Made by a program: the position numbers and the translations under genes. Source: Candidatus Beckwithbacteria bacterium (GTDB taxonomy: Bacteria > Patescibacteriota > Microgenomatia > UBA1400 > CG1-02-47-37). Taken from it: a DNA stretch of 55,519 nucleotides. Shown in pieces: positions 1 through 55,519 of this stretch (positions are counted from its first letter, which is position 1; each line of letters starts with the position of its first letter). The DNA lies in the NCBI GenBank assembly GCA_043803225.1, contig JAZDKF010000024.1, forward strand, positions 1 to 55,519, given 5' to 3'. The notes under the pieces are model-generated. The model had not been told where the DNA came from and made no database searches. It saw only the letters and a list, made by a program, of their open reading frames with translations.

Positions 1-2340
1 GGCACAATTTCCAGCTGGCAAGAGGCAGGAACGATACCTCAATCAAATATTGGGTTTGGTTTAATCGAACATAACGGACATTTAATTATTGTCGGCGGTT
101 ATGGGCAAACCGGATATTTAGATAAAGTTTATACTGCTTTGATTAATCCTGATGGCACAGTTGGGACTTTTTCAGCTACAACTCCCCTACCTGAACCATT
201 AAACAGCGAGGTGGTAAAGGTTGACAATAAAGTTATTTCTATTGGCGGTGGCGGGGTTGGAGGTTTGTTGAATAAAGTTTATTACGCTGATTTAAATGAT
301 GATGGCACTGTAGGCAGCTGGTTAACCAGCGCCAACTCTTTACCTTTGCCTAGCTGCTGCCAGGGAGTAGCCGTAGCCAACGGTTATGTATTTGTGACTG
401 GCGGCTGGATGGCAAGCGGTTACCTGGATACTGTTTATTCTGCTAAATTAAACTTGTCTTCATCATCCCCCTCCCCTTCTCCGATTATTAACCCAATTGT
501 TTTATTGCCAGGACTAGGCGGTAGTTGGAATACTCAAGCGATGATTACCGGCTCTTCAGGAGGAACTTGGAAAAAGACGCCATTTATGAAAGTCTATGAC
601 AACTTAAAAAATACATTTCTTTCAATCACCGATTATATTGAAGGCGATACATATTTTGAGTTTTATTATGATTGGCGGCAACCCTTAGATTTATTAGCCG
701 ACCAACTCGATCATTACATTAATAACACAGTCTTAGATAATAAGCCGATTGAAACAAAAGTAAATTTAGTTGGTCATAGTATGGGGGGAATGGTGGCCAG
801 AATTTATGCACAAAATTACGGTTTAGATAAGATTAATCAGGTGGTCACTTCCGGTTCGCCTCACCAAGGAGCAATTAAAGCCTGGCTTGGCTGGTCAGGA
901 GCTGAAATTGGTGACTACTGGTCCTGGGAATGGATCGGCTTACAACTGTATTTACAAGTTCACAAGCTCAAGTATGCTTCACCGGTAATAGCAGTAAGAG
1001 ATTTGGCTCCAGGTCTGTCTAATCTGATGCCGACATTTGATTTTGTTAAAGATAAAGATGACCAAGTGTTACCAGTAATTAACATGAGCGGATTTAACAG
1101 CTATCTTAATAACTTAAACTCAGAGTTATTGACTGATTTTAAAACCTTATTAACTACTATCAGCGGCAAGGAGCAAGCTGCGGATAAAGATTCAGTGGAA
1201 TGGATTAAACTAACAGATAGAACTTTAACTGACAAACTCCTGGGTAAATGGTCAGATGGCCGGCCTGATACTTATGAATACACTGCTGACGGAGATTTAA
1301 CGGTTTTACAAAAAAGTGCCCTGATTGATCAAGCTAGCCAAGTTACGGTTAATGCCAACCATGTTGATTTAGTCCAGACGGCTGAAGGAATTCAAGCAAT
1401 CTTGTCAGCTTTAGGTCTGTCAGCTACACCGATAACTAACAGCAACGAAATTCCCAGAAATCCATCCCTGGTATTTTTTCTTCATTCACCGGCTAATTTA
1501 TTAGTCACAGCCCCAGATGGTTTAAAGGCCGGAGAGGGCGTGAGTAATCCAATCCCTAACAGTATTTACAGTAGTGAAGATAAGTTATTAATCATTTACA
1601 ACACCCTCCCGGGAAATTATCAAGTAGAAGTTACCGGAACCGAGAGTGGAATTTACCACTTGGAGATTGGCCGTTTAACTAATAATAGCGAGATTTGGGA
1701 CAGAACCAGCAACCAAACAGCTTATAATCAAATAGATAAGTTTCAATTAAGTTTTGAAAGTGGATTACAAATTACATCTGTCAATCAAGGTCTAGAACTG
1801 GCTAAATTTAGGCTAAACCAGTTAAAGGTTGAAATTAATCAATCAAGTCTGCCTAAAATAAAAAAACGGAATATAATTGTTTATATTGATCAGGTAATCA
1901 GATTAATTAATCATCCACATGAGAAAAAAATTATTCAGGCGGCGATTATTAATACCTATGAGCTAAGACAAAAAATCGATAAATTCGGCCAGAGCCAAAT
2001 CGAGTGGAAATCTTCTGTCAATGAAATCGGTGAAGTTTTAATACAAGCGTTTATTCAGTCAGACAGCCAATCAACTCCTAAAGTAACTCTGAAATTAGCC
2101 AAACAGCAACTAAAAGGTGCGGAGAAAACATTATCCCAGATTAAAGATAAAGTTGCCAAAAAGATCAGCGGCGAAAATGCTCAGATCGGTGAGGCATTAG
2201 CTTACAGCGAAACACTGTTAGCAAACAGCCAAAATGATTTTAATCAAAAAAACTTTGGGGCAGCGTTTATCCAAGCTCTGGCTTCCAGGGTGATCGCCCA
2301 GGAAGTTAATTTAATGGTAAAATTAGCCGATGACTACTAG
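1..2340 (+). CDS. 5'-partial multidomain protein: Kelch-like beta-propeller repeats + Ser/Pro linker + PGAP1/LCAT-like alpha/beta hydrolase (lipase) + helical C-terminus
   Basis: Frame 1 is open from base 1 (GTISSWQEAG...), so the track start at 139 is internal. Repeats of type IIVGG...DKVY.A.IN.DGT.GSW; SSSSPSPSP linker; PIVLLPGLGGS oxyanion motif; YDWR; nucleophile elbow GHSMGG; GSPHQG; DGD..V and H for the triad. Confidence 0.8.
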   Translation, partial: GTISSWQEAGTIPQSNIGFGLIEHNGHLIIVGGYGQTGYLDKVYTALINPDGTVGTFSATTPLPEPLNSEVVKVDNKVISIGGGGVGGLLNKVYYADLNDDGTVGSWLTSANSLPLPSCCQGVAVANGYVFVTGGWMASGYLDTVYSAKLNLSSSSPSPSPIINPIVLLPGLGGSWNTQAMITGSSGGTWKKTPFMKVYDNLKNTFLSITDYIEGDTYFEFYYDWRQPLDLLADQLDHYINNTVLDNKPIETKVNLVGHSMGGMVARIYAQNYGLDKINQVVTSGSPHQGAIKAWLGWSGAEIGDYWSWEWIGLQLYLQVHKLKYASPVIAVRDLAPGLSNLMPTFDFVKDKDDQVLPVINMSGFNSYLNNLNSELLTDFKTLLTTISGKEQAADKDSVEWIKLTDRTLTDKLLGKWSDGRPDTYEYTADGDLTVLQKSALIDQASQVTVNANHVDLVQTAEGIQAILSALGLSATPITNSNEIPRNPSLVFFLHSPANLLVTAPDGLKAGEGVSNPIPNSIYSSEDKLLIIYNTLPGNYQVEVTGTESGIYHLEIGRLTNNSEIWDRTSNQTAYNQIDKFQLSFESGLQITSVNQGLELAKFRLNQLKVEINQSSLPKIKKRNIIVYIDQVIRLINHPHEKKIIQAAIINTYELRQKIDKFGQSQIEWKSSVNEIGEVLIQAFIQSDSQSTPKVTLKLAKQQLKGAEKTLSQIKDKVAKKISGENAQIGEALAYSETLLANSQNDFNQKNFGAAFIQALASRVIAQEVNLMVKLADDY
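2315..2323 (+). promoter_or_regulatory. Extended -10 promoter (TGgTAAAAT), leaderless transcript of transaldolase
   Basis: TGGTAAAAT ends 6 nt before ATG 2330; no Shine-Dalgarno. Confidence 0.6.
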
Positions 2341-3145
2341 AATCTTTTTAGACAGTGCTGATCCACAGGAAACAAAAGTGGCTTTAGAATTACTGGGAAA
2401 GTTAGACGGCCAGACAACTAATCCGTCGCTGATTGCCAAAAACCCGCAAGTCCAGGACCAGAAATTTTCCAAAGAAGAAGTCTATGCTTTTTATCAAAAA
2501 GTGGTCGAGGAAATTTCCCGGCTAATCCCCAACGGTTCGGTTTCAGTTGAAGTTTATGCGGATATGACCACGTCGGTAGAACAAATTTTAACTCAGGCAA
2601 AAGAGATGAATACCTGGATTCCTAATGCCCATATTAAACTGCCAATTATTAAAAACGGATTGGTTGCAGCGGAACAGTTGGTAAAAGAAAGTATAAACGT
2701 TAACCTGACTTTGTGTTTTTCCCAACAGCAGGCGGCGGCAGTTTACGCTGCTACCAAAGGGGCTAAAAAAGGCCAGGTATTTTTATCGCCATTTATTGGC
2801 CGGCTGGATGATAAAGGCATTAATGGTTTGGATTTGATTAAAAACATTTTGGAAATGTATAAAAATGGTGATGGCCATGTGGAAGTCTTATCGGCCAGTA
2901 TCAGAAACTTGAACCATCATCTAAGCTGTATTAAGCTTCAAACTGATTTAATCACTTCTCCCCTATCAATTTTAAAACAATGGCAGAAAAAACAAGTAGT
3001 TGAACCAATAGTGCAATCATTAAAACCAATGAATTATGAAGAAGTTGATTTAAACCAACCTTGGGAGAGTTATCAGCTTCAGCAAGATTTAACTGACGCC
3101 GGATTGGAAAAGTTTTGCGCTGACTGGCAGGGAATGATTAAGTAG
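2330..3145 (+). CDS. tal: Transaldolase / fructose-6-phosphate aldolase family
   Basis: IFLDSAD, GQTTNPSL, Schiff-base Lys in HIKLP, NLTLCFS, SPFIGRLDD, ASIR motifs. Confidence 0.9.
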   Translation: MTTRIFLDSADPQETKVALELLGKLDGQTTNPSLIAKNPQVQDQKFSKEEVYAFYQKVVEEISRLIPNGSVSVEVYADMTTSVEQILTQAKEMNTWIPNAHIKLPIIKNGLVAAEQLVKESINVNLTLCFSQQQAAAVYAATKGAKKGQVFLSPFIGRLDDKGINGLDLIKNILEMYKNGDGHVEVLSASIRNLNHHLSCIKLQTDLITSPLSILKQWQKKQVVEPIVQSLKPMNYEEVDLNQPWESYQLQQDLTDAGLEKFCADWQGMIK

Positions 3146-3512
3146 GAGTTAGACCTAAATCGTTACAATTAAAATCAATATAATCAGCTTCGGATAAAAT
3201 TAATGTTAACATTAATGCTTCATCATCAGCTTGCAGGTTTTGATTTCCAATAGTAATTTTTTCACAATTTACAATTCTCACTCTTCGTTTCATTCCATCC
3301 TTCAATCCCGAGTATTCTAAATAAACACCGCTTTCTAAAAGCAAGGCATTATTGCATCTGTTAAAAATATCGTCATTATGGCCGACTGATCGAAGTATTA
3401 CTCGAGTTAGATATTGAGTTATTTCCCCAAAAACTGGAGAAAAATCAACAAATTCGTCTCCCTCGCTTTGTTGTGAAATTGAAATAATTTCCTGAGGGAT
3501 TCTTTCTGGCAT
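3138..3512 (-). CDS. Hypothetical protein (124 aa orphan)
   Basis: ATG-started ORF filling the gap between tRNA-Val and the convergent tal; no recognisable motif. Confidence 0.6.
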   Translation of the reverse strand: MPERIPQEIISISQQSEGDEFVDFSPVFGEITQYLTRVILRSVGHNDDIFNRCNNALLLESGVYLEYSGLKDGMKRRVRIVNCEKITIGNQNLQADDEALMLTLILSEADYIDFNCNDLGLTPT

Positions 3513-3549
3513 AATTATTATAAAATAAATAATCTTTATTATAGGTTAA

Positions 3550-3626
3550 TGGTGGACTCTGAAGGGCTCGAACCTTCGACCTCACGAATGTGAATCGTGC
3601 GCTCTGACCAGCTGAGCTAAGAGTCC
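3550..3626 (-). tRNA. tRNA-Val (anticodon CAC)
   Basis: Minus strand: GGACTCT acceptor pairs with AGAGTCC, followed by A-CCA; D arm TAGCTCAGCTGGTCAGAGC; anticodon stem CACGA/TCGTG with loop TT-CAC-AT; T arm GGTTCGAGCC. Confidence 0.97.
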
Positions 3627-3635
3627 GATATCCAA

Positions 3636-3664
3636 TTGACCTATTATAACAAAAGGTATAGCCT
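3636..3664 (+). promoter_or_regulatory. Sigma70-type promoter for lepB (TTGACC-17-TAGCCT), leaderless
   Basis: TTGACC 3636-3641, 17-nt spacer, TAGCCT 3659-3664, 7 nt before ATG 3672. Confidence 0.45.
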
Positions 3665-3671
3665 ATTAACT

Positions 3672-4244
3672 ATGGAAGATGATAGTATTTTACGAAAAAT
3701 CTGGCTGTGGTTTTTGGATTTTGTGGAAACAATTGTGATTGCTTTGGCGATTTTTGTAGTGATGTATAGATTTTTATTCCAACCGCACCAGGTTAACGGC
3801 AGTTCAATGTATGATAATTTCCATGACGGCGAATATCTTTTAACTGATAAGGTCAGTTATCGTTTTCATTTACCTGTTTTTGGAGACGTAGTCGTATTTA
3901 AAGCTCCGAAAAATGAAGATTATGACTATATTAAACGGATTGTTGGTTTACCGGGTGACCGGGTAAAGATAGAGAATGGTAAAGTTTGGCTTAATAATCA
4001 GCTCTTAGATGAATCTAAATATTTATCACCGGCAATCAACACTCAAGCCGGATATTACGCTAAAGAAGGCTTAACTGTAACAGTTCCGGCTGATAATTAC
4101 TTTGTCTTAGGTGATAACCGAAATAATTCCAGCGATTCACGCGATTGGGGATTTGTTCCGATAACTAATATAGTCGGAAAAGCCTGGATTAGATACTGGC
4201 CTTTAAACAACCTAGGCGTGATTGACAAATATCCCAATGATTAA
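3672..4244 (+). CDS. lepB: Signal peptidase I
   Basis: N-terminal TM, V.GSSM (catalytic Ser), GDVVVF, YIKRIVGLPGD (catalytic Lys), GDNRNNSSDSR. ATG 3672 preferred over the TTG at 3636. Confidence 0.95.
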   Translation: MEDDSILRKIWLWFLDFVETIVIALAIFVVMYRFLFQPHQVNGSSMYDNFHDGEYLLTDKVSYRFHLPVFGDVVVFKAPKNEDYDYIKRIVGLPGDRVKIENGKVWLNNQLLDESKYLSPAINTQAGYYAKEGLTVTVPADNYFVLGDNRNNSSDSRDWGFVPITNIVGKAWIRYWPLNNLGVIDKYPND

Positions 4245-4741
4245 CTGATTGCGGCTTGTAACAAAGTGTAAGACTCGATCAAATTTTCCTTATAATAAAT
4301 TTTGGCTACTTTTGGAACGTTCCGATCCAAACACTTCATTGCGGCAAGACGCGCTTGCATGGCCGGGTAGAGCTTTGCAGGTTCAACGCCGTAAATATCC
4401 GAGAAAATTCCAGCTAAACTTTCAACCGTAGGCTCTTCTGGTGTCAATAAATCTAAATCAATGTCAAAGTTAAGCCCGGTTTCTTGGCTTAATTGCTGCC
4501 AATAACCTACTAATCCTTCTTTCACTGGTGGTTGATTTATATCTGGTCTAACTTGGGCAACCACTTTCTTGGCTGCCTCAAAGCTTAAATCAAACTGATG
4601 CCTTAATAGGGCGATTTGAAGATGAAAGGCTTTTTCATGGTTTCCGGATAAGTCAGCAAATAAAGCTTCTGTTTCAAATTCGGCCAAAACAAGAGGGACA
4701 AAATTAGTAAATCGCGGAGCTAATTTTTGTTCTGTTCCCAT
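4241..4741 (-). CDS. Hypothetical protein (166 aa orphan, helical)
   Basis: ATG ORF preceded by AAAGGA; fills the gap between parB and the convergent lepB. Confidence 0.65.
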   Translation of the reverse strand: MGTEQKLAPRFTNFVPLVLAEFETEALFADLSGNHEKAFHLQIALLRHQFDLSFEAAKKVVAQVRPDINQPPVKEGLVGYWQQLSQETGLNFDIDLDLLTPEEPTVESLAGIFSDIYGVEPAKLYPAMQARLAAMKCLDRNVPKVAKIYYKENLIESYTLLQAAIS

Positions 4742-4764
4742 TTTTTCCTTTCAGGCAGGAAAAA
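4742..4764. terminator. Hairpin immediately after the parB stop (possible terminator/attenuator)
   Basis: TTTTTCCT-ttcaggc-AGGAAAAA inverted repeat; weak stem that also covers the downstream RBS. Confidence 0.3.
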
Positions 4765-4765
4765 T

Positions 4766-5593
4766 TTAAGCTTGAGCAATCGCTTTAACGATTTTTTCGA
4801 GTTTAGAATTAGTGACATCGGGAGCGCCTTTTAAGACAATAAGCAGTCTGGTTTCCCGTTGAGTCCGGATGAGTTTAACTTTGCTGTTGCTCCCGAGAGA
4901 CAGGCTGAGTTTGGCAGTCATTTCATCAACTTGCTGGCTGACAATATGAGCAGGACGATTAGTCGGAGAAGAAACAGCCTGGCCGGTTTTGTCTTTCATC
5001 CGACGGGCAAGATCTTCAGCCCGACGGACAGAACCGGATTCTTTTAAGATAATTTTATAGGCCTCGATCATGGCACCCTTGTCTTCAATTGAAGCTAAGG
5101 CCCGGGCATGGCCTTCAGTAATCAAACCGGAAATTAAACCATCAGTTAATGCATCAGGCAAAGACAGAAGTTTTAAAGTGTTGGAAATATAGGCCGGACT
5201 TTTGCCGATTCGTTTGGAAATTTCGGCATTGGAAAGATCAAACTCTTCAATTAAACGTTCAAAAGCTTTAGCCCGATCAATGGCATTAAGGTCAGTCCGC
5301 TGAACATTTTCCACCAGCGCCATTTCCAGCATTCCCTGAGGCGAAGTTTCTTTAATAATACAGGGAACTTGATTAAGACCAGCCAGTTTGGCAGCCCGCC
5401 AACGGCGTTCGCCGGCAATTAACTGATAACCAGCCGGAGTATGGGCAATAATTAATGGTTCAATAATACCGTGCTCACGGATTGAATCAACTAAGTCCAT
5501 TAAGGAATCAGGGGTAATCATACCTCGAGGCTGAAGTGGATTGGCTTGGATTTGAGCAATGTCTAAATGATGGATATTGTCTTTATCTGGCAT
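4766..5593 (-). CDS. parB: Chromosome partitioning protein ParB/Spo0J
   Basis: NPLQPR, IIEPLII, AGERRWRAA (box II), ENVQRTDLN, HTH (GKSPAYISNTL), GHARAL. Confidence 0.95.
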   Translation of the reverse strand: MPDKDNIHHLDIAQIQANPLQPRGMITPDSLMDLVDSIREHGIIEPLIIAHTPAGYQLIAGERRWRAAKLAGLNQVPCIIKETSPQGMLEMALVENVQRTDLNAIDRAKAFERLIEEFDLSNAEISKRIGKSPAYISNTLKLLSLPDALTDGLISGLITEGHARALASIEDKGAMIEAYKIILKESGSVRRAEDLARRMKDKTGQAVSSPTNRPAHIVSQQVDEMTAKLSLSLGSNSKVKLIRTQRETRLLIVLKGAPDVTNSKLEKIVKAIAQA

Positions 5594-5595
5594 AT

Positions 5596-5844
5596 TTAAG
5601 CTTTAATTGAAACTAATTTACGGCCTTGTTTTTTAAAAAAGTTTACCATGCCATCACGCAAAGCAAATAAGGTAAAGTCCCGGCCCATACCGACGCCTTC
5701 GCCAGCATGGAACTTGGTACCTTTTTGGCGGACGATGATCATACCGGTAGTCGCTTTTTGGCCACCGAATAGCTTAACCCCACGGCGTTTTCCGGCTCGG
5801 GGAGGATGTTGTCTGGTTGAACCTGAAGCTTTTTTCTTGGACAT
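5596..5844 (-). CDS. rpmA: 50S ribosomal protein L27
   Basis: [32 protein letters not shown]; downstream of rplU. Confidence 0.97.
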
Positions 5845-5851
5845 GAACTGA

Positions 5852-6166
5852 TTATACGGTAATTTTCACGATTTTAACACACGTAATTTGCTGGCGGTGG
5901 CCTTGAACTTTACGATACTTAGATTTGGCCTTATATTTGGCTACCCGAATCTTTTTATCTTTTTTTTGTTCAAGAATTTCAGCGGTTACCAAGCCGGTCT
6001 TTATAATCGGCTGGCCAACTACCACTTTTTTACCGTCAACAACCAGTAAAACTTGATCAAGCTTTAATTTGTCTTTTAACTTACCGTTAAGCTTATTAAC
6101 CGTAATCACTTCTCCCTCAGAAACCCGGTATTGCTTGCCGCTTAATTGAATGACTGCGTACTTCAT
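5852..6166 (-). CDS. rplU: 50S ribosomal protein L21
   Basis: MKYAVI..GKQYRV.EG and KYK.K..YRK..GHRQ..T motifs. Confidence 0.97.
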
Positions 6167-6184
6167 ATGGAGCGTATTATAGAG

Positions 6185-7078
6185 TTAGTTGGTCATGAAG
6201 GCAACCCCAAGTCCACCATCTCCGGCATAGATACCAATGGCTGAGGCAGTAACGTCTTTAATTAATATTTCTCCCGGGTAAATTTCTTGAAGCATTCCCT
6301 GTAAGTCGGTAGCCATTGACAGATTATTGGTATGCAATACAGCCAGTCTGGCTATTTCTTTCGACCCACAAGCTTCAACGATAGTATTTTTTAGGGTACT
6401 GGGCATTTTCCCGACTGTTCGAACCAGACTAATTTTATCTAATTCACCTGAATCTCCCAACATGCCTAATAATGGATAAGTTCGTATCTTGGTTGCAAGC
6501 CAGGCTTTTGTTTGCGATACCCGGCCGCTTTTAACTAAGTTTTCATAAGTAGACAAACCGAAAACAAAACCGGTGTTGGGAATTGCGTCAATTACTCCCT
6601 GATTAATTTCCTCTAATGAAGCTTGTTGCGCTGCCATTTTGGCGGCTAATTCTACTAAGAAAAACATAGCTAATGATATTCTTTTTGAATCGACAACATT
6701 AATTAATAACCCTGGTTTTGCTTCCATAACCTTGTCAGCTGCAGTTCGGGCAGAACTATAGGCAGCAGAAAGTTTCGAAGTTATATGGATAGAAATAATT
6801 TGGTTAGTTTTTTCGGCTAAATGCGGGTAAATCTCTAAAGCTGAGCCTTGAACTGAACCGTCAGTAGTTGGCAGAGCTGGGGATTGTTGCAGCTTATTAC
6901 GAAATTCATCAGGGGTTAAGTTTCCATCAGCATATGATTGAGTTTCTCCGTTAATAGTAAAATTTATGTGAAGAGGTAAAACAGAAATATTTAGGCCTCG
7001 AGCAAGCAAATCTTCTTGACTAAAGGAACAACTACTATCAGTGACAACCGCTACCTTATTTTCATTTTCAACTCCCAT
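6185..7078 (-). CDS. DegV/FakB family fatty-acid-binding protein
   Basis: VAVVTDSS, ISIHITSKLSAAY.SA, VVDS, L.KSGR, G...G.GGLGVAF. Confidence 0.9.
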   Translation of the reverse strand: MGVENENKVAVVTDSSCSFSQEDLLARGLNISVLPLHINFTINGETQSYADGNLTPDEFRNKLQQSPALPTTDGSVQGSALEIYPHLAEKTNQIISIHITSKLSAAYSSARTAADKVMEAKPGLLINVVDSKRISLAMFFLVELAAKMAAQQASLEEINQGVIDAIPNTGFVFGLSTYENLVKSGRVSQTKAWLATKIRTYPLLGMLGDSGELDKISLVRTVGKMPSTLKNTIVEACGSKEIARLAVLHTNNLSMATDLQGMLQEIYPGEILIKDVTASAIGIYAGDGGLGVAFMTN

Positions 7079-8159
7079 ATATTTCGGACAGAAAAACGGA
7101 ATTCTTTATATTGGCGTGGCGGCTGAGATTATGGGCTAAACCTAAACAGATAGCAATGGCCAGCAATGAACTGCCGCCGCTGGAAACCAGAGGCAGGGTA
7201 ATGCCAGTGATCGGCAGGAGACCTAAGTTCATCCCGATATTAACCGTAAATTGAAAAAAGATTAAGGTAAAGATTCCAATACCGATTAATTGACCGAAAC
7301 TATCCGGCGCCCTTTGGCTAATTATCAATAATCTGGCAAGTAAAAAGAAAAAAGCGATAATCAAAGTTAATGAGCCCAATAAACCGCCTTCTTCGGCTAA
7401 AGAGGCAAAGATAAAGTCAGTGTGGCGTTCAGGCAGAAATTGAAGTTGTGACTGTGGACCATGGCCAAGTCCCCGGCCGAAGAGGCCGCCGGAACCAACC
7501 GCAATTATAGATTGAATTGAATGATAACCGCTGGCTTTGGGATCGGCGTAAGGATTGATAAAACTGGCAATCCGCTGCTGTTGATAGGGTTTTAAATAGT
7601 TCCAGGCCAATGGAGTAAAAAATAAACTAAGAAACACGATCGCGGTTAACCCATAAAACGGAAGTTTAGAGGCGACTAAAATTCCCAGCCAGATGGCAAT
7701 AATGACCAAGGTACTGCCTAAATCAGGCTGTTTAAAGATTAAAAAAGCCGGGACAAGCAATAAAGAAAAATAGCTAGAAATAGTTTTTAGTTTAGAGGTT
7801 ATTTTAGCTTGGGATAAATAATAACTAAAAATAATAATCAAAAACGGTTTGATTATTTCCGAAGGCTGCAAAGTCAGTGAGCCAATTTGAATCCAGCGGA
7901 TTGTGCCGCGAGTCAAAGTACCAAAGACAAAAGGCAGGATCAGTAAAATAATTGAGCCAATTAGATAAATTTTCACTAAATGCTGATGGGATGAGTAAGA
8001 AAAGTTAGCGGTAATTAGAAAAGCAACCAGGCTGATAACAGTGAAAATTAACTGTTCCAGGCCAATGGCTGGAGCAGAAGAAAAAATTGCCGCAAGACCA
8101 ATAATTAAAATGATCAAGGCTGGCAGGATTAACTTCCAGTCGATAAAAAACCGCCTCAT
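7068..8159 (-). CDS. rodA: SEDS peptidoglycan glycosyltransferase RodA
   Basis: RWI, QPSE..K, QPDLGS, YQ..RI, AVGSGG, LPE.HTDFIF, PITGITLPLVS.GGSS. ATG 8159 preferred (avoids overlap with ileS). Confidence 0.92.
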   Translation of the reverse strand: MRRFFIDWKLILPALIILIIGLAAIFSSAPAIGLEQLIFTVISLVAFLITANFSYSSHQHLVKIYLIGSIILLILPFVFGTLTRGTIRWIQIGSLTLQPSEIIKPFLIIIFSYYLSQAKITSKLKTISSYFSLLLVPAFLIFKQPDLGSTLVIIAIWLGILVASKLPFYGLTAIVFLSLFFTPLAWNYLKPYQQQRIASFINPYADPKASGYHSIQSIIAVGSGGLFGRGLGHGPQSQLQFLPERHTDFIFASLAEEGGLLGSLTLIIAFFFLLARLLIISQRAPDSFGQLIGIGIFTLIFFQFTVNIGMNLGLLPITGITLPLVSSGGSSLLAIAICLGLAHNLSRHANIKNSVFLSEIYGS

Positions 8160-8166
8160 AGCTTGA

Positions 8167-10995
8167 TTATATTCTGATAACTTTAAGTTTGTCCCCAAAT
8201 TTTAAAGTTTTAACTAAAGTTTTTTGTTTTATTTCAGCAGCAAATTCTTTCGGCCAACTGGGCAGTTCAAGATTAATCGGTTCGTTCAAATCTGTACCTA
8301 TCTGTTTTCTGGCTTGTTGGATTTGACGGATCAGATCCCTGGCTTCGCCTTCGGCTTTAAGCTTGGGAGTTAGTTTTGAGTCAAGTTTAACCATGCCAGC
8401 TTTTAACTTGGGATCAAAGACAAGAGACTTAAGGTTAGTTTCTTCTAAGATCAACTGCTGTAGGTCTTTACCGCCGAACGATTTGCCAGCAATAGTGGCT
8501 TTGGCAAGGGGCTGGCGAACCTTTAACCTAAGTTCCTGGCGCTGAGCATGAATTTTTTCCACCAAGCGGCGGGCTTTAGCCATATCTTTCTCCAAATCTG
8601 AGTTAATTAGTTTTGTCTCAAGTTTGGGCCAGGAAGACAGATGGACTGAAGAATTTTTAGTTAAATGAGTAAAAAGATAATCGCTTAAGTAAGGAGTAAT
8701 CGGAGCCATAAGTTGGCTTAAGGTAGTTAAGCAAAAATAAAGGGTCTGAAAGGTGGAGCTTTGGCTGACCCGGTTGCGGGAACGGCGGATATACCAGGTA
8801 GAAAAGTCGTTAATAAAGTCTTCCAGACTGATTATAGCCGGAGCTGAGTAGAATTTATCCAAAGATCCGGTAACTGTTTTAAGGGTGTTTTGCAGCCGGG
8901 ATAAAATCCAGCGATCTAAAATTGAGTCAGCAAGCGGCAGTCCGGGTTCAGGTTGCCAATGATGAGCATTAGCCTGGGAAATGAAAAAGCGGTAAGAGTT
9001 CCAGAGCATTAAAAAAACCTGGCGTTTAACTTCGTTAGCCGGAGTATAACCAAAGGGAAGAATAGTGGTCGGTAAAACTTTGGCATAAAGCCAGCGCATA
9101 ATATCCACGCCGATTTTTTGAGCACCTTCATTGAATTCGATCGCATTGCCCCAGGATTTATGCATCGGCCGGTTATCTTCACCAACAACTGATTCATAAC
9201 CCAATACGGTTTTCATCGGATTAGTTTTTACCAAAACTGTCGCCATAACTAAAAGCGAGTAAAACCAGTTTTTAAACTGGCCGGGATAGCATTCGGTAAT
9301 AAAATCGGCCGGGAACCAATCTTTAGGCAGGGTAGAAAACGAGACAATACCGGCATCCAGCCAGGGATTGCCTACCGGTTCAATCCGGCCGACGGTTTGA
9401 CCACAGCTGGAGCAGTTAATTTTGACTTTATCAATCCAGGGTTTATGGGGTGAATGGCCGTCAAACTCTGACCAGCCGCTAACTGCTTTTTGCTTTAACT
9501 CGGCTTTAGAGCCAATGACTTCAAAGTGATGGCACTTAGAGCATTCATAAATCGGCAGGGCCAAACCCCAGTAACGATTTTTCTTGGAAATCAGCCAGTC
9601 GTGCATATTCTTCAGCCAGTCCAGTTCCCGCTCCAAACCGAATTCCGGAATCCAGCAGACTTTTTTAGTCACCTCAATCATTTGCTGGCGCAAAGTTCTT
9701 TTGTTAGCATCAGTCGGATCCGGCTTATCAACGCTGATATACCACTCATCGGTGATTTTCCAGACCAGCTCGGTTTTACAGCGCCAGCAAGCAGGATAGC
9801 GGTGCTTATAAGGTTTAATCTGATAGAAAAACTCCGGCTTTGATTTTAAGAAGTCAAAAATCAGCTCAGGATGTTTTTTGGCATTCTGGCCGGTTAAAGC
9901 GCCAAAGCCAGGCAAGTACTCGGCCTGATCGTTAATCGCCGGAACAACCGGTAACTTTAATTTTTTACCTAACTGATAATCTTCAGCCCCGGTGCTGGTC
10001 GAAGTGTGCACCAAGCCGGTGCCTTCTTCTATGGTAATCGGCATGATCAGCGGATCGGTAGGAATAATTTGATGCTTAACTTGGCTCACGGCCGGTAAGT
10101 GTTGGAAGGGAGCTTGATAACCCCAACCTATCATATCTTTGCCTGGTTTAGTCTCAAGAATCTTGTCAAAATCATCACCTAAAACAGTTTTGGCTAAAGC
10201 TTTAAGCAGCCAGAGCCGGCGCTGGGACTTGGTCTGCACTAAAGAATAGTCATAGGTTGCATCGACAGCGACAGCAATATTAGCCGGTAAAGTCCAGGGA
10301 GTGGTGGTCCAAACTAAAAGGGCTTCAGCTTTCCGCTCTAGCAACGGCAAGGTAAAGAAAATAGAGTCGTGAACCACTTCTTTATAGTCTTCAGTTAAAA
10401 TTTCATGCTGGGAAATGGCGGTTTCACAGCGCGGGCACCAGGGCACCACGTCTTTACCCTTGTAAATCCAACCGCGCTGATGGCAGGTTTTTAAAAAGTT
10501 CCAGATAGCATAGTTATTAGCATCAGACATGGTGAAATATGAATTGTCCCAATCCAGCCACATACCTAAGCGTTGGCTTTGTTCAGTCTGAATCTTGGAA
10601 TATTTTTCCACTCGGGCTTTGCATTGGTTAACAAATTTCTCGATGCCGTACTGGGCAATGTCTTTTTTAGTTTTAAACTTAAGGTCTTTTTCGACTTCGA
10701 CTTCCACCCAAAGACCTTGACAGTCAAAACCGTTCTGAAAGCGCTGGCGGTAGCCTTTCATATTAAAGTAGCGCTGCCAAAGGTCTTTGTAAGTCCGGCC
10801 GCGGGCATGATGAACGCCCATCGGGTTATTGGCAGTAATCGGACCGTCTAAAAAAGAAAACTTTTGTTTAGCTTTAGAATTTTTCTTTAAATATTTTTTT
10901 ATAATTCCAGCTTTTTCCCAAATTACCGCCTGGACTTTTTCCAAAGCCACAAAATCCGGCATCGCCGGCTCGTCGGAAAAAAAAGGTTTCTTCAT
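8167..10995 (-). CDS. ileS: Isoleucine--tRNA ligase, type 2 (IleRS2)
   Basis: FLDGP, GFDCQGL, WTTTPWTL, GTGLVH editing motifs, DW.IS, WYIRR.R, EG.ARD.IR.IQ..RK C-terminus typical of IleRS2. Signatures read GVHH and PMHKS. Confidence 0.96.
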   Translation of the reverse strand: MKKPFFSDEPAMPDFVALEKVQAVIWEKAGIIKKYLKKNSKAKQKFSFLDGPITANNPMGVHHARGRTYKDLWQRYFNMKGYRQRFQNGFDCQGLWVEVEVEKDLKFKTKKDIAQYGIEKFVNQCKARVEKYSKIQTEQSQRLGMWLDWDNSYFTMSDANNYAIWNFLKTCHQRGWIYKGKDVVPWCPRCETAISQHEILTEDYKEVVHDSIFFTLPLLERKAEALLVWTTTPWTLPANIAVAVDATYDYSLVQTKSQRRLWLLKALAKTVLGDDFDKILETKPGKDMIGWGYQAPFQHLPAVSQVKHQIIPTDPLIMPITIEEGTGLVHTSTSTGAEDYQLGKKLKLPVVPAINDQAEYLPGFGALTGQNAKKHPELIFDFLKSKPEFFYQIKPYKHRYPACWRCKTELVWKITDEWYISVDKPDPTDANKRTLRQQMIEVTKKVCWIPEFGLERELDWLKNMHDWLISKKNRYWGLALPIYECSKCHHFEVIGSKAELKQKAVSGWSEFDGHSPHKPWIDKVKINCSSCGQTVGRIEPVGNPWLDAGIVSFSTLPKDWFPADFITECYPGQFKNWFYSLLVMATVLVKTNPMKTVLGYESVVGEDNRPMHKSWGNAIEFNEGAQKIGVDIMRWLYAKVLPTTILPFGYTPANEVKRQVFLMLWNSYRFFISQANAHHWQPEPGLPLADSILDRWILSRLQNTLKTVTGSLDKFYSAPAIISLEDFINDFSTWYIRRSRNRVSQSSTFQTLYFCLTTLSQLMAPITPYLSDYLFTHLTKNSSVHLSSWPKLETKLINSDLEKDMAKARRLVEKIHAQRQELRLKVRQPLAKATIAGKSFGGKDLQQLILEETNLKSLVFDPKLKAGMVKLDSKLTPKLKAEGEARDLIRQIQQARKQIGTDLNEPINLELPSWPKEFAAEIKQKTLVKTLKFGDKLKVIRI

Positions 10996-11001
10996 AAGGC
11001 T

Positions 11002-11010
11002 ATCTTAACA
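11002..11010 (-). promoter_or_regulatory. Extended -10 promoter (TGtTAAGAT), leaderless ileS
   Basis: TGTTAAGAT ends 6 nt before the ileS ATG. Confidence 0.55.
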
Positions 11011-11022
11011 AAAATCCCAAAA

Positions 11023-11541
11023 TTATTCAGCTGGGCTTAAAGCTTCCAGCACATCACAGCAAAGTTGAGCGACTACCAGTTTTCCGTCATAACTCAACGG
11101 CTTATCCCATCTTTGCTTATCATAAAGATCAGCTTGAGTAGTGTCTCTTGGAGGATTTAAATAACATTCTGGTTGCTGACAAGTAACTATTCCTTCTTTC
11201 CATTCAGGGAGATTCTTTCCACCACGTTGTAGTGGAATTCTGATAAACCTAAACGGTTCTCTGACCTTTTCACCGGTAATTTGAATAAATAAATAGCTTG
11301 GTTCAATTACTAACTTTGAAACATAAACTTCACCAAATCTTGATAAAGTAAGCTGCTTTGGATTTTGGTTGTCAGCCAGAATAATTGCGTCTGGTTTAGT
11401 GATTGATCCGGTTATTGCTTTTGCTTCAAGACTAAAGATTGCCATAGCACACTTGGTAAGTTCACTTTGCAGTTGCTGATTCTGGATTAAGTCTGGATTT
11501 ATTAATTTTGGGTGTTTTTTAAATAATTCTTGAAATGGCAT
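11023..11541 (-). CDS. Hypothetical protein (172 aa orphan)
   Basis: ATG with strong SD AAAGGAGG 4 nt upstream, directly after palindrome R1. Confidence 0.75.
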   Translation of the reverse strand: MPFQELFKKHPKLINPDLIQNQQLQSELTKCAMAIFSLEAKAITGSITKPDAIILADNQNPKQLTLSRFGEVYVSKLVIEPSYLFIQITGEKVREPFRFIRIPLQRGGKNLPEWKEGIVTCQQPECYLNPPRDTTQADLYDKQRWDKPLSYDGKLVVAQLCCDVLEALSPAE

Positions 11542-11554
11542 AAAACCTCCTTTG

Positions 11555-11577
11555 CCTACAAGGAGTCTCCTTGTAGG
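11555..11577. repeat. REP-like palindrome R1 CCTACAAGGAG-T-CTCCTTGTAGG
   Basis: Perfect 11-bp arms with a 1-nt centre; part of 29-bp direct repeat 11551-11579 = 12425-12453; supplies LQGDSL* end of the 281-aa ORF. Confidence 0.95.
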
Positions 11578-12401
11578 ATATTTGCTTTAATTAAGCCAGC
11601 GATTTTACCCCAATTAGAGGCGGCTTTTTGGTGTTGAGGCCTAAATTCTATGGGAAGACCCTGAGCTAGAGTTTCTTTAAACACTCTTGTAAAATTTAAA
11701 GCGATCTGCAACTGCATGTTTGGATCTTTAGCCGCTTCTACATATCCAAAATTCGGTTTATCAGCTGGTTCGACTAAGTCTCCCAAATATAACTCGCTAG
11801 CTATATTGGCTTGTAAAAAATTATTAAAATGATCAAGCGTCGGTTCGTCGGCTTCGACAAGCGCCAAATGAGCCGTCATTGCGTTTTCTCTTAATTGTTT
11901 AAGTTTTTCATCTGCTTGTAGATTAGGATATCGTTCAAGAAATTGATCTAATTTGTCAGTCGATGGCAACCGAAACAAGTTAGCACCGTTGGTTTCGGCA
12001 ATATCTTTTCCAATTAATTTGGCAATATTTTTCCAGTTCCGGACCGCTTTTTTTGCAGAATGTATTTCGGCATAACTAATTGATTTTCTCAGTTGCTTTT
12101 GCTGTTCTTTTTTGGATTCTATAGCAATTTGTTTTTGCTTAGCTGGATCGCGAAATATTGCTTGCCATCGATCATATTCACTTTGATCAAAAAGCGATGA
12201 AAAATGGTGAGAGTCAGAATATAATTTTTGAAGTTCTTGTTGCCGGTAATGAGCTTCTATGAATTGATTAAACATGCTTAGGTCAACATTATTGGCTGTA
12301 TTTATTCTTTTTTTAGCTGCAATACAAGCTAAAAAGGCTCGATAAAGTTCACGGTGTTGTTTAAGAGGATCTTGGCTTTTTGGTCTCTCTAGCATTAACA
12401 T
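11556..12401 (-). CDS. Hypothetical protein (281 aa) with internal two-fold repeat, bounded by palindromes R1/R2
   Basis: Long open frame; duplicated motifs KQHRE/KQLRE, FNQFIEA/FNNFLQA, DPAKQKQIA/DPNMQLQIA, KAVRNWKNIAKLI/KAASNWGKIAGLI. Confidence 0.8.
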   Translation of the reverse strand: MLMLERPKSQDPLKQHRELYRAFLACIAAKKRINTANNVDLSMFNQFIEAHYRQQELQKLYSDSHHFSSLFDQSEYDRWQAIFRDPAKQKQIAIESKKEQQKQLRKSISYAEIHSAKKAVRNWKNIAKLIGKDIAETNGANLFRLPSTDKLDQFLERYPNLQADEKLKQLRENAMTAHLALVEADEPTLDHFNNFLQANIASELYLGDLVEPADKPNFGYVEAAKDPNMQLQIALNFTRVFKETLAQGLPIEFRPQHQKAASNWGKIAGLIKANILQGDSL

Positions 12402-12428
12402 ACTATTTCTTTCTGAGCAGATAATTTG

Positions 12429-12451
12429 CCTACAAGGAGTCTCCTTGTAGG
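12429..12451. repeat. REP-like palindrome R2 (identical to R1)
   Basis: CCTACAAGGAGTCTCCTTGTAGG with the same TTTG and AT flanks; 31 nt downstream of the ftsZ stop. Confidence 0.95.
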
Positions 12452-12482
12452 ATTAATAGATTTGAATTCGATTTTGTCATAA

Positions 12483-13601
12483 TTATCTCCCCTGGCGGAG
12501 GAAGGCGGGGATATCAAATTCGTCTGACTCTTCGTCAGTTTCTTTTACTTCGGTTAATTCCGGCTGGTCAGGATTGATTTTATCAGCAGGCTGGACAGAA
12601 ACAGTTGGGACTGACCGGCTGGAAAGATCTCTTAAACGCTGGCGGGTTTCATCAAAACCGGTGGCAATAACGGTAATCTTGATTTGGTCGACTAAATTTT
12701 CATCAATTGACGCGCCAAAGATAATATTGCAATCAGCATCGGTAGTTTTGGAAATAATTTCCGCTGCCTGATTGACTTCGCTCATGGTTAGGTCAGTACC
12801 GCCGACAATGTTAAACAACATGCCTTTGGCGCCTTCGATTGATGTTTCCAAAAGGGGCGAGGAAATCGCCGAACGGGCGGCATTCTGAGCCCGGTTTTCG
12901 CCAACACCGCTGCCCATTCCCATTAAGGCAGTACCGGCATCTTTCATAATGGTTTTAACGTCAGCAAAATCAACATTAATTAAACCAGAAGTAGTAATTA
13001 GGTCAGAAATCCCCTGAACCCCTTGGGTTAAAATGCTGTCGGCCATTTTAAAAGCTTCTATCAATGTCAAATTTTTATCGATTATGTCCATCAACCGTTG
13101 ATTAGGAACGACGATCATGGTATCAACTTTACTTTTTAAAGCTTCAATTCCCTCTTCGGCATTAACCATTCTCCGGGTGCCTTCGAAAAGAAAGGGTTTG
13201 GTGACCACAGCTACGGTTAAAGCCCCAACTTCTTTAGCAATTTCGGCAATAATCGGACAGCCGCCTGTGCCAGTACCACCTCCCATTCCAGCAGTTAAAA
13301 AAACCATATCAGCGCCAAACAAAAAGTCTCTAATCTTATCTTTGGTTTCATCAGCCGCTTGAGCACCAACTTTGGGATCAGACCCGGAGCCTAAACCACC
13401 AGTTAATTTTTCACCAATTTGGATTTTTGTTTCAGCCTGAGATGAAAGCAGGGCTTGGGCATCGGTATTGATAGCAACAAACTCCACACCTTTAATCAAG
13501 TTAGAACGGACCATATTGGAAACGGCGTTGCTGCCTCCGCCACCGACCCCTAAGACCTTTATTTTGGCAAATGTATTTAAATCTGGTTTGACCAAAGCCA
13601 T
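12483..13601 (-). CDS. ftsZ: Cell division GTPase FtsZ
   Basis: [16 protein letters not shown] tubulin signature, INVDFAD, C-terminal DIPAFLR. Confidence 0.99.
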
Positions 13602-13678
13602 AGTTTTTTGCCAAAGGCAAATTCAATTAATTAAAGCAGGGCAGGAGTTTACTAATTAACAATAGCTTATTTTTTTAT

Positions 13679-14947
13679 TTAAGGCAAGAAGGATTTGAGA
13701 AGTTTAATGCCTTTACTAAAAACGCCTTTAACTGGAATCTTGGGAAAATTTTTGGAAAAGTTTTTAAAAGCAGAGTCAGATTTAAAACCTTTAAAGTTTT
13801 TTACCCCGTAATCGATTAAACCCCAAGCAGTGGCAAAAGCCGGAGATTTTATTTCATCGATTAAACCGGTTAAGCCTTTGGGATAACCAATCCTAACCGG
13901 TAAGGATAAAGTCCGTTTGCAGGAAGAGGTTAAGCCGGCGGTTAAAGCTCCGCCGCCGGTGACTACAACTCCGGCTGGAGTGACTCCGCCAAAACCGGAT
14001 TTTTTTAACTGCTCGCCAACGAGTCCGAAAATTTCATTTAAACGCGGCCGGATAATTCCTTCGGTCAGAGTTTTCCTGGATAATTTGCCAACATCTTCGC
14101 TTAAATTTAATTTTTTAAAGTCCAGATCGTCATTGTCATCTTCCTGATCTTTTTCAATTTTAGAAAGGGCTAGTTTTATCTTTTCGGCAGTTTCTAAACT
14201 AACCCGTAAGCCAATAGCCAAATCGTTAGTGATGTTTTTAGAGCCGACCGGCAAAACAGAAGAAAAAGACAGAGCGCCTTCAACAAAAACTGCCAGAGAA
14301 GTACTGCCGCCGCCAAGGTCAACCAAGACGACTCCGAGTTCTTTTTCAGTCGGGGTTAAAACCGCTTCAGAACTGGCTAAGCCGGAAAAGACCAAACTAT
14401 CGATTTCCACCCCAATCTCAGAAACGCATTTACTAATGTTTCTTAAAGCAGTAGAAGAACTGGTGATAATGTGGGCTTCGGCTTCTAGTCTAACTCCGCT
14501 CATGCCAACCGGATCTTTGACCCCTTCCTGAGAATCAACTTTAAAGTCCCTAGGGATGACATGAAGAATTTCTCTAGATGATGGTAAAGAGACAGCTCGA
14601 GCGGCCTCAATTACCCGAGAAACATCGCTAGGGCTAATTTCTCCTTCCGGCTCAGCCACGGCGACAACGCCTTTAGAGTTTAATGATTCAATATGTGATC
14701 CGGAGATGGAAGCAATGCAGGAAGAAATCGTATAGCCAGCCATCCGTTCAGCTGATTCAACGCTTTGGGTAATCGATTCAATCGCTTCGTCAATATCAAC
14801 AATCTGGCTTTTTCTTAAACCTTTAGCCGGTTCATTGGCCACGCCGATAATATTAAGCTTATCTGATTCGGCACCAAGATTAGCAATTAAAGTAGTAATT
14901 TTAGTAGTGCCAATGTCAATAGCAGAGATAATTTGGTTTTTAGTCAT
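13679..14947 (-). CDS. ftsA: Cell division protein FtsA
   Basis: DIGTTKI, P.GMSGVRLE, EKELGV..VDLGGG, TNDLA, VVTGGGA; upstream of ftsZ. Confidence 0.98.
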   Translation of the reverse strand: MTKNQIISAIDIGTTKITTLIANLGAESDKLNIIGVANEPAKGLRKSQIVDIDEAIESITQSVESAERMAGYTISSCIASISGSHIESLNSKGVVAVAEPEGEISPSDVSRVIEAARAVSLPSSREILHVIPRDFKVDSQEGVKDPVGMSGVRLEAEAHIITSSSTALRNISKCVSEIGVEIDSLVFSGLASSEAVLTPTEKELGVVLVDLGGGSTSLAVFVEGALSFSSVLPVGSKNITNDLAIGLRVSLETAEKIKLALSKIEKDQEDDNDDLDFKKLNLSEDVGKLSRKTLTEGIIRPRLNEIFGLVGEQLKKSGFGGVTPAGVVVTGGGALTAGLTSSCKRTLSLPVRIGYPKGLTGLIDEIKSPAFATAWGLIDYGVKNFKGFKSDSAFKNFSKNFPKIPVKGVFSKGIKLLKSFLP

Positions 14948-14949
14948 GT

Positions 14950-15705
14950 TTAAAATGTTAAAACTGGTTTATCAAATCTTAAATCAATTTTTACTGGCAG
15001 GCTCTCCCCTATTTTATAACCAGATAAAATGTATTGTAAAGATGCAACCTGAGAATTGAGTGAACCGGTCAGATCGATAATCGCATATGGACCTTGATTA
15101 GTCTTGACTATACCAACAGATTGATTAAGCCAGGCTAACAGATTAAAACTAACATAATGTTCCTGAAGAGATTTGATTAAGTCGCTAAGATTTTTTGTTG
15201 CTAGGGACGGATTTTGGTCAAAGTTAAAAGATTCGGGTACAGCTACGGTTGGGTAAAGGTTTGGCTGATATTGTTTGGTCATAAAAAACTCTCCGGATTG
15301 ATCAAGCTGAAAAACCTGATTGGTAATAACACCGGATAATGTCGCTGAAGCTGAACTGTCTAAACCAGTAAATTCCAGATTTAGATACGGAACCAGCTGA
15401 GCCATCGGCTGACGGCGCTTGGCAGTTATTGATATTTGATTAGGAAGTTTTTTTGTTACCTGAATATCAGTCAAGTTTGGATCGAAAGCTAATAAGATTT
15501 GAGTGGCTTTAGCACTCTTAAGTTTAAAGATATTCTGCTGATAAAAGTTCACTAAAGTTGGCTCAAAAGCTAAGGAGCAAGGATACTGATCGATCTGACA
15601 AGATATCTTTTTAATTGAAAAAAATGCCAGCTGGTTTAATGTAATCGTTAGTCCAATTAAAATGATTACCGGAAAAAAAATAAACAGCAATGATTTAAAC
15701 TTCAT
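14950..15705 (-). CDS. ftsQ: FtsQ/DivIB-like cell division protein
   Basis: N-terminal TM, POTRA-like KKLPN.I.I segment, C-terminal IDLRF.KPV; located between murG and ftsA. Confidence 0.75.
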   Translation of the reverse strand: MKFKSLLFIFFPVIILIGLTITLNQLAFFSIKKISCQIDQYPCSLAFEPTLVNFYQQNIFKLKSAKATQILLAFDPNLTDIQVTKKLPNQISITAKRRQPMAQLVPYLNLEFTGLDSSASATLSGVITNQVFQLDQSGEFFMTKQYQPNLYPTVAVPESFNFDQNPSLATKNLSDLIKSLQEHYVSFNLLAWLNQSVGIVKTNQGPYAIIDLTGSLNSQVASLQYILSGYKIGESLPVKIDLRFDKPVLTF

Positions 15706-16687
15706 GATTTATTAGTTTAATGACTAACTCATAGAGTTTGTCAGCTGCAGAACTAACTAAATTTCTATCAAAACTTTGAGAAGATTTTTGCGGCAAAATT
15801 TTAATAGCCTGGTCGATAGTTTGTAAAAGTGTTTTTGGTGTCAGTTGAGTTTGGTTAAGAATTAAAGCCAAACCTAAAGATTGCATAAATTTGGCATTAG
15901 TCTGCTGTTCATTTTTCTGGGCGGTAGTTAACGGAATTAAGACAGCCGGAATTCTTAAGTAGGCCAGCTCGGTAACTGTGTTAATGCCGCTGCGGCTTAT
16001 GACTAAATCAACCTGAGAATAGATTTTTTTTAGTTGGGTTGGGGTAAACCAGGTTTGTAAATGGTAATGAGGCTGGTTGATAACCGGCGGCTGGTTAACT
16101 TGGTAAAGCCCGAATTGGTGATAAATAATATATTTTTCTAATAATTTGGATAAGATCGGAGCCACGGCCCGATTGATAGCCTGAGAACCGAAATGGCCTC
16201 CAGTAATATATATGGTGGGACGGCTGGCAGGCTGACGGTTGATTTGAAGAATTTCCGACCTAATCAAATTACCGGTAAGACAGGTTTTCTTAGCGGGAAA
16301 GTGTTTTAGACAAGAAGGCCAGGAAACAGCGATTTTATCGGCAATTAAACTGGTAAGTTTTGAAGTTAAACCAAAAGCAAAAGTTTGCTCGTGAATGATT
16401 AAAGGCAACCTTAAAAGTTTTGCTGCCAAACAGACCGGTAAAGCTTGATAACCGCCAAAACTAACCACCAAAGTAGGCTGAAGCCTAATTAACTGCTGAT
16501 AAGCTTGGATTAGACTATTAGGCAGTTTAATTAAGGATATGGTTGAGCGAAGCGGTTGATGACGATTAAACTTAGGTGTAGGAACAGTTAGTTGTTTTAC
16601 TTTATATCCGGCTAAGGTTAACCGGGCTTCTAAAGCGAGAGCCGGAGTGGGATGGCTGCCAGTCAGGACAATTAAGTTTAAACTCAT
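15695..16687 (-). CDS. murG: Lipid I GlcNAc transferase MurG
   Basis: TG.H..PA, SFGGY, IHEQ, TGN.IR, ITGG..GS, SRSG..T..EL, EQ..NA. Confidence 0.93.
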   Translation of the reverse strand: MSLNLIVLTGSHPTPALALEARLTLAGYKVKQLTVPTPKFNRHQPLRSTISLIKLPNSLIQAYQQLIRLQPTLVVSFGGYQALPVCLAAKLLRLPLIIHEQTFAFGLTSKLTSLIADKIAVSWPSCLKHFPAKKTCLTGNLIRSEILQINRQPASRPTIYITGGHFGSQAINRAVAPILSKLLEKYIIYHQFGLYQVNQPPVINQPHYHLQTWFTPTQLKKIYSQVDLVISRSGINTVTELAYLRIPAVLIPLTTAQKNEQQTNAKFMQSLGLALILNQTQLTPKTLLQTIDQAIKILPQKSSQSFDRNLVSSAADKLYELVIKLINHEV

Positions 16688-17781
16688 TTTTTCTTAGGGT
16701 TTAATTGATAACGGGAAATATTTATCAACAGGCCAATGGCAGCAAGGTTAACTACCAGGGATGAACCACCATAGGAAATAAAAGGCAAGGGAACGCCGGT
16801 TAAAGGAATTAATGCCAGCATGGCAGCTAGATTAATAGTAATTTGTATAGCAAACCAACTGGCTATGGAAGCAGCCAAAAGCCGGGAAAAATCATCGACT
16901 GCCAGTCTAGCAATCCGAAAAGCTTTGTAAATCAGCCAGAAAAGCACAGTGATTAAAATAACTGAACCGAAAAAACCAATTTCTTCGGCAATAACGGCAA
17001 AAATTGAATCAGTGGTCACCTGAGGCAGAAATTGATACTTTTGTTTAGACTGGCCTAAACCTACTCCAAACCAGCCGCCAGAACCAATGGTAATCAGGGC
17101 TTGACGGATGTGGTAAGAGCTGCCAAGCGGATCAGTCGCCGGATTAAAAAAGGTTAAAAGTCTGGCTTTACGATAAGCAGAGGTTAAAATTAAACCTAAA
17201 CCGGAAAGCGAGCCAAGGGCTCCAAGCAATAGCAAGTAAAGCCAGTTGGCACCGGAAACATAATAAACAACAACGCTGGAAAAAATAATCACCATGGCAG
17301 TACCTAAGTCCGGCTGTAACATGACCAAGCCTAAGACCAAACCTAAAATTAACAAGTAAGCCCAAAATGGCCGACGTTTAATCAACCAAGCGGAAAGGTA
17401 AATACTTAAAGACAGTTTAACTAACTCAGTCGGCTGAAGGCTGAAAGAACCTAAGTTAATCCAGCGCCTGGCCCCTAGGGTTGAATCACCAATACCAGGG
17501 ATTAAAACCAGGATTAAAAGCAAAAAGGTAAAACCAAAGAAAATTGGAGCTATTTTTTGAATTAAAGGTATTGGGATCAATCTAGCAATTAACAAACTGA
17601 TTAATCCAAAACCCAGCCATCTAACTTGAGAGGTTAAAAAATGGTACTTGTCACCATAAAGCTGGAAAGCTTCAAAAGTGGAAGCGTTATAAACCATAAC
17701 CAGGCCAAATAGAGACAAAATTAAAACTAAAATCAACAGTCCCCAATCGGCTTTTTTTGGTTTACAGGTAGTTTTTAACAT
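16684..17781 (-). CDS. ftsW: SEDS protein FtsW
   Basis: GLVMVYNAS, GARRWI, QPTEL.K, QPDLGT, SKQK..FLP...TDSIF, PLTGVPLPFISYGGSS. Start 17781 preferred. Confidence 0.95.
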   Translation of the reverse strand: MLKTTCKPKKADWGLLILVLILSLFGLVMVYNASTFEAFQLYGDKYHFLTSQVRWLGFGLISLLIARLIPIPLIQKIAPIFFGFTFLLLILVLIPGIGDSTLGARRWINLGSFSLQPTELVKLSLSIYLSAWLIKRRPFWAYLLILGLVLGLVMLQPDLGTAMVIIFSSVVVYYVSGANWLYLLLLGALGSLSGLGLILTSAYRKARLLTFFNPATDPLGSSYHIRQALITIGSGGWFGVGLGQSKQKYQFLPQVTTDSIFAVIAEEIGFFGSVILITVLFWLIYKAFRIARLAVDDFSRLLAASIASWFAIQITINLAAMLALIPLTGVPLPFISYGGSSLVVNLAAIGLLINISRYQLNPKKK

Positions 17782-19075
17782 AGGTTTTAAACTGATTTCC
17801 CCGTTCTTTGTAGTTTTGAAACATATCAAAACTGGCACAGGCCGGAGAAAGAACGACGACATCTTTTGGCTGGGCTAACTGATATGCCTGATTGATAATT
17901 TCCGGAAAAGTAGGTTTGCCTTGAATAATCCGAGCCCGACAAGGTCTAACAGCCTTGATGCTTTGGCCGATAATTGGCCCCATTTTACCGATTAAAATTA
18001 CGGCTTTAATATTTTTACTTTGGCTGATAGTTTTGCCAAGTTCAGTATAATCTGATCCTTTATCTGAACCGCCTAAAATTATAATCATTGGTTCCTTAAA
18101 GGCTTTAATAGCGGCAATAGCAGTTTCCGGGGTGGTAGAGAAGGAATCGTTATAGTATTTAACCTGATGCAATTCTCTAACCAATTCAAGCCGGTGCTCT
18201 AAACCTTTAAAGCGGAAAACTACCTTTTTAATTGCAGCAATAGAAGCACCGGAAAGAGCGCTGGCAGTGATGGCGGCAGTGATATTTTCCCAGTTATGCT
18301 CACCTCTTAGTTGAAGTTTACCTGAAGAGCCGATTAAAACCGGTTTAGAGTTTAGGTTTAAATAAATTTTTCTTAATAAAACATATGCCCCTTTAACCTT
18401 TTGGTAGCGACTAAAATAATATTTTTTGGCTTTAGTTTTTATTTGCTGGGTAAAAGGATAGTCGGCATTTATAACCGCCAGATCTTTTTTTGTCTGGAAA
18501 CGGATCAGATTAAGCTTGGCTTGTTGATACTCGGCAACTGACCGGTGAAAATCCAGATGTTCCGAAGTAATATTTAAGACTACGGCTAAGTGCGGACTTT
18601 GGGTTAAATCCTGGAGTTGAAAACTAGAGAGTTCTAAACAAACAAAGTCGGCTTGTTTAAGCCAGGGCAGTAAAGTCAGCATGGGTTTACCGATATTACC
18701 GGCTAAATAGATGGTTTTACCGCTAGATTTTAAAATTCGAGTAATTAAAGTGGCGGTAGTGCCTTTGCCTTTGGTGCCGGTAACGGCAATGATTGGGCAA
18801 GGGCAAAGTTGAAAAAACAGTTTAGTTGTACTGGTAATAACCGTCCCCTGCTTCTGGGCTAAAGTAAGCATGGGGTTGAGGCGATAAAACCCAGGAGAGC
18901 GAAAGATTAAGTCAAACCGGGAAAGATCTTGACCTTCATAGACTTGACCCTTGCTTTGATCCTGGTCAAGGATAGTAATCTGACAATTATCAGTATTGGT
19001 TTTAAGCCATTCCATCAAGTCTTGGCCTTCTTCGCCAAAGCCTAAAATAGCAATTTTTTTATTTATAAACTGCAT
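17762..19075 (-). CDS. murD: UDP-MurNAc-L-Ala--D-Glu ligase
   Basis: RSPG, TGTKGKGTT, GNIG, LELSSFQL, HLDFH, HRLE, NDSFST, LSPACASFDMF.NY.ERG..F. Confidence 0.97.
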   Translation of the reverse strand: MQFINKKIAILGFGEEGQDLMEWLKTNTDNCQITILDQDQSKGQVYEGQDLSRFDLIFRSPGFYRLNPMLTLAQKQGTVITSTTKLFFQLCPCPIIAVTGTKGKGTTATLITRILKSSGKTIYLAGNIGKPMLTLLPWLKQADFVCLELSSFQLQDLTQSPHLAVVLNITSEHLDFHRSVAEYQQAKLNLIRFQTKKDLAVINADYPFTQQIKTKAKKYYFSRYQKVKGAYVLLRKIYLNLNSKPVLIGSSGKLQLRGEHNWENITAAITASALSGASIAAIKKVVFRFKGLEHRLELVRELHQVKYYNDSFSTTPETAIAAIKAFKEPMIIILGGSDKGSDYTELGKTISQSKNIKAVILIGKMGPIIGQSIKAVRPCRARIIQGKPTFPEIINQAYQLAQPKDVVVLSPACASFDMFQNYKERGNQFKTYVKNYL

Positions 19076-19842
19076 GCTTTAAATATTATACGTGAAGCGA
19101 GCAAAGCTGAGGCCTTTTTAGTGACAGCTACCGGGTTACCGGTAGTATAAAAAATTTTTTTAGCCGGTAAGTTGGCAGACACTAATCGTTTTTTAATCAA
19201 AACCTTTTCGGTTTGAACAGCGACTGCCTGGCTGGGTTCAATAATAATTACGTGAGGAGGAAGAAGTTTTTTAATAATATCTTTGATTAAAATATAGTGG
19301 GTGCAACCTAAAACTAAGGCTGAGTAAGGTTGAGGATTTTTGGATATCAGGTTTTTTATGATTAGCTTTATAGTTGATTTGGATTTAGTTTCTATTTCAT
19401 AAGCTAAATTCGGCAGAGCTAAGCTTTTAATTTGACCACGCTGGTCTAACTGCTTACATAAAGATTGAAAAGAAAAACTTGCAATAGTTTTGGGCGTTAC
19501 CCAAACCAAGATGTTTTCTTTCAGATTGGCCTGTATGGCCGGTTTAATCGCCGGTTCGATACCAATTATCGGCAAGGGAAACAGATCGCGCAAAAATTTA
19601 ATTGAGTTAGCGGTAATGGTATTACAAGCTACAACCACAGTCTTGCAGTTTTTTTTAAGTAAAAATTTAAAGATGGCGATTAGCCGGCGGTTGATGGTAA
19701 TGGTAGTTTGATTACCATAAGGGAAAAACTCATGGTCTGCCAGATACAAAGTAGATTGACAAGGCAGTTGCTGCCAAATAGCTTGAGCAATAGCTAGCCC
19801 GCCTAAGCCGGAATCAATAATGGCAATCGGCTGGTTATCCAT
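19063..19842 (-). CDS. murI: Glutamate racemase
   Basis: DSGLGGL, FPYG, VVACNT and VLGCTHY catalytic Cys motifs. Confidence 0.96.
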   Translation of the reverse strand: MDNQPIAIIDSGLGGLAIAQAIWQQLPCQSTLYLADHEFFPYGNQTTITINRRLIAIFKFLLKKNCKTVVVACNTITANSIKFLRDLFPLPIIGIEPAIKPAIQANLKENILVWVTPKTIASFSFQSLCKQLDQRGQIKSLALPNLAYEIETKSKSTIKLIIKNLISKNPQPYSALVLGCTHYILIKDIIKKLLPPHVIIIEPSQAVAVQTEKVLIKKRLVSANLPAKKIFYTTGNPVAVTKKASALLASRIIFKACSL

Positions 19843-19843
19843 G

Positions 19844-20875
19844 TTAGATTACCGCTAACCAAACGCCGAACATGGCTAACATAATACTGGCTAAAATAGC
19901 CCGGGTAACTATTTTCGGTTCTTCCCAGCCGATTAGTTGCAGCCAAAGGTGAAAAGGCGAAACCGGAAAGAGTTTATGATGCAAAAACTTTTTGGATAAA
20001 AGCTGGATTAAGCTGGATAAAATTTCAGCAATAAAAATCGCTCCGATAATTAACAGGGCCATGGCTTTACCTAAAAGCAAGCCAACTACGGCAAAAGTAG
20101 CGCCGAAGGCTAAAGCGCCAACATCACCCAGCCAAATCCGGGCCGGAAAAACATTAAAGTAAAGAAAAGAAATTAATGAACCCAGCCAGAGGGCTAAAAA
20201 GAATGAAAGCGGCGTATCCAAAATTGAAGCCGATAAAAACCAAAAGGCAAATAATGCCACCATTAAAACCCCGCTCGCCAGACCGTCCAAACCGTCAGTA
20301 ATATTGACGGCATTGGCAAAAGCGACAATCACCGTGGCGGCAAAAGGAATAAAAAGCCAGTTTAAGTGCAAAATGCCAAAGAAAGGAATGTAAAGAATGT
20401 CGATACCAAGATTTATTGATAACATTGAGGCAATAATTAAAGCTAAAATCCACTGAATAATAAATTTATGACGCAATCTTAAACCAAAAAAACCACTCTG
20501 TTTGAAGTTAAAAAACTTCATTATATCGTCGTATAGCCCTAAAATTCCGAAGGAGATAAAAGTAAAAAAGATCAGGTGAATTTCTTCATTAATCGGGTAA
20601 ACATGGGTAACAAAGACGCCAAGATATTTGGCTAAAGGAAAGAGCAGAAAGAAAAGTAAAGTAACGACTAAAATTACCAATAAGCCACCGCCGACCGGGG
20701 TGCCGGTTTTATGAGCATGCAAGCGGTCAAAGATCGGAGTCGGCTGGTTAAAAGCATCTTTGGTTTTTTGAACCTGACGGGTAAACTTAAGTTTATAAAG
20801 CAGGTTGATAAACGGAATTAAAGAAATAGAAGTGATAACAAAAGAAAAAATCAGTAATCCTAAAAGTAAGGCCAT
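19844..20875 (-). CDS. mraY: Phospho-MurNAc-pentapeptide transferase
   Basis: K.GTP.GGG, DD, NAVNITDGLDGL, PARIWLGDVG, PFH...GWEE.KIV.R; about 10 TMs. Confidence 0.95.
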   Translation of the reverse strand: MALLLGLLIFSFVITSISLIPFINLLYKLKFTRQVQKTKDAFNQPTPIFDRLHAHKTGTPVGGGLLVILVVTLLFFLLFPLAKYLGVFVTHVYPINEEIHLIFFTFISFGILGLYDDIMKFFNFKQSGFFGLRLRHKFIIQWILALIIASMLSINLGIDILYIPFFGILHLNWLFIPFAATVIVAFANAVNITDGLDGLASGVLMVALFAFWFLSASILDTPLSFFLALWLGSLISFLYFNVFPARIWLGDVGALAFGATFAVVGLLLGKAMALLIIGAIFIAEILSSLIQLLSKKFLHHKLFPVSPFHLWLQLIGWEEPKIVTRAILASIMLAMFGVWLAVI

Positions 20876-20882
20876 AATTTAA

Positions 20883-21899
20883 TTATAGATGACGGCTGAT
20901 CCGCCGCAAAGTCTCAATTAAAAAATTAAGCCAATAACTGGGACGGATAACCAAGTCGTGCGCCGGCAGATAGTCAACTTCAAACCCGCCGAAACCGGTT
21001 TTAAACAAGGTAACGCCGGCAAAACGATGATGAGGTTTATTGATTGGGGCGATACCCCAGAAATTATAACGGTTAAAGCCTTTTTGTTTGGCTGCCTGAA
21101 TCGCGGCCCATTGCAAAGCATAAGAAGCCGGAATCTGACGTAGCTGATTACTAGAGCCGGAATAGTGATAAACAGCTTCCTGACCATAAAAAATTATAAA
21201 GGCAATGGCTAATACCTGTTTTTGATAGATTACTTTAAATAATTGAATTTGGTTATCGATTTTAAAAGTTTGAAATTGTTTTAATAAATAGTCCTTAGAA
21301 AAAGGGACAAAGTGACGGCGCTTGACCACTTCCAACTGCAAATCATATAAAAGCTGAATGTCTTGGTCGTCTAAAGACTTGACTACCTTAAGTTTAAGTT
21401 TTTCTGCCTGCTTGAGGCTATAACGAGTGTTTTTTCGCATTTGTTTAAGGATAGTTTCAATTGGAGGCTTTAAGTCTAAAACCCAAGTAGTTTCAGCATG
21501 AAGATGCATTGGTGACGGCCGAAACCCGGCAGCTTTTAAGGTTTTAAGCCGGAAAGGATTTTTAAGCTGATTGGGTCTGATTCTGACAAAACTAGCTTTT
21601 TGAGATATGGCCAGGTTTTTAAGGTGATTATAAACGGTTTTGACCTGAGCCGAATTATCCCAATCAATAATTGGACCGCCGGGACATTCCAAATAAGTAG
21701 CCCGTCTGGCTTTAATCTTAATCAGCTGAGCGACTCCGATTAAACCGTTATTTAAATAAAAGCCGTAACGGAAGATCTGATGATTTAATTGTTGATGAAA
21801 TTCACCCCAGTTCCAGGATTGAAGAAAATTAACCTGAGCCGAAGAGAGTAAAAAACTTTCCCAAACTGATTTTGATTGAATTGGTTTAAAATTTAACAT
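20883..21899 (-). CDS. FemABX/MurM family aminoacyl-tRNA-dependent peptidyltransferase
   Basis: FLQSW.WG, GP, T..LDL, K.TRY, Y.YSGS, LQW.AI..AK..G...YNFWG, GV..FK.GFGG. Confidence 0.92.
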   Translation of the reverse strand: MLNFKPIQSKSVWESFLLSSAQVNFLQSWNWGEFHQQLNHQIFRYGFYLNNGLIGVAQLIKIKARRATYLECPGGPIIDWDNSAQVKTVYNHLKNLAISQKASFVRIRPNQLKNPFRLKTLKAAGFRPSPMHLHAETTWVLDLKPPIETILKQMRKNTRYSLKQAEKLKLKVVKSLDDQDIQLLYDLQLEVVKRRHFVPFSKDYLLKQFQTFKIDNQIQLFKVIYQKQVLAIAFIIFYGQEAVYHYSGSSNQLRQIPASYALQWAAIQAAKQKGFNRYNFWGIAPINKPHHRFAGVTLFKTGFGGFEVDYLPAHDLVIRPSYWLNFLIETLRRISRHL

Positions 21900-23103
21900 G
21901 GGGTTTAATAAAGTTAATAATTCTATCTAACTGATTAAAGTTTAAACGCGGATGAGTAGGAAGATTAATTACTCTGTGGCTGATTGAATCAGCGTTCGGA
22001 CAAGATTTAGAAGCTTGAGAAATTAAAGCCCGGCTGACTCCGGCAGGAGCAATCAAAGGCCGGTACCAGTTGCCAAGCAGCAGCTGGTGTTTTTTAGCTT
22101 TTTGAATCAGTTGATCAGGCTGACCAACTAAGAGTGAATAGCGAAGATAAACGGCTTCAGGGTTGATAACCGGTTGATGCAGCTTATTAGCATAGTATTT
22201 GGCTATCTGACAACGGTGTTGATTAAAGGTGTCAAGCTGAGATAGTTGGGTTAAAGCTAATTGAGCCAAGGCGTTAGGCATTTTTTGAGGCAGAATCACC
22301 ATCCGACCGATTTTTTCCTGATCAGGAACCGGCAGGGAGATAAGACCAAGCTTTTTAATCAACATAAGCAGGTACTTGCCAAAGTAAAAGTAGGTGGGAA
22401 CGATTAAGCTAAATAAAATCGGATGAAGGAGCTGTTTTAAAATCCAAATCTTAGGTGGATAAGTTAAGAGGTTAGTTAGTTGATTAATTTTTTTGGCTAG
22501 TTGACGGTCATTGGTAAGCAGAACGCCGCCAAAGACCGAGGAAATAATTTTATCCCGGCCAAAACTGAGCATCGTCATATCGCCAAAACTGCCTACCGGC
22601 CGGCCATTAACCTTAGCGCCTAAAGCATGAGCGCAATCTTCAATTAAAATAATTTTATGCTGCCGACAAAGAGTGGCCAGGGTTCCAATTTCGTCAGGAA
22701 CACCAAAAGTATGCTGAACGATCAAAGCTTTAGTGCGAGGAGTAATTTTTTTCTTTAAATCAGTTAAGCTTAAATTAAACTGATTTGGCTTCGTGTCAAC
22801 AAAAACCGGTTTGGCACCGGCCCAAATAATCGCATTGGGTACGGCCACACAGGTAAAAGCCTGACATAAAACTTCATCACCTGGTTTTAGATCTAAAGCT
22901 TTTAATGCCAGATAAAGACCGTTACGGCCGGCATTAAGCAGAAACCCGTAAGAATGATTTAGTTTAGTTTTTAAAGCTGCTTCAAGTTTTTCTTCAGCCG
23001 AGCCTTTCTGCCAAAGCCAAGGTTGAAGTAATAGTTTAAGAGCTGTCGAAAAGTCGCGGCTGGTAGTATTTGGAGATAGAGAAATTAAGATAGGTTTCAG
23101 CAT
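21886..23103 (-). CDS. DegT/DnrJ/EryC1/StrS family PLP-dependent aminotransferase
   Basis: GDEV...FTC.AV, PVFVD, QHTFG, IEDCAHALG, SFGRDK (PLP Lys), NLPTHP. Confidence 0.9.
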   Translation of the reverse strand: MLKPILISLSPNTTSRDFSTALKLLLQPWLWQKGSAEEKLEAALKTKLNHSYGFLLNAGRNGLYLALKALDLKPGDEVLCQAFTCVAVPNAIIWAGAKPVFVDTKPNQFNLSLTDLKKKITPRTKALIVQHTFGVPDEIGTLATLCRQHKIILIEDCAHALGAKVNGRPVGSFGDMTMLSFGRDKIISSVFGGVLLTNDRQLAKKINQLTNLLTYPPKIWILKQLLHPILFSLIVPTYFYFGKYLLMLIKKLGLISLPVPDQEKIGRMVILPQKMPNALAQLALTQLSQLDTFNQHRCQIAKYYANKLHQPVINPEAVYLRYSLLVGQPDQLIQKAKKHQLLLGNWYRPLIAPAGVSRALISQASKSCPNADSISHRVINLPTHPRLNFNQLDRIINFIKPHVKF

Positions 23104-24386
23104 AACTGGTCAATAAATTTTTGAGGCAAGCGGCTGATGAGTAAAACTAAAGTTTTATAATCAAGTGATAATTTTTTAGGATCAGAGATGAGCTTAGCCG
23201 TGGGGAAAAACTCAATCAGGTTAGGTTTAGTAATATAGATTTGGGAAAAGACTGGTTGAGCCAGGCGATTAATGGCCTGGTGGTGTTTGGTTGAGTCTTC
23301 ACCAAGCTCGATAATTCCGGAGGTAATCAGAATTTTTTTATCAAAGGCTAAAGTTTTAGCAAAGTTGATGGCGGCTTTAAAGCCTTCGGGATTGGCATTA
23401 TAAGTATTATCGATAATCGTAGCCCGATTGACCCCTAACTTTCGGGTTAACTGAGTTTTGAAAGCCGGAAGGGAAAGCAGACGCTTTTTAATTAGCGCTG
23501 TTTTAATCCCCAATTTTCGGGCCAGTAAAACTCCGGCTTGGAGATTTAACTGCTGATAATCCCCGAGCAAGTTAGTTTTATATTTTGTTTTGGGATAAGT
23601 ATAGAAAACCTGAGTCAGCTGAGGAAAGTTAGAGGCAATTTTTCTTACGGCTTGGTCTTCTCCGTTAAATAAAGCCAAACTTTTTGACGGTAAAGCTTGG
23701 CAGAGTTCGGATTTGGCCAACAGCAGTTTTTCTTGGCTGCCAAACAAGCTTAAGTGCTGAGAAGTAATTCCGGTTAAAACCCCAATCGTCGGCTTTACCA
23801 GGTTACAGATTGATTTAATTTCACCAGGCTTATAAGCCCCCATTTCGACTACAAAAATCCGGTGAGCTGGTTTCAAGGTTTTTAAAATTGTTATCGCCAC
23901 GCCAATCAGGGTATTTTTTGTTTCCGGTGTTTTACAAACAGAATATTTAGCGGCTAAGATATGGCTGATAATTTCTTTGGTTGAAGTTTTAGCATAACTC
24001 CCGGTAATTCCAATCACTAATTGGGATTTGGGCATAACTTTAAGTTTAATTTTGGCGCAAAAAACCAGAAAATCGATAAACAGATCGCTTAAGGGCTTGA
24101 GAATAATAACGACTAAGCTGACAATCAAGGGAACCAGAAAATAAGCCAAAATTGGGTGGAAAAACAGAGAAAAATATAAACTGAGATAAACTAATAAAAT
24201 AATTTTTAGGGTCAAGCGCGGGAAAAGCAAGTAACGGCTGGGTAAAAAGTAAAGTCGTTTTGGCTGGGTTCTCAGTAAGTCTTTAAACCGGTCAAAACGG
24301 TACTCTTTCAACTGCCAGTAATAAAGGCATTTTAAAATTTCTTTCAAAAGGAGAAGAAAATAAATGATTTCCAAGGAGTGAGTCAT
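23097..24386 (-). CDS. murF: MurF-like ligase with N-terminal membrane segment
   Basis: WQLKEYRFDR plus TM helices, GITGSYAKTSTKE, NT.IG, VEMGAY..GEI, HL..FG, IDNTYNANP.G, GIIELG. Confidence 0.85.
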   Translation of the reverse strand: MTHSLEIIYFLLLLKEILKCLYYWQLKEYRFDRFKDLLRTQPKRLYFLPSRYLLFPRLTLKIILLVYLSLYFSLFFHPILAYFLVPLIVSLVVIILKPLSDLFIDFLVFCAKIKLKVMPKSQLVIGITGSYAKTSTKEIISHILAAKYSVCKTPETKNTLIGVAITILKTLKPAHRIFVVEMGAYKPGEIKSICNLVKPTIGVLTGITSQHLSLFGSQEKLLLAKSELCQALPSKSLALFNGEDQAVRKIASNFPQLTQVFYTYPKTKYKTNLLGDYQQLNLQAGVLLARKLGIKTALIKKRLLSLPAFKTQLTRKLGVNRATIIDNTYNANPEGFKAAINFAKTLAFDKKILITSGIIELGEDSTKHHQAINRLAQPVFSQIYITKPNLIEFFPTAKLISDPKKLSLDYKTLVLLISRLPQKFIDQLC

Positions 24387-25093
24387 AAATTGATAAAGCG
24401 AATAATTTCTTTAACTAAGGCTTCGGAATGGGTAAAAGGCAAACCGTGGCTGGCAGAGGGGAAAATAATTAATTTCGAACCGCTGATCAAGCTATGGATT
24501 TTCCGGCCGTATTTTAGCGGTGTCATTCTGTCCTGGCCGCCCCAAATAAGTAAAGCCGGACAGCTGATCTGAGTAAAAGACGACTGCTGGTCTTCATTGA
24601 TGACCTGAATCAGCGTTTGCCTCATTAACGGAGAAGATTTTAAATAGTCAGATTCCCGGGCAGCCAAGTAAAGAAGTTGCCGGAACGGTTGCTGCAACGG
24701 CCGGATTGGCTTTAAAGAGAAAAACCATTTGCCGATTTTAGCAATGGGAATAAAGATTAAACGTTTTAAAGTTATTCCCGGACGAATGCCGGCAGAGTTA
24801 ATTAAAATTAACTTTGCAACCAACTGAGGATTAACAGCCGCCAGCTGGCAGGCAATCTGGCCGCCAAGCGAATGACCGATTAAAATACAGCGCTTGATTG
24901 ATTTTTTTTCAAGATACTGTTTGACCCAAACAACATAATCGCAAGTATTATATGGTTTAGTTAATAACTGATGATTAAAACCAGGCAGAGCCGGCAAATA
25001 GACTTTTATTTTTAATTTTTCTAATTGTTTTACAACCGCCTGCCAGCGGGAGAGTTGACTGTTCCATCCGTGAAGAATAACAATCGGCATCAT
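24383..25093 (-). CDS. Alpha/beta hydrolase
   Basis: ILHGW, LPGF, GHSLGG, IWG..D, H; stop overlaps the murF start (ATGA). Confidence 0.9.
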   Translation of the reverse strand: MMPIVILHGWNSQLSRWQAVVKQLEKLKIKVYLPALPGFNHQLLTKPYNTCDYVVWVKQYLEKKSIKRCILIGHSLGGQIACQLAAVNPQLVAKLILINSAGIRPGITLKRLIFIPIAKIGKWFFSLKPIRPLQQPFRQLLYLAARESDYLKSSPLMRQTLIQVINEDQQSSFTQISCPALLIWGGQDRMTPLKYGRKIHSLISGSKLIIFPSASHGLPFTHSEALVKEIIRFINL

Positions 25094-25096
25094 GAA

Positions 25097-26077
25097 TTAT
25101 TTAAGTAAACTAATGATAGCTTGAGCCAGTTTGTCCGGATCATGGCGAAGCAAGCTGCGCTTTAAGGTATCGCTTTTGGGTTTTTCAAACAGAGTTTCGG
25201 CAATTAAAGGTTTTCTGATTACCCGACGATCAGTTTTTAAATCATCAACAACTGGATATTCAGCTTCCTTGGCATAAACGTTTTTTATTTCAAGAGGAAT
25301 TGGCGAGTTATTAACTAAAATATGGTCTAAAGATTTACCTAAGTATTTTTCCAGTTCAGAAACATGGTCAGAGGCAGTAAAGTAATTAGTCTGGCTGTTT
25401 AAAGTCATCAGGTTAAGAATATAGACTAATTTAGCGGAAGACTTTTTCAAAGCTTCAACTGTACCGGTAATGACTAAGTTGGCAATAATTGAGTTGTAAA
25501 GATCACCCGGGGCAAGAATAATCAGATCGGCTGAGGCAACCGCTTTTTCAGCCTCAGGATTGATTTTGGCTCGAGGCAAGGTGTAGAGATTAGTAATTCG
25601 TTCGTTTTTTAAAAGCCGATGGGTTTCGATTTTGTGTTCGGATTTAATGGTCAAGCCGTCTGAATACTCGGCTGCTAATTTAACCAACTGGTTGGAGATC
25701 GGTAAGACCTGGCCTTTAAGCCGGAAGATCTTGGCAGCTTGGGCAATGGCTTCAGGTTCGCTTCCGGCCAGCTCTTCTAAGCCGGTTAAAATCAGATTAC
25801 CAAGATTATGGCCTTTAAGGCCCTGGCCTTTATTAAAACGGTGAAGCAGGAGTTTACGTAACAGACCGTTTTCTTTAGCTAAGGCGGCCAGGCATTGGCG
25901 CATATCCCCGACCGGTAAAAAGCCAAACTCGTCTCTTAGCCGGCCGGTGGAGCCGCCGTCATCAGTCACCGGCACAATCGCAGTCAGATCCAAAGGGTAT
26001 TCTTTTAAACCGGATAACAGGACAAAACTGCCGGTGCCGCCGCCGATAACCACCACCTTTTTAGATTGAGTTACCAT
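25097..26077 (-). CDS. yvcK: YvcK/GlmR (UDP-GlcNAc-binding, CofD-like) protein
   Basis: VVIGGGTG, DDGGSTGRLR, GD.R.C, GHNLGNL, PG.LY.SI, RHD..KLA. Confidence 0.93.
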   Translation of the reverse strand: MVTQSKKVVVIGGGTGSFVLLSGLKEYPLDLTAIVPVTDDGGSTGRLRDEFGFLPVGDMRQCLAALAKENGLLRKLLLHRFNKGQGLKGHNLGNLILTGLEELAGSEPEAIAQAAKIFRLKGQVLPISNQLVKLAAEYSDGLTIKSEHKIETHRLLKNERITNLYTLPRAKINPEAEKAVASADLIILAPGDLYNSIIANLVITGTVEALKKSSAKLVYILNLMTLNSQTNYFTASDHVSELEKYLGKSLDHILVNNSPIPLEIKNVYAKEAEYPVVDDLKTDRRVIRKPLIAETLFEKPKSDTLKRSLLRHDPDKLAQAIISLLK

Positions 26078-26085
26078 TAGTGTAT

Positions 26086-26107
26086 ATTTTACCAGATTTG
26101 CTATAAT
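26086..26107. promoter_or_regulatory. Back-to-back extended -10 promoters: TGgTAAAAT (minus, yvcK) and TGcTATAAT (plus, orphan)
   Basis: Minus TGGTAAAAT at 26086-26094, 8 nt before the yvcK ATG; plus TGCTATAAT at 26099-26107, upstream of ORF 26151. Confidence 0.6.
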
Positions 26108-26150
26108 CTGGCTTGGAAAATCAATTATTGCCTGCCGGAAAGAAGTTTGT

Positions 26151-26708
26151 GTGCTGGAAAAGTTTAAGAGTAAAATTACAAAAATAAAGAATGAATTAAA
26201 GATTAGGGGTGAGATCAGAGATCAAGCTGAAATTTTAAAAGCAATGATTCTTGAAAATAGTCGAATATCTATTTATGGTTTCTCTTTTGAACTAGATTTG
26301 ACTGATAAAATGGTGGTGGTTTATTCTAAAACCGTAAATAGGGAAAAATTTCACTTAAATTTTAAAGTAAACCCAGAACACTATTCCGGCCCGGTTATGG
26401 TTGTTTCTTTCGGCGAAGCGCTGGAATTAAAATCAGTGCCGGCAGTTTGCAAACAGGGAAATGGCTATAGTAATCGTTATGTAGATTACAGTCCTAAAGG
26501 AAATTGTCCCAGCGAATTTAATATACCCCAAGAACAATTTGAGTTTTTGAAAAAAAATGGAGTTCCGGTAATATCACCTGGAGAGAATAATCCCTACCCG
26601 GAGAATATTAATCGGGAACAAGCGATATTAGGAATTTTACAACTAATGAATGCTAAAAATCCTAATTTAGGAGAATATGTTCAAGCAGTTAAGGCAGCCG
26701 CAAGTTGA
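26151..26708 (+). CDS. Hypothetical protein (185 aa orphan) on the strand opposite the dcw cluster
   Basis: GTG-started ORF, AT-rich, own -10 box; stop lies 12 nt before palindrome R3. Confidence 0.7.
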   Translation: MLEKFKSKITKIKNELKIRGEIRDQAEILKAMILENSRISIYGFSFELDLTDKMVVVYSKTVNREKFHLNFKVNPEHYSGPVMVVSFGEALELKSVPAVCKQGNGYSNRYVDYSPKGNCPSEFNIPQEQFEFLKKNGVPVISPGENNPYPENINREQAILGILQLMNAKNPNLGEYVQAVKAAAS

Positions 26709-26714
26709 TTATTG

Positions 26715-26984
26715 AAGGAACCTGTAAGGACAGTTCCTGCAGGCAAAGTTTCCAACGGATTACGATGGATGTATTTTGAAAGGAAAATGAATTGAGTTTC
26801 AGTTTTTATCATAACCGCTATTTAGTCACCAAGGATCTAAGAAAATTAGCCATTAAATTTTCTTTTTTTGAAAAATAAATAAGTGAAAATGATTAGGCAC
26901 CAAGCAATAAGCCAGAAGAAAAGTTCCTGAGAAAAGTTTTTTAGTTTTTTCGATGGAGCAACCTACAGGGACTGTCCCTGCAGG
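26715..26984 (-). pseudogene. Decayed REP-associated tyrosine transposase (RAYT / Y1 HUH transposase) fragment
   Basis: Manual translation: LQGQSL*VAPSKKLKNFSQEL /fs/ LLAYCLVPNHFHLFIFQKK /fs/ NLMANFLRSLVTK* /deletion/ AVMIKTETQFIFLSKYIHRNPLETLPAGTVLTG. HUH block at 26883-26918; YIHRNP at 26756-26773. Confidence 0.88.
26721..26743. repeat. REP-like palindrome R3 CCTGTAAGGAC-A-GTTCCTGCAGG
   Basis: 23-nt family member with 3 arm mismatches; on the minus strand preceded by TTTG, as R1/R2 are on the plus strand. Confidence 0.8.
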
Positions 26985-26986
26985 TT
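26960..26986. repeat. REP-like palindrome R4 AACCTACAGGGAC-T-GTCCCTGCAGGTT
   Basis: 13-bp arms with 1 mismatch; overlaps the glmS stop codon. Confidence 0.9.
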
Positions 26987-28742
26987 ATTTTACAGTGACG
27001 GATTTAGCGAGGTTACGGGGCTTGTCAGGATTTAAACCGCGGCTGATAGCTAAATCATAAGCCAAAAGTTGAGCAATAACGGTAATGGGAATAGCGGTGG
27101 CCTGCTTTAAATCAGGAACTTGAAGATGAAAATCAAAAACCGGATCAGCTTGAGGTGAGATACCGATAATCAGACCGCCCCGGGCTTTCATTTCATGAGC
27201 GCTGGAGATAATATCCGAGTAAGTTTCATCCAGGGGGGCGATGACGATACAGGGAGTGCCTTTATCAATTAAGGCAATCGGTCCGTGTTTTAATTCGCCG
27301 CTGGCATAGGCTTCAGCATGAATATAACTGACTTCTTTAATTTTAAGAGCAGTTTCCAGGGCAATTGGATAGGATAAAAGCTTACCGACAACAAAAATAT
27401 GTTCCTGATCTTTGATCAGCCGGGCCAGGGATTTAATTTTTTCCCGATCTTGGCCCAAACAGAGATTTAAACTGGCTTTGGCGGCTAAGCGGATCAGATT
27501 TTGCGCCTGAACCAATTGATGATTTAAGTTAAAACCCAGCTGTAAAAGGGTTGCCAGCTTGGCAGTAAAAGCTTTGGTCGAAGCCACGGCAACTTCCTGG
27601 CCGGCTTGAAGCAGAAGTTTAAAGTCAGATTTCCGGTAAAGAGTTGAACCTAAAACATTGGTGATGCCGATAATTTTTAAATGTTGCTTTTTAGCCAAAT
27701 TAACAGCTTCAACCACATCGATCGTCTCCCCGCTTTGAGACAAGAGAGTGAAAGTCTTATTTTTATGGAGCAGTCTTTGGTATTTTTTAAACTCAGAACC
27801 GATAATTGCTTCAGCTTCCAGGCCAAAAAGATTAAATAAGTACTGGCCGAAAAGGGCGGCATAGTAAGCCGTGCCGCAGCCCAAAAGATAGTTAGACTGA
27901 CTGGCTTGATATAGTTTAGTAATCTGATCAATTGAAGCCTGAGGCAGTTGAGAAAGATTAGTCAAGATTTTCGGCTGATCGAAAATTTCTTTTTCCATAT
28001 AGTGATGAAACTTGCCTAAACGGCTTTGTTCCGCCTGCCAATCCAAGGTCATAATCTTTAGTTTTAAAGCTTTGCCGGTTTTGATAGAAAATAACTTAAC
28101 TTTATCAGCCGTGATTTGTACCATTTGGTTATCTTCCAAAAAGATTATCCGGCTGGTATGGTCTAAAAGCGCCCAAACATCAGAGGCAATAAAGTTTTGG
28201 TTTTTTCCCAGGCCGATAATTAAGGGCGAGCCGTTTTTAACGGCAATTAACTGATCGGTTTTGGCAGAAATAACGATCAGGGCATTCATACCGTTTAGCT
28301 GATTGAAAGACTGCTGTACGGCCTGAAGCAAAGGTTGCTTTTTGGTCTTTTCTTCAATTAAATGAAGAGCAACTTCAGTATCGGTTTCCGATAAAAATTT
28401 ATGCTTTGCAATTAAAGTTTCTTTGATCGTGCGAAAGTTTTCGACGATGCCGTTATGAACCAAGGATAAAGTTTTGGTACAGTCCAGATGAGGATGGGCA
28501 TTACCGACAGTGACGCCGCCGTGAGTCGCCCAGCGGGTATGACCCAGGCCGATCGCCGAAACCGGCAGCTTGGTCTTGGCTTCACCGATCTTACCCACAT
28601 GGCGTTCCCGAACCAGGCGCTGGCCTTGTTTAACCGTAATTCCCCAGGAGTCATAACCGCGGTATTCAAGTTTTTTCAAGCCGGAGAGGACAGTTTGCGC
28701 TGCCTGTTTCTTATCACCGATAACGCCAAAAATTCCACACAT
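26985..28742 (-). CDS. glmS: Glutamine--fructose-6-phosphate aminotransferase
   Basis: MCGI, LEYRGYDS, GHTRWATHG, SQSGET, VASTKAF, ELKHGP, PRNLAKSVTV. Confidence 0.99.
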   Translation of the reverse strand: MCGIFGVIGDKKQAAQTVLSGLKKLEYRGYDSWGITVKQGQRLVRERHVGKIGEAKTKLPVSAIGLGHTRWATHGGVTVGNAHPHLDCTKTLSLVHNGIVENFRTIKETLIAKHKFLSETDTEVALHLIEEKTKKQPLLQAVQQSFNQLNGMNALIVISAKTDQLIAVKNGSPLIIGLGKNQNFIASDVWALLDHTSRIIFLEDNQMVQITADKVKLFSIKTGKALKLKIMTLDWQAEQSRLGKFHHYMEKEIFDQPKILTNLSQLPQASIDQITKLYQASQSNYLLGCGTAYYAALFGQYLFNLFGLEAEAIIGSEFKKYQRLLHKNKTFTLLSQSGETIDVVEAVNLAKKQHLKIIGITNVLGSTLYRKSDFKLLLQAGQEVAVASTKAFTAKLATLLQLGFNLNHQLVQAQNLIRLAAKASLNLCLGQDREKIKSLARLIKDQEHIFVVGKLLSYPIALETALKIKEVSYIHAEAYASGELKHGPIALIDKGTPCIVIAPLDETYSDIISSAHEMKARGGLIIGISPQADPVFDFHLQVPDLKQATAIPITVIAQLLAYDLAISRGLNPDKPRNLAKSVTVK

Positions 28743-28745
28743 AGT

Positions 28746-30065
28746 TTAATTAATTCTTTCTATTTTAGCACCGAGACTTAATAAACGACCGGAAAAATCT
28801 TCATAGCCGCGGTCAATGTGCTCTAGGCCGGTTAAAATTGTTAGACCCTTAGCAACTAAGCCGGCCAAAGCCAAGGTGGCGCCGGCGCGAATATCAGTGA
28901 CCTGAATTGATTGACCCTTAAGCGGAGTTGGACCGGAAATAACAATACCATGGAAGTTTTCCGGTTGATCGTCGGCAAGATTAAAGTTGTAAAAACTTTC
29001 CGGATTGGTTACCAGAGGCTGAAAATACTTAATCTTGGCGCCCATGGCTTGAAGCGAGGCAACAAACTGGAATCTGGAGGTAAAAACAGTTTCAATGATT
29101 TTAGATGTTCCTAAAGATTGCGTGGCTAAAATTGACCAAAGCGGCTGCCAGTCAGTCATAAAGCCCGGATGGGGCTTAGTGGTAATGTCAATTGCTTTTA
29201 AAGGCCGGTGATAAAAAAATCTGATGCCAAAGCGAGAATATTCAATCCCGGCACCAGTGGTTTGAAGTTTAGTTAAAAAAGCCGTCAGATCTTTTTCACG
29301 AGCATTTTCAATGACAATATCACCATGAGTGACTAAAGCGGCCACAGCGTAAGAAACCGCTTCATTACGGTCAGGCATGACTTGATAGATTACCGGTTTA
29401 AGACTTTTTACTCCGGTAATGACAATCTGTCTTCCCGGCTGGCGGGTAATCTTGGCACCCATCTGATTTAAAAATTCGATCAGGTCATTAACTTCGGGTT
29501 CAAGGGCGACATTTTTTAACACAGTTTTACCTGCAGCCAAAACTGCAGCCATAATCATAGTTTCGGTACCGGTATGGCTGGGTTTGGCAAAACTATATTC
29601 ACAGCCGACTAATTGATCGCAAGCAGCTTGAATCAAGTTGTTTTTAACCTTGATTTGGGCACCTAAAGCTCTTAAACCGTCAAAGTGGCGATCCAGCGGC
29701 CGCGAACCGATCTTGTCACCGCCAGGCAAAGGCACAATCGCCTTTTTGGTCCGGGCTAAAAGCGGTGCCAGAAACAAACTGGAAGCCCGGGAAGCCAAAC
29801 CTAAATTTTCCGGCACAATAGAAGTCGTTAACTTAGCGGCATTAATAAATAAAGTCCGCTCCCCGGCTGAATAAACTTGGGCGCCTAAACAACGGCTGAT
29901 CTGAGCCACCAAGTCAACATCGGCAATTTTAGAAAAGTTTAACAAACGGGTCTCATGGGGGCATAAAAGCGAAGCAACCATTAATTTAAAAGAAGCATTT
30001 TTAGCGCCGCCGAGCCGGACAACGCCTTTGAGCGGACTGCCGCCCTGAATAATTAGCTTAGCCAT
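28746..30065 (-). CDS. murA: UDP-GlcNAc 1-carboxyvinyltransferase
   Basis: GAKNA, RAS, LPGGDKIGSRP, EPEV, PGFMTD.Q, DIRAGA, HIDRGYE. Confidence 0.98.
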   Translation of the reverse strand: MAKLIIQGGSPLKGVVRLGGAKNASFKLMVASLLCPHETRLLNFSKIADVDLVAQISRCLGAQVYSAGERTLFINAAKLTTSIVPENLGLASRASSLFLAPLLARTKKAIVPLPGGDKIGSRPLDRHFDGLRALGAQIKVKNNLIQAACDQLVGCEYSFAKPSHTGTETMIMAAVLAAGKTVLKNVALEPEVNDLIEFLNQMGAKITRQPGRQIVITGVKSLKPVIYQVMPDRNEAVSYAVAALVTHGDIVIENAREKDLTAFLTKLQTTGAGIEYSRFGIRFFYHRPLKAIDITTKPHPGFMTDWQPLWSILATQSLGTSKIIETVFTSRFQFVASLQAMGAKIKYFQPLVTNPESFYNFNLADDQPENFHGIVISGPTPLKGQSIQVTDIRAGATLALAGLVAKGLTILTGLEHIDRGYEDFSGRLLSLGAKIERIN

Positions 30066-30067
30066 AT

Positions 30068-30853
30068 TTAAAAACCCAGCAGGATAATTTCTAAGTCAAG
30101 CTTTAAGTTTAGCTTATTTTTGGCTTGTTGTTGAATCAAGCGAATTAATTGCAGGACTTCACTGGCCGTAGCCCCATTCAAATTTTCGATAAAGTTGGCA
30201 TGAGCCGGAGAGATCCTGGCCTGGCCAATCCGGGTATTTTTTAATTTTAACTGCTGATCGATAATTTTACCGGCGGATTGACCGGGGGGATTACGAAAAA
30301 TACAACCGGAAGAACGCTGGGGCTGATGGCTTTTTGAAGCTTGGATTTTCTTAGCCAAAGCCAGGGCGGCAACCGGATCGCCGGCCTGAAGCTGTAAGGT
30401 AACCGAGAGAATAACCTGATGATACTTTCTCACTTTAACGATAAAATCCTGCCAGTTTTTACCAACGCCGTGCATTTTAACTGCGGTAGCGCCGCCAACA
30501 GTTGCTGGAATACCGCTGAAAACTTCCAAACCGGTTAAACCTTGGTTAATTAAAGAAAAGATGGCTTTGGGAAGGAAGACGCCGCTGTCCAGCTCGACTT
30601 GATGGTTAGCTAAAGGCCTAATTTTTGAGGTGGAGTTTTTAATCACTAACCCTTTGATGCCATTATCGCTGATTAAGACATTACTGCCTGAGCCTAAAAT
30701 TATAAATGGAATCTCAAGTTTTTCAGCCAGTTTAACCGCCTGCAGCAGCTGAGCAGTAGTTTTTGCCTCAAAAAAATACTCGGCCGAACCGCCGATTTGA
30801 AAAGTGGTGTGGTTTTTTAATAGTTCGTTAGGAGTAAAGTCAGACAGTTTCAT
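30068..30853 (-). CDS. murB: UDP-MurNAc dehydrogenase (compact)
   Basis: TTF.IGG.A, LGSGSNVL, GLE..SGIP.TVGG, QP..SSGCIFRNP, HANFI.N. Confidence 0.95.
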   Translation of the reverse strand: MKLSDFTPNELLKNHTTFQIGGSAEYFFEAKTTAQLLQAVKLAEKLEIPFIILGSGSNVLISDNGIKGLVIKNSTSKIRPLANHQVELDSGVFLPKAIFSLINQGLTGLEVFSGIPATVGGATAVKMHGVGKNWQDFIVKVRKYHQVILSVTLQLQAGDPVAALALAKKIQASKSHQPQRSSGCIFRNPPGQSAGKIIDQQLKLKNTRIGQARISPAHANFIENLNGATASEVLQLIRLIQQQAKNKLNLKLDLEIILLGF

Positions 30854-32268
30854 CGGTTTTGTAATAATTTTATAATCTCTTTATGCCAGAGCCAATTATC
30901 GCCGGCACCAACAGTAAAAATAACATCGCCGGTTAAAATATGTTTAGAGAGATAATTTAAAGTGGTTGCTTTATCCGGGGCATAAATGGCCTGAGGGTGG
31001 TGAGCTTGAAGGCTTTGAGTAAAACTCTTACCGGTTAAACCTAAATTATCAGTTTCCCGGGCAGAAGCAAAGATATCATTAATTAAAACCACATCGGCTT
31101 GAGTAAAACAGCGGTTGAATTCCGGGAGCAAAGCTTTGGTGCGGGAATAGGTATGGGATTGAAAGATAATAATCAAGCGGCGTTGAGGCAGCCAGGCCTT
31201 GGCCGCTTCTAACAGCGCTTTGATTTCACTGGGATGGTGGGCATAATCATCGTAAAGAGCAATTTTTTTTATTTCAGCAATAAACTCAAACCGGCGCCTG
31301 GCGCCGAAAAATTTTCTCAAACCGGCATAAATTCTCGCCTGACTGACGCCCAAATGATGGCAGGCGACAATAGCGGCAACGGCATTCAAGGCATTAAATT
31401 CACCCGGAACATTTAAAATTAAATCCGGCCAATGGATATTTTGGTACTTTAATTTAATAAACTGCTTTTGATCGGCAATATGAGTTGATACAATCTGCCA
31501 GTCAGCTTGGGGAGAAAAACCATAGGTCATTACCGGCTTGGGAACAGTTTTCAACCAATCACGACAGCGGGGATTATCAAAGTTAACTACCACGACTCCG
31601 GCTTGAGGAACCGGTTTAATAAAAGCAGAAAAACTGTCAAAGATTGCCTGAAGATTCGGATAAACGTCCGGATGATCATATTCCAAGTTGGTAATCACGG
31701 CCACATAGGGTTTTAAATAATGAAACCGGGGAGTCAGGTTAGAAACCGGGTCAGTGACATATTCGTCAGCTTCGGCGACAAAATAGCGGCTGGAGCGATG
31801 ATACGCGCCCGGAGTATTTAAACCAAGAATGTTGCCGACGCCGACAGCATAAGCCGGATGAAATCCGGCTGAGTTTAAAACAGTTGCAATCATGGCTGAA
31901 GTGCTGGTTTTGCCGCCGACTCCGGCGACTGCAATCAGCGGCAGACCTTCAGCAAACAGAGCCAAAGCTTGGGCATGAGCTAAAACCGGAATATTTTGGC
32001 TTATCGCCGACTGAACTTCCGGGTTCGTCTGGCCCTGATGGGCGCCGGTATAAATTACCAGATCACAGTTTTTAGGCAAGTGTTTGGGGTCAAAACCAAG
32101 TTTAACTTTAAGCTTTTGTTTTTTTAAAATTTTATCGGTGGGGAAAATATCAGCCAGATCACTACCGCTGACTTTTTTACCTAAATCCTGGGCGCAGAGA
32201 GCCAAAGCCGTCATCCCGACGCCTTTAATACCGGTAAAATGAATCGATTTAATCTTTTTTAAATTCAC
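30850..32268 (-). CDS. murC: UDP-MurNAc--L-Ala ligase
   Basis: GIKGVGM, GSD, GKTST, EADEY, DHPD, RRFE, DDYAHHP.E, FQ.HTYSRT, GAGD. Confidence 0.97.
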   Translation of the reverse strand: MNLKKIKSIHFTGIKGVGMTALALCAQDLGKKVSGSDLADIFPTDKILKKQKLKVKLGFDPKHLPKNCDLVIYTGAHQGQTNPEVQSAISQNIPVLAHAQALALFAEGLPLIAVAGVGGKTSTSAMIATVLNSAGFHPAYAVGVGNILGLNTPGAYHRSSRYFVAEADEYVTDPVSNLTPRFHYLKPYVAVITNLEYDHPDVYPNLQAIFDSFSAFIKPVPQAGVVVVNFDNPRCRDWLKTVPKPVMTYGFSPQADWQIVSTHIADQKQFIKLKYQNIHWPDLILNVPGEFNALNAVAAIVACHHLGVSQARIYAGLRKFFGARRRFEFIAEIKKIALYDDYAHHPSEIKALLEAAKAWLPQRRLIIIFQSHTYSRTKALLPEFNRCFTQADVVLINDIFASARETDNLGLTGKSFTQSLQAHHPQAIYAPDKATTLNYLSKHILTGDVIFTVGAGDNWLWHKEIIKLLQNR

Positions 32269-33424
32269 CTGCCTCCAAAGATTTGGCTAAAACCAGACCG
32301 CTGCCAACAATTGCCTTGGAACCGATAGTCACTCCGGGCATAACCGAAACATTAACTCCCAGCTGAGCCAAAGCCGCCATAAGACAGCCAAGTTTATTCC
32401 GGCCGGGTTGGATATCTTGATGGTCAAATCTTAAATTAGCCAAAGTCGCCCCGGCGCCGAGGTTAGAACCGGTTTCAATAATTGAATCGCCGACATAATT
32501 AGAATGAAAGTTATTGTAGGGGCCAACATAGCTCCGGGCAATTTCGGTTTTATAGCCAACGACTGTGCCGGTTTCGATAAGGGAATTTCTTATCAGCACA
32601 TGATCGCCGATCACCACGTTTTTGCCTAAAAAGACCGGACCTTTAATGACCGCATAAGGCATGATTTTTACCCCGGCTTCGATCTGAACCGGACCTTCAA
32701 TCACGGCAGTCCGATGAATCTTGGCTGAGGAGTGAATTTGAGGTTTTAAACCATGAGTTAAGATTATTTCGGTTAAATCCAGAATCTGCCAAGGTGTTTT
32801 TAAGGGTTGAAAGTAACCGACGGCTTTAACCAATTTAGCCGGTTGGGTTTTCAAGAGCCGGTTCAAAGCCACTTCATAAACATCGTCTTGGGCTGACTGA
32901 GTAGTTTCCAGCAGGTCAATAAAGACTTTAATATCAGGAAAGTAGTGTAAAACCAGAGTAGCATAATCGCTGGGTCGTTCAGCTTCTTTTGGTTTTTCAA
33001 TGATACCGGTGATTTTATCTTCTTCAAGTTGAAAGTAACCGGCGGGTAAAAGAGTTTTGGTTTTCTGACCAGTGAGCCAAATTGACTGAGGATCGGATTT
33101 AATTGCCTGGCCAAAGGCAGTATAGATTTTGGGATCGATCAAGTCATCTCCGTTAACAATCACCACTGGACCGGAGAGCTTAGTCTTGGCAGTTAAAACC
33201 GCATCAGCCATACCCAGAGGCTGAGTTTGAACTAAATGAGGCGAAGAAATTAAAGCAGCATTAGCGGGGTTGGCAATAATTAGCTGGGATTTTATCCCGA
33301 TCGACTTTAAGCCGCTGACTACCCGATCCAATAAAGTCTGGCCGCAAAAGGGAATAAACGGTTTGGAGGTAATAATCGGTTTGATCCGTTTGCCTTCTCC
33401 GGCGGTTAAAATTAATGCCTGCAT
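32249..33424 (-). CDS. glmU: Bifunctional sugar-1-phosphate nucleotidyltransferase/acetyltransferase (GlmU-like, archaeal type)
   Basis: LILTAGEGKR..P, Q..PLG.A.A, NGDD, EKP, hexapeptide repeats, YVGDS, GAG...ANLRFD. Confidence 0.8.
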   Translation of the reverse strand: MQALILTAGEGKRIKPIITSKPFIPFCGQTLLDRVVSGLKSIGIKSQLIIANPANAALISSPHLVQTQPLGMADAVLTAKTKLSGPVVIVNGDDLIDPKIYTAFGQAIKSDPQSIWLTGQKTKTLLPAGYFQLEEDKITGIIEKPKEAERPSDYATLVLHYFPDIKVFIDLLETTQSAQDDVYEVALNRLLKTQPAKLVKAVGYFQPLKTPWQILDLTEIILTHGLKPQIHSSAKIHRTAVIEGPVQIEAGVKIMPYAVIKGPVFLGKNVVIGDHVLIRNSLIETGTVVGYKTEIARSYVGPYNNFHSNYVGDSIIETGSNLGAGATLANLRFDHQDIQPGRNKLGCLMAALAQLGVNVSVMPGVTIGSKAIVGSGLVLAKSLEAGEFKKD

Positions 33425-34488
33425 AACTTTAAGGCCTTTCTGACTGCCTGATGTTCAGACCAGTCAGTTTCTATTGTACCAAAGCACATTGATTTTTCAT
33501 GAGCTTTACCGAATAATACCACGGTGTCGCCTGACCGGGCCAGTTTGAGACTTAAATTAATTGCCTGCTGGCGGTCAGGTTTAATTAACAGCTGATTGTT
33601 TAGTTGTTTTTTCCAGCCGGATTTAATTTCTTTAATTATCTGGTTAACGTCTTCGGTCCGGGGATCTTCGGCGGTTAAAATAGTAATGTCAGCCAAACGG
33701 GAAGAGATCTCTCCCATTATCGGCCGTTTGGCAGTGTCCCGAAGACCGGCACAGCCAAAAACACTGATTAAACGATTTTTAGTTTGAGATCTTAAGGCCA
33801 CCAGCGCTTTTTCCAAAGCATCGGGTTTATGGGCAAAATCAATGACGATCCTAAACGGTTTTGATTGAATCACTTCCATCCGGCCGGGAACACCGGGAAA
33901 AGATTTAACCGCCCTGTCAATCGCCGACTGCTTGATGCCGAGTTTCAGGGCAATAGCGCTGGCGGCATTGAGATTGGCTTGTGGGAAATCCTCAGCCGAG
34001 GCAAAACTGACTTTAATTTCAGATAGCTTTAATAACTTTAGCTTGGCTCGACGGTAATTGGCAAAGGTCTGATGGTAATCCAGATGTTCGTGGGTGATAT
34101 TGGTAATCAAACCATAAGCAAACTTAATCCCCCAATTGCGATACTGATCTAAGCCGTGAGACGTGACTTCCAAAACCACGTGGGTATAGCCGGCTTTTAG
34201 GTTTTGGTTTAATAATTTCTGGAGAGCAAACGGTTCGGGATTGGTGACGTGCAGGCCGGGAACAGAAACCGTGGAGAGTAAAGCCGCCTTAAAACCATTA
34301 GCTTTTAAAATATGGTGCAATAGATGGCAAACACTGGTCTTGCCCGAGGTGCCGGTAATGCCGATAACCGTTAGTTTCCTACCGGGAAAGTTATAGATTA
34401 GATTTGCCAAAATTGCCTGAGGCAAGTGCCAGAACAAGTTCACCCAGGTTTGGGGAAGAATCGATCTAAGCTTAGCTTTTAAAGGCAT
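33412..34488 (-). CDS. murE: MurE ligase (short form)
   Basis: GITGTSGKT, LEVTSHGLDQ.R, TNITHEHLDYH, GRME, IDFAH.PDAL, FGCAG.RD..KR..MG, EDPR, GK.HE. Confidence 0.93.
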   Translation of the reverse strand: MPLKAKLRSILPQTWVNLFWHLPQAILANLIYNFPGRKLTVIGITGTSGKTSVCHLLHHILKANGFKAALLSTVSVPGLHVTNPEPFALQKLLNQNLKAGYTHVVLEVTSHGLDQYRNWGIKFAYGLITNITHEHLDYHQTFANYRRAKLKLLKLSEIKVSFASAEDFPQANLNAASAIALKLGIKQSAIDRAVKSFPGVPGRMEVIQSKPFRIVIDFAHKPDALEKALVALRSQTKNRLISVFGCAGLRDTAKRPIMGEISSRLADITILTAEDPRTEDVNQIIKEIKSGWKKQLNNQLLIKPDRQQAINLSLKLARSGDTVVLFGKAHEKSMCFGTIETDWSEHQAVRKALKLCRH

Positions 34489-34494
34489 TGCTCT

Positions 34495-34503
34495 ATTTTA
34501 CCA
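34495..34503 (-). promoter_or_regulatory. Extended -10 promoter (TGgTAAAAT), leaderless murE
   Basis: TGGTAAAAT ends 6 nt before the murE ATG. Confidence 0.6.
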
Positions 34504-34526
34504 TCTGGGATCAATGTTTTGTCTAA

Positions 34527-34549
34527 CCTACGAGGAGAGTCCTTGTAGG
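34527..34549. repeat. REP-like palindrome R5 CCTACGAGGAG-A-GTCCTTGTAGG
   Basis: Reverse complement differs from R1 at only 2 of 23 nt; lies in the ftsI-murE gap; stem extendable via TCTAAC/GTTAGA. Confidence 0.9.
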
Positions 34550-34612
34550 GTAGTTAGAACTTACGCTTGATTCAATTAATGACGGCTTGCTGAACTGAAG
34601 TCATAGGTAAAA

Positions 34613-36370
34613 CTAATAATTATCAGGGAGGATGTTAAAGTGGTTTAAAAGATCCTGGGCAAGGGAAAACCAGAGAGGGGCAGCGGTTTCGGAAGCCCAG
34701 GGCGAGGTTTGCGGCTCTTTTAACGTCACCAGCATGGCAAACTTGGGATTATCAGCCGGAGCAAAACCAATAAAGGAAGCATTGGTTTTTTCCCTCGCGT
34801 ACTGGCCGCCGACGGCAACTTGAGCCGTCCCGGTTTTGCCGGCAATCCGGTAGCCTTTGACATTGGCCCATTTGGCTTCACCGGTTTTGGCAGCGGCCAC
34901 CATCATTTCCGTAACCAACTCGGCAGTTTCTGGCGAGATTACCCGATGTTTTATTTTTGGAGGAATTAAGAGAATTTTATCAGCGCTGATGACTTTATCC
35001 ACAACTTTAGGAGTAACTAGTTCTCCCCCATTAGCAATGGCGGAAACAGCCTGCAGCAGCTGCAGGCTGGTAACGACAAAACCCTGGCCAAAACTAGCGG
35101 TGGCCAAATCAACATAAGTCCAGTCTTTATCGGCTTTGGCCTCAGGCGTGCTTTCATCCTGTAGATCGATTCCGGTACTCTCAGTAAAGCCAAAACGGTG
35201 AAAATAGTCTAAATACTTATCTAGTCCAAGTTTTTGACCAACAAAGACCATACCGACGTTATCGGAATTAACCAAAATGTCAGTTATTCCGGAGTTAGGC
35301 CGGTATTTATCATCCCAAGTGTTAATGGTGTATTTGTCGATCTTAACCGGACCAGCGCAGATATCGCAGATAGTGTCAGACTTAATCGCTTTTTCTTCCA
35401 AAGCCGCAGCCATGACAAAAACTTTAAAGATTGAACCGGGTTCAAAAGCGGCGGAAATAACCGGGTTGAGGTAAAGACTGGGGTCATAGCGGGTAAACTC
35501 AGCCGGATCATAACCAGGCAGGGAACTCATAGCCAGAATAGCACCGGTGTAGGGATCCATGATGGCGACTGATCCGGCTTTGGCACCGTAACGATCCAAA
35601 GCTGATGCCAGTTTCTTTTCAACTAAAAATTGCAGGCTTTTATTCAAATGCAATTGAAGCTGGCGGCCGTCTTTTTGATTTTGTTTTTGGAACCAGCCGG
35701 TTAAAATCGGCTGGTTAAAAGCATCTTTTTCCTGGACAATCAGTCCTGGCCGTCCGGCCAATTCAGACTGATAAAAACCTTCCAAGCCATATAAACCGAC
35801 ATCATTCCCCTGTTCGTTTGAACCGACAAAGCCAACCAGATGGGCGGCCATCGAGGCTTCCGGATAGAGTCTAACCTGTTCTTCTTCAAAAAAAAGATTG
35901 CTGATATTCAAAGCTTCCAGTTGCCAGCGAAGTGGCAGGGTCAGTTTTCGGGCTAAAGGAATCCAGGTTAAACGAAAGTCGTCAAAACGGTTTTGGAGCA
36001 CGGTTTGAGCCTGAACAATCAGCTGTTTCTGCTCGGCTGAAGACAGTAAAGCTGAAGGAGTCGCCGATAAAGTCACCTGGTTATAGATAATCGGAGCCAG
36101 ACGGCTGGCTAAATCTGGTACCAGCGGCTGGTTTTGACGGTTTAAATAACTAAAGTAAGCGGGTTGGTTGGCAACTATAAAACTATTGTCAGCCGCCAGA
36201 ATTTCGCCTCTTTTTGCCGGTAGTTCCAAACTGGTTTGCTGCTGAGTTTGGGCTAAAACGGCCAGACTGGCACCGGCCAAAATCTGCCAATAGAACAAGC
36301 GGCTGATAATAATCAGGAAGATAAAGGCAAAGAAAAAACTAAGTAGATTTAAACGCCAATTGGAGTTCAT
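34613..36370 (-). CDS. ftsI: Class B penicillin-binding protein FtsI/PBP3
   Basis: TM anchor, RG.I, R.YP, G..GLE, EPGSIFK (SxxK), SDN (SxN), KTGTAQ. Confidence 0.95.
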   Translation of the reverse strand: MNSNWRLNLLSFFFAFIFLIIISRLFYWQILAGASLAVLAQTQQQTSLELPAKRGEILAADNSFIVANQPAYFSYLNRQNQPLVPDLASRLAPIIYNQVTLSATPSALLSSAEQKQLIVQAQTVLQNRFDDFRLTWIPLARKLTLPLRWQLEALNISNLFFEEEQVRLYPEASMAAHLVGFVGSNEQGNDVGLYGLEGFYQSELAGRPGLIVQEKDAFNQPILTGWFQKQNQKDGRQLQLHLNKSLQFLVEKKLASALDRYGAKAGSVAIMDPYTGAILAMSSLPGYDPAEFTRYDPSLYLNPVISAAFEPGSIFKVFVMAAALEEKAIKSDTICDICAGPVKIDKYTINTWDDKYRPNSGITDILVNSDNVGMVFVGQKLGLDKYLDYFHRFGFTESTGIDLQDESTPEAKADKDWTYVDLATASFGQGFVVTSLQLLQAVSAIANGGELVTPKVVDKVISADKILLIPPKIKHRVISPETAELVTEMMVAAAKTGEAKWANVKGYRIAGKTGTAQVAVGGQYAREKTNASFIGFAPADNPKFAMLVTLKEPQTSPWASETAAPLWFSLAQDLLNHFNILPDNY

Positions 36371-36696
36371 GGCCGCGACTGGGCGACTGTTTGAGGTTGA
36401 GTAATGTACTTAATCTGAGGTTTATCAGTAAAGCCTTGGTTTAAAGCCTGATCCTGGAGTTCATGTAAACCGCCGGTTTTAATGGCCAACTGGCTTTTTA
36501 ACTGCAGGTTTTGCTGACGAATTAAGTTTGTTTGCTGTTTAATGGCTTCTAAGTTTTGGCCTAAAGTAGCAGTTTGATTAGCAGCGACGATTTTTATTAA
36601 GGTCAAAATTAAAACAAGGCTGATTGAACCAACCAAACAAAGCCGGCATTTGCGGCTGATAGTAACATTTACTTGTTTAATTTGAGCTTTAGTCAT
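36367..36696 (-). CDS. ftsL: FtsL-like cell division protein
   Basis: Short cytoplasmic N-terminus, TM, coiled coil, A...G; canonical position between rsmH and ftsI. Confidence 0.7.
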   Translation of the reverse strand: MTKAQIKQVNVTISRKCRLCLVGSISLVLILTLIKIVAANQTATLGQNLEAIKQQTNLIRQQNLQLKSQLAIKTGGLHELQDQALNQGFTDKPQIKYITQPQTVAQSRP

Positions 36697-37553
36697 ATTT
36701 TTTGAGCAACTCTTAACTTGGCGCTTCTTGAGCGCGGATTGGCTTTGATCTCGGCTTTGGTAGGAGTGAGCGGTTTTTTGGTCAAAATAGTTAGCTCTGA
36801 ATTTGATTTCATAAAGTTTTTAACGATCCGGTCTTCCAGCGAATGAAAGCTGATGACAGCTAAATGACCTTTGGACTTTAACAGATTAACTGCCTGGGGT
36901 AGAACCGCAGTCAAGTTGTTCAACTCGTCGTTAACGGCAATTCTTAAGGCCTGAAAGATCCTAGTGGCCGGATGGATTCGGCCTGACCGGCCAAATGCCT
37001 GAAGACAGAGATCAGCTAACTGTTTGGTGGTGGTAATCGGCTGTACCAGCCTGGACTTAACGATTAAATCGGCCAATTTAGCAGCGTGCGGTTCTTCACC
37101 AAGCTTTAAGAAAAGTTGTTTTAACTCTCCCTGATTTAAACCGTTAACTAGGTCAGCAGCTTTAACCGAGTAACTGGGGTCAGCGCGCATATCTAAAAGG
37201 CCCTCTTGTTGAAAGGAGAAGCCCCGGTTAGGATCAGCTAGCTGTTCGCTGGACAGTCCCAGATCCATGAGGATACCGGAGAATTCAGTTTGGTTAAAAG
37301 CCTTAGCAGCCTGAGTTAATTGGCTAAAATTGAGCAGTAAAAGCTTAACAAAAGCGTGTGGGCAGGCCTTTTCTAGGCGCGCTTTTGAGCGTTTTAAGGC
37401 ATCAGGATCAATATCCAGGCCATAAAGATGGCCACCTTGTATAACTATTTCCAGGCCGTGGCCAGCGCTACCAAGAGTGCAATCAAGGTAGGCTTCACCC
37501 GCCTTTACCTGTAAAAGTTTAAGCGTGAGTTGTAAAAGAACGGGTTGGTGCAG
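36693..37553 (-). CDS. rsmH: 16S rRNA m4C1402 methyltransferase (start uncertain: CTG 37553 or ATG 37595)
   Basis: HQPVLL, DCTLGSAGH, DLGLSS.QL, RGFSF, LDMR, FQALRIAVN.EL, FHSLEDRIVK, NPRSRSAKLR. Confidence 0.96.
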   Translation of the reverse strand: MHQPVLLQLTLKLLQVKAGEAYLDCTLGSAGHGLEIVIQGGHLYGLDIDPDALKRSKARLEKACPHAFVKLLLLNFSQLTQAAKAFNQTEFSGILMDLGLSSEQLADPNRGFSFQQEGLLDMRADPSYSVKAADLVNGLNQGELKQLFLKLGEEPHAAKLADLIVKSRLVQPITTTKQLADLCLQAFGRSGRIHPATRIFQALRIAVNDELNNLTAVLPQAVNLLKSKGHLAVISFHSLEDRIVKNFMKSNSELTILTKKPLTPTKAEIKANPRSRSAKLRVAQKI

Positions 37554-37968
37554 AAAGCTTCTCCCCCAACTTGGTAATGTTTTGCTGTAAATCATGCTGG
37601 TACTTCTGCCATTTGGCTTCCTGCCAGAGTTCGACCCGGTTACCGACGCCGACAAAAACAACTTCTTTGACAATGGCGGCATAGTCGCGTAAGGGCTTGG
37701 GGATGACAAACCGACCTTGGCCGTCGAGTTCGGCTTCAAAAGCGCTGCCGAGTAAAAATCGATCCATTACCCGGGCCGGCCCGAGGGTCGATCCTTGGCC
37801 GGTCATCTGGCCGACAACCTCTTGCCACTCTTTAACTGAGACAATCATGAGGGAGTTTTCATAACCGGCGGTAACGACAATTTTTGAACCTAAAATCCGC
37901 TTAAATTTAACCGGCAAGGCGGCTCTGCCCTTGGGATCGACTTTAGTTGAGTATTGGCCGATTAACAT
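37519..37968 (-). CDS. mraZ: dcw transcriptional repressor MraZ
   Basis: MLIG.Y...VD.KGR..LP, LD.QGR..IP..LR.YA, VGVG.RVELW. Confidence 0.97.
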   Translation of the reverse strand: MLIGQYSTKVDPKGRAALPVKFKRILGSKIVVTAGYENSLMIVSVKEWQEVVGQMTGQGSTLGPARVMDRFLLGSAFEAELDGQGRFVIPKPLRDYAAIVKEVVFVGVGNRVELWQEAKWQKYQHDLQQNITKLGEKLSAPTRSFTTHA

Positions 37969-37974
37969 AATTCA

Positions 37975-38026
37975 CCACTTTCTTCCACTTTGATACACTT
38001 TAATCTATTTTTCACAACATTGTCAA
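37975..38026 (-). promoter_or_regulatory. Pmra promoter with three MraZ-binding direct repeats
   Basis: Minus strand TTGACA (38021-38026), 18-nt spacer, TAAAGT (37997-38002). AAAGTGT/AAAGTGG/AAAGTGG at exact 10-bp spacing (37995, 37985, 37975) overlap the -10 and leader. Confidence 0.85.
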
Positions 38027-38081
38027 CCCCAAGTTTTCACGAAGATAGACAAAGAAGACAAGAGAGATTAAACTGATAATT

Positions 38082-38471
38082 ATGTCGAAAACTGCTAAAG
38101 GGATTGTTTTTTTATTAGCTTCGGCTTTAACCTACAGTTCTTTACCGGTGTTTATCCGTTTCCTAAGTGCAGAAAAAATCCAGCCAATGTCCCAGGTATT
38201 ATTAAGATACTTGTTTGCTTTTGGCGCAGCTTTGGGTTACTTTAAAATTTCCAAGGCTAAGTTTTTACTGGAGAAAAAGACTTTTCTCCTGTTAATCATC
38301 CTGGCAGTATTTGGCTATGCCTTAACGAATTTGTTTTTTACCTACGGCATGATCTATACTCAAGTCTCCACCGCTTTATTTATTTTTTATTCATTTGCGA
38401 TTATTACTCCGTTATTAGCCTATTTTTTTCTAACAGAGTTTAAAGAATACGGCTTTATTTCACCACGATAA
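38082..38471 (+). pseudogene. Truncated EamA/DMT transporter (about 4 TMs of the first repeat)
   Basis: KG..F...SA, LRY, Y..T.VS.A, TPLLAYFFL.E; then reads into the antisense end of the neighbouring gene. Promoter TAGACA-17-TAAACT at 38046-38074. Confidence 0.6.
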
Positions 38472-39237
38472 AGGTGCCGAAGGCGGCGGCTGGGGCGGAA
38501 ATTTTGCCATCAGCAATCGTAGCGGTTAATTCCTGCCAAACTTTCCCAGTCCAGAAAAGCAACTTGGCTTCGGTTAAATCTTCTTTGGATTTAATGCTAA
38601 TGGTGGCATTAGAGAGAACTGGAGAGGAAGCGGCTAAAAAGGCATAAGGCCCGGCAATAATCTGGCTGGTAACCGCTTGGGGTAAGCCCATGGTAGAAGC
38701 GATAATTACATAAGTGCCTGAAGCCAAACCGGTTTTGCCGACGTCCAAAGTCGCTTTAATATCCTTAGAGGTAAAGATTCCCTGACGATCAAACATATTT
38801 TGAAGATTGAAGTCTGATTTCAAAACGTACGGTTGGTCGCCGCCTTCAAATCTTAAAGTCAAAGAACCGCCGGAAACGCCTTCATCATACTTGCATTTGC
38901 CTTTGGAGCAGGAGCCAAACAATAGGTTTTTAGCCACCGGAGTTGGTTCTTTGGCAAAATCAATCGTGCCAAACACGCCCTGAATCAAACTTTCGGCCTG
39001 ATATTCCAGTTCATACTCAACCGTAGCCGCGTTCTTGACCGCATCTATGCCTAAAACCACTTCCTTACCGTCAGAACGGGGGGTAAGGGTGACAAAGGGA
39101 CGATCAGCCACTGCCAACTGGTTAATAGTTTCAACCGGGCGAGTCGGAGTTTGAACGGTTGGAGAAGCTTTCTTTTTACAACCGGATAAGGAAATCGTAA
39201 AAACAAAAATCAATAAGAGATAAAGGACTTTTTTCAT
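38455..39237 (-). CDS. Putative lipoprotein, unknown function
   Basis: MKK + hydrophobic stretch + LSGC lipobox; CS.G.C motif; beta-rich. Confidence 0.75.
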   Translation of the reverse strand: MKKVLYLLLIFVFTISLSGCKKKASPTVQTPTRPVETINQLAVADRPFVTLTPRSDGKEVVLGIDAVKNAATVEYELEYQAESLIQGVFGTIDFAKEPTPVAKNLLFGSCSKGKCKYDEGVSGGSLTLRFEGGDQPYVLKSDFNLQNMFDRQGIFTSKDIKATLDVGKTGLASGTYVIIASTMGLPQAVTSQIIAGPYAFLAASSPVLSNATISIKSKEDLTEAKLLFWTGKVWQELTATIADGKISAPAAAFGTFIVVK

Positions 39238-40520
39238 AGTTTTTCTTGAAAGTATTTAATTAAATTACTAATTTTAATTCTTGCCTGCTTCATAGTATCC
39301 CGATCGCGGACAGTAATGGTTTGATCCTTAAGCGTGTTAAAATCAATAGTCACACACCAAGGCGTACCGGCTTCGTCCTGGCGGCGGTAGCGTTTGCCAA
39401 TATTAGCGTTATCATCCCAAATAGTGGAATATTTCTGGCTCAACTCTTGGAATACTTTTCTGGCTACTTTAACTAATTCTGTTTTATTATTCAAAAGCGG
39501 AAAGACGGCCACTTTGTAGGGAGCGACTTTAGGAGCGAGTTTTAAAACTACCCGATCGTTTTCTTCACAGTAAGCATCGATAAGCATAACCAGTAAAGTG
39601 CGGGATAAACCAAAGGTTGGTTCGATCACATGGGGAATAAACTTCTGGTTGGTTTTCGGATCAGTATAATTCAAGTCAACACCGCTTTTAGCCATGTGAT
39701 TTTTCAAATCAAAATCTGTCCGGTAAGCACAGGCAAACCATTCTTTAAAACCAAATGGAAATTCGTATTCCAAATCTTCGGTCCGCTTGGAGTAATGCGA
39801 GAGCTCATCAGGCGAGTGCCGGCGCCATTTCAGCTTCTTAGAATTAACCCCTAAAAGTTTGGCAAAGGCTTCAATTTCTTGCTTCCAAAACGTAAACCAT
39901 TTTTCCCATTCTTTCTCGCGGATAAAAAACTCAAATTCAGCCAGTTCAAACTCTAAAGTTCTAAAGACATTTTGGCCGGTAGTAATTTCATTGCGAAAGA
40001 CCTTACCGGATTGAGCCAAGCCAAAGGGGAGTTTCGGGGCAAAAGTATCTAAGATATTTTTAAAATCAACAAACATGCCCTGGGCTGTCTCCCCTCTTAA
40101 ATAGGCTAGTGACTGGTTTTTAGCGACAATCCCTATTTGGGTTTTAAATAACAAGTTGAACTGGGAAGGCTCAGTCCAATCAGAAGCACCGCAGTTGGGG
40201 CAGTTCTTATCCACCTGCTGGTCGACCCGCTGGCGCTGATGGCAACTTTTACACTCAACTAAGGTGTCAGTGAAGCTAGCGGTATGGCCGGAGGCTTCCC
40301 AAACACGAGGACTCATTAACACTGAAGTGTCTAAACCATAGATGTTTTCCCGGCTGGTAACAAAAAACTGCCACCAAAGATTTTTAATGTTTCTAAGCAG
40401 TTCTGTGCCAAGCGGGCCATAGTCATAGGTATTGGCCAGACCGCCGTAGATTTCTGAACCGGGAAAGATAAATCCCCGGCGTTTGGCCAGCGCAGTAACT
40501 TTTTTAAGCAAATCGTTCAT
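39234..40520 (-). CDS. glyQS: Glycine--tRNA ligase, alpha2 (eukaryote/archaea-like) type
   Basis: RRGF..P.SEIYGG, DYGPLG, LRGETAQG.F, FRNEIT, VIEP.FG..R, IGKRYRRQDE.GTP. ATG 40520 is preceded by TACAAT 6 nt upstream. Confidence 0.97.
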   Translation of the reverse strand: MNDLLKKVTALAKRRGFIFPGSEIYGGLANTYDYGPLGTELLRNIKNLWWQFFVTSRENIYGLDTSVLMSPRVWEASGHTASFTDTLVECKSCHQRQRVDQQVDKNCPNCGASDWTEPSQFNLLFKTQIGIVAKNQSLAYLRGETAQGMFVDFKNILDTFAPKLPFGLAQSGKVFRNEITTGQNVFRTLEFELAEFEFFIREKEWEKWFTFWKQEIEAFAKLLGVNSKKLKWRRHSPDELSHYSKRTEDLEYEFPFGFKEWFACAYRTDFDLKNHMAKSGVDLNYTDPKTNQKFIPHVIEPTFGLSRTLLVMLIDAYCEENDRVVLKLAPKVAPYKVAVFPLLNNKTELVKVARKVFQELSQKYSTIWDDNANIGKRYRRQDEAGTPWCVTIDFNTLKDQTITVRDRDTMKQARIKISNLIKYFQEKL

Positions 40521-40534
40521 GAAGCAATTGTAAA

Positions 40535-41221
40535 TCAATAGTGGAAACTAGTAAACGGCTGCTTGTCTTTTTTTAAGACAAAGACTTTACCGGTAATATC
40601 TTTCTGGCACAAATCAACTAGAAATTTCGCAACTATTTTCGGATCAATAGCCTCATTCAGATACTGGGGAAAGAATTTTTTATAAGCCAGAGTGGCGCAG
40701 TCAGAGGGAGAAACGGCATTAACTTGAATGTTCAGACGTTCTAATTCCTGGGATAAACCGACAGTCAGGTCTTCAATTGCCCGCTTGGAGACATAGTAAG
40801 GTAGCCAGCCTTTAGCGCCGGATTTAAAAGTGCCGGAAATATTAATTATCTTGGCCTTTTTGGGCATTAACGGCAATAAGCCATGAATTAATAATGCTGG
40901 AGCAATGGTGCCGACCATAAAAGTGTCTAAAATAATTTTTTGAGGAAATTTTTCCAGATCTTTATTAGCGTAGACTTCGTTAGTTCCATGCCAAATGCCG
41001 GCCAAGTTGACCAAAACATCAACTTGTTTAGTTGAAGATTTAATTTTCTTGATTAAAGAATTGATTGAATCAAAATTACTTAGATCAGCCGGGATAATAT
41101 TTAAATTCGATGATTTACTCCGACTGGTTAAGATTAAGCGATAACCTGCTTTCTTAAGCGCGGAACTGACTGCTTGGCCTAAACCGCTGCTGGCACCGGT
41201 AACTACAGCTAGTTTTTCCAT
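40535..41221 (-). CDS. Short-chain dehydrogenase/reductase
   Basis: TGASSGLG, VN.AG, INIS, YYVSK (YxxxK), VNAVSP; ATG 41221 preferred. Confidence 0.9.
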   Translation of the reverse strand: MEKLAVVTGASSGLGQAVSSALKKAGYRLILTSRSKSSNLNIIPADLSNFDSINSLIKKIKSSTKQVDVLVNLAGIWHGTNEVYANKDLEKFPQKIILDTFMVGTIAPALLIHGLLPLMPKKAKIINISGTFKSGAKGWLPYYVSKRAIEDLTVGLSQELERLNIQVNAVSPSDCATLAYKKFFPQYLNEAIDPKIVAKFLVDLCQKDITGKVFVLKKDKQPFTSFHY

Positions 41222-41508
41222 AAATAAATTCCCAGCATGATCAGCAAACTGAAACCAGTCAACCAAGCGGCGGTGAGAAGGACGAGTTTGATGGATTGAT
41301 CTGGTTTATTGGTTTTAAGATAAAGCTTAACTGGATAACCAAAAACGATCAAACCGCAGATAAGGGCGGAAGTAGTTAAGATTATCAGCATTAAAAACGG
41401 GCCGAGGAAGTTAGGGACGCGGCCAAACCATTGCTCGCCGCGCCAAAAAATAAGAGCCACCAAGCTGCAGTAAGCGGTCAGTCCCAATGCTTGAAAAAAA
41501 GCAATCAT
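41209..41508 (-). CDS. Small 3-TM membrane protein
   Basis: Three hydrophobic segments; TATAAT 6 nt before the ATG. Confidence 0.7.
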   Translation of the reverse strand: MIAFFQALGLTAYCSLVALIFWRGEQWFGRVPNFLGPFLMLIILTTSALICGLIVFGYPVKLYLKTNKPDQSIKLVLLTAAWLTGFSLLIMLGIYLWKN

Positions 41509-41520
41509 AAGTTGATTATA

Positions 41521-42051
41521 CTATTTTATTTTTTTGGCATTAAGAGTTTTTTCGGTAATGGCATAAATATGGGCTTCTAAGGCTTCCTGGGAAATGGTTT
41601 GAGGTAGGCCAAACCCCAGAATTTCCAACAACTTTTGTTCAAAGTTTAAGATAAGGTTCTGAGGAGCAACAGCAGCATTCAATTGGGATAAAGATCTAAT
41701 CAGGAGGTGGTAAACTGCAGAGTTTTCCTGGTTTTCCGCAGTGAGTTGATCGATCAGCTCGGCAAAAAGATAGGCAATCCGAACCCGATTGAGATTTTTG
41801 CGTAAAACCGGAAAGTTGTTAATAGTGGCGGCTTCGGTGATTAAATCGAGATTTTTAGCGGCAACACAACTTAGACTAACTAGGGTAAAGGCTTCCAGAT
41901 GGCCGCGTTTCCGGGAAGTTAACCGGCGGACACCTTTGGCCATTAATCTTAATTTTCCTTGCTGTTGAGTAAAGATGGTTAATAGCCGATCTGCCTCCCC
42001 TAAATTTATCTGCCGGAGAACGACACCGACAGCTTTATAGGTTTTGATCAT
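41521..42051 (-). CDS. recO: DNA repair protein RecO (short form)
   Basis: GVVLR...GEADR...FT...GK....KGVRR..SR..G.LE.F, FE.KLL..LGF. Confidence 0.93.
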   Translation of the reverse strand: MIKTYKAVGVVLRQINLGEADRLLTIFTQQQGKLRLMAKGVRRLTSRKRGHLEAFTLVSLSCVAAKNLDLITEAATINNFPVLRKNLNRVRIAYLFAELIDQLTAENQENSAVYHLLIRSLSQLNAAVAPQNLILNFEQKLLEILGFGLPQTISQEALEAHIYAITEKTLNAKKIK

Positions 42052-43938
42052 TTAAAAACTGATCTCTTTATCAGCTTCCAAGCTAAAGGTCTGTTGATTA
42101 TTGCCTAAACTGACCGTGTAAGGAACATTTTTAGTCCCAGGTTGTTTTTGAATTAAGAGCTTGTAAGCTTTAGTTTTGTCAGCTTTAAACGGCAAGCGGT
42201 ATTTAATAATCAGTTTGGCTTTTGACTGGGGCCGAAGTTCAACAAAGGCTTCGATATAGGTTTTACCCAGGTCTTTATCGGTTTTAGCGGCAATGTCAGA
42301 GCCTAAAACTTCGACGATTTGACTGCCTTCAGGCACGTAGAGACGGATCCAGTCCCGTAAAATTCCGTTTAGACACAGACCACCGGTTTCTAAGTTACAA
42401 TCGTCAGGCGGTTCAGGGTTTTTGTATTCAACGGTCACAGTTTTGGTAATTGTACCGTCAGCACTGATATCAATTACCTGATCAACTGTCTGTTCGACGT
42501 AAAGATTGGACTTGGCGCCGGCAAAGTTGGTATCGTTTAAATGAAAGTAATCGCCGTTAAATTCTTTGATCCTGCCGGAAGCATTAAAGGCTTCAGCGAC
42601 TGCTTGCATTTGGTTGTTATCGCCGGGAAAGTAAAACATCAGGTGTTTTTCGTTGATGTTAATTAAACCGATTTCCAAAAATTTCGGCCAGAGTTTTTTA
42701 GGCGAGTTCATGACATTAAGTAAAATCGAGTGCATTAAGGGACCGATCATCCCCTTACGGTTCTCTTTAATATAGTAAGTTGGCCGGGTGGCATAGTCTT
42801 CCATTTTATAAACAACCTGAGGACAGTTGCATTCAGGGACAATTTTGGCGCTGTAATTCCCCCAATCAGCTACGCCGATTTCCCCTAAAATATCTAATAA
42901 ATCAACCAGGATTTGGGTATCGATGGCAATGATGCCATTTACGTCTTTGATAGGCGCCACGGCTTGATAGTTAGGATAAAAAGTATCCATAGAAACCTTA
43001 AAATCCGGAGACAGATTCATATCCCTAAGGTGCCAGTTGTAAACCAGGGGCAAAAATCTTTTTATCGGTTCAGGGGCAGGCAGACGGTTGCCAAAACGGC
43101 TGTCCAGTTCATAGATATCCAGAGTGGTTTGAGGAGTAATCTTGCCTTTAAAGGTTTCCAAAATTGCGTAAGCGGTTATAAATCCGCCAGTGGGGCGGAG
43201 TTCAGCGTCATTTTGGAATAAGAGCAAGTACTTTTTAGCATCCGGTTCACCCAGCAAAGTGGGCAGTAAAGCCAGCAATGGCTTAATGTTAGCCAAGGCT
43301 TCCTGGCTACTGCTTAAACCTAACTGAAGATTGATCAGCTGTTGACGGACAGGCTGACCTTTAAAGCTTTGCGGGTAGTGTTTCGGTTTAATTTGGCTGA
43401 TCTCTGATTCAACTTGAGTTATTTTAACGCTGATAGCTTCCATTTGCGGAGAGATCTTATCCAAAGTTTGCAAAATAAAGATAATTTTTTCTTCGGCTGA
43501 CTGAATGTTGAGCGAGGCTTCAGTCCCGCTAAAACCTAAAATATCAGCATAAGGTTTGATTGACTCAACTACCAGACTGACAGCTTGAAGTCCTGGCTGA
43601 GCGGCTCTTAAGCCGTACCGGACATCATTGATATAACCACCGATTCCGGGAACAAACCTTAAAAAAGAGATGAGTTTAAACTTGGAGTTAATTGTATCTA
43701 AGTTGGATTGAGCAGTAATCAGGCTGGCTTCAGCTCCCCTTAAATCTTTTGTTTGCAAACTATTGCTGGCAGATTTAAGGGAACTAATTAAACTTACGGC
43801 CGAGTTTTTAGAGATTAAGCCAATAATTAAAATGTAAAGAAAAATTAATAGATAAAAACTAATAATACCGAGACCAATAAAAATAAACCGACGGGGAGTT
43901 TTTGAAAGCTGGGGAAGTTTTAAGTTTAGTTTTACCAT
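42052..43938 (-). CDS. DUF4012 domain membrane-anchored protein
   Basis: N-terminal TM, coiled coil, YLLLFQN.AELRPTGGF, RD.N.SPDF, K..LYV, R.YVP.GS, QKQPG. Confidence 0.85.
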   Translation of the reverse strand: MVKLNLKLPQLSKTPRRFIFIGLGIISFYLLIFLYILIIGLISKNSAVSLISSLKSASNSLQTKDLRGAEASLITAQSNLDTINSKFKLISFLRFVPGIGGYINDVRYGLRAAQPGLQAVSLVVESIKPYADILGFSGTEASLNIQSAEEKIIFILQTLDKISPQMEAISVKITQVESEISQIKPKHYPQSFKGQPVRQQLINLQLGLSSSQEALANIKPLLALLPTLLGEPDAKKYLLLFQNDAELRPTGGFITAYAILETFKGKITPQTTLDIYELDSRFGNRLPAPEPIKRFLPLVYNWHLRDMNLSPDFKVSMDTFYPNYQAVAPIKDVNGIIAIDTQILVDLLDILGEIGVADWGNYSAKIVPECNCPQVVYKMEDYATRPTYYIKENRKGMIGPLMHSILLNVMNSPKKLWPKFLEIGLININEKHLMFYFPGDNNQMQAVAEAFNASGRIKEFNGDYFHLNDTNFAGAKSNLYVEQTVDQVIDISADGTITKTVTVEYKNPEPPDDCNLETGGLCLNGILRDWIRLYVPEGSQIVEVLGSDIAAKTDKDLGKTYIEAFVELRPQSKAKLIIKYRLPFKADKTKAYKLLIQKQPGTKNVPYTVSLGNNQQTFSLEADKEISF

Positions 43939-44549
43939 TTGGACAGCATGGCTTTTGGCGTCTTACATAATATTAGCAAATCTTTCAACAAATTACACCT
44001 TTGAGCATAAGCCAGATCGATTTTGGCCCGCTGATCAAAGGCAATCTCGTTTCTGCCTGAAGTCTGCCAAGGACCGGTGATGCCGGGTTTAACTGAAAGA
44101 ATCGTAGGGATCCAGGCTTTAGTTCGTGGATATTTTTTGGTTTGTTCTACCAGCTCTTTTTTAATGTATGCCCGAGGGCCAACCAAACTCATTTCACCTT
44201 TAATGACGTTAAAAAATTGGGGGAATTCATCAATGGTAAGGTTTCTTAAAAACCGACCGAACTTAGTAATCCGGGGATCGTTTTCCAGTTTCCAGTCGCC
44301 TTTTTTAAATTTGTTTAAAAGACGCTTGTCCTTTTTATATAAAACTTCGTCAGCGTCCTGAATCATAGTTCGGAATTTATAGAGTTTAAACTGACGGCCA
44401 TTCTTACCGACCCGAAGATGATAGTAAAAAACCGGCGAACCAGAATCTATCAGAATCGCTAAAGGCACTAACAGCCAAACTGGTAGAAAGAAAATAATTA
44501 AAACCAGGCTACAAACAATATCCATCAGCCGCTTTAGCTTAAGATTCAT
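43932..44549 (-). CDS. Priming sugar-phosphate transferase (Bac_transf)
   Basis: KR.MD, RVGKNG..F..YKFRTM, DPRIT..G.FLR...DE.PQ..NV..GEMSLVGPR, KPGITG.WQ.SGR. Confidence 0.95.
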   Translation of the reverse strand: MNLKLKRLMDIVCSLVLIIFFLPVWLLVPLAILIDSGSPVFYYHLRVGKNGRQFKLYKFRTMIQDADEVLYKKDKRLLNKFKKGDWKLENDPRITKFGRFLRNLTIDEFPQFFNVIKGEMSLVGPRAYIKKELVEQTKKYPRTKAWIPTILSVKPGITGPWQTSGRNEIAFDQRAKIDLAYAQRCNLLKDLLILCKTPKAMLSKW

Positions 44550-45630
44550 AAAGAATATTATACAGTTGCTTAACTTTTGGAGCGTCTTTCAGAGAACAAA
44601 CTAGTAATCCTTGTTTGGTGTCAACAACAATCATCCCATCCAGGCCGATTAAACCCATTTGGCCGAGGTCTTTACTAACCACTAAACAGTTTTTACTTTC
44701 CAGAAGCTGAGCCTTGCCGATCACCACATTGTTATCTTTATCTTTGGGCAGACCGTGATATAAAAGCTCCCAGGTTCCAACATCGATCCAGCCCATATCC
44801 ACCGGCACTTCCCATTGGCTTTTAGGCGGTAATTTAACAAATAGGCCGTAGTCAACCGATTGTTTGGCAAACTGAGGGTAGATTTTATCCAGTATGGCGT
44901 TGAATTGATCTGTATCAATATGGGGCTGAATTTTTTGAATCAACTGATAGGCCCCGGGCGCATATTTTTGATAGTAGCTTAACAGCAAGCTAGGTTTGGT
45001 GGCCATGTAGCCAACATGGATTAAATATTTTTTCGAAGCAAAAAACTTTTTAGCAAGAGCTTCATTGGGTTTTTCAACTTGGTGAAGAAATTCATAAACC
45101 TGAAAGCCATTAACTTTTTGGAGTTTAGCCCCGATTTCGATCCAGCCATTGTGAACTGATGGGTAGGTTGGCGGAGTATCGACATGAATAATTAAGTTAT
45201 TTTCATAAGCTAACTGGGCGGCGGTTCTAATGGCAGATAAGAATTTAGCTTCTTTTTGAACCACATGGTCAGCTCCCCAGAGAATTACCATGACGGCTTC
45301 GGGATGGCGTTTGGCAATAATCGCAGTAGCTAAACCAATAGCGCCTAGGTTATCCCGCATCGCCGGTTCTAAAATAAAGTTATTTAAAGGCACTTCCGGA
45401 GCCTGAGTAGTTAAGTGCTGGGAAAAGTCAGCGCTCGTAGCAATATAGATATCTTTAGATTTAAAACCTTTTAAGACCCGATCGATCGTCTGGCGAAACA
45501 TGGATTTTTTACCCAAGAAGTTCTCAAACTGTTTAGGATGGGACAGGTTGCTGATCGGCCACATTCTGGTGCCTTTACCGCCGCACATGATTAAGATCTT
45601 TACCGGAATTTTTCTTGGTGTTGTTGCCAT
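44539..45630 (-). CDS. manC: Mannose-1-phosphate guanylyltransferase-like
   Basis: GG.GTRMWP.S....PKQF, EP..R, ADH, EKP, S.DY, W.D.G.W. Confidence 0.85.
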   Translation of the reverse strand: MATTPRKIPVKILIMCGGKGTRMWPISNLSHPKQFENFLGKKSMFRQTIDRVLKGFKSKDIYIATSADFSQHLTTQAPEVPLNNFILEPAMRDNLGAIGLATAIIAKRHPEAVMVILWGADHVVQKEAKFLSAIRTAAQLAYENNLIIHVDTPPTYPSVHNGWIEIGAKLQKVNGFQVYEFLHQVEKPNEALAKKFFASKKYLIHVGYMATKPSLLLSYYQKYAPGAYQLIQKIQPHIDTDQFNAILDKIYPQFAKQSVDYGLFVKLPPKSQWEVPVDMGWIDVGTWELLYHGLPKDKDNNVVIGKAQLLESKNCLVVSKDLGQMGLIGLDGMIVVDTKQGLLVCSLKDAPKVKQLYNILYES

Positions 45631-46709
45631 TGTGCCTCCAGATAGTTTTTAAACTTAGCAATAAATTTGCTCGAGCTAAATTTTTCGGCCTGGGATCGAA
45701 TCAACTTATGATCCCAACTACGAGAATTAAATTGTTTCACGCAACCAGCCAGACTGTCAACTGTAGGTTGATTAAAAAATAAGCCGGTTTTAAATTCCAC
45801 TATGGTTTCCACAGCGCCACCAGCACGATAAGCGATCACCGGTTTACCGGCTGCTTGGGCTTCCAAACTAACCAGACCAAAGTCTTCTTCCTGAGGCATA
45901 ATCAAAGCCAGGCAATTTTGATAATAGATAATTAGCTCGCTTTCGCTGACTTGTCCGGCAAACTTGATGTTAGCTTTAGCCATTTTTTTTAAGCGTGTCT
46001 CTTCCCTGCCGGTGCCGACAATAATTAAGTTTAATTTTAAACGGTTAAAGGTTTTAATCACCAGATCGACTTGTTTATAAGGTACAAGGCGGGAGACTAA
46101 AAGAAAGTAATCGTGAGGAGTTTGGTAAGAAAACTTATCAGTGGCAACCGGCGGATAAATCACCAGGGAATTCCGGTGATAGTATTTTTTAATTCTGGCT
46201 TGAACAGTTTTGGAGATAGCGATATAGGCATCTGGCCGAACTGAGTTAATCAAGTCAATTTGTTGCAACTTGGGCTTAAGCAACTTAAAAATAAACTTAC
46301 CAGCTGGGTTAAATTTTCCTAGACCTGGGTTTTGTTGGTAGTCAGCTGAGTGTGACCAAAGATAACGAGTAGGGGTTAAACAGTAACAAAGATGCAAGGC
46401 TGAGGGTGGGGTAATTATGGCTTTAGCTTCAGCACTGGTAATCGAAATAACCACATCGTATTGGTTAAAGTTAAATGATTCAAAAGCTAGTGGGGTTAAC
46501 CAAGGATAGAGTTCATGGTAAGTTTTTGCCAAAGGCCAGCGGTTTAAAAAAGAGGTGGTTATGGAAAAGGTTTTAGCCCAAGGTACAGATTGGGGTTTAA
46601 AAACAGCGGTGTAAAACGGAGCCTCAGGATATGCCTGATGAAAAGCGGTTAAGATTCTTTCCGCCCCGCCGAATTTGTTAATTCGATCATAAACAAAGGC
46701 AAGTTTCAT
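45600..46709 (-). CDS. Glycosyltransferase family 4 (WbaZ-like)
   Basis: GGAER, YCLTPTRYLW, IYPPV, SRLVPYK, EDFGLVSLEAQA.GKPVIA; ATG 46709 preferred. Confidence 0.92.
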   Translation of the reverse strand: MKLAFVYDRINKFGGAERILTAFHQAYPEAPFYTAVFKPQSVPWAKTFSITTSFLNRWPLAKTYHELYPWLTPLAFESFNFNQYDVVISITSAEAKAIITPPSALHLCYCLTPTRYLWSHSADYQQNPGLGKFNPAGKFIFKLLKPKLQQIDLINSVRPDAYIAISKTVQARIKKYYHRNSLVIYPPVATDKFSYQTPHDYFLLVSRLVPYKQVDLVIKTFNRLKLNLIIVGTGREETRLKKMAKANIKFAGQVSESELIIYYQNCLALIMPQEEDFGLVSLEAQAAGKPVIAYRAGGAVETIVEFKTGLFFNQPTVDSLAGCVKQFNSRSWDHKLIRSQAEKFSSSKFIAKFKNYLEAQWQQHQEKFR

Positions 46710-47817
46710 AAGCTTTAACCGTAGCCTTAGCGGTTTTTTCCCAAGAAAACTGCTGGGCATAGCGATAGTTATTATCAATCAAACGACGACGCTGAGGGCC
46801 GGATAAATTCACTGCCCAAGTAATAGCCTGAACCATTGAGCTTAAGTTATTTGGATTGAAGTAGTGAGTTGACTGCTGATAGACTTCAGGCAAACAGGTG
46901 CAGTCACTAGACAAAACAATTGCTTTAGAGGCTAGGGCTTCTAGTCCAGGCAAACCAAAGCCTTCCTGGAGCGAGGGAGTAATAAAGGCAATTGAATTAT
47001 AGTAGAGACTTTGAATTTGTCGATCAGTACTGTAGCCTTTTATTCTCAAAAAGTTAAAAGCCTGAAGTTGACGGGCTTGACAACGGAGACGCTGATAGAA
47101 AATATCTTTGGCGGTAATAATAATCAGCTGTAAATCCAGTTTTGACTTTAAACGATAAGCTTGAACCCCTTTAATTAATTGAATTAAGTTTTTATGCGGA
47201 TAGGCATTACCGGTAAAAATTAAGTAGGGTTTATCAGGAATCAGGTCGTTTGGTTTAGAAGATATCGGTTTAAAAAAGACTGATTGGGCGGCTTCTGGAG
47301 TAACGATAATTTCCCCTGGCTTAACAGAATAGAAACTTAAAATATCTTTTTTTACCCACTGAGTCGGGGTGCAGATAAGCTTAGCGCGCGTAATGGCATG
47401 ACGGATGGTTAAATGATAGCCTAAGCGTTTAAGCGGATAAATTATTGGCCATTGAGTGGTAGTGGCTAAGCCTTTGGAGTGGTGTTTGATTAAATCATGG
47501 ATAGTAACGATGAAAGGCTGTGAATAGGTACAGGGAACATTGAAGTGTAAAAAATGAACCAAGTCGGGTTTGAGCTGATTTAAAATTTTAGGAATGATAA
47601 ACTGCTCAGCTAAAGAATAATGCCGGGCGTTAACCGGATAAATCTCAAACCGGGGAAAGAGTTTTTTAAGGCGATGTTGTTTCGAGAGTGGGGCTAAAAG
47701 CGTATAATCAAATTTTTGCGGTTGGTGATAAATGGCGGTAATTAAAGACTGAGTATAACGACCCAGACCGGTATGGGATGGACCAAAGAAACGGGCATCG
47801 ATCACAATTTTTTTCAT
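46687..47817 (-). CDS. Glycosyltransferase family 4
   Basis: IDAR, GLGRY, VTIHDL, PHKN, PS..EGFGLP.LEA, FSWEK.A. Confidence 0.93.
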   Translation of the reverse strand: MKKIVIDARFFGPSHTGLGRYTQSLITAIYHQPQKFDYTLLAPLSKQHRLKKLFPRFEIYPVNARHYSLAEQFIIPKILNQLKPDLVHFLHFNVPCTYSQPFIVTIHDLIKHHSKGLATTTQWPIIYPLKRLGYHLTIRHAITRAKLICTPTQWVKKDILSFYSVKPGEIIVTPEAAQSVFFKPISSKPNDLIPDKPYLIFTGNAYPHKNLIQLIKGVQAYRLKSKLDLQLIIITAKDIFYQRLRCQARQLQAFNFLRIKGYSTDRQIQSLYYNSIAFITPSLQEGFGLPGLEALASKAIVLSSDCTCLPEVYQQSTHYFNPNNLSSMVQAITWAVNLSGPQRRRLIDNNYRYAQQFSWEKTAKATVKAYETCLCL

Positions 47818-47822
47818 AAAAA

Positions 47823-48701
47823 TTAACCTAATTTAATTTTAAGCAGCCGAATTTGTTTAAGCAGATCAATCCCGAGAAAAACCAACCAGCGAAGAGGAAA
47901 CAAGTATTTTTTCTGATAATGTTTAGAATAAAAAATCTTCATGGCTGCAAAGAAATTTTGAGTAGTAATCAGGCGTGACTGTTTGGCTTGATTATTTAGT
48001 CCGGAAGCACCCTTTAAGTGGGTAATTTTCGTTTGAGGGACGTACATAATTTTCCAACCGGCTTGTTTAATCCTAAAGGCTAAATCAATATCTTCGCCGT
48101 ACATAAAGAATTTTTCATCTAAAAGCCCGACTTGGCTTAAAGCTTTCTGGCGAAGAAAAAAGAAAGCGCCAACCGGCGAATCAATCTCATGAGTAGTATT
48201 TAAGTCTTTCCAACCCTGATGATAGCGGGAAAATAGCGGAGAATGGGGAAACAGTTTTTCCAGACCGGATAAGTAAGTAAAGGCCGCCCAGGGAAACGGA
48301 AAGCCGCGGTGGGAAGCAGGATCAATATTACCATTAACCAACTCAACCCGGCAGGTTGATAAACCCACCTGAGGATTTTCATTCATAAATTTAACCATGG
48401 TGATTAGGGTGTCTGGTTGAATAATCGTGTCTGAGTTTAATAAAAGAATGTATCTCCCTTTGGCTTGACGAAGGCCTAAGTTATTGCCGCCGGCAAAACC
48501 CAAATTTTTATCAGTTTGAATGATTTTTACTTGAGGGAATTTTTTCCTAACCTTCGCGCCAGTATTATCCTGGCTGGCATTATCAACTAAAATAACTTCT
48601 ATCCGACCGGACGGAGGATCAGCCTGAAAAACTGAAGCTATTGTCTGAAGAGTTAACTTTTCAGTTTTAAAGTTGACAATGATAATTGAGATGTCCATCA
48701 A
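47823..48701 (-). CDS. Glycosyltransferase family 2 (WbbL-like)
   Basis: SIIIVN, VDNAS.D, NLGFAGGNN, LLNSD, FFMYGEDID. Confidence 0.93.
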   Translation of the reverse strand: MMDISIIIVNFKTEKLTLQTIASVFQADPPSGRIEVILVDNASQDNTGAKVRKKFPQVKIIQTDKNLGFAGGNNLGLRQAKGRYILLLNSDTIIQPDTLITMVKFMNENPQVGLSTCRVELVNGNIDPASHRGFPFPWAAFTYLSGLEKLFPHSPLFSRYHQGWKDLNTTHEIDSPVGAFFFLRQKALSQVGLLDEKFFMYGEDIDLAFRIKQAGWKIMYVPQTKITHLKGASGLNNQAKQSRLITTQNFFAAMKIFYSKHYQKKYLFPLRWLVFLGIDLLKQIRLLKIKLG

Positions 48702-49885
48702 GCGCCTCCCAGTTGTTGGTAGATTTTATCCAAAGTTCTGGAAATTATCTGCCAGTTATATTGAGTATAGACTAAGTCTTTAGCATTATAGGCTAATTTG
48801 GCGGCTAAAGCTTTGTCAGTTAAAACCGCTACTGTTTGACTGGCCAGATTGTCAGCTGATTCTGCAATTAAAACTGAATGTTGATTAACCGCATCAATGC
48901 CTTCAATTCCCAATCTGGTGGTAACCACCGGAACTCGGCTGGCCATGGCTTCCAAAACTTTATATTTAGTTCCCCGGCCGTTACGGATCGGGGCCAGTAA
49001 AACACTGGCTGATTGAAAAGCCTGGCGGATATCTTCAACCTGGCCGTTAACCGTTACCTGCGGCTGATTAGCCAGATTAAGAATTTCGGCAGTGGGATTA
49101 CGGCCAACAATCCAGAGTTTGGCTTGGGGTAAAACCTGATGGATTTTAGGCCAAATGTCGGTAACTAAAAACTTAGCGGCATCTTTGTTAGGCAACCATT
49201 TAAAGTTGCCGACGAACAAAATTGTCGGGAGCTGATCCTTTAGTTTTTTAACGCTGGCAAAATGCTCAACATCGACTCCATTGGCAACAACATCGACCTT
49301 GCGATCGAAAACTGAATTTTCCATGATGGTTTTATCAGACTGGGACATAGCGGCTAAACGGGTGGCTTTACGCCAATAGTACTTTTCCCATAACTTAATT
49401 TTAAAAACATCAAAGTAAAGCAAAGGTTTTAAGAAAAAGAGCTTAAAGTCTTCAACAAACCGCTGGTAGACCATGTACTCAATGGTCTGTTCCACCAAAA
49501 GCGTCGGGATGTGGGCAGATTTAGGCAGATTGGGCATAACGTAAAAGGTTTCCGCGTGAATAAGGTCATAATTGGCGGCTAATTCGCGCTGAATGGCGGT
49601 TTTAACTGACCGGGAAAGATAGATCGAAACCAGAAACGGATAAGGAGACAGGACGGAAATTAAGATGTTTCGCGGATCCCAGGCTTGACGGCGTTTAAAG
49701 ACTTTTACTTTAGCGCAATATTTTTTTAATTCGCTGATATGCTCGGTTTCCTTATTAGAACGGATAAAACTGAATAAGGTAATCTGGTGTTTCTGAGAAA
49801 GATTTTTAATTAAGTTATAGCTTCTGATCTGGCCGCCGGAGTGTAAGGGGTATGGCAAGTAAGGAGTCAACATTAAGATCTTCAT
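48698..49885 (-). CDS. Glycosyltransferase family 4
   Basis: PYP..SGG.IR, NGVD, FVG.F.W.PN, P...G.G...KVLEAMA. Confidence 0.92.
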   Translation of the reverse strand: MKILMLTPYLPYPLHSGGQIRSYNLIKNLSQKHQITLFSFIRSNKETEHISELKKYCAKVKVFKRRQAWDPRNILISVLSPYPFLVSIYLSRSVKTAIQRELAANYDLIHAETFYVMPNLPKSAHIPTLLVEQTIEYMVYQRFVEDFKLFFLKPLLYFDVFKIKLWEKYYWRKATRLAAMSQSDKTIMENSVFDRKVDVVANGVDVEHFASVKKLKDQLPTILFVGNFKWLPNKDAAKFLVTDIWPKIHQVLPQAKLWIVGRNPTAEILNLANQPQVTVNGQVEDIRQAFQSASVLLAPIRNGRGTKYKVLEAMASRVPVVTTRLGIEGIDAVNQHSVLIAESADNLASQTVAVLTDKALAAKLAYNAKDLVYTQYNWQIISRTLDKIYQQLGGA

Positions 49886-51312
49886 AAACAGCCATGAAGA
49901 TCAATGATAATGTACTCGTCGGTCTTTTCTACCACTGAGCATTTTTCTGCCAAATACGCAGAGACATTGTCAAAGTTAACCGAAATATAGTAAGTGGCGC
50001 CTTGTTTGACTTTGGCTTCAATGTCAACGCCGTCAGGCCAGCCATAGCGATTAGTCTGGTATAAAAAGGCCGGATCAGAGTTATAGGCAGCAATTACCAG
50101 AGCATCTTTAGGTGTGAGTCGATCAACTGCCTGGCCGGCTTTAACAATCTCCGGCCGGTTGATGTTGAAAAATCCCCTAACCTCATACCAGCCAAAAGCC
50201 AAGGAGATTAAGATTAAAAAACAAGCCAGAGAAAAATTAATTATTCGGGGGAGAAGTTTTTTTGTTTGGTTGATAATCGCAAAAAAACCAAAACTAACTA
50301 GAATAGAACCAACCGGCATAATCGGCAGCTGGTAGTAATCATGAGTGACATTGCCCATAGCAAAGATAGTCATATAAGCCACGACTGATAAAAACCACAC
50401 AAAAATTAAAGTTTTTTTCTTATCCAGATAGGAATTTAGCAAACCGATAATTAATAAAACAAAACCACCGGTAGCAAAGATTAAGCGGTTTAAACGCTCA
50501 AAGATAAGCCAGCGGAAAAAGGCACCGGAAAAGCGAATATCGGTCCGGTTAAATAACCAACTAGTGTCAAAGTTAGCCTCCGGATGAAGATGATAATGAT
50601 AGCGCCAGAGTAAAACCGGAACCAGGGCGATAATTGTCGCGAGGTAAGTAGTTTTATTTTTAAAAATCTTAACGCCTTTGGTTACCAAGGCCCAATAAAT
50701 CATTGGCAAAACCATAAAAGCAGCATAGGGCTTGACCAACATCGCTAAACCAAAGACCAAACCGGTGAGTAGGCCATAAATAGGTTTGTCTTGCTGAAAC
50801 CAAATAATAAACAAGTAAAGACTGATGATCGACAGGCTGACAAAAGTCGGGTCAGGCATGATCACCCGACCATAATAAATATTGTAAGGATTTAAGGCAT
50901 AAAACAGTCCGGCGACAAGAGCGGTTTTAAAATTAAAAAGTCTATTAACTAAGAGAAAGAGAAAGACTGCACCGATGCTGGCAAAAAAATCGCTGACTAA
51001 CCGAGCTATAGCTGGATTTATGCCAAAGAGTTTATATCCAATAGCCACCAGGACATTGTAAAACGGAAATTCATTGATAAATAAGCGATTAGGGTTGGGT
51101 AACTGCTGGGGATTTAAAGCCAGCAAGCTGTCGGACTGAGGATAAAGTAAATTAAAATCAGCTTTAATAAAGTTTCTCGCCACAGCCGCGGTGTCAGCCT
51201 GGCGCCAGGAATGCCAGTCAGCTACAGGATTATTCACCCGATAAAGCCGCGGGATAAAGGCCAGAATAAAGATAAACAAAGGAATAATAAATTTAAGCAG
51301 TTTTTTTGTCAT
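49882..51312 (-). CDS. GT-C fold (ArnT/PMT-like) membrane glycosyltransferase
   Basis: WRQADTAAVARNF, EFP.Y, multiple TMs, R..MPD, LVKP, HDYYQLP. Confidence 0.85.
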   Translation of the reverse strand: MTKKLLKFIIPLFIFILAFIPRLYRVNNPVADWHSWRQADTAAVARNFIKADFNLLYPQSDSLLALNPQQLPNPNRLFINEFPFYNVLVAIGYKLFGINPAIARLVSDFFASIGAVFLFLLVNRLFNFKTALVAGLFYALNPYNIYYGRVIMPDPTFVSLSIISLYLFIIWFQQDKPIYGLLTGLVFGLAMLVKPYAAFMVLPMIYWALVTKGVKIFKNKTTYLATIIALVPVLLWRYHYHLHPEANFDTSWLFNRTDIRFSGAFFRWLIFERLNRLIFATGGFVLLIIGLLNSYLDKKKTLIFVWFLSVVAYMTIFAMGNVTHDYYQLPIMPVGSILVSFGFFAIINQTKKLLPRIINFSLACFLILISLAFGWYEVRGFFNINRPEIVKAGQAVDRLTPKDALVIAAYNSDPAFLYQTNRYGWPDGVDIEAKVKQGATYYISVNFDNVSAYLAEKCSVVEKTDEYIIIDLHGCL

Positions 51313-52879
51313 GTTTTAAAGTGTGCGTGGCTAAAGCCAACAACAGTCCGATAATTGACCAGTAACTGTAAGCAATCTTTGATGCTTCAAAAACATCAAT
51401 ATAGATCGCGTTGGCCAGCAAACCGATGGTAATGGCAATGCCAGAGCCAAACAAGGCTGAGTCAAGCAGTCGGGTAGACTTTCTAAACGCCCGGTAGAGA
51501 GTTTTTAGAACTACCCCAAGAATCAGGATAAATGAGGCAAATCCTAAAATCCCGGTCTCGCCTAACAAGCGCAGATAGTCGTTATCAGTTGATTCGGCGA
51601 TCGTAAACTCCCAAACCTTAGACTTAACCAGAGTCGAATAACCGGTGCCGAGTAAGGGGTTGATTTTTAAAGCCCTAACCGCATTCGGCCATAAAGTATC
51701 CAAACGGATACCGGCTGACAAACCGTATCTAAGCGCGTTCTCCGAATAATTGATGTTAAAAGTTTCACCGGAAACTGTGGCTAGGTAGGCTTGCAACTTT
51801 TCATAGGTATCGTCGTAAACATCGAGCGGTTTGTCTGGAAGTGAACCGGGTGGACGTTCGCTGGAGGGCGGAATATCGGTTCTGGTGGCAATAATACTTA
51901 ACTGCTCCTCCAGGCTTAAATTAGGATTTAAAGCCAGACCGTTTTTTGGCGGCGAGCGAAACGGCCTTAAAACAATTTCTTTAACCCCTTCCAGCTTTAG
52001 GATATGGGAAAATCTTTCTGACAGATCCCCAAAAGAAATCATAATAAGAAAGCTTAAACTGATCACGACCAACCAGCGGCTGAAGACCCAAAAAAACCTT
52101 TTTTTAAAAAACATCAGAAAAAAGGCAGCTGAGATACCGATAATGTAAGCGACCCAGGAAGTCCGGGAAGCGGTTAAGATTAAAAGCCAGTATTCAAAAA
52201 CCGAGACCAGCAGGCTCAAGTAACGGATCCACTTCTTTTCATAGACTAGGCTGATGATGATCAGAGGAATTAAGGTAATGACAATGTATCCGGCCAGATC
52301 AAAGTGACCGCCAAAGGTTGAGAGCACCCGGGCATGCTCGGTTAAATACAAAGCAATACCTTTGGAAAACTCCCGATTCATCGTGGAATAAGCCGGCCAG
52401 TAAAGATATTTCTGGCCAAAACCGTAGATCGAGACCGAAAAAACAGTGAACATTAACAAACAGATAAAAACTTTAAGAGTTTTTAAGTTTTTCAGGGCAA
52501 AGTAAAAGATAAAAAACAAAGAAAAGTACTCGATCCGTCTGAACCAGTGGAGAAAAACTTTGGCGATTTGAATCCATTCAGGGTAAACAGTCTTGGTAAT
52601 AAAAATAGCAGACAAAGTCGACAATAAGCCGATAGTTAAATAGATCAGGATCGGTTTAAACAACGGCGCGGACTGAATTTTAATTTTTTTTCTGACAACC
52701 TGAAAGATAAAGTAGAAATTAGCGATTAAGATTAAGACATCTTCCAGCCTGACTCTAACATTGTAGCCCGGCAGAATGTCAAACAATGGCCATTTGGGAT
52801 ACAACGGAATAAAGACCAGCAAAAAACCAGCAATAAGGGTTAAGAGATGCTGATCAAGCCAATTTAAAAGCTTCGGCAT
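51293..52879 (-). CDS. O-antigen ligase/Wzy_C-like membrane protein
   Basis: R..STFG, LT.SR.S, R...W, NPLLGTG, DNDYLR.L.E.GILG; many TMs. Confidence 0.82.
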   Translation of the reverse strand: MPKLLNWLDQHLLTLIAGFLLVFIPLYPKWPLFDILPGYNVRVRLEDVLILIANFYFIFQVVRKKIKIQSAPLFKPILIYLTIGLLSTLSAIFITKTVYPEWIQIAKVFLHWFRRIEYFSLFFIFYFALKNLKTLKVFICLLMFTVFSVSIYGFGQKYLYWPAYSTMNREFSKGIALYLTEHARVLSTFGGHFDLAGYIVITLIPLIIISLVYEKKWIRYLSLLVSVFEYWLLILTASRTSWVAYIIGISAAFFLMFFKKRFFWVFSRWLVVISLSFLIMISFGDLSERFSHILKLEGVKEIVLRPFRSPPKNGLALNPNLSLEEQLSIIATRTDIPPSSERPPGSLPDKPLDVYDDTYEKLQAYLATVSGETFNINYSENALRYGLSAGIRLDTLWPNAVRALKINPLLGTGYSTLVKSKVWEFTIAESTDNDYLRLLGETGILGFASFILILGVVLKTLYRAFRKSTRLLDSALFGSGIAITIGLLANAIYIDVFEASKIAYSYWSIIGLLLALATHTLKHDKKTA

Positions 52880-53717
52880 AAATTTTGTTTCTAAAAAGAA
52901 TCAGCCTTAACAGAGCGCCAATTTTTAGCAATAAGCTCAATATACACGATTGCCAGAAAGAATGGTGTTTTTTATAAATATACTTAAGACCTTTATACTC
53001 ACCTAGAATTGCCCCCCGGCTGGAGCCGGAAGCCTGACCAAGATGAGTTAACTGCGGAACAGAAAAATAATCAAGCTGGTGCCTGCTTTTGGCTGCCCGA
53101 TAACAAAACTCAACGTCCTCGCCGTACATAAAAATCTTTTCATCCAAGCCGCCAAGCTGACGGTAAAGAGAAGCTTTCACTAATAAAGCGGTGCCGCTAA
53201 GCCAACCCGGATGCTGGTCTTTTCGAAAATAATTGTTTTGATTCTGGTGGTAGGATTTAATTAGAGATTTTAGAATCGGCAAGTCATCAATAAAAAACAT
53301 CCAGACAGCTAAGTTGCAAAGTGTAGGCAGACTACCACCTTGGAATTGAATTGAGCCGTCTGAATTTAACAGTTTACAGGAAGCAATTGAAGAATTATTT
53401 TTCACAGCTAGTTTCATAAGAGTACTAATTGTATTTGATTTCAATAATGTGTCGCTATTTAACAACCAAATATATTTACCTTTTGCTTTAGTAAAACCAA
53501 AGTTATTACCTTGGGCAAATCCCAGGTTTCCGCCTGACGAATAAATTTGATACTGGGGAAATTTTTGTTTTAAATACTCAATAGAACCGTCATTGGAACC
53601 ATTGTCGACGACGATTACTTCTTTTTTAAGGCTGTCTTTTGAATTCTTGATAGTTTTAAGACAGTTAGCAGTGATTGCTTTAGTGTTGTAATTAACAATA
53701 ATTATCGACAAATCCAT
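52854..53717 (-). CDS. Glycosyltransferase family 2
   Basis: SIIIVNYN, VDNGS.DGS, NLGFA.GNN, LLNSD, FMYGED. Confidence 0.93.
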   Translation of the reverse strand: MDLSIIIVNYNTKAITANCLKTIKNSKDSLKKEVIVVDNGSNDGSIEYLKQKFPQYQIYSSGGNLGFAQGNNFGFTKAKGKYIWLLNSDTLLKSNTISTLMKLAVKNNSSIASCKLLNSDGSIQFQGGSLPTLCNLAVWMFFIDDLPILKSLIKSYHQNQNNYFRKDQHPGWLSGTALLVKASLYRQLGGLDEKIFMYGEDVEFCYRAAKSRHQLDYFSVPQLTHLGQASGSSRGAILGEYKGLKYIYKKHHSFWQSCILSLLLKIGALLRLILFRNKIYAEAFKLA

Positions 53718-53720
53718 AGG

Positions 53721-54326
53721 TTATTGAAACAATCTGGGACGGCCAAGACAGTAATTTAACTCACTTACCTGGCGGATTCCAATTGGCTTAGCGGGAACGC
53801 CACCAACTATTGTCATATCAGGAACATCTTTAGTGACCACTGCGCCAGCAGCAATAACTGAGCCTTTACCAATCGTAATTCCAGGCAAGATAATCGCTCT
53901 GGGGCCGATAAAACAGTAGTCCTTGATGGTAACGGGTTGTTCGATTGGATCAAAAAAGGGCGAGTTAAGATCATGTTCTGAGTTAAAAATCATGACTTGG
54001 CTGGCAATGTCAACATGATTGCCAATAGTTAACTCAGCCCGGCCGTCTAAAGTGACATGGTCACCAATTATGGTACCATTACCAACAGTAATGTTTTTTG
54101 GCTGGAAGAAACGGGCGCCGATATGAATCGTGGATTTTTTCCCGATCTTGACACCGGCAAATTTAAAAAGACAGCGGCGGAAACAATGCGAAGGAACAAA
54201 ACCTAACAGCCATAACAGAGAAATTTTAAAATCCAGGTAGTAGTTGTAAAGCCGATTACAGATCTTACGGCAGGCTTGACACCAAGTTAACGGTTGATTG
54301 GATCGGTCTTTAAAGAGTGAGTTCAT
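53721..54326 (-). CDS. Hexapeptide-repeat O-acetyltransferase
   Basis: Left-handed beta-helix repeats; ILPG.TIG.G.VIAAGAVVTKDVP...VGGVPAK. Confidence 0.92.
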   Translation of the reverse strand: MNSLFKDRSNQPLTWCQACRKICNRLYNYYLDFKISLLWLLGFVPSHCFRRCLFKFAGVKIGKKSTIHIGARFFQPKNITVGNGTIIGDHVTLDGRAELTIGNHVDIASQVMIFNSEHDLNSPFFDPIEQPVTIKDYCFIGPRAIILPGITIGKGSVIAAGAVVTKDVPDMTIVGGVPAKPIGIRQVSELNYCLGRPRLFQ

Positions 54327-55374
54327 TTAATACCTCCAAGATCGTGTTCGCTGATTTTTCCCAAGAAAAGTTTTTAGCTTTTTGTCGGGCAGCAGCTAAT
54401 TGTTGTTTTTTAGTCTCAGTTGACAAAGATAATAGCTCTATTATACCTTTTTCGATGGCTGGAGCGTTAAATGGCGGTTCAATGTACAGACCGCAGTCGC
54501 CCACAATCTCCGGCAAAGAGGAGTTGCGGCTGACTAGAACCGGCGTTCCTAAAGCCATTGCCTGAACCACGGGAATACCAAAACCTTCATATAAACTGGG
54601 TAAAATTAATCCTAAACTATTTTTAATTAAGGTAGGGAGTTTATCCTGAGGCACAAAACCAAGATACTGAACATTTTTTAGCGGCCGTGGCTGGTAAAGC
54701 CAGCCGGTTTTCCCGGCAATAACTAACTTAATCCCTGCGAGGTCGGACCTCGCAGACTGGCAAAAGACCTCAATTAAGGCATTAAGATTTTTACGAGGTT
54801 GGAGTGTGCCTACATAAAGCAAATATTTACCTTTAACTGGGCTTTTGCCAGTTACTTTGAGCCGGTCAACCCCGGGATAAACAACACTTATTTTATTTTC
54901 CGGAATTTGGTAACTGGCCACAAGGTCATTTTTGGTAGCCTGGGAAATAGCAAAAATGTGTTTGGCTTGTTTAGTGGAATAGGCAGTCCACAATTTCAAT
55001 TGCCATAGATCAGAGCGCCGAAAAGTTTGAGGAAACTTTAAAAAAGCCAAGTCCATAATGCAAACCAAAGTCGGTACAGGAGAAAATCGTGGCGCATAGT
55101 GACCTAAAGTCAGAAAAAGATCGGGCTTAGGCTTTTGGAAGTATAATTGTAAGGGTAAACGCCATTGGGTCCATAAAAACTTAGGGAGTACAATTTGATA
55201 CTGCCAACGGAGTGAAGCCGAAGGCATATCCGATAATGGAGCAGTTTTTAAATATATTCTATAAGAGTTGGTTTTATCCAGACGAGATAATTGAGTTAAA
55301 ATTTGGAAAGCATACTGATTACTGCCGACCCGGTTAACCACATTAGCTTCGTTAGCATCAATTCCGATTAACAC
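54310..55374 (-). CDS. Glycosyltransferase family 4 carrying in-frame palindrome R6
   Basis: GTG start with SD AGGAGG; IGID, VGTLQPRKN, PSLYEGFGIP, FSWEKSA. Confidence 0.93.
   Translation of the reverse strand: MLIGIDANEANVVNRVGSNQYAFQILTQLSRLDKTNSYRIYLKTAPLSDMPSASLRWQYQIVLPKFLWTQWRLPLQLYFQKPKPDLFLTLGHYAPRFSPVPTLVCIMDLAFLKFPQTFRRSDLWQLKLWTAYSTKQAKHIFAISQATKNDLVASYQIPENKISVVYPGVDRLKVTGKSPVKGKYLLYVGTLQPRKNLNALIEVFCQSARSDLAGIKLVIAGKTGWLYQPRPLKNVQYLGFVPQDKLPTLIKNSLGLILPSLYEGFGIPVVQAMALGTPVLVSRNSSLPEIVGDCGLYIEPPFNAPAIEKGIIELLSLSTETKKQQLAAARQKAKNFSWEKSANTILEVLNELTL
54735..54755. repeat. REP-like palindrome R6 CTGCGAGGTC-G-GACCTCGCAG (intragenic)
   Basis: Perfect 10-bp arms with a 1-nt centre; same geometry as R1 with 4 compensated pair changes; encodes (S)ARSDLA(G). 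Confidence 0.7.
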
Positions 55375-55519
55375 CTGGATACCTCCTGATATAATTTTAG
55401 AGTTTCCCGGGCAGTCTTTTCCCAGGAAAACTTTTTGGCTTGTTCTAAAGATTTTTGTTTAATAGTTTGATGATTCGAATCATCGAGTTGAATCAGCTGT
55501 TTAATTGCCTGAGACAAAT
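55368..55519 (-). CDS. C-terminal end of a glycosyltransferase family 4 protein (5' part outside window)
   Basis: Manual translation ...AKKFSWEKTARETLKLYQEVSRC*; stop overlaps the next gene's start. Confidence 0.8.
   Translation of the reverse strand, partial: LSQAIKQLIQLDDSNHQTIKQKSLEQAKKFSWEKTARETLKLYQEVSRC

Follow-up and report, generated by a model that had tools for sequence, protein, structure and literature searches.

We analyse a window of 55,519 nucleotides from a metagenome assembly of a Microgenomates bacterium (candidate phyla radiation, CPR; 58 contigs, 1.9% contamination), with genes called as naive longest ORFs. A search of this window for CCTRYRRGRWSNSWYCYYRYAGG with at most two mismatches returns exactly six sites, R1 to R6, starting at 11555, 12429, 26721, 26962, 34527 and 54734. 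These are the six palindromes that a first-pass annotation had reported, and none arises by chance in 100 dinucleotide-preserving shuffles. The 11+1+11 geometry that it ascribed to all six holds perfectly for R1 and R2, which are identical in sequence; the arms of R4 and R6 form 10/11 Watson-Crick pairs, those of R5 9/11 and those of R3 only 8/11, and for several subtypes a 10-bp stem closing a 3-nt loop is the better description.

R1 (11555..11577) and R2 (12429..12451), both of subtype b (core GGAG-N-CTCC), lie in a variable spacer between ftsZ (12483..13601, minus strand), its conserved left anchor, and a class I tRNA synthetase (IleRS-like) gene (8167..10995, minus strand). We take the latter as the conserved right anchor because the tRNA synthetase directly follows ftsZ, with no intervening ORF of at least 80-90 aa, in 9 of the 19 related ftsZ loci that include downstream DNA. 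Between the two palindromes is an orphan ORF of 281 aa (11556..12401, minus strand). R2 sits 31 nt past the ftsZ stop and 27 nt ahead of the orphan start, and R1 is built into the orphan's end: its CTA, read on the minus strand as TAG, is the stop codon, and the last residues (...ILQGDSL) are encoded by the palindrome. On the minus strand, R1 is followed directly by a Shine-Dalgarno-like AAAGGAGG and by the ATG that opens the next ORF. A second lineage-specific ORF (11023..11541, minus strand, 172 aa) occupies the interval between R1 and ileS; it matches no family and is found in 0/13 sister genomes. The 281-aa orphan likewise belongs to no Pfam or NCBIfam family and is absent from the 13 sister genomes, and we find no other such protein among 5.8 billion sequences and none in a metagenome scan.

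The second pair consists of R4 (26962..26984, subtype c, GGAC-N-GTCC), which abuts the stop codon of glmS at 26985, and R3 (26721..26743, a decayed subtype c), located 12 nt past the stop of a 185-aa ORF. Here we find a RAYT pseudogene (26720..26989, minus strand) matching residues 49-161 of two intact RAYTs on contig C47 (tblastn E 7e-10 and 1e-10). The fragment, in which the motifs ...NHFHL... and ...YIHRNP... can be read on the minus strand, spans two frames and keeps both the HUH motif (..LAYCLVPNHFHL..) and the tyrosine motif (..SKYIHRNP..), and has lost its 5' third, its 3' third and an inner stretch. R4 is homologous to a hairpin at internal site 1 of intact RAYT genes (nucleotide +149) and R3, which in the pseudogene frame encodes ..LPAGTVLTG.., to internal site 2 (about +453); the two palindromes are both of the hairpins once internal to a RAYT gene that is now dead and truncated exactly there. 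The description of two pairs bracketing foreign-looking DNA is accordingly borne out, with an ORF of no detectable homologue between R1 and R2 and a RAYT fragment between R3 and R4.

Of the remaining two palindromes, R5 (34527..34549, subtype b with a 3-nt loop) is intergenic; its neighbours, both in the cell-division cluster, are genes for a transpeptidase (FtsI-like) and a Mur ligase. R6 (54734..54756) has the subtype a core (GGTC-G-GACC), the same that flanks the RAYT gene at C47:48129, and lies in phase 0 inside a family-4 glycosyltransferase gene (Glycos_transf_1; 54310..55374, minus strand), where it is translated as SARSDLAG. On contig C41, a same-length copy of this host gene has, at the corresponding codon, a hairpin that is further decayed.

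Copies across the genome and their reading frames

Across the genome, CCTRYRRGRWSNSWYCYYRYAGG has 23 exact matches, 42 with at most two mismatches and 46 with at most three. Under a stricter rule (at most one mismatch in each arm motif and at least 8/11 pairs), we catalogue 40 copies in 0.9 Mb and 0 in the reversed genome. A purine precedes the palindrome in 33/40 copies and a pyrimidine follows it in 35/40, so that it is often 25 nt long. Differences between copies are compensated across the arms, as the first-pass annotation had noted from six: pair 4/20 is A-T in 20 copies, G-C in 5 and T-A in 2; pair 7/17 is A-T in 32 and G-C in 5; pair 10/14 is A-T in 24 and T-A in 11; and pair 11/13 is G-C in 20 and C-G in 17. 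The family, its copy number and its covariation are thus observed directly.

These copies depart from the textbook REP in the stem placement of CTAC...GTAG that had been noted before, and in other ways. Position 20 is a T in 22/40, completing a GTAG whose partner is CTAC (stem pairs 2-5), so that it is no end tag lying beyond the stem. Single copies predominate, with only two pairs within 100 nt in the strict catalogue (C12:160441/160476 and C27:61485/61548) and a third (C16:8867/8892) under a looser pattern only, so that inverted doublets (REPINs) are not the main form. As to location, 26 copies lie within naive ORFs, 3 overlap ORF ends and only 11 are intergenic, which is not the placement of an extragenic repeat. 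In a genome with about 94% of its DNA in naive ORFs, extragenic copies are nevertheless enriched (11/40 vs 6.4% non-ORF DNA, P = 3e-5).

We judge 24 of the 26 in-ORF copies to be credible, and Pfam identifies their host genes as TsaD, MiaA, MnmA, DprA, Fpg, ArgRS, LeuRS, WecG, ribosomal protein L18 and others. Fourteen of the 24 are read in phase 0, giving PTRxLLVG-like peptides, and 10 in phase 2, giving LQGxSLK-like peptides; phase 1 is used by none, for which the chance expectation is (2/3)^24 = 6e-5. Phase 2 would read GTAGG as TAG, and position 20 is T in 0/10 of the phase 2 copies vs 22/30 elsewhere (Fisher P = 5e-5). Most copies, including those in RAYT genes, are translated parts of genes, a property that had gone unmentioned in the first-pass annotation. 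In-frame coding with stop avoidance is a direct observation, and so is persistence at orthologous sites: at the Fpg site a hairpin is present in 4/5 genomes, with its changes compensated, and the MnmA, TsaD and LeuRS sites carry other or decayed hairpins in sister genera. Protein alignments contain no clean fixed-length insertion; in LeuRS, TsaD and Fpg alike, the stretch that the hairpin encodes for the most part replaces residues of relatives instead of adding some 8 aa, which leaves simple cut-and-paste insertion unproven.

RAYT genes and their hairpins

The window holds no intact transposase gene. A genome-wide search with the PF01797 profile finds five genes, four of them above the cut-off, and the intact ones lie on contigs C47, C26, C31 and C30; the proposed link between hairpins and a tyrosine transposase is therefore sound for the genome, while in the window itself the only such gene is dead. 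The two RAYTs on C47 (212 and 216 aa) are 55% identical, the closest pair in a genome that has no near-identical RAYT genes. Each is flanked by its own palindrome subtype, 15-17 nt upstream and 0 nt downstream, in hairpin-RAYT-hairpin units of 702 and 712 bp, and each also contains that subtype in frame within its coding sequence (+149 and +459 in one gene, +444 in the other). In all we count five divergent genes and three fragments, 4/6 of whose ends fall at hairpins, and 1-19 matches in sister genomes, the maximum occurring in a genome of 1.1 Mb. Both the linkage to RAYT genes and the hairpin-bounded remnants are directly supported by these data.

The same arrangement recurs in other assemblies, where at least one of the four positions is occupied in 24 of 26 related loci and at least two in 21, with a palindrome type that is the same within a locus and different between loci. 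For internal site 1 we took 23-mers from 28 RAYT genes by alignment position and not by pairing, except that one (L033) was moved 3 nt to its best-pairing register. These are 86.4% paired, compared with 73.8% in shuffles (0/500 reach the observed value) and 33-56% in slid controls; both sides change in 7/11 pairs, and the covariation score is 0.299 vs 0.124 shuffled (0/500). Each RAYT paralogue has its own subtype, at four places: shortly before the start, right after the stop and twice in frame in the coding sequence.

As for the enzyme, Y1_Tnp matches 23/23 aligned homologues, and N83, H84 and H86 of the HUH motif, together with Y144 in KYIHRNP, are invariant across the 23 sequences. An AlphaFold model of the RAYT (pLDDT 84.3) finds its best solved fold match in 4er8_A, the E. 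coli REP-associated transposase with a REP hairpin (E 1.4e-5), ahead of the ISDra2 and IS608 TnpA structures; profile matches to solved RAYT/TnpA proteins are weak (E 0.2 for 4er8, 0.0017 for ISDra2). The protein scores 41 bits against the NCBI REP_Tyr_transpos equivalog (NF047646), whose cut-off is 80. It is a distant branch and not a member of that curated equivalog.

Palindrome and enzyme occur together. The palindrome pattern is present in 12/13 sister genomes vs 1/27 genomes of the order's other families, and the scan of relatives that the first-pass annotation had called for gives a RAYT match (E <= 2.7e-70) in 14/14 pattern-positive vs 0/27 pattern-negative genomes. The presence of RAYT throughout the family suggests, from presence alone, vertical descent. 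Among the genomes compared we see no transposition event, empty site or polymorphism, and we find no near-identical strain, the best ftsZ match being 92%.

Bracketed genes and competing readings

In this genome two single orphan ORFs are tightly bracketed by like palindromes, one between R1 and R2 and the other at C12:159854-160441, where a methyltransferase-like ORF (C12:159916-160428, 171 aa) is found in 0/13 sister genomes; at least two such brackets are expected with P about 0.001-0.02 under random placement of 8-16 extragenic copies. From a partial list we also picked, by eye, five palindrome pairs in sister genomes. Three of them tightly bracket a lactate/malate dehydrogenase gene, a PGI gene adjoining a RAYT, and a 739-aa unknown ORF; the fourth has a ParE/Phd pair between one hairpin and another inside recJ, and the fifth bounds several genes. 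In G011, a sister genome, and in three metagenome contigs, ftsZ is followed by a single palindrome. Other ORFs occupy the same spacer in 10/19 related ftsZ loci with downstream DNA, and in 9 of these 10 no palindrome is found beside them at the scan settings used.

We think it likely that the six palindromes belong to a REP-like family served by Y1/HUH RAYT transposases acting on single-stranded DNA, which persists vertically in one Microgenomates family. That the hairpins are moved or rewritten by the RAYT enzyme is our inference, as is the way in which this happens. It would bind the hairpin on single-stranded DNA and cut and rejoin at its base, whereby hairpins could spread, be replaced or recombine. 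In a genome this dense in genes, the copies that survive would mostly be translatable ones, placed in either of two stop-free frames and in tolerant protein segments. Cutting or recombination between two hairpins would delete the DNA between them. This would account for dead RAYT genes whose ends coincide exactly with hairpins, among them the one spanning R4 to R3.

The integron-like route of orphan gain proposed earlier, in which RAYT excises and inserts DNA between hairpins and such cassettes bring in orphan or accessory genes, is suggestive but in our estimate unlikely. The two bracketed lineage-specific ORFs, the genes picked out in sister genomes, the hairpins that terminate RAYT remnants, and the position of R2 at a resident post-ftsZ hairpin site, which fits insertion alongside it, all speak for capture. 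Yet no search returns a homologue or second copy of the R1-R2 orphan, so neither movement nor a source is seen; the neighbouring 172-aa orphan has no hairpin on its ileS side; most ORF-bearing ftsZ spacers have no adjoining palindrome at those scan settings; and hairpins and orphans may both gather wherever a dense genome still has permissive spacers, which are few. Distinctly improbable, to our minds, is an IS200-like insertion sequence in which transposition involves the whole unit (about 700 bp), single hairpins being scars of recombination between end hairpins. The C47 units, with like end hairpins, have the right size and layout, RAYT paralogues are many per genome, and the hairpin-truncated remnants show hairpin-to-hairpin deletion; but a best pair at 55% identity gives no hint of recent copying of elements, 40 hairpins far exceed 8 RAYT gene or fragment matches, and a 700-bp insertion would first have wrecked LeuRS, TsaD, Fpg, L18 and the other genes that hold the 24 in-frame single hairpins.

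It is also very doubtful that the hairpins chiefly serve the host, as terminators, RNA stabilisers or binding sites for one of its proteins, with only a secondary link to RAYT. Extragenic enrichment, copies right after stop codons (R2, R4 among them), a terminator-like score for R1 on the plus strand and hairpins that different genera retain at orthologous sites, possibly because the host uses them, would all suit such a role. Against it, the majority of copies lie within ORFs, the T-rich tail of R1 is on the strand opposite the local genes, terminator-like counts are no higher than in shuffles, the hairpin type switches with the neighbouring RAYT paralogue, and the family follows one RAYT clade over 41 genomes. 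There is next to no chance that a peptide (PTRSLLVG or LQGDSLK) is what is selected, with the DNA palindrome as a by-product: many copies are translated and two peptides do recur, but the same DNA word is read in two frames, occurs on either strand and is found outside coding DNA as well, compensated stem changes alter the peptide, and the intergenic copies and two-frame use contradict this reading outright.

Comparison with known systems

Integron cassettes are single genes bounded by attC hairpins folded from single-stranded DNA. The bracketed single genes here, with the accessory-gene gain proposed for them, resemble such cassettes; unlike integron sites, the hairpins are dispersed and mostly within genes, no cassette is seen in two contexts, and no cassette array is seen among the 40 catalogued copies. 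To IS200/IS605 elements, which are expected to cleave single-stranded DNA beside hairpins, the likeness lies in the catalytic fold and motifs (IS608 and ISDra2 TnpA; 2a6o, 2xm3) and in the hairpins that bound, on either side, a unit some 700 bp long. The genome, however, does not hold several near-identical full-length elements, hairpins far outnumber genes, and the protein is longer, at about 215 aa including extra segments, than the solved TnpA chains of about 130-155 aa.

Palindromes inside genes have their own precedents. RPE-1 of the Rickettsia palindromic elements (RPE) is about 100-150 bp long, and to our knowledge RPEs have no dedicated transposase, whereas the unit here is 23-25 nt and its cognate RAYT gene itself carries the hairpin. 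As summarised in PMC3733652, where RPE-1 is treated as a longer palindromic insertion, RPEs and intragenic REPs lie in frame in known genes including tRNA synthetases, leave the genes apparently intact and sometimes fall at ORF ends; our 24 translated copies with stop avoidance are palindromic repeats of this in-frame kind, and here too some copies fall at ORF ends. In the genomes surveyed there most REPs are intergenic, while here the intragenic copies form the majority.

The closest relatives are the REP/REPIN-RAYT systems (REPtrons) of Proteobacteria (Di Nocera et al. 2013, PMC3733652; Bertels et al. 2017, bioRxiv 10.1101/119735). Our literature search turned up no publication describing a system of this kind in CPR bacteria. 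Compared with REPtrons as these two accounts portray them, GTAG and CTAC are paired within a near-perfect 10-11 bp stem, whereas a REP leaves its GTAG unpaired as an end tag; REPs form doublets, and here most copies stand singly, with 26/40 in ORFs; and a RAYT that is usually single-copy there is represented by five genes here, with as many as 19 matches in one of the sister genomes. The RAYT genes here also hold two in-frame copies at conserved positions, and their product, in a CPR host, falls below the NCBI equivalog cut-off. What the two share, within the same accounts, is a short GC-rich hairpin repeat with GTAG, subfamilies set apart by compensated stem changes, repeat-specific paralogues and, probably, long vertical persistence. 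They share as well a Y1/HUH transposase, with its HUH motif and catalytic tyrosine, whose gene is flanked by its own genome-dispersed palindrome and whose top fold match is the REP-bound RAYT of E. coli (4er8).

The hairpin family and its place in genes

The six palindromes of the window, R1 to R6, are each 23 nt long, with two 11-nt arms around one central base (11+1+11), beginning in CCT and ending in AGG. The degenerate pattern by which the first-pass annotation had described them holds up well: it matches the window at these six sites only (11555, 12429, 26721, 26962, 34527 and 54734 for R1 to R6), and it finds nothing in 100 dinucleotide-preserving shuffles of the window. R1 and R2 are identical, perfect palindromes; R3, at 8 of 11 Watson-Crick pairs, is the least well paired. 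Three subtypes can be told apart by their cores: GGTC-G-GACC (subtype a; R6), GGAG-N-CTCC (subtype b; R1, R2 and R5) and GGAC-N-GTCC (subtype c; R3 and R4).

Across the whole Candidatus Beckwithbacteria assembly from which the window comes (G000, in which the window is contig C24; 908,105 bp in 58 contigs, 41.6% G+C, 97.8% complete, 1.9% contaminated), the pattern has 23 exact matches and 42 with at most two mismatches, and CCT...AGG forms the largest class among all 11+1+11 near-palindromes. A stringent catalogue, allowing at most one mismatch in each arm motif and demanding at least 8 of 11 pairs, holds 40 copies, against none in the reversed genome. In most copies the flanks extend the palindrome by one further pair, with a purine before 33 of the 40 copies and a pyrimidine after 35. 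Forty is an undercount, because a further subtype, TACAAGGGTT-N-AACCCTTGTA, escapes both the pattern and the catalogue; its three copies (contig C16 at 12593, 24353 and 34322) all lie within ORFs. Outside this genome, the pattern with at most one mismatch is present in 12 of 13 sister genomes of the same family (4 to 38 copies each) and, of 27 genomes belonging to the order's other families, in only one (two copies), and it was never found in the surveyed genomes read backwards.

Most of the 40 copies lie in genes: 26 are inside naive ORFs, three overlap ORF 3' ends and 11 are intergenic, among them R5, in the cell-division cluster. Intergenic copies are nonetheless over-represented relative to the 6.4% of the genome that is non-ORF DNA (11/40, P = 3e-5). 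Hosts confirmed by Pfam include TsaD, MiaA (IPPT), MnmA, DprA, Fpg, the anticodon-binding domain of ArgRS, LeuRS, WecG, an M29 peptidase, a corrinoid adenosyltransferase, methyltransferases, a ComEA-like protein and ribosomal protein L18, along with others; R6 lies in frame in a glycosyltransferase gene (window 54310-55374). Leaving aside two doubtful in-ORF copies near the 5' end of their naive ORF, we counted the reading phase of the remaining 24. Fourteen are in phase 0 (read as PTRxLLVG or similar), ten are in phase 2 (xLQGxSLK) and none is in phase 1, an absence with a chance of (2/3)^24 ~ 6e-5. The usual GTAGG would read as a TAG stop in phase 2, and position 20 is A in nine of the ten phase-2 copies, C in one and T in none, against T in 22 of 30 copies elsewhere (Fisher P = 5e-5). 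Phase-2 copies thus dodge the stop at the price of one stem pair. The TAG is used as a stop by three ORFs, the 281-aa orphan ORF between R1 and R2 and two on contig C12. A main role as terminator or operator was considered and set aside: R1 and, in part, R4 were flagged only on the strand opposite the local genes, and counts did not rise above those in shuffles.

Two host genes deserve separate mention. The glycosyltransferase that carries R6 has a near-identical counterpart of the same length (354 aa) at C41:1932-2996, with a more decayed hairpin at the same codon; this copy may be a paralogue, a strain variant or contamination. At C27:60315-61898, a 527-aa ORF without a Pfam family contains three stringent palindromes, all in phase 0, and a fourth detected by the looser pattern only, and the protein may be built largely around palindrome repeats.

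RAYT genes that carry their own hairpins

The proposed link to a REP-associated tyrosine transposase (RAYT) is right, and the genes concerned lie elsewhere in the genome: a search of G000 with the Pfam Y1_Tnp model returns five genes, none in the window, and it is on contig C47 and at related loci that RAYT genes are both flanked by and contain their own palindromes. The two C47 RAYTs, of 212 and 216 aa, share 55% identity. In both, one palindrome precedes the start codon by 15-17 nt and another starts from the base after the stop codon. Further palindromes are read in frame within the genes, two in one of them (+149 and +459) and a single one in the other (+444), and the core differs between the two genes, GGAG-N-CTCC versus GGTC-G-GACC. 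The paralogues on C26, C31 and C30, the last cut by a contig end, are preceded by quite different hairpins 29-44 nt upstream.

In other assemblies, we scored 26 related RAYT loci at four positions (upstream, around +149, around +453 and just after the stop codon), and found at least one palindromic position in 24 and at least two in 21. The palindrome type is uniform within a locus and different between loci. Presence of the pattern also follows presence of the enzyme, in that all 14 pattern-positive genomes have a RAYT match to the C47 protein at E <= 2.7e-70, a level reached by none of the 27 pattern-negative genomes (best 6.4e-65); G005, the sole pattern-free sister genome, has a RAYT only as a distant paralogue (5e-30). 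Sister genomes hold between 1 and 19 RAYT matches each, and the family as a whole counts over 100 RAYT paralogues. The assemblies in which transposase relatives occur are labelled Candidatus Beckwithbacteria, Collierbacteria, Gottesmanbacteria, Microgenomates or Patescibacteria, which marks G000 as the genome of a small CPR bacterium.

Several further observations concern these genes. The fifth RAYT-like gene (C30:6973-7534) has its hairpin, GGTCAGACC/GGTCTGACC, at C30:6945-6964, 29 nt upstream, with no second copy in G000. A second, smaller hairpin family, CACCT-NNN-AGGTG, has nine copies in G000 (C26:40824 and 41398; C31:7626, 8522 and 16413; C12:180721; C9:2802; C55:147 and 171), lying upstream of the RAYT paralogues at C26:40868-41530 and C31:8556-9236, once within them, and also inside ORFs. 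RAYT-like matches are very many for the genome size in G001 and G010, with 19 in 1.1 Mb and 16 in 0.8 Mb, and several of them hold one stop codon. Words resembling TGTATAAT can be seen by eye at the RAYT upstream hairpin and suggested a promoter; a promoter scan of the extracted locus L004 found none there.

To ask whether the internal hairpins are kept as stems, we took the site-1 23-mers (around +149) from 28 RAYT genes according to where they fall in the protein alignment and without regard to pairing, except that one locus (L033) was moved by 3 nt to the register that pairs best. In 22 of the 28 genes, 9 or more of the 11 pairs form. Pairing amounts to 86.4% against 73.8% in shuffles, and the covariation score to 0.299 against 0.124, with neither value reached in 500 shuffles, a comparison in which kinship among sequences can outscore shuffles without any structure. 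What argues that the stem is kept is that pairing is low in slid controls (33-56% when the partner is moved by 1-3 columns) and that pair types are many; 7 of the 11 pairs are changed on both sides. At site 2 (around +453), the hairpin is in phase 0 in most genes and in phase 1 in about six.

The protein itself has the features of a Y1 enzyme. In an alignment of 23 homologues, all of which match Y1_Tnp, H84 and H86 of the HUH motif and Y144, the tyrosine of KYIHRNP, are invariant. Hairpin site 1 lies in an additional stretch of about 30 aa that the CPR proteins carry ahead of the HUH strand, and in the AlphaFold model (mean pLDDT 84.3) the lower-confidence blocks, residues 51-70 and 151-160, are where the two hairpins are read. 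Among solved structures, this predicted fold best matches the REP-associated tyrosine transposase of E. coli in complex with a REP hairpin (4er8_A; E 1.4e-5, TM 0.71 on target), followed by the ISDra2, IS608 and IS200 transposases. Judged by sequence, the tie to known RAYT/TnpA proteins is weak: the RAYT scores 41 bits with the NCBI REP_Tyr_transpos model, below that model's cut-off of 80, a single-sequence search of solved structures gives no match, and a profile search of them is weak (E 0.0017 for ISDra2, 0.2 for 4er8).

Sites, remnants and segments between hairpins

Orthologous sites show how hairpins change in place. In Fpg, a CCT...AGG hairpin occupies the same codons in G000 and three sister genomes (G003, G010 and G011) with different cores and compensated differences (for example CCTAC...GAAGG versus CCTGC...GCAGG), and a fourth (G007) has another palindrome there. 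The MnmA site holds a different hairpin in G010, with 10 of 11 pairs, and at the LeuRS site of G000 the sister genomes have a hairpin of the same type, a decayed one or one of another type. Sister LeuRS proteins also contain more inserts of about 18 aa elsewhere, whose presence varies by genome. In protein alignments of LeuRS, TsaD, MnmA and Fpg, we find no fixed added length for a 23-25 nt unit, and hairpin-coded residues often occupy positions at which relatives have different ones. Hairpin copies may be inserting, replacing older copies, or both. Among the LeuRS loci L008, L009 and L013-L016, we further see palindrome-coded inserts (TPGVK...TPGV, TPESK...PLRRV, TSEVK...TSEV) at several points, in some genera and absent from others, and one 18-aa insert site holds different hairpin types in three genomes.

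The segment between R4 and R3 is a RAYT remnant. On the minus strand, from R4 to R3, two frames encode ...LLAYCLVPNHFHLFI... and ...LSKYIHRNPLETLPAGTVLTG..., and window 26720-26989 matches residues 49-161 of the intact RAYTs in tblastn (E 7e-10 and 1e-10); R4 is therefore internal site 1 and R3 internal site 2. The first and last thirds of the gene are lost along with their flanking hairpins, and what is left adjoins the glmS stop codon at one end; at the other, 12 nt separate it from the next ORF. Two further remnants on C12 cover residues 1-53 and 48-95, each ending at a site-1 hairpin, so that four of the six ends of the three remnants coincide with hairpins. Such ends would be explained either by recombination between 23-bp repeats or by RAYT action between two hairpins. 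Around a RAYT remnant in the C12 locus L112 (G000:C12:158700-161300), there are two subtype-b palindromes, each with some 60 nt of similar sequence after it (...CTCAAGTAGACA...TTTTTTGTATATAAT...; positions 1777-1850 and 2231-2300), which by eye only forms a longer direct repeat.

The 281-aa ORF between R1 and R2 has no family match and no homologue in 13 sister genomes or a metagenome scan, and a search of the 154-492 aa proteins in a collection of 5.8 billion returns only itself. The adjacent 172-aa ORF is likewise found in none of the 13 sister genomes; its ATG and a strong Shine-Dalgarno-like AAAGGAGG lie directly after R1 (window 11541-11555, minus strand), and AAGGAG is contained in the subtype-b palindrome itself. 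We compared the region after ftsZ in sister genomes and metagenome contigs (L085-L097 and L116-L123), with downstream DNA present in 12 of 13 sister-genome loci. An IleRS-like gene directly follows ftsZ in five of these 12, with a single palindrome between in one (G011); the other seven have other ORFs in the spacer, six of them without a palindrome. Among the eight metagenome contigs closest in ftsZ (leaving out L115, which ends at ftsZ), one (L117) breaks off after a single post-ftsZ palindrome, four have ileS directly after ftsZ, two of these with the palindrome of L117, and three have other ORFs and no palindrome. No near-identical strain by ftsZ was found among the metagenome contigs (best 92%, in a contig that ends at ftsZ, then 88% and 85%). 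Given the post-ftsZ palindromes of relatives, R2 looks like a resident post-ftsZ hairpin. The spacer ORFs differ and are unrelated between loci. The spacer between ftsZ and ileS (window 10995-12483) is a hot spot in which lineage-specific ORFs occur whether or not hairpins are present.

How far do these brackets support the earlier proposal of an integron-like route of gene gain? They are suggestive and carry no evidence of movement. A second bracketed lineage-specific ORF (C12:159916-160428, 171 aa) lies tightly between two subtype-a hairpins, has a weak methyltransferase match and occurs in none of the 13 sister genomes. With random placement of 8-16 extragenic copies over 1,010 gaps, at least two single-gene brackets arise at P = 0.001-0.02. 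Among five sister-genome palindrome pairs, hand-picked by eye from a partial list, three are tight single-gene brackets (a malate/lactate dehydrogenase, PGI beside a RAYT, and a 739-aa ORF of unknown kind), the fourth encloses a ParE toxin/Phd antitoxin pair between a palindrome and another in the 3' part of a recJ-like gene (L197, G010:C1:12400-14000, at 442-1178), and the fifth spans a region with several genes. Permissive spacers could collect both hairpins and lineage-specific ORFs. A wider reading, which we regard as rather unlikely, is that in this CPR family long-lived fixed hairpin sites (loops of essential proteins and two per RAYT gene among them) would be rewritten by the resident RAYT paralogue with its own type, by replacement more than plain insertion, and that RAYT would join any two hairpins, deleting gene-sized segments (RAYT remnants) and installing others (orphans, the toxin-antitoxin pair, accessory enzymes). 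Were rewriting and joining both true, a RAYT would act as a general editor of its minimal genome, its own gene included. Hairpin-to-hairpin joining, should it prove real, would give streamlined genomes a means of losing and gaining genes.

Comparison with REP-RAYT systems

To our knowledge, REP-RAYT systems have been studied almost wholly in Proteobacteria and as extragenic repeats. The system described here is of the REP-RAYT kind, and it inhabits a 0.9-Mb CPR genome almost without spacer DNA, where it has moved into genes. We found no literature on REP-RAYT in CPR, Patescibacteria or Microgenomates, apart from a mention of one REP-associated tyrosine transposase gene, in an archaeon, and PMC6006769 has none of the CPR terms looked for. 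Nor did we find any on hairpins lying twice in frame within RAYT genes; the supplementary tables of PMC3733652, outside this search, may hold REPs in transposase genes. In Di Nocera et al. (PMC3733652) the account covers REP families tagged by GTAG with stems of 6-13 bp, subfamilies with complementary stem changes, repeat-specific REPtrons, and intragenic REPs in several species, tRNA synthetase genes included, with most REPs intergenic. RAYT groups, their flanking repeats and their usual low copy number are treated in parts of Bertels et al. (10.1101/119735).

Against this background, the suggestion that the repeats form a non-canonical REP class proves correct, on a case stronger than first thought, with differences in stem, placement, copy layout and paralogue number. 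Here GTAG pairs within the stem, copies stand singly and not as doublets, intragenic copies are the majority, RAYT paralogues are many, and the RAYT genes of the clade carry the cognate hairpin in frame at two conserved positions. These findings bear on research into both mobile DNA and CPR genomes. They bear on protein evolution as well: a DNA hairpin, and not adaptation, may often lie behind a short variable insert in a conserved CPR protein. The system allows testing of in-place hairpin replacement by such enzymes, and its dozens of enzyme-hairpin pairs are a natural data set for hairpin recognition by Y1 transposases, in which the in-frame target copies of each transposase gene vary in step with the copies that flank it.

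Follow-up and report, generated by a model that had tools for sequence, protein, structure and literature searches.

A strict orphan gene lies between ftsZ and ileS in a Candidatus Beckwithbacteria genome, bracketed by two identical palindromic repeats, and the arrangement raises the question of whether it is a gene cassette that arrived recently and could be excised again. The window analysed here is the whole stretch of 55,519 nt from contig JAZDKF010000024.1 (assembly GCA_043803225.1). The initial annotation had reported two 29-bp direct repeats with starts 874 bp apart, and these proved real: R1 (11551-11579) and R2 (12425-12453), palindromic features listed without a strand, were identical when both were read on the forward strand (0 mismatches), were the only two occurrences in the whole window, and compared with a chance expectation of 0.00 such matches in 100 shuffles. 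Each 29-mer consisted of a perfect 11+1+11 palindrome of 23 nt (11555-11577 in R1 and 12429-12451 in R2) plus 4 and 2 flanking nucleotides; neither strand contained GTT, and the two copies were oriented alike, with the central A on the gene strand. Predicted RNA hairpins had stabilities of -14.3 to -15.1 kcal/mol, with R2 on the gene strand at -14.3 kcal/mol (z -4.0) and the R1 hairpin forming inside a -17 kcal/mol fold of its own 56-nt context. Both hairpins lacked a U-tract, and Rfam returned no family in 10800-13000 at E values up to 1.

The genes at this locus are all on the reverse strand, and the flanking genes named originally were upheld by profile searches. The upstream anchor is ftsZ (12483-13601), assigned as FtsZ by PF00091 and PF12327, and the downstream anchor is an ileS-like class-I synthetase (8167-10995) that matched TIGR00392 at 601 bits, below the cut-off of 621. 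As had been described, the interval between the repeats held one long open reading frame, ORF281 (11556-12401, 281 aa), separated from R2 by a leader of 23 nt; 31 nt separate the ftsZ stop codon from the R2 core, and between that core and the ORF281 start there are 27 nt. The last six codons of ORF281 (LQGDSL) and its TAG stop fall within R1, again as first noticed. A second gene, ORF172 (11023-11541), starts 13 nt past the R1 core, and those 13 nt hold a strong AAAGGAGG ribosome-binding site. The 27 nt before the ileS start (10996-11022) contain a T-run and a GTTAAGATA motif, as found upstream of ileS in a related genome (G011). The suspected lack of a promoter was borne out, since neither promoter-like nor terminator-like sites were detected on the reverse (gene) strand within the R1-R2 interval. 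No DNA run contained the locus, and the one public run to include a small part of it was an RNA run, kept as contigs, with 7% of the sampled words; three of its pieces were at least 99% alike within 8000-15000, lying on ileS, on the ORF172 end and ileS start, and on ftsA, with zero on ORF281 or either repeat and no joints.

Both genes in the gap were strict ORFans. The sole match to ORF281 among 5.8e9 clusters and 1.84e9 representatives was itself, the gene was found in 0 of 40 relatives, all of other genera, and in single copy in its own genome (G000), and a search for homologues with the same flanks, as had been proposed, gave no homologue in the databases or relatives covered. No Pfam, NCBIfam, PHROG or PADLOC family was assigned to ORF281; for the two ORFs together, Pfam yielded sub-threshold matches only (DUF7182, E 0.0037), NCBIfam yielded none, PHROGs and PADLOC yielded marginal matches only (E 0.009 and 0.0016), and viral contigs contained no match. 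A single-sequence AlphaFold2 model of ORF281 was all-helical with a mean pLDDT of 46.8, the ESM Atlas provided no usable feature match, and structure neighbours reached TM scores of at most 0.34. The codon usage of ORF281 was like that of a native gene, with a codon score of 0.126 in frame and negative scores in the other five frames, and its GC3 was 27% (3.5th percentile), compared to 26% (2nd percentile) for ORF172. Tandem duplication was ruled out as the origin of this gene pair, the two ORFs being unrelated. Because both are ORFans of extreme GC3, the whole 1.49-kb insert of ORF281 plus ORF172, and not just the 874 bp, appears to act as one compositional unit. The earlier view of the 874-bp segment as the acquired unit is therefore not sustained: ORF172 is equally lineage-specific and low in GC3, with no family repeat on its ileS side.

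R1 and R2 belong, as had been supposed, to a dispersed family, with 32-39 copies genome-wide. In this CPR-like genome of ~0.9 Mb, 32 sites differed from the 23-mer by at most 5 substitutions, a looser palindrome rule returned 39 sites versus 0 in the reversed genome, and a strict pattern identified 18 distinct sites. Of the 23 best copies, 19 carried GTAG in the 3' arm and 4 carried GAAG there; the complement CTAC stands in the 5' arm, and the GTAG motif is here part of the stem, not a 5' single-stranded foot. Extragenic placement was not general, since about 20 of the 32 copies (~60%) were inside long ORFs in an open frame, with host genes that include LeuRS, TsaD, MnmA-type, Fpg, MiaA and ComEA-like genes; about 10 copies were intergenic, and R1 and R2, for their part, occupy spaces between genes or the ends of genes. 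All seven same-frame intragenic copies carry a T-to-A change that removes TAG, and R1 and R2 retain the TAG. Two other members occur in the window, again with no strand assigned: a diverged palindrome (26962-26984) that adjoins a decayed transposase remnant, and an intergenic copy (34527-34549) with 2 mismatches from the consensus. Repeats detected in C47:1-9000 differed in sequence and fall outside the family.

In LeuRS, TsaD and RecJ, the sites occupied by family copies were orthologous across several genera, and each copy had the variant characteristic of the genome carrying it; the copies upstream of fusA showed the same pattern. By this comparison, sites of the family in the clade appear to be mostly old, positionally stable and homogenised within each genome. 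In an old, homogenised population, copy identity is no evidence of a recent event, and the proposal that the identity of R1 and R2 signals one was thus not supported, given the uniform copies at orthologous sites across genera. An in-frame repeat acting as a length-neutral "overwrite" was considered for RecJ and rejected; the old copy has decayed in G000.

The genome encodes four Y1_Tnp genes above the Pfam cut-off. A RAYT/TnpA-REP gene (G000:C47:23328-23966) scored above the cut-off for PF01797 and contains HFH and YIHRNP motifs; its sole NCBIfam match was NF047646 (REP_Tyr_transpos), at 41 bits versus a cut-off of 80 bits. Family hairpins are found 17 nt before its start, at two places within its reading frame and directly after its stop, and this four-copy layout is repeated in G011, G111 and G090. 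The second internal repeat is translated in different frames in different genomes, the repeats of the G011 RAYT gene show compensatory stem changes, and the two copies on either side of the RAYT gene are oriented relative to each other as R1 and R2 are. The predicted matching enzyme of the R1/R2 family is this RAYT, an HUH-Y1 single-strand DNA transposase. Decayed relatives of the gene were also detected. One is in the window (26659-26986, reverse strand), with nhmmer scores of 79.7 and 50.5 bits and a protein HMM score of 37.1 bits, and nhmmer revealed others adjoining family repeats at C12:175368-175567 (110 bits) and C30:6963-7305. A further remnant (22 bits by nhmmer) lies between the pair of repeats upstream of fusA, where G010 has an intact RAYT gene and G000 only the remnant between two REPs (tblastn E 6.3e-6).

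R1 and R2 are, on this evidence, members of the known REP/RAYT kind, two REPs around a gene and in that respect ordinary. The family resembles other REP/RAYT systems in having tens of copies of a short GTAG-containing palindrome, a single cognate Y1 HUH transposase gene that is bracketed by the same hairpins and has REPs inside it, and vertical, long-lived sites. It differs in that ~60% of the copies are in frame inside housekeeping genes rather than intergenic, in its low copy number of ~30-40, and in that GTAG belongs to the stem on both strands. REP elements and RAYT transposases are reportedly the subject of work by Nunvar (2010) and by Bertels and Rainey (2011). REP/RAYT (REPtron) systems are treated in passages of Quentin et al. 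2018 (PMC6006769) and Corneloup et al. 2021 (PMC8266576). Main-text passages of the former describe REPs inside the transposase gene as a hallmark of subclass 2.4 and mention "double foot" REPs, and the likeness of our family to both is judged from these passages.

The analogy with attC sites and integrons that had been suggested did not hold at the level of the sites or the enzyme. Integron attC sites are 55-140 nt long and have imperfect inverted repeats (R''-L''/L'-R'), extrahelical bases and a GTTRRRY core, in contrast to the 23-nt perfect palindrome seen here, which has no such core. There is no array at this locus, and the linked enzyme, a RAYT-type Y1 transposase, would use HUH-Y1 rather than tyrosine-recombinase chemistry. 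No integron integrase was detected in the genome (0 matches to TIGR02249 above the 265-bit cut-off, the best reaching 85.8 bits), similar sub-cut-off matches occurred in all 14 control genomes, and the three tyrosine recombinase genes are all on other contigs. Judged by sequence, R1 and R2 are not integron attC sites. The resemblance to integron cassettes, including CALINs, lies in the promoterless single ORF between direct hairpin-forming sites, in cargo that varies at a fixed chromosomal site among relatives, and in the existence of a one-site "empty" state. Rickettsia palindromic elements (RPEs), which span ~100-150 nt and are tolerated in frame inside conserved protein genes, have to our knowledge no dedicated transposase; our family shares their in-frame placement inside conserved protein genes, but its element is 23 nt long and RAYT-linked, and R1 and R2 end reading frames instead of being read through. 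Enterobacterial REPs are join points of tandem duplications. Recombination between two REPs could likewise duplicate or delete what lies between and offers a route to the 874-bp unit, but no circle, empty allele or other rearranged allele of the ORF281 locus was seen. PATEs is the name given to non-autonomous IS200/IS605 derivatives. R1 and R2 are comparable to these elements as like-oriented subterminal hairpins that, if recognised by a Y1 transposase, might in principle delimit a single-strand segment able to be excised together with a passenger gene, the IS200/IS605 mechanism being as summarised in passages of PMC8266576 and PMC6006769. Unlike such elements, the ORF281 unit is single-copy (one copy in G000, none in 40 relatives), and neither a target tetranucleotide nor a cleavage site could be recognised.

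The claim that the two copies are identical while other family members diverge stood only for the flanks. Identical 23-mers were frequent in the family: when the 23 best copies were compared pair by pair in both orientations, 20 of 506 comparisons gave identity, whereas the six additional identical flanking bases of R1 and R2 were reached in 2 of 506, an empirical frequency of ~0.4% for this one pre-specified pair. Elsewhere, one unrelated pair shared 7 flanking bases and six pairs shared 5, and R2 has 5 in common with the copy that precedes the RAYT gene. Only three of the 23 best copies have the perfect consensus, namely R1, R2 and that same RAYT-upstream copy. Flank preferences of the family were weak: 16 of the 23 copies had A at -2, and 21 had T or C at +1.

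We examined the corresponding gap in relatives. All 13 same-family genomes contained ftsZ (74-92% identity), with ileS directly after it in five. In G011, the closest of those five, and in three metagenome contigs (L055-L057), a single family palindrome lies 5 nt past the ftsZ stop and is followed by a terminator and then by ileS, matching the predicted empty site with one palindrome. Different cargo between ftsZ and ileS, likewise predicted, was seen in other relatives. A palindrome also lies at the stop codon of ftsZ in L064/L065 and L069, where its downstream flank begins CAA(A/G), as in R1 and R2, and different ORFans follow. The palindrome of the relatives is 0-5 nt past the ftsZ stop versus 31 nt for R2, and their ORFans may precede a REP, follow one or lack one altogether, and no REP is duplicated there. 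For a fast-evolving positional orthologue, we compared the first ORFs after ftsZ at 94 loci, of which the 37 that were complete and no longer than 330 aa were used together with ORF172. None of the 37 resembled ORF281 or ORF172 at E values up to 0.1, and similarity among these first ORFs was confined to near-identical contigs. A fast-evolving positional orthologue of ORF281 was thus not matched, orthology beyond recognition being possible at this divergence. The ftsZ-ileS gap is a hypervariable ORFan slot, filled here by ORF281 and ORF172.

Our preferred reading of the locus, which we advance tentatively and at somewhat short of an even chance when taken as a whole, is that the REP element of this genome gave rise to R1 and R2 as sister copies, which occupy the intercistronic gaps around a resident ORF281 in a hypervariable slot. 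The six common flanking bases mark them as sister copies; no other mark does so. We infer that a gene translationally coupled to ftsZ may have occupied the slot before the REPs, that one REP would then have inserted near the 5' end of this gene and a copy at its 3' end (or in the reverse order), with the RAYT doing the copying, or else a local copying or conversion event that dragged a few flanking bases with it, and that family-wide homogenisation would have kept both copies at the master sequence. The suggestion that the gene came before the REPs derives from a 16-codon ORF (12430-12480, reverse strand) whose ATG is 2 nt past the ftsZ stop (TAA, TT, ATG) and which enters R2 and ends at the TAG of R2, in the same frame as ORF281 when it ends in R1. 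The coupled ATG and ~12 more nt are kept in L054 (FtsZ 88%), the closest relative with downstream DNA, and this conserved start now opens only the 16-codon frame. Deletion of 25 nt at R2 would restore a 299-codon frame from the coupled ATG to the ORF281 stop, which also argues for a gene that preceded the REPs, as does the compositional unity of the 1.49-kb insert; against this, restoration requires a removed length of 1 mod 3 at R2 and 2 mod 3 at R1, and each frame coincidence has about a one-in-three likelihood by chance, with the deleted length a free parameter. At present, the R1 and R2 hairpins would lie within an apparent single ftsA-ftsZ-ORF281-ORF172-ileS transcript (predicted), and they provide an in-frame TAG that ends the reading frames entering them. 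By analogy to REPs in other bacteria, they probably act as intercistronic RNA barriers and RAYT binding sites.

Further points count against the sister-copy reading. REPs in two adjacent gaps should be rare under random scatter, with ~10 intergenic copies in ~0.9 Mb. We know of no RAYT activity documented to copy a REP plus non-palindromic flanks; passages of PMC8266576 place RAYT cleavage at CT or CA beside the hairpin. The single palindrome in the G011 gap is what REP-targeted insertion with duplication predicts, and the sister-copy reading must treat it as an older state or a parallel site. Such an insertion, the cassette-like explanation, would have started from an ancestor with ftsZ, one REP, and ORF172 or ileS, into which 845 bp with ORF281 entered through a REP-bearing circle recombining with the resident REP, RAYT single-strand integration beside the hairpin, or a staggered cut at the hairpin base with fill-in; any of these routes would duplicate the 29-mer, and the unit would be lost again if R1 recombined with R2. 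It is unlikely, although several observations fit it well: the one-palindrome gaps of G011 and L055-L057, the palindromes with R1/R2-like flanks ahead of different ORFans in L064/L065 and L069, the extension of identity over six non-palindromic bases, the like orientation of R1 and R2 that is shared by the REPs bracketing the RAYT gene, the low-GC3 strict ORFan as cargo, and the fusA pair, where sequence between REPs was lost or replaced. Moreover, deletion of the 874-bp unit leaves a coherent order of 16-codon leader, one REP, ribosome-binding site and ORF172. These points are offset by ORF172, which is as lineage-specific and GC3-poor as ORF281 yet lies outside the unit; by the single copy of the unit and the lack of any ORF281 homologue among the sequences searched, which leaves no second context; by the position of R2 at 31 rather than 0-5 nt past the ftsZ stop, within the conserved coupled frame; by the age and positional stability of most REP sites in the clade; and by the variable placement of the relatives' ORFans with no duplicated REP. 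The gene-cassette reading of R1-ORF281-R2 is accordingly partly supported and unproven.

The remaining explanations carry less weight. R1 and R2 could be two independent family members, fresh or recently homogenised, with common flanks that reflect chance plus the weak preferences at -2 and +1; frequent 23-mer identity, the unrelated pair with 7 common flanking bases, the six pairs with 5, and the 5 bases that R2 has in common with the RAYT-upstream copy all lean this way, yet the ~0.4% frequency for one pre-specified pair, the presence at both sites, in like orientation, of the rare perfect consensus (3 of 23), and the occupation of adjacent gaps make it very unlikely. The locus might instead be the vestige of a REPtron, with R1 and R2 as the outer REPs of a decayed RAYT gene whose space ORF281 occupies or overprints. 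Other REP copies in the genome do adjoin RAYT remnants, the fusA locus has an intact gene in G010 and a remnant in G000, and a RAYT protein profile matched the + strand of the ORF281 interval through the HFH-containing stretch of the profile at 6.8 bits, a marginal score that was reached by 12 of 1035 equal-length genome segments, nine of which coincide with nhmmer RAYT genes or remnants. This match is on the strand opposite to that predicted by REP orientation, however, and nhmmer found nothing inside the interval except the palindromes; the spacing of 874 bp exceeds the 679-711 bp of intact REPtrons, neither internal REP is present, and only one frame of ORF281 shows codon usage like that of native genes, so that we regard a vestige as highly improbable. 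An assembly artefact, in which a fragment of another locus or organism bounded by the 29-mer was threaded in as a loop at a repeat node, is the explanation to which we give hardly any credence. A segment bounded by an identical short repeat has the topology of such errors, and the assembly is a 58-contig draft from a metagenome-like source, but ORF281 matches the codon usage of the genome and the GC3 of ORF172, which lies outside the loop, and its frame, its stop inside the repeat and the tight gene spacing form a coherent operon. In addition, assemblies usually finish with k-mers longer than 29 nt.

The locus illustrates that a cassette-like look, with identical hairpins around a promoterless orphan gene, can stem from an old, stable and uniform REP population. 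The single-REP "empty" state in relatives makes REPs as entry points for new genes a real, minority possibility. In its stronger form, this idea holds that like-oriented REP pairs are substrates of the resident RAYT that define excisable single-gene units and that a fixed REP, such as the one at the ftsZ 3' end, serves as a landing pad for ORFans; we consider this quite unlikely. If true, landing-pad REPs would constitute a functional analogue of integrons built on HUH-Y1 single-strand DNA chemistry, and they would explain the hypervariable ORFan slot. Flanked by two essential genes, the ftsZ-ileS gap is a hot spot with sharp borders that in Beckwithbacteria-like CPR genomes is occupied by mutually unrelated orphan genes, and it offers a convenient natural system for studying the origin of orphan genes.

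The window contains two exact copies of a 29-mer on the same strand (R1, 11551-11579, and R2, 12425-12453; 874 bp from start to start), with no mismatches, as the initial annotation had described for direct repeats flanking an orphan gene; no such pair is expected by chance in 55.5 kb. The core of the 29-mer is a perfect palindrome (11 + 1 + 11 nt). Every gene at the locus lies on the minus strand, in the order ftsA (13679-14947), ftsZ (12483-13601), R2, ORF281 (11556-12401, 281 aa), R1, ORF172 (11023-11541, 172 aa, preceded by a strong ribosome-binding site), and an IleRS-like gene, ileS (8167-10995). Other details of that annotation were also recovered: R1 contains the final six codons of ORF281 together with its TAG stop, the ORF281 leader spans 23 nt from the R2 29-mer to the start codon, and no promoter-like site was predicted on the gene strand of the interval. 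Terminator-like sites were likewise not predicted on that strand between R1 and R2.

ORF281 matched only itself in 5.8 billion protein clusters and when 1.84 billion representatives were scanned in full with phmmer, and no homologue was found in 40 related genomes or in viral contigs. ORF172 matched only itself in the searches, and the two proteins showed no relationship to each other. Codon-usage scores were positive in the annotated frame only (0.126 for ORF281 and 0.076 for ORF172; training mean 0.158, sd 0.049), and both look like real genes with native codon usage. Their GC3 values were 27% (3.5th percentile of 737 ORFs) and 26% (2nd percentile), respectively, compared to 41-47% for the flanking genes. 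No function for either was obtained from family, fold, or atlas neighbours; ORF281 was predicted with low confidence to be all-helical.

The R1 and R2 cores belong to a family of short dispersed palindromes (REPs). The source genome comprises 58 contigs (908 kb, 41.6% G+C), of which C24 is the window. In it, 32 sites were within five substitutions of the 23-mer, and a looser rule (9-nt arms no more than two changes away from the consensus, a loop of 5 nt between them, and two or fewer mismatches of one arm against the other) identified 39 sites versus none in the reversed genome. Four Y1_Tnp (PF01797) genes scored above the Pfam cut-off. The Y1_Tnp gene at C47:23328-23966 encodes HFH and YIHRNP motifs, and the sole NCBIfam match of its product was "REP-associated tyrosine transposase" (RAYT; 41 bits, below the model cut-off). 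One family copy lies 17 nt 5' of its start, two lie in the reading frame, and one is directly 3' of the stop. This four-copy layout recurs at the orthologous RAYT gene in G011, G111, and G090, three further genomes from the same order. The reading frame of the second internal REP differs between these genomes and compensatory changes affect both arms of the G011 copies, which indicates that a nucleic-acid palindrome is conserved rather than a peptide. The C47 gene with its palindromes is a REP/RAYT ("REPtron") arrangement, and the R1/R2 locus is a member of this kind. Palindromes within the transposase gene itself are described as a hallmark of RAYT subclass 2.4 (Quentin et al., PMC6006769). 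Compared with integron cassettes, to which the initial annotation had likened it, the locus fails two defining features, as no IntI was found and the site is without attC architecture. Its likeness to an IS200/IS605-type unit carrying a passenger extends to the like-oriented hairpins only, and the ORF281 unit is single-copy.

Family palindromes often had a -10-like box, TATAAT or TGTATAAT, 0-25 nt after them (e.g., C47:23288-23330 and 48091-48130, and loci L064, L071, and L025), and both C47 RAYT genes exemplify a palindrome plus such a box directly upstream; REPs may be markers or shields of promoters. The window also contains a decayed RAYT gene remnant at 26659-26986 (minus strand), which scored 79.7 and 50.5 bits with nhmmer and 37.1 bits with a protein HMM. 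It adjoins a diverged family palindrome (26962-26984) located directly 3' of the stop of a 585-aa ORF (26985-28742). Other remnants occur at C12:175368-175567 and C30:6963-7305.

About 20 of the 32 family copies lie within long ORFs with the frame open, the host genes including those for LeuRS, TsaD, an MnmA-type enzyme, Fpg, MiaA, a WecG/TagA-family transferase, and a ComEA-like protein. In-frame REPs in housekeeping genes (LeuRS, TsaD, MnmA-type, Fpg, MiaA, and, in relatives, RecJ) were located on contigs C8, C9, C16, C21, C25, C26, C27, C29, and C34 and in relatives' loci L032-L046 and L133-L137, at orthologous positions across genera. One frame of the palindrome reads PTRxxLVG and another L(Q/R)G(D/V)SL followed by TAG; the same T-to-A escape change (TAG to AAG) was present in all seven intragenic copies read in the latter frame. 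A 527-aa ORF with no Pfam assignment (C27:60315-61898) contains four diverged in-frame palindromes (PTRSLLEG, PTRTDLVG, SRTVLVG, and PTRRDLVG), and the TsaD match in G011 (C19, L039) has one in-frame TAG. Among the 23 best source-genome copies, stem pair 6 departs from Watson-Crick pairing in 10 intragenic copies, nine of which have G.T on the sense strand, and in four intergenic copies, which have A.C when read on the flanking genes' strand; a constraint at the RNA level, coding constraints, or the ancestry of subfamilies could account for this.

The LeuRS and TsaD positions hold intact or decayed palindromes at the same sites in relatives of other genera. The RecJ REP is present in G003, G011, G008, G001, and G010, and decayed with unchanged length in the source genome. 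Upstream of fusA, the source genome and five relatives have family palindromes, each in its own genome's typical variant; an intact RAYT gene lies between them in G010 and only a remnant in the source genome (tblastn E 6.3e-6). From these comparisons, REP sites in the clade are old and positionally stable, with sequences that shift in step within each genome. Because such sites are stable and co-change, copy identity is weak evidence of a recent event, and the earlier reading of the R1/R2 identity in those terms was not sustained given the old, uniformly kept sites at LeuRS, TsaD, RecJ, and fusA. A second direct REP pair with identical 23-mers 454 bp apart lies upstream of an EF-G-like gene (C12:160441-160990; relatives' loci L048-L052), with a TAGACA / TGTATATAAT promoter-like module after each copy and a RAYT remnant in between. 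At the fusA/EF-G locus, the REPs of G011 form a pair enclosing a 59-aa acidic ORFan, and G008 and G007 each have a single family palindrome in the 700 bp that were inspected.

FtsZ was present in all 13 same-family genomes. The ileS gene starts 31-150 nt past ftsZ in five of these (G011, G010, G001, G013, and G002), the gap holds a 158-aa ORF in G008 and an oppositely oriented 208-aa ORF in G007 (∼1.15 kb), five genomes have other ORFs 3' of ftsZ, and one contig ends within ftsZ. The slot had been expected to show, in relatives, either a single palindrome without the gene or different cargo, and both states were found, an outcome in favour of the initial annotation. Among genomes whose sequence past ftsZ was usable, G011 is the closest (FtsZ 85%); there, exactly one family palindrome lies 5 nt past the ftsZ stop, followed by a terminator hairpin and ileS; other ORFs occupy the slot elsewhere. 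From 80 fetched metagenome loci with FtsZ, the 21 closest were examined; 18 had at least 100 nt downstream, and in 6 of these a family palindrome lay no more than 5 nt from the ftsZ stop (L055-L057, of the G011 type, and L064, L065, and L069). The downstream flanks in L064/L065 and L069 start CAA(A/G), like those of R1 and R2, and unrelated ORFans come next. The closest relative with downstream DNA, L054 (FtsZ 88%), has in common with the source genome only the ftsZ end, a coupled ATG 2 nt past the stop, and ∼12 more bases; its cargo is two other ORFans (147 and 140 aa). Across 94 loci, the first ORFs 3' of ftsZ were mutually unrelated save between near-identical contigs, and none resembled ORF281 or ORF172. 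Throughout this CPR clade (L018-L031 and L053-L132), the ftsZ-ileS junction is a hot spot for ORFans of 75-303 aa that bear no relation to one another; many begin 1-5 nt past the stop of ftsZ, and this stop-TT-ATG arrangement suggests that they are translationally coupled to ftsZ. A different hairpin (core CCACTCCGGAGTGG) lies directly past the ftsZ stop in L023 (G001), L027 (G008), and L066; as it stands where other genomes have a REP, some hairpin at the ftsZ 3' end may be under selection.

Identical 23-mers occurred in 20 of 506 pair-by-orientation comparisons of the 23 best copies, so the identity of the R1 and R2 cores is unremarkable. At least six common flanking bases were seen in two of these comparisons, one being R1/R2, and the only perfect-consensus copies were R1, R2 (same orientation), and the copy upstream of the RAYT gene. 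The shared flanks, rare variant, and like orientation lead us to take R1 and R2 as sister copies rather than independent arrivals, and we consider it improbable that they are chance neighbours. That an assembly loop created the unit is very improbable.

The history to which we assign somewhat less than an even chance is that the gene came first and REPs then landed at both its ends. The ftsZ-coupled start codon conserved with L054 now opens a 16-codon frame ending at the R2 TAG, and deleting 25 nt at R2 in silico yields a 299-codon frame from the coupled ATG to the ORF281 stop, although each frame coincidence has a chance of ∼1 in 3 and the lengths are not mutually consistent (R2 needs 1 mod 3 and R1 2 mod 3). 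ORF172, which has every peculiarity of ORF281 yet sits outside the repeat pair, also counts for gene-first arrival, as do the old, homogenised REP sites of the clade. Insertion of ORF281 at a resident REP that was duplicated in the process is doubtful, and would fit the lone REP seen in genomes of the G011 type, the non-palindromic flanks common to R1 and R2, their like orientation (identical to that of the REPs bracketing the RAYT gene), and the coherent leader-REP-ORF172 structure left when the 874-bp unit is removed; the gene-first and insertion histories remain close. A decayed REPtron beneath ORF281 seems quite unlikely: a RAYT profile match of 6.8 bits was detected in the interval, but it lies on the strand opposite ORF281 and nothing was found at the DNA level. 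Among 1035 genome segments of matching length, 12 scored as high, and nine of those 12 coincide with RAYT genes or remnants that nhmmer also detected.

Enterobacterial REPs stabilise upstream mRNA. As RNA, each copy here forms a 10-bp hairpin (-14 to -15 kcal/mol) without a U-tract. Given the absence of predicted promoters and terminators between them, R1 and R2 most likely lie within one ftsA-to-ileS transcript as intercistronic hairpins. Both copies also terminate the reading frames running into them. The R1 3' arm can form an alternative 6-bp stem with the ORF172 ribosome-binding site, which could, speculatively, couple ORF172 translation to that of ORF281. Stabilisation of mRNA and termination are named among the hypothesised roles of REPs (PMC3733652). 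As DNA, both copies are presumptive RAYT binding sites by analogy; a CA follows each on the gene strand, and RAYT cleavage at CT or CA adjoining the hairpin is described for other systems (PMC8266576).

The cassette appearance of the locus is largely explained. The ORFan hot spot behind ftsZ is worth following, as is the minority possibility that REPs serve as landing pads.

Follow-up and report, generated by a model that had tools for sequence, protein, structure and literature searches.

The convergent gap behind glmS in a Candidatus Beckwithbacteria genome raises two questions. A first-pass annotation had seen in it a hidden RAYT pseudogene (REP-associated Y1 HUH transposase) delimited by two palindromes, R4 and R3, apparently within its own reading frame. 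What is this piece of DNA? And does the transposase carry its target hairpins inside its coding sequence, or was only the palindrome-bounded part moved or retained? The window analyzed, i.e., the whole stretch of 55,519 nucleotides, comes from a metagenome assembly (908 kb, 58 contigs, 41.6% G+C, rated 97.8% complete), where it is contig C24; close homologues of proteins of this genome are assigned to Candidatus Beckwithbacteria or to the Patescibacteria group. It is argued below that the piece is, very probably, the dead central part of a RAYT gene, left in place by a rearrangement broken at a first intragenic REP (S1) and by a loss beyond a second one (S2), R4 and R3 being these intragenic REPs.

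Identification of the remnant

Three minus-strand RAYT frames are found in the gap between the open reading frame 26151-26708 and glmS, i.e., LQGQSL*VAPSKKLKNFSQEL, LLAYCLVPNHFHLFIF and LSKYIHRNPLETLPAGTVLTG. They constitute a decayed, non-functional remnant corresponding to aa ~49-167 of the intact homologues (central part, from HUH to Tyr). Both these frames and their two catalytic motifs are exactly those announced by the first-pass annotation. The residues H84, H86 and Y144 are invariant in an alignment of 40 RAYT homologues, and in the remnant the HUH motif precedes the catalytic Tyr, as is usual in RAYTs. The features of the locus are collected in Table 1.

Table 1. Features of the window at the glmS locus
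Feature	Position	Strand	Basis or remark
Whole RAYT remnant	26700-26986	−	tblastn, DNA identity to the RAYT of G011:C1, family HMM pieces; alignment for the 3' limit
R4 = intragenic REP site S1, reads LQGQSL*V	26960-26986 (LQGQSL*V at 26960-26983)	−	overlaps the glmS stop
HUH motif HFH, within LLAYCLVPNHFHLFIF (26871-26918)	26883-26891	−	H84 and H86 of the alignment
Junction of the 61-nt deletion	26818-26819	−	profile positions ~106-126 lost; TAG made at the junction
Catalytic-Tyr motif YIHRNP	26756-26773	−	Y144 of the alignment
R3 = intragenic REP site S2, reads LPAGTVLTG	26719-26745 (LPAGTVLTG at 26720-26746)	−	degenerate palindrome
RAYT-derived ~21 nt past R3, relic of G-YKYSSY codons, 2-nt insertion	26700-26718	−	alignment; overlaps the stop codon of the convergent open reading frame
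glmS (SIS + GATase domains)	26985-28742	−	its stop is directly followed by R4
185-aa open reading frame	26151-26708	+	occupies the place of the lost N- and C-terminal parts of the RAYT
CofD/YvcK-like gene	25097-26077	−	conserved left flank of the locus

With the intact RAYTs of the same genome as queries, tblastn gives a match at 26989-26720 (E = 7e-10 for gene D, aa 49-161, and 1e-10 for gene A). A family HMM, built from the alignment of the 40 homologues, was run on all six-frame pieces of the whole window, unjoined. Four consecutive pieces are found in the right order at 26684-26984 (minus strand), covering profile positions 58-159 minus 106-126, with E values of 7.5e-11 and 1.2e-8 among them. 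By this search there is no other convincing RAYT piece in the whole window (remaining matches E >1). A DNA search of 14 family genomes gives as closest intact relative the RAYT gene of G011:C1 (219 aa, PF01797 44.8 bits), with 86% identity over 26819-26986 and 88% over 26721-26818. The claim of a Y1/RAYT pseudogene is borne out by these searches.

Relative to the G011:C1 gene, 63 nt are missing in all: one near 26919/26918, one near 26870/26869 and 61 at 26819/26818 (nucleotides 1671-1731 of the G011:C1 locus, L092, absent from the window copy). Two in-frame TAG codons are present, one inside R4 (26963-26965) and the other at the junction of the 61-nt deletion. All the damage initially described (two frameshifts, two TAGs and a deletion near 26818) is recovered in this alignment. 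The fragment was also said to be almost exactly the piece from R4 to R3: this holds at the R4 end and needs a small correction at the other one, where homology continues ~21 nt past R3 to ~26700 and ends in the last codons and the stop of the 185-aa open reading frame.

No Pfam family matches this open reading frame, nor was a homologue found among 13 genomes of the same family; in the related genome the RAYT lies at this place, and the stop codon of the frame falls within RAYT-derived sequence. Rfam gives a single chance-level match on 26000-27600, outside the remnant, and, with regard to the remnant, a promoter/terminator scan does not rise above shuffles. Independent read support comes from contigs of two public runs, perhaps of the source sample, which at the remnant cover only 26768-26927 (and 27239-27400 further on).

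R4 and R3 as palindromes

R4 has 10 of 11 pairs in its 23-nt core, and its single-stranded DNA fold reaches −8.8 kcal/mol on the plus strand and −10.5 kcal/mol on the minus strand (z of −4.0 and −4.5, respectively). The core of R3 (26721-26743) has ~8 of 11 pairs, as read by eye, and a weak fold (z about −2). The spacer between them is made of 218 nt of transposase coding sequence. R4 and R3 match better as an inverted pair (84%) than as a direct pair (77%). R4 has T at the variable position of CCTTG[N]AGG, leading to the TAG that it contains.

Four palindromes per gene in intact homologues

The genome contains four intact PF01797 genes. Gene D (C47:23328-23966) carries the palindrome CCTACAAGGAGaCTCCTTGTAGG four times: (i) just 5' of the start; (ii) at S1, aa 50-58 (DLQGDSLKV); (iii) at S2, aa 154-161 (PTRSLLVG); (iv) across the stop. 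Gene A (C47:48129-48779) contains another version, GGGTCGGACC, three times. In gene B, a more distant RAYT, a palindrome particular to this gene is found upstream and at aa ~176-179. A fifth, more distant RAYT-like sequence (G000:C30:6982-7461, L148; 35% identity to D over aa 7-173) lies near a contig end.

Homologues were collected from 61 related genomes (38 with a match, including all 13 same-family genomes) and from a species-representative collection (56 loci, including Beckwith-, Collier- and Gottesmanbacteria). Once duplicates had been removed, together with 17 loci that were partial or short, 63 full-length RAYT genes were left. Palindromes were counted, with a threshold of at least 9 of 11 pairs, in the 39 non-redundant RAYTs that are at least 49% identical to D. 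The 5' flank (F5) has the palindrome in 34 of the 39, S1 (LQGxSLKV) in 29, S2 (LPxxxxLxG) in 32 and the 3' flank (F3) in 29; both S1 and S2 have it in 25 genes, and S1 or S2 in 36. As a control, only 14 of 159 other 75-nt coding segments of the same genes reach this threshold. In this Microgenomates clade (Beckwith-, Collier- and Gottesmanbacteria), the cognate REP of a RAYT gene is present four times, i.e., in both flanks, at S1 (aa ~50) and at S2 (aa ~154), and R4 and R3 are the two intragenic REP copies and not accidents of decay.

The supposition that the transposase may carry target hairpins inside its coding sequence is directly supported by these counts. For LQG.SL.V and P.G..L.G an inspection of the intact homologues had been proposed; it gives LQGxSLKV and LPxxxxLxG, written in palindromic DNA, at the two positions, and homology in the window does not run far past both palindromes.

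The palindrome varies between RAYT genes, with inner stems such as GGAGACTCC, GGATTATCC, GGGCCAGGCCC and GGTCGGACC, and its copies agree within a gene. Between an internal copy and the flank of its own gene, the median difference is 0 of 23 nt (n = 57; the one value of 21 is a mis-centred F3 call, L052); between it and the flanks of other genes, the median is 6 of 23 nt (n = 1995). In 46 of 57 comparisons no other flank is nearer than the own one. Gene conversion, the action of the RAYT or selection may keep the internal copies similar to the flanking ones.

Internal palindromes are rare in the 24 more distant RAYTs. CPR genes with one internal site are L021 (S1), L030 and L027 (S2), and the Bacillota and Bacteroidota relatives among the distant RAYTs examined have neither the S1 nor the S2 palindrome. 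A comparison of the N, core and C segments in 741 RAYT pairs, with regard to module shuffling at S1/S2, gives simply a less conserved C segment.

Covariation and coding constraint

The S1 alignment (29 rows) has 94.0% of its cells paired, with 8 of 11 pairs changed on both sides; the corresponding values for S2 (33 rows) are 92.6% and 9 of 11. The covariation score is reached by 0 of 500 shuffles for each site. In all, the observed values are reached by 0 of 500 shuffles on four of the five measures, the fifth one (further pair types) being reached by 89 of 500 for S1 and 2 of 500 for S2. With slid partners, pairing falls to 30-54%. It must be noticed that the percentage paired is partly built in, since the rows of the alignments had already been chosen as palindromic; what is informative in these data is how many types of pair occur although the coding positions are fixed.

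S1 is read in one phase in 28 of 28 cases and S2 in 26 of 32. The T that turns CCTTG[N]AGG into an in-frame TAG is found in 0 of 28 cases at S1, and in 11 of 33, 8 of 32 and 13 of 27 cases at the other three sites. The phase and the missing T show that coding and pairing constraints act together on S1.

REPs in other genes

The 0.9-Mb genome contains 35 palindromes of this REP family, of 23-27 nt (37 with a slightly modified filter). Three inner-stem types can be distinguished, and for that of the window (GGAC.G.CC) the assembly contains no intact RAYT. Of the 35 palindromes, 20 are in-frame and well within open reading frames: (i) nine in Pfam-supported genes (TsaD, Fpg, the DALR domain of ArgRS, LeuRS, DprA, MiaA, MnmA, a cytidylyltransferase-like protein and, at the cut-off, an M29-like peptidase); (ii) five in open reading frames of 173-267 aa; (iii) three in one open reading frame of 527 aa without Pfam family; (iv) three in the RAYTs A and D. 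These REPs are read as xLQGxSLKV or PTRxLLVG, i.e., the same two readings as S1 and S2. The 527-aa frame (G000:C27:60315-61895, L109) has the readings PTRTDLVG, TSRTVLVG and PTRRDLVG, two of the REPs being ~40 nt apart.

The gene tsaD was compared in 11 family genomes (L114-L124). The same three loops of TsaD hold different REP-coded inserts of varied length, or none, and the open frames extend from 343 to 479 aa, a difference due to REP-coded inserts of varying type and length. Settling in permissive loops is, as these inserts show, a general habit of the REPs here.

The window contains other REPs. Two perfect copies of CCTACAAGGAGTCTCCTTGTAGG (11555-11577 and 12429-12451) bracket a 281-aa open reading frame, 11556-12401 (minus strand), which lies immediately downstream of an FtsZ-like gene (named from its sequence); the first copy supplies the last residues of this frame (LQGDSL) and its TAG stop. 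Further copies, with 9 and 10 of 11 pairs, are found at 34527-34549 and 54734-54756.

This habit weakens any claim of a necessary function of S1 and S2, and the internal RAYT copies need no special function, since REPs are in-frame in many other genes. The internal palindromes could be neutral passengers: REPs would settle in any permissive surface loop, the RAYT gene being the nearest target, and gene conversion would keep the copies alike. Quite possibly this is so, and it concerns only the functional part of the preferred reading. It agrees with the 20 in-frame REPs (nine of them in Pfam-supported housekeeping genes), with the variable inserts of TsaD, with the loss of S1 in some RAYTs (e.g., A, L041, L051) and with the AlphaFold model of D, where S1 lies in a loop with pLDDT <50 and S2 directly after the helix of the catalytic Tyr, both in low-confidence loops. 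On the contrary, S1 and S2 differ from the TsaD inserts by their fixed positions, by their nearly constant phase, by the lack of length variation in most rows of the RAYT alignment, and by their persistence in three candidate lineages, down to ~50% protein identity.

The CofD/YvcK-like-glmS locus

The intact RAYT of G011:C1 lies between glmS and the orthologue of the CofD/YvcK-like gene (73% identity, compared with window 25023-26062), and the REP of its 3' flank comes immediately after the glmS stop. The same arrangement and the same REP type are found in G012, also with an intact RAYT. Downstream sequence of 1392 nt or more is available for 11 glmS loci, of which three have a RAYT there (window, G011 and G012) and eight have none; in G003, from the genus of G011, the site is empty. 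The core in the window is inverted with regard to the conserved flanks, i.e., opposite to the intact copies of G011 and G012, and its S1 end adjoins the glmS stop exactly where G011 has the 3' flank REP.

A direct duplication of ~22 nt of the glmS 3' end (KSVTVK and the stop) brackets the RAYT cassette in G011:C1 (L092 1291-1312 and 2037-2058). The outer duplicate continues into the sequence that directly follows glmS at the empty site of G003, and the duplication is present only in G011 among the fetched loci. A target duplication is not expected of a Y1 transposase.

Since the closest intact copy is at the same locus in a related genome, the piece in the window is most likely an in-place remnant rather than a transposed fragment. 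The position of its S1 end, that of the 3' flank REP of G011, places the break on the glmS side inside a palindrome. The break on the R3 side is ~21 nt beyond the palindrome, so that at most one end of the remnant is REP-mediated. An inversion between S1 and S2 alone would put N-terminal antisense sequence after R3; it is excluded, because C-terminal sense codons are found there.

The starting state would be an intact RAYT at this locus, as in G011. The palindromes are direct and inverted repeats of each other at once. By an inversion of the segment from S1 to the 3' flank REP, with a break inside the S1 palindrome, the core would come to lie inverted directly after the glmS stop. A deletion or replacement from ~21 nt beyond S2 would then have removed the rest and joined the lineage-specific open reading frame, and the two 1-nt deletions, the 61-nt deletion and the two TAGs would represent later point decay. 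This two-step route is the shortest one from a G011-like state, and the order of its events is presumed.

The last 150 nt of glmS are 82% identical to G011, 78% to G003 and 68-75% to the others, without a sharp step; a recombination tract at the glmS end, as a sign of transfer, was therefore rejected. Compared with the glmS end, the RAYT core is somewhat closer to G011 (86-88%), and, given this difference, separate site-directed insertions or a transfer at the locus could conceivably have occurred.

Very unlikely is a mobilised non-autonomous element, i.e., intragenic REPs serving as REPIN arms, with the RAYT having excised its own core and inserted it after glmS. In its favor, the piece has a REP at either end, the two matching better in inverted than in direct orientation, and it fills a gap between convergent genes, where REPs are usually found, in an orientation opposite to that of the intact copies at the same locus. 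However, (i) intact copies with the same REP type occupy this locus in G011 and G012, which also speaks against the initial suggestion that the palindrome-bounded part was moved; (ii) homology runs ~21 nt past R3 into C-terminal codons; (iii) apart from the piece itself, the genome contains no full-length match; (iv) in the 13 same-family genomes, the long matches (>~90 nt) lie in RAYT genes and the short ones (25-50 nt) consist of the palindrome only, as checked at some of these places; (v) the public contigs, with their sparse cover, have no joints of such an element. The other suggestion, that only the palindrome-bounded part was retained, is supported except for the ~21 nt beyond R3.

The chance that plain intergenic DNA with two terminator-like hairpins merely resembles a RAYT is practically nil, given the 86-88% DNA identity over ~270 nt to an intact RAYT gene, the four profile pieces in the right order and the absence of an Rfam family matching the region, although one weak terminator-like pattern overlaps R4 on the plus strand.

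Other truncated RAYTs were found besides the in-place remnant of the window. The copy G011:C4 retains aa 49-210, the S1 palindrome being the first homologous sequence after an unrelated gene, and G000:C12:175383-175549 retains aa 1-53 and ends in the S1 palindrome. Truncation at S1 is recurrent, as these two further copies show. A truncated RAYT of G003:C6 (L141) has a run of N at the position of S1 and was left out of this comparison.

Family assignment and comparison with known systems

The intact homologues have 31.8 and 44.8 bits with PF01797 (Y1_Tnp), for a cut-off of 23. Their best NCBIfam match is REP_Tyr_transpos (NF047646), at 41-44 bits, i.e., below the equivalog cut-off of 80, and they are distant relatives of the curated set of that model. 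The IS200 model of NCBIfam reaches only E = 0.0086, for one protein. The fold search with the AlphaFold model of D (pLDDT 80.4) gives 4er8_A, the E. coli RAYT-REP hairpin complex, as best match (E = 2.7e-7, TM 0.52/0.64), followed by the TnpA of IS608 and ISDra2. A PDB sequence search gives nothing for the single protein, and only weak ISDra2 matches (E = 0.08) for the profile.

The likeness to IS200/IS605 elements consists of a single-strand Y1 transposase, of hairpins at both ends and of the fold matches to ISDra2 and IS608 TnpA. These elements differ by their distinct left and right ends (here the same palindrome is found at both ends), and the best family of the present proteins, which are longer (210-265 aa), is RAYT. 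The usual size of IS200/IS605 TnpA is about 130-155 aa.

The E. coli TnpA-REP/REP-BIME system (PDB 4ER8) shares the Y1 HUH fold, the HUH and Tyr motifs and the flanking dispersed palindromes, which are repeated 35-37 times across the genome studied here. The differences are the several RAYT copies per genome here, the palindrome present also twice in-frame, and a GTAG that lies within the stem and varies (GTAG, GCAG, GAAG). Copy number amounts to four intact genes plus remnants in this genome, and up to 19 matches in one related genome.

According to the available text of Bertels and Rainey (PMC5581495), REPINs are extragenic and flank mostly single-copy RAYTs. The Pseudomonas REPIN-RAYT system as described there resembles the present one in that each RAYT has its own REP type and a REP family may persist when its RAYT is lost: of the RAYT of the GGAC.G.CC type, only the dead gene is left in the assembly. 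It differs in that the REPs here are mostly single units, more than half of them in open reading frames, with many RAYT matches per genome. The doublet unit, which would be expected in several copies for a REPIN, is found here in a single copy in the genome, and REPs are far from strictly extragenic.

The available text of Di Nocera et al. (2013, PMC3733652) reports, for GTAG/CGTC REPs, intragenic copies in other genes and REPs overlapping the ends of RAYT open reading frames. These intragenic REPs, as well as the Rickettsia palindromic elements treated in the same source, are comparable to those found here: in-frame in housekeeping genes, many of them of nucleic-acid metabolism, and in loops or linkers. 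In the portions of that paper at hand, REPs overlap RAYT ends, without conserved internal sites, whereas here two in-frame copies covary with the flanks. More generally, REPs and REPINs are placed beside RAYT genes in the accessible parts of PMC3733652, PMC5581495 and PMC6006769. Full-text literature searches gave, within the texts available, no conserved in-frame REPs inside a RAYT gene (the supplementary REP/REPtron lists of PMC3733652 might bear on this point) and nothing on RAYTs in Patescibacteria.

Significance

The pseudogene itself is ordinary; what is new is a RAYT/REP variant with the target hairpins in its own reading frame. The internal palindromes may be bound or cut by the enzyme, or may be substrates of recombination. 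A bolder possibility, judged unlikely, is that the in-frame palindromes are working cis-sites, the enzyme binding or cutting hairpins in its own gene or mRNA, so that the reading frame itself would be a substrate. If true, this would mean self-limitation, or a REP-to-REP inversion/deletion switch turning the RAYT gene off, a fossil of which would be the truncated copy that lies inverted behind glmS.

A protein together with four natural substrates in one 0.7-kb unit, found in a large clade of RAYTs, offers a direct handle, in vitro, on how RAYTs spread REPs and on why both stay together for long. REPs may act as breakpoints that kill the very gene that spreads them. Palindromes written into genes also cause RAYT remnants to be easily missed by gene callers. 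Finally, in the very small CPR genomes, palindromes in TsaD, LeuRS, ArgRS, Fpg and DprA are a source of protein length variation.
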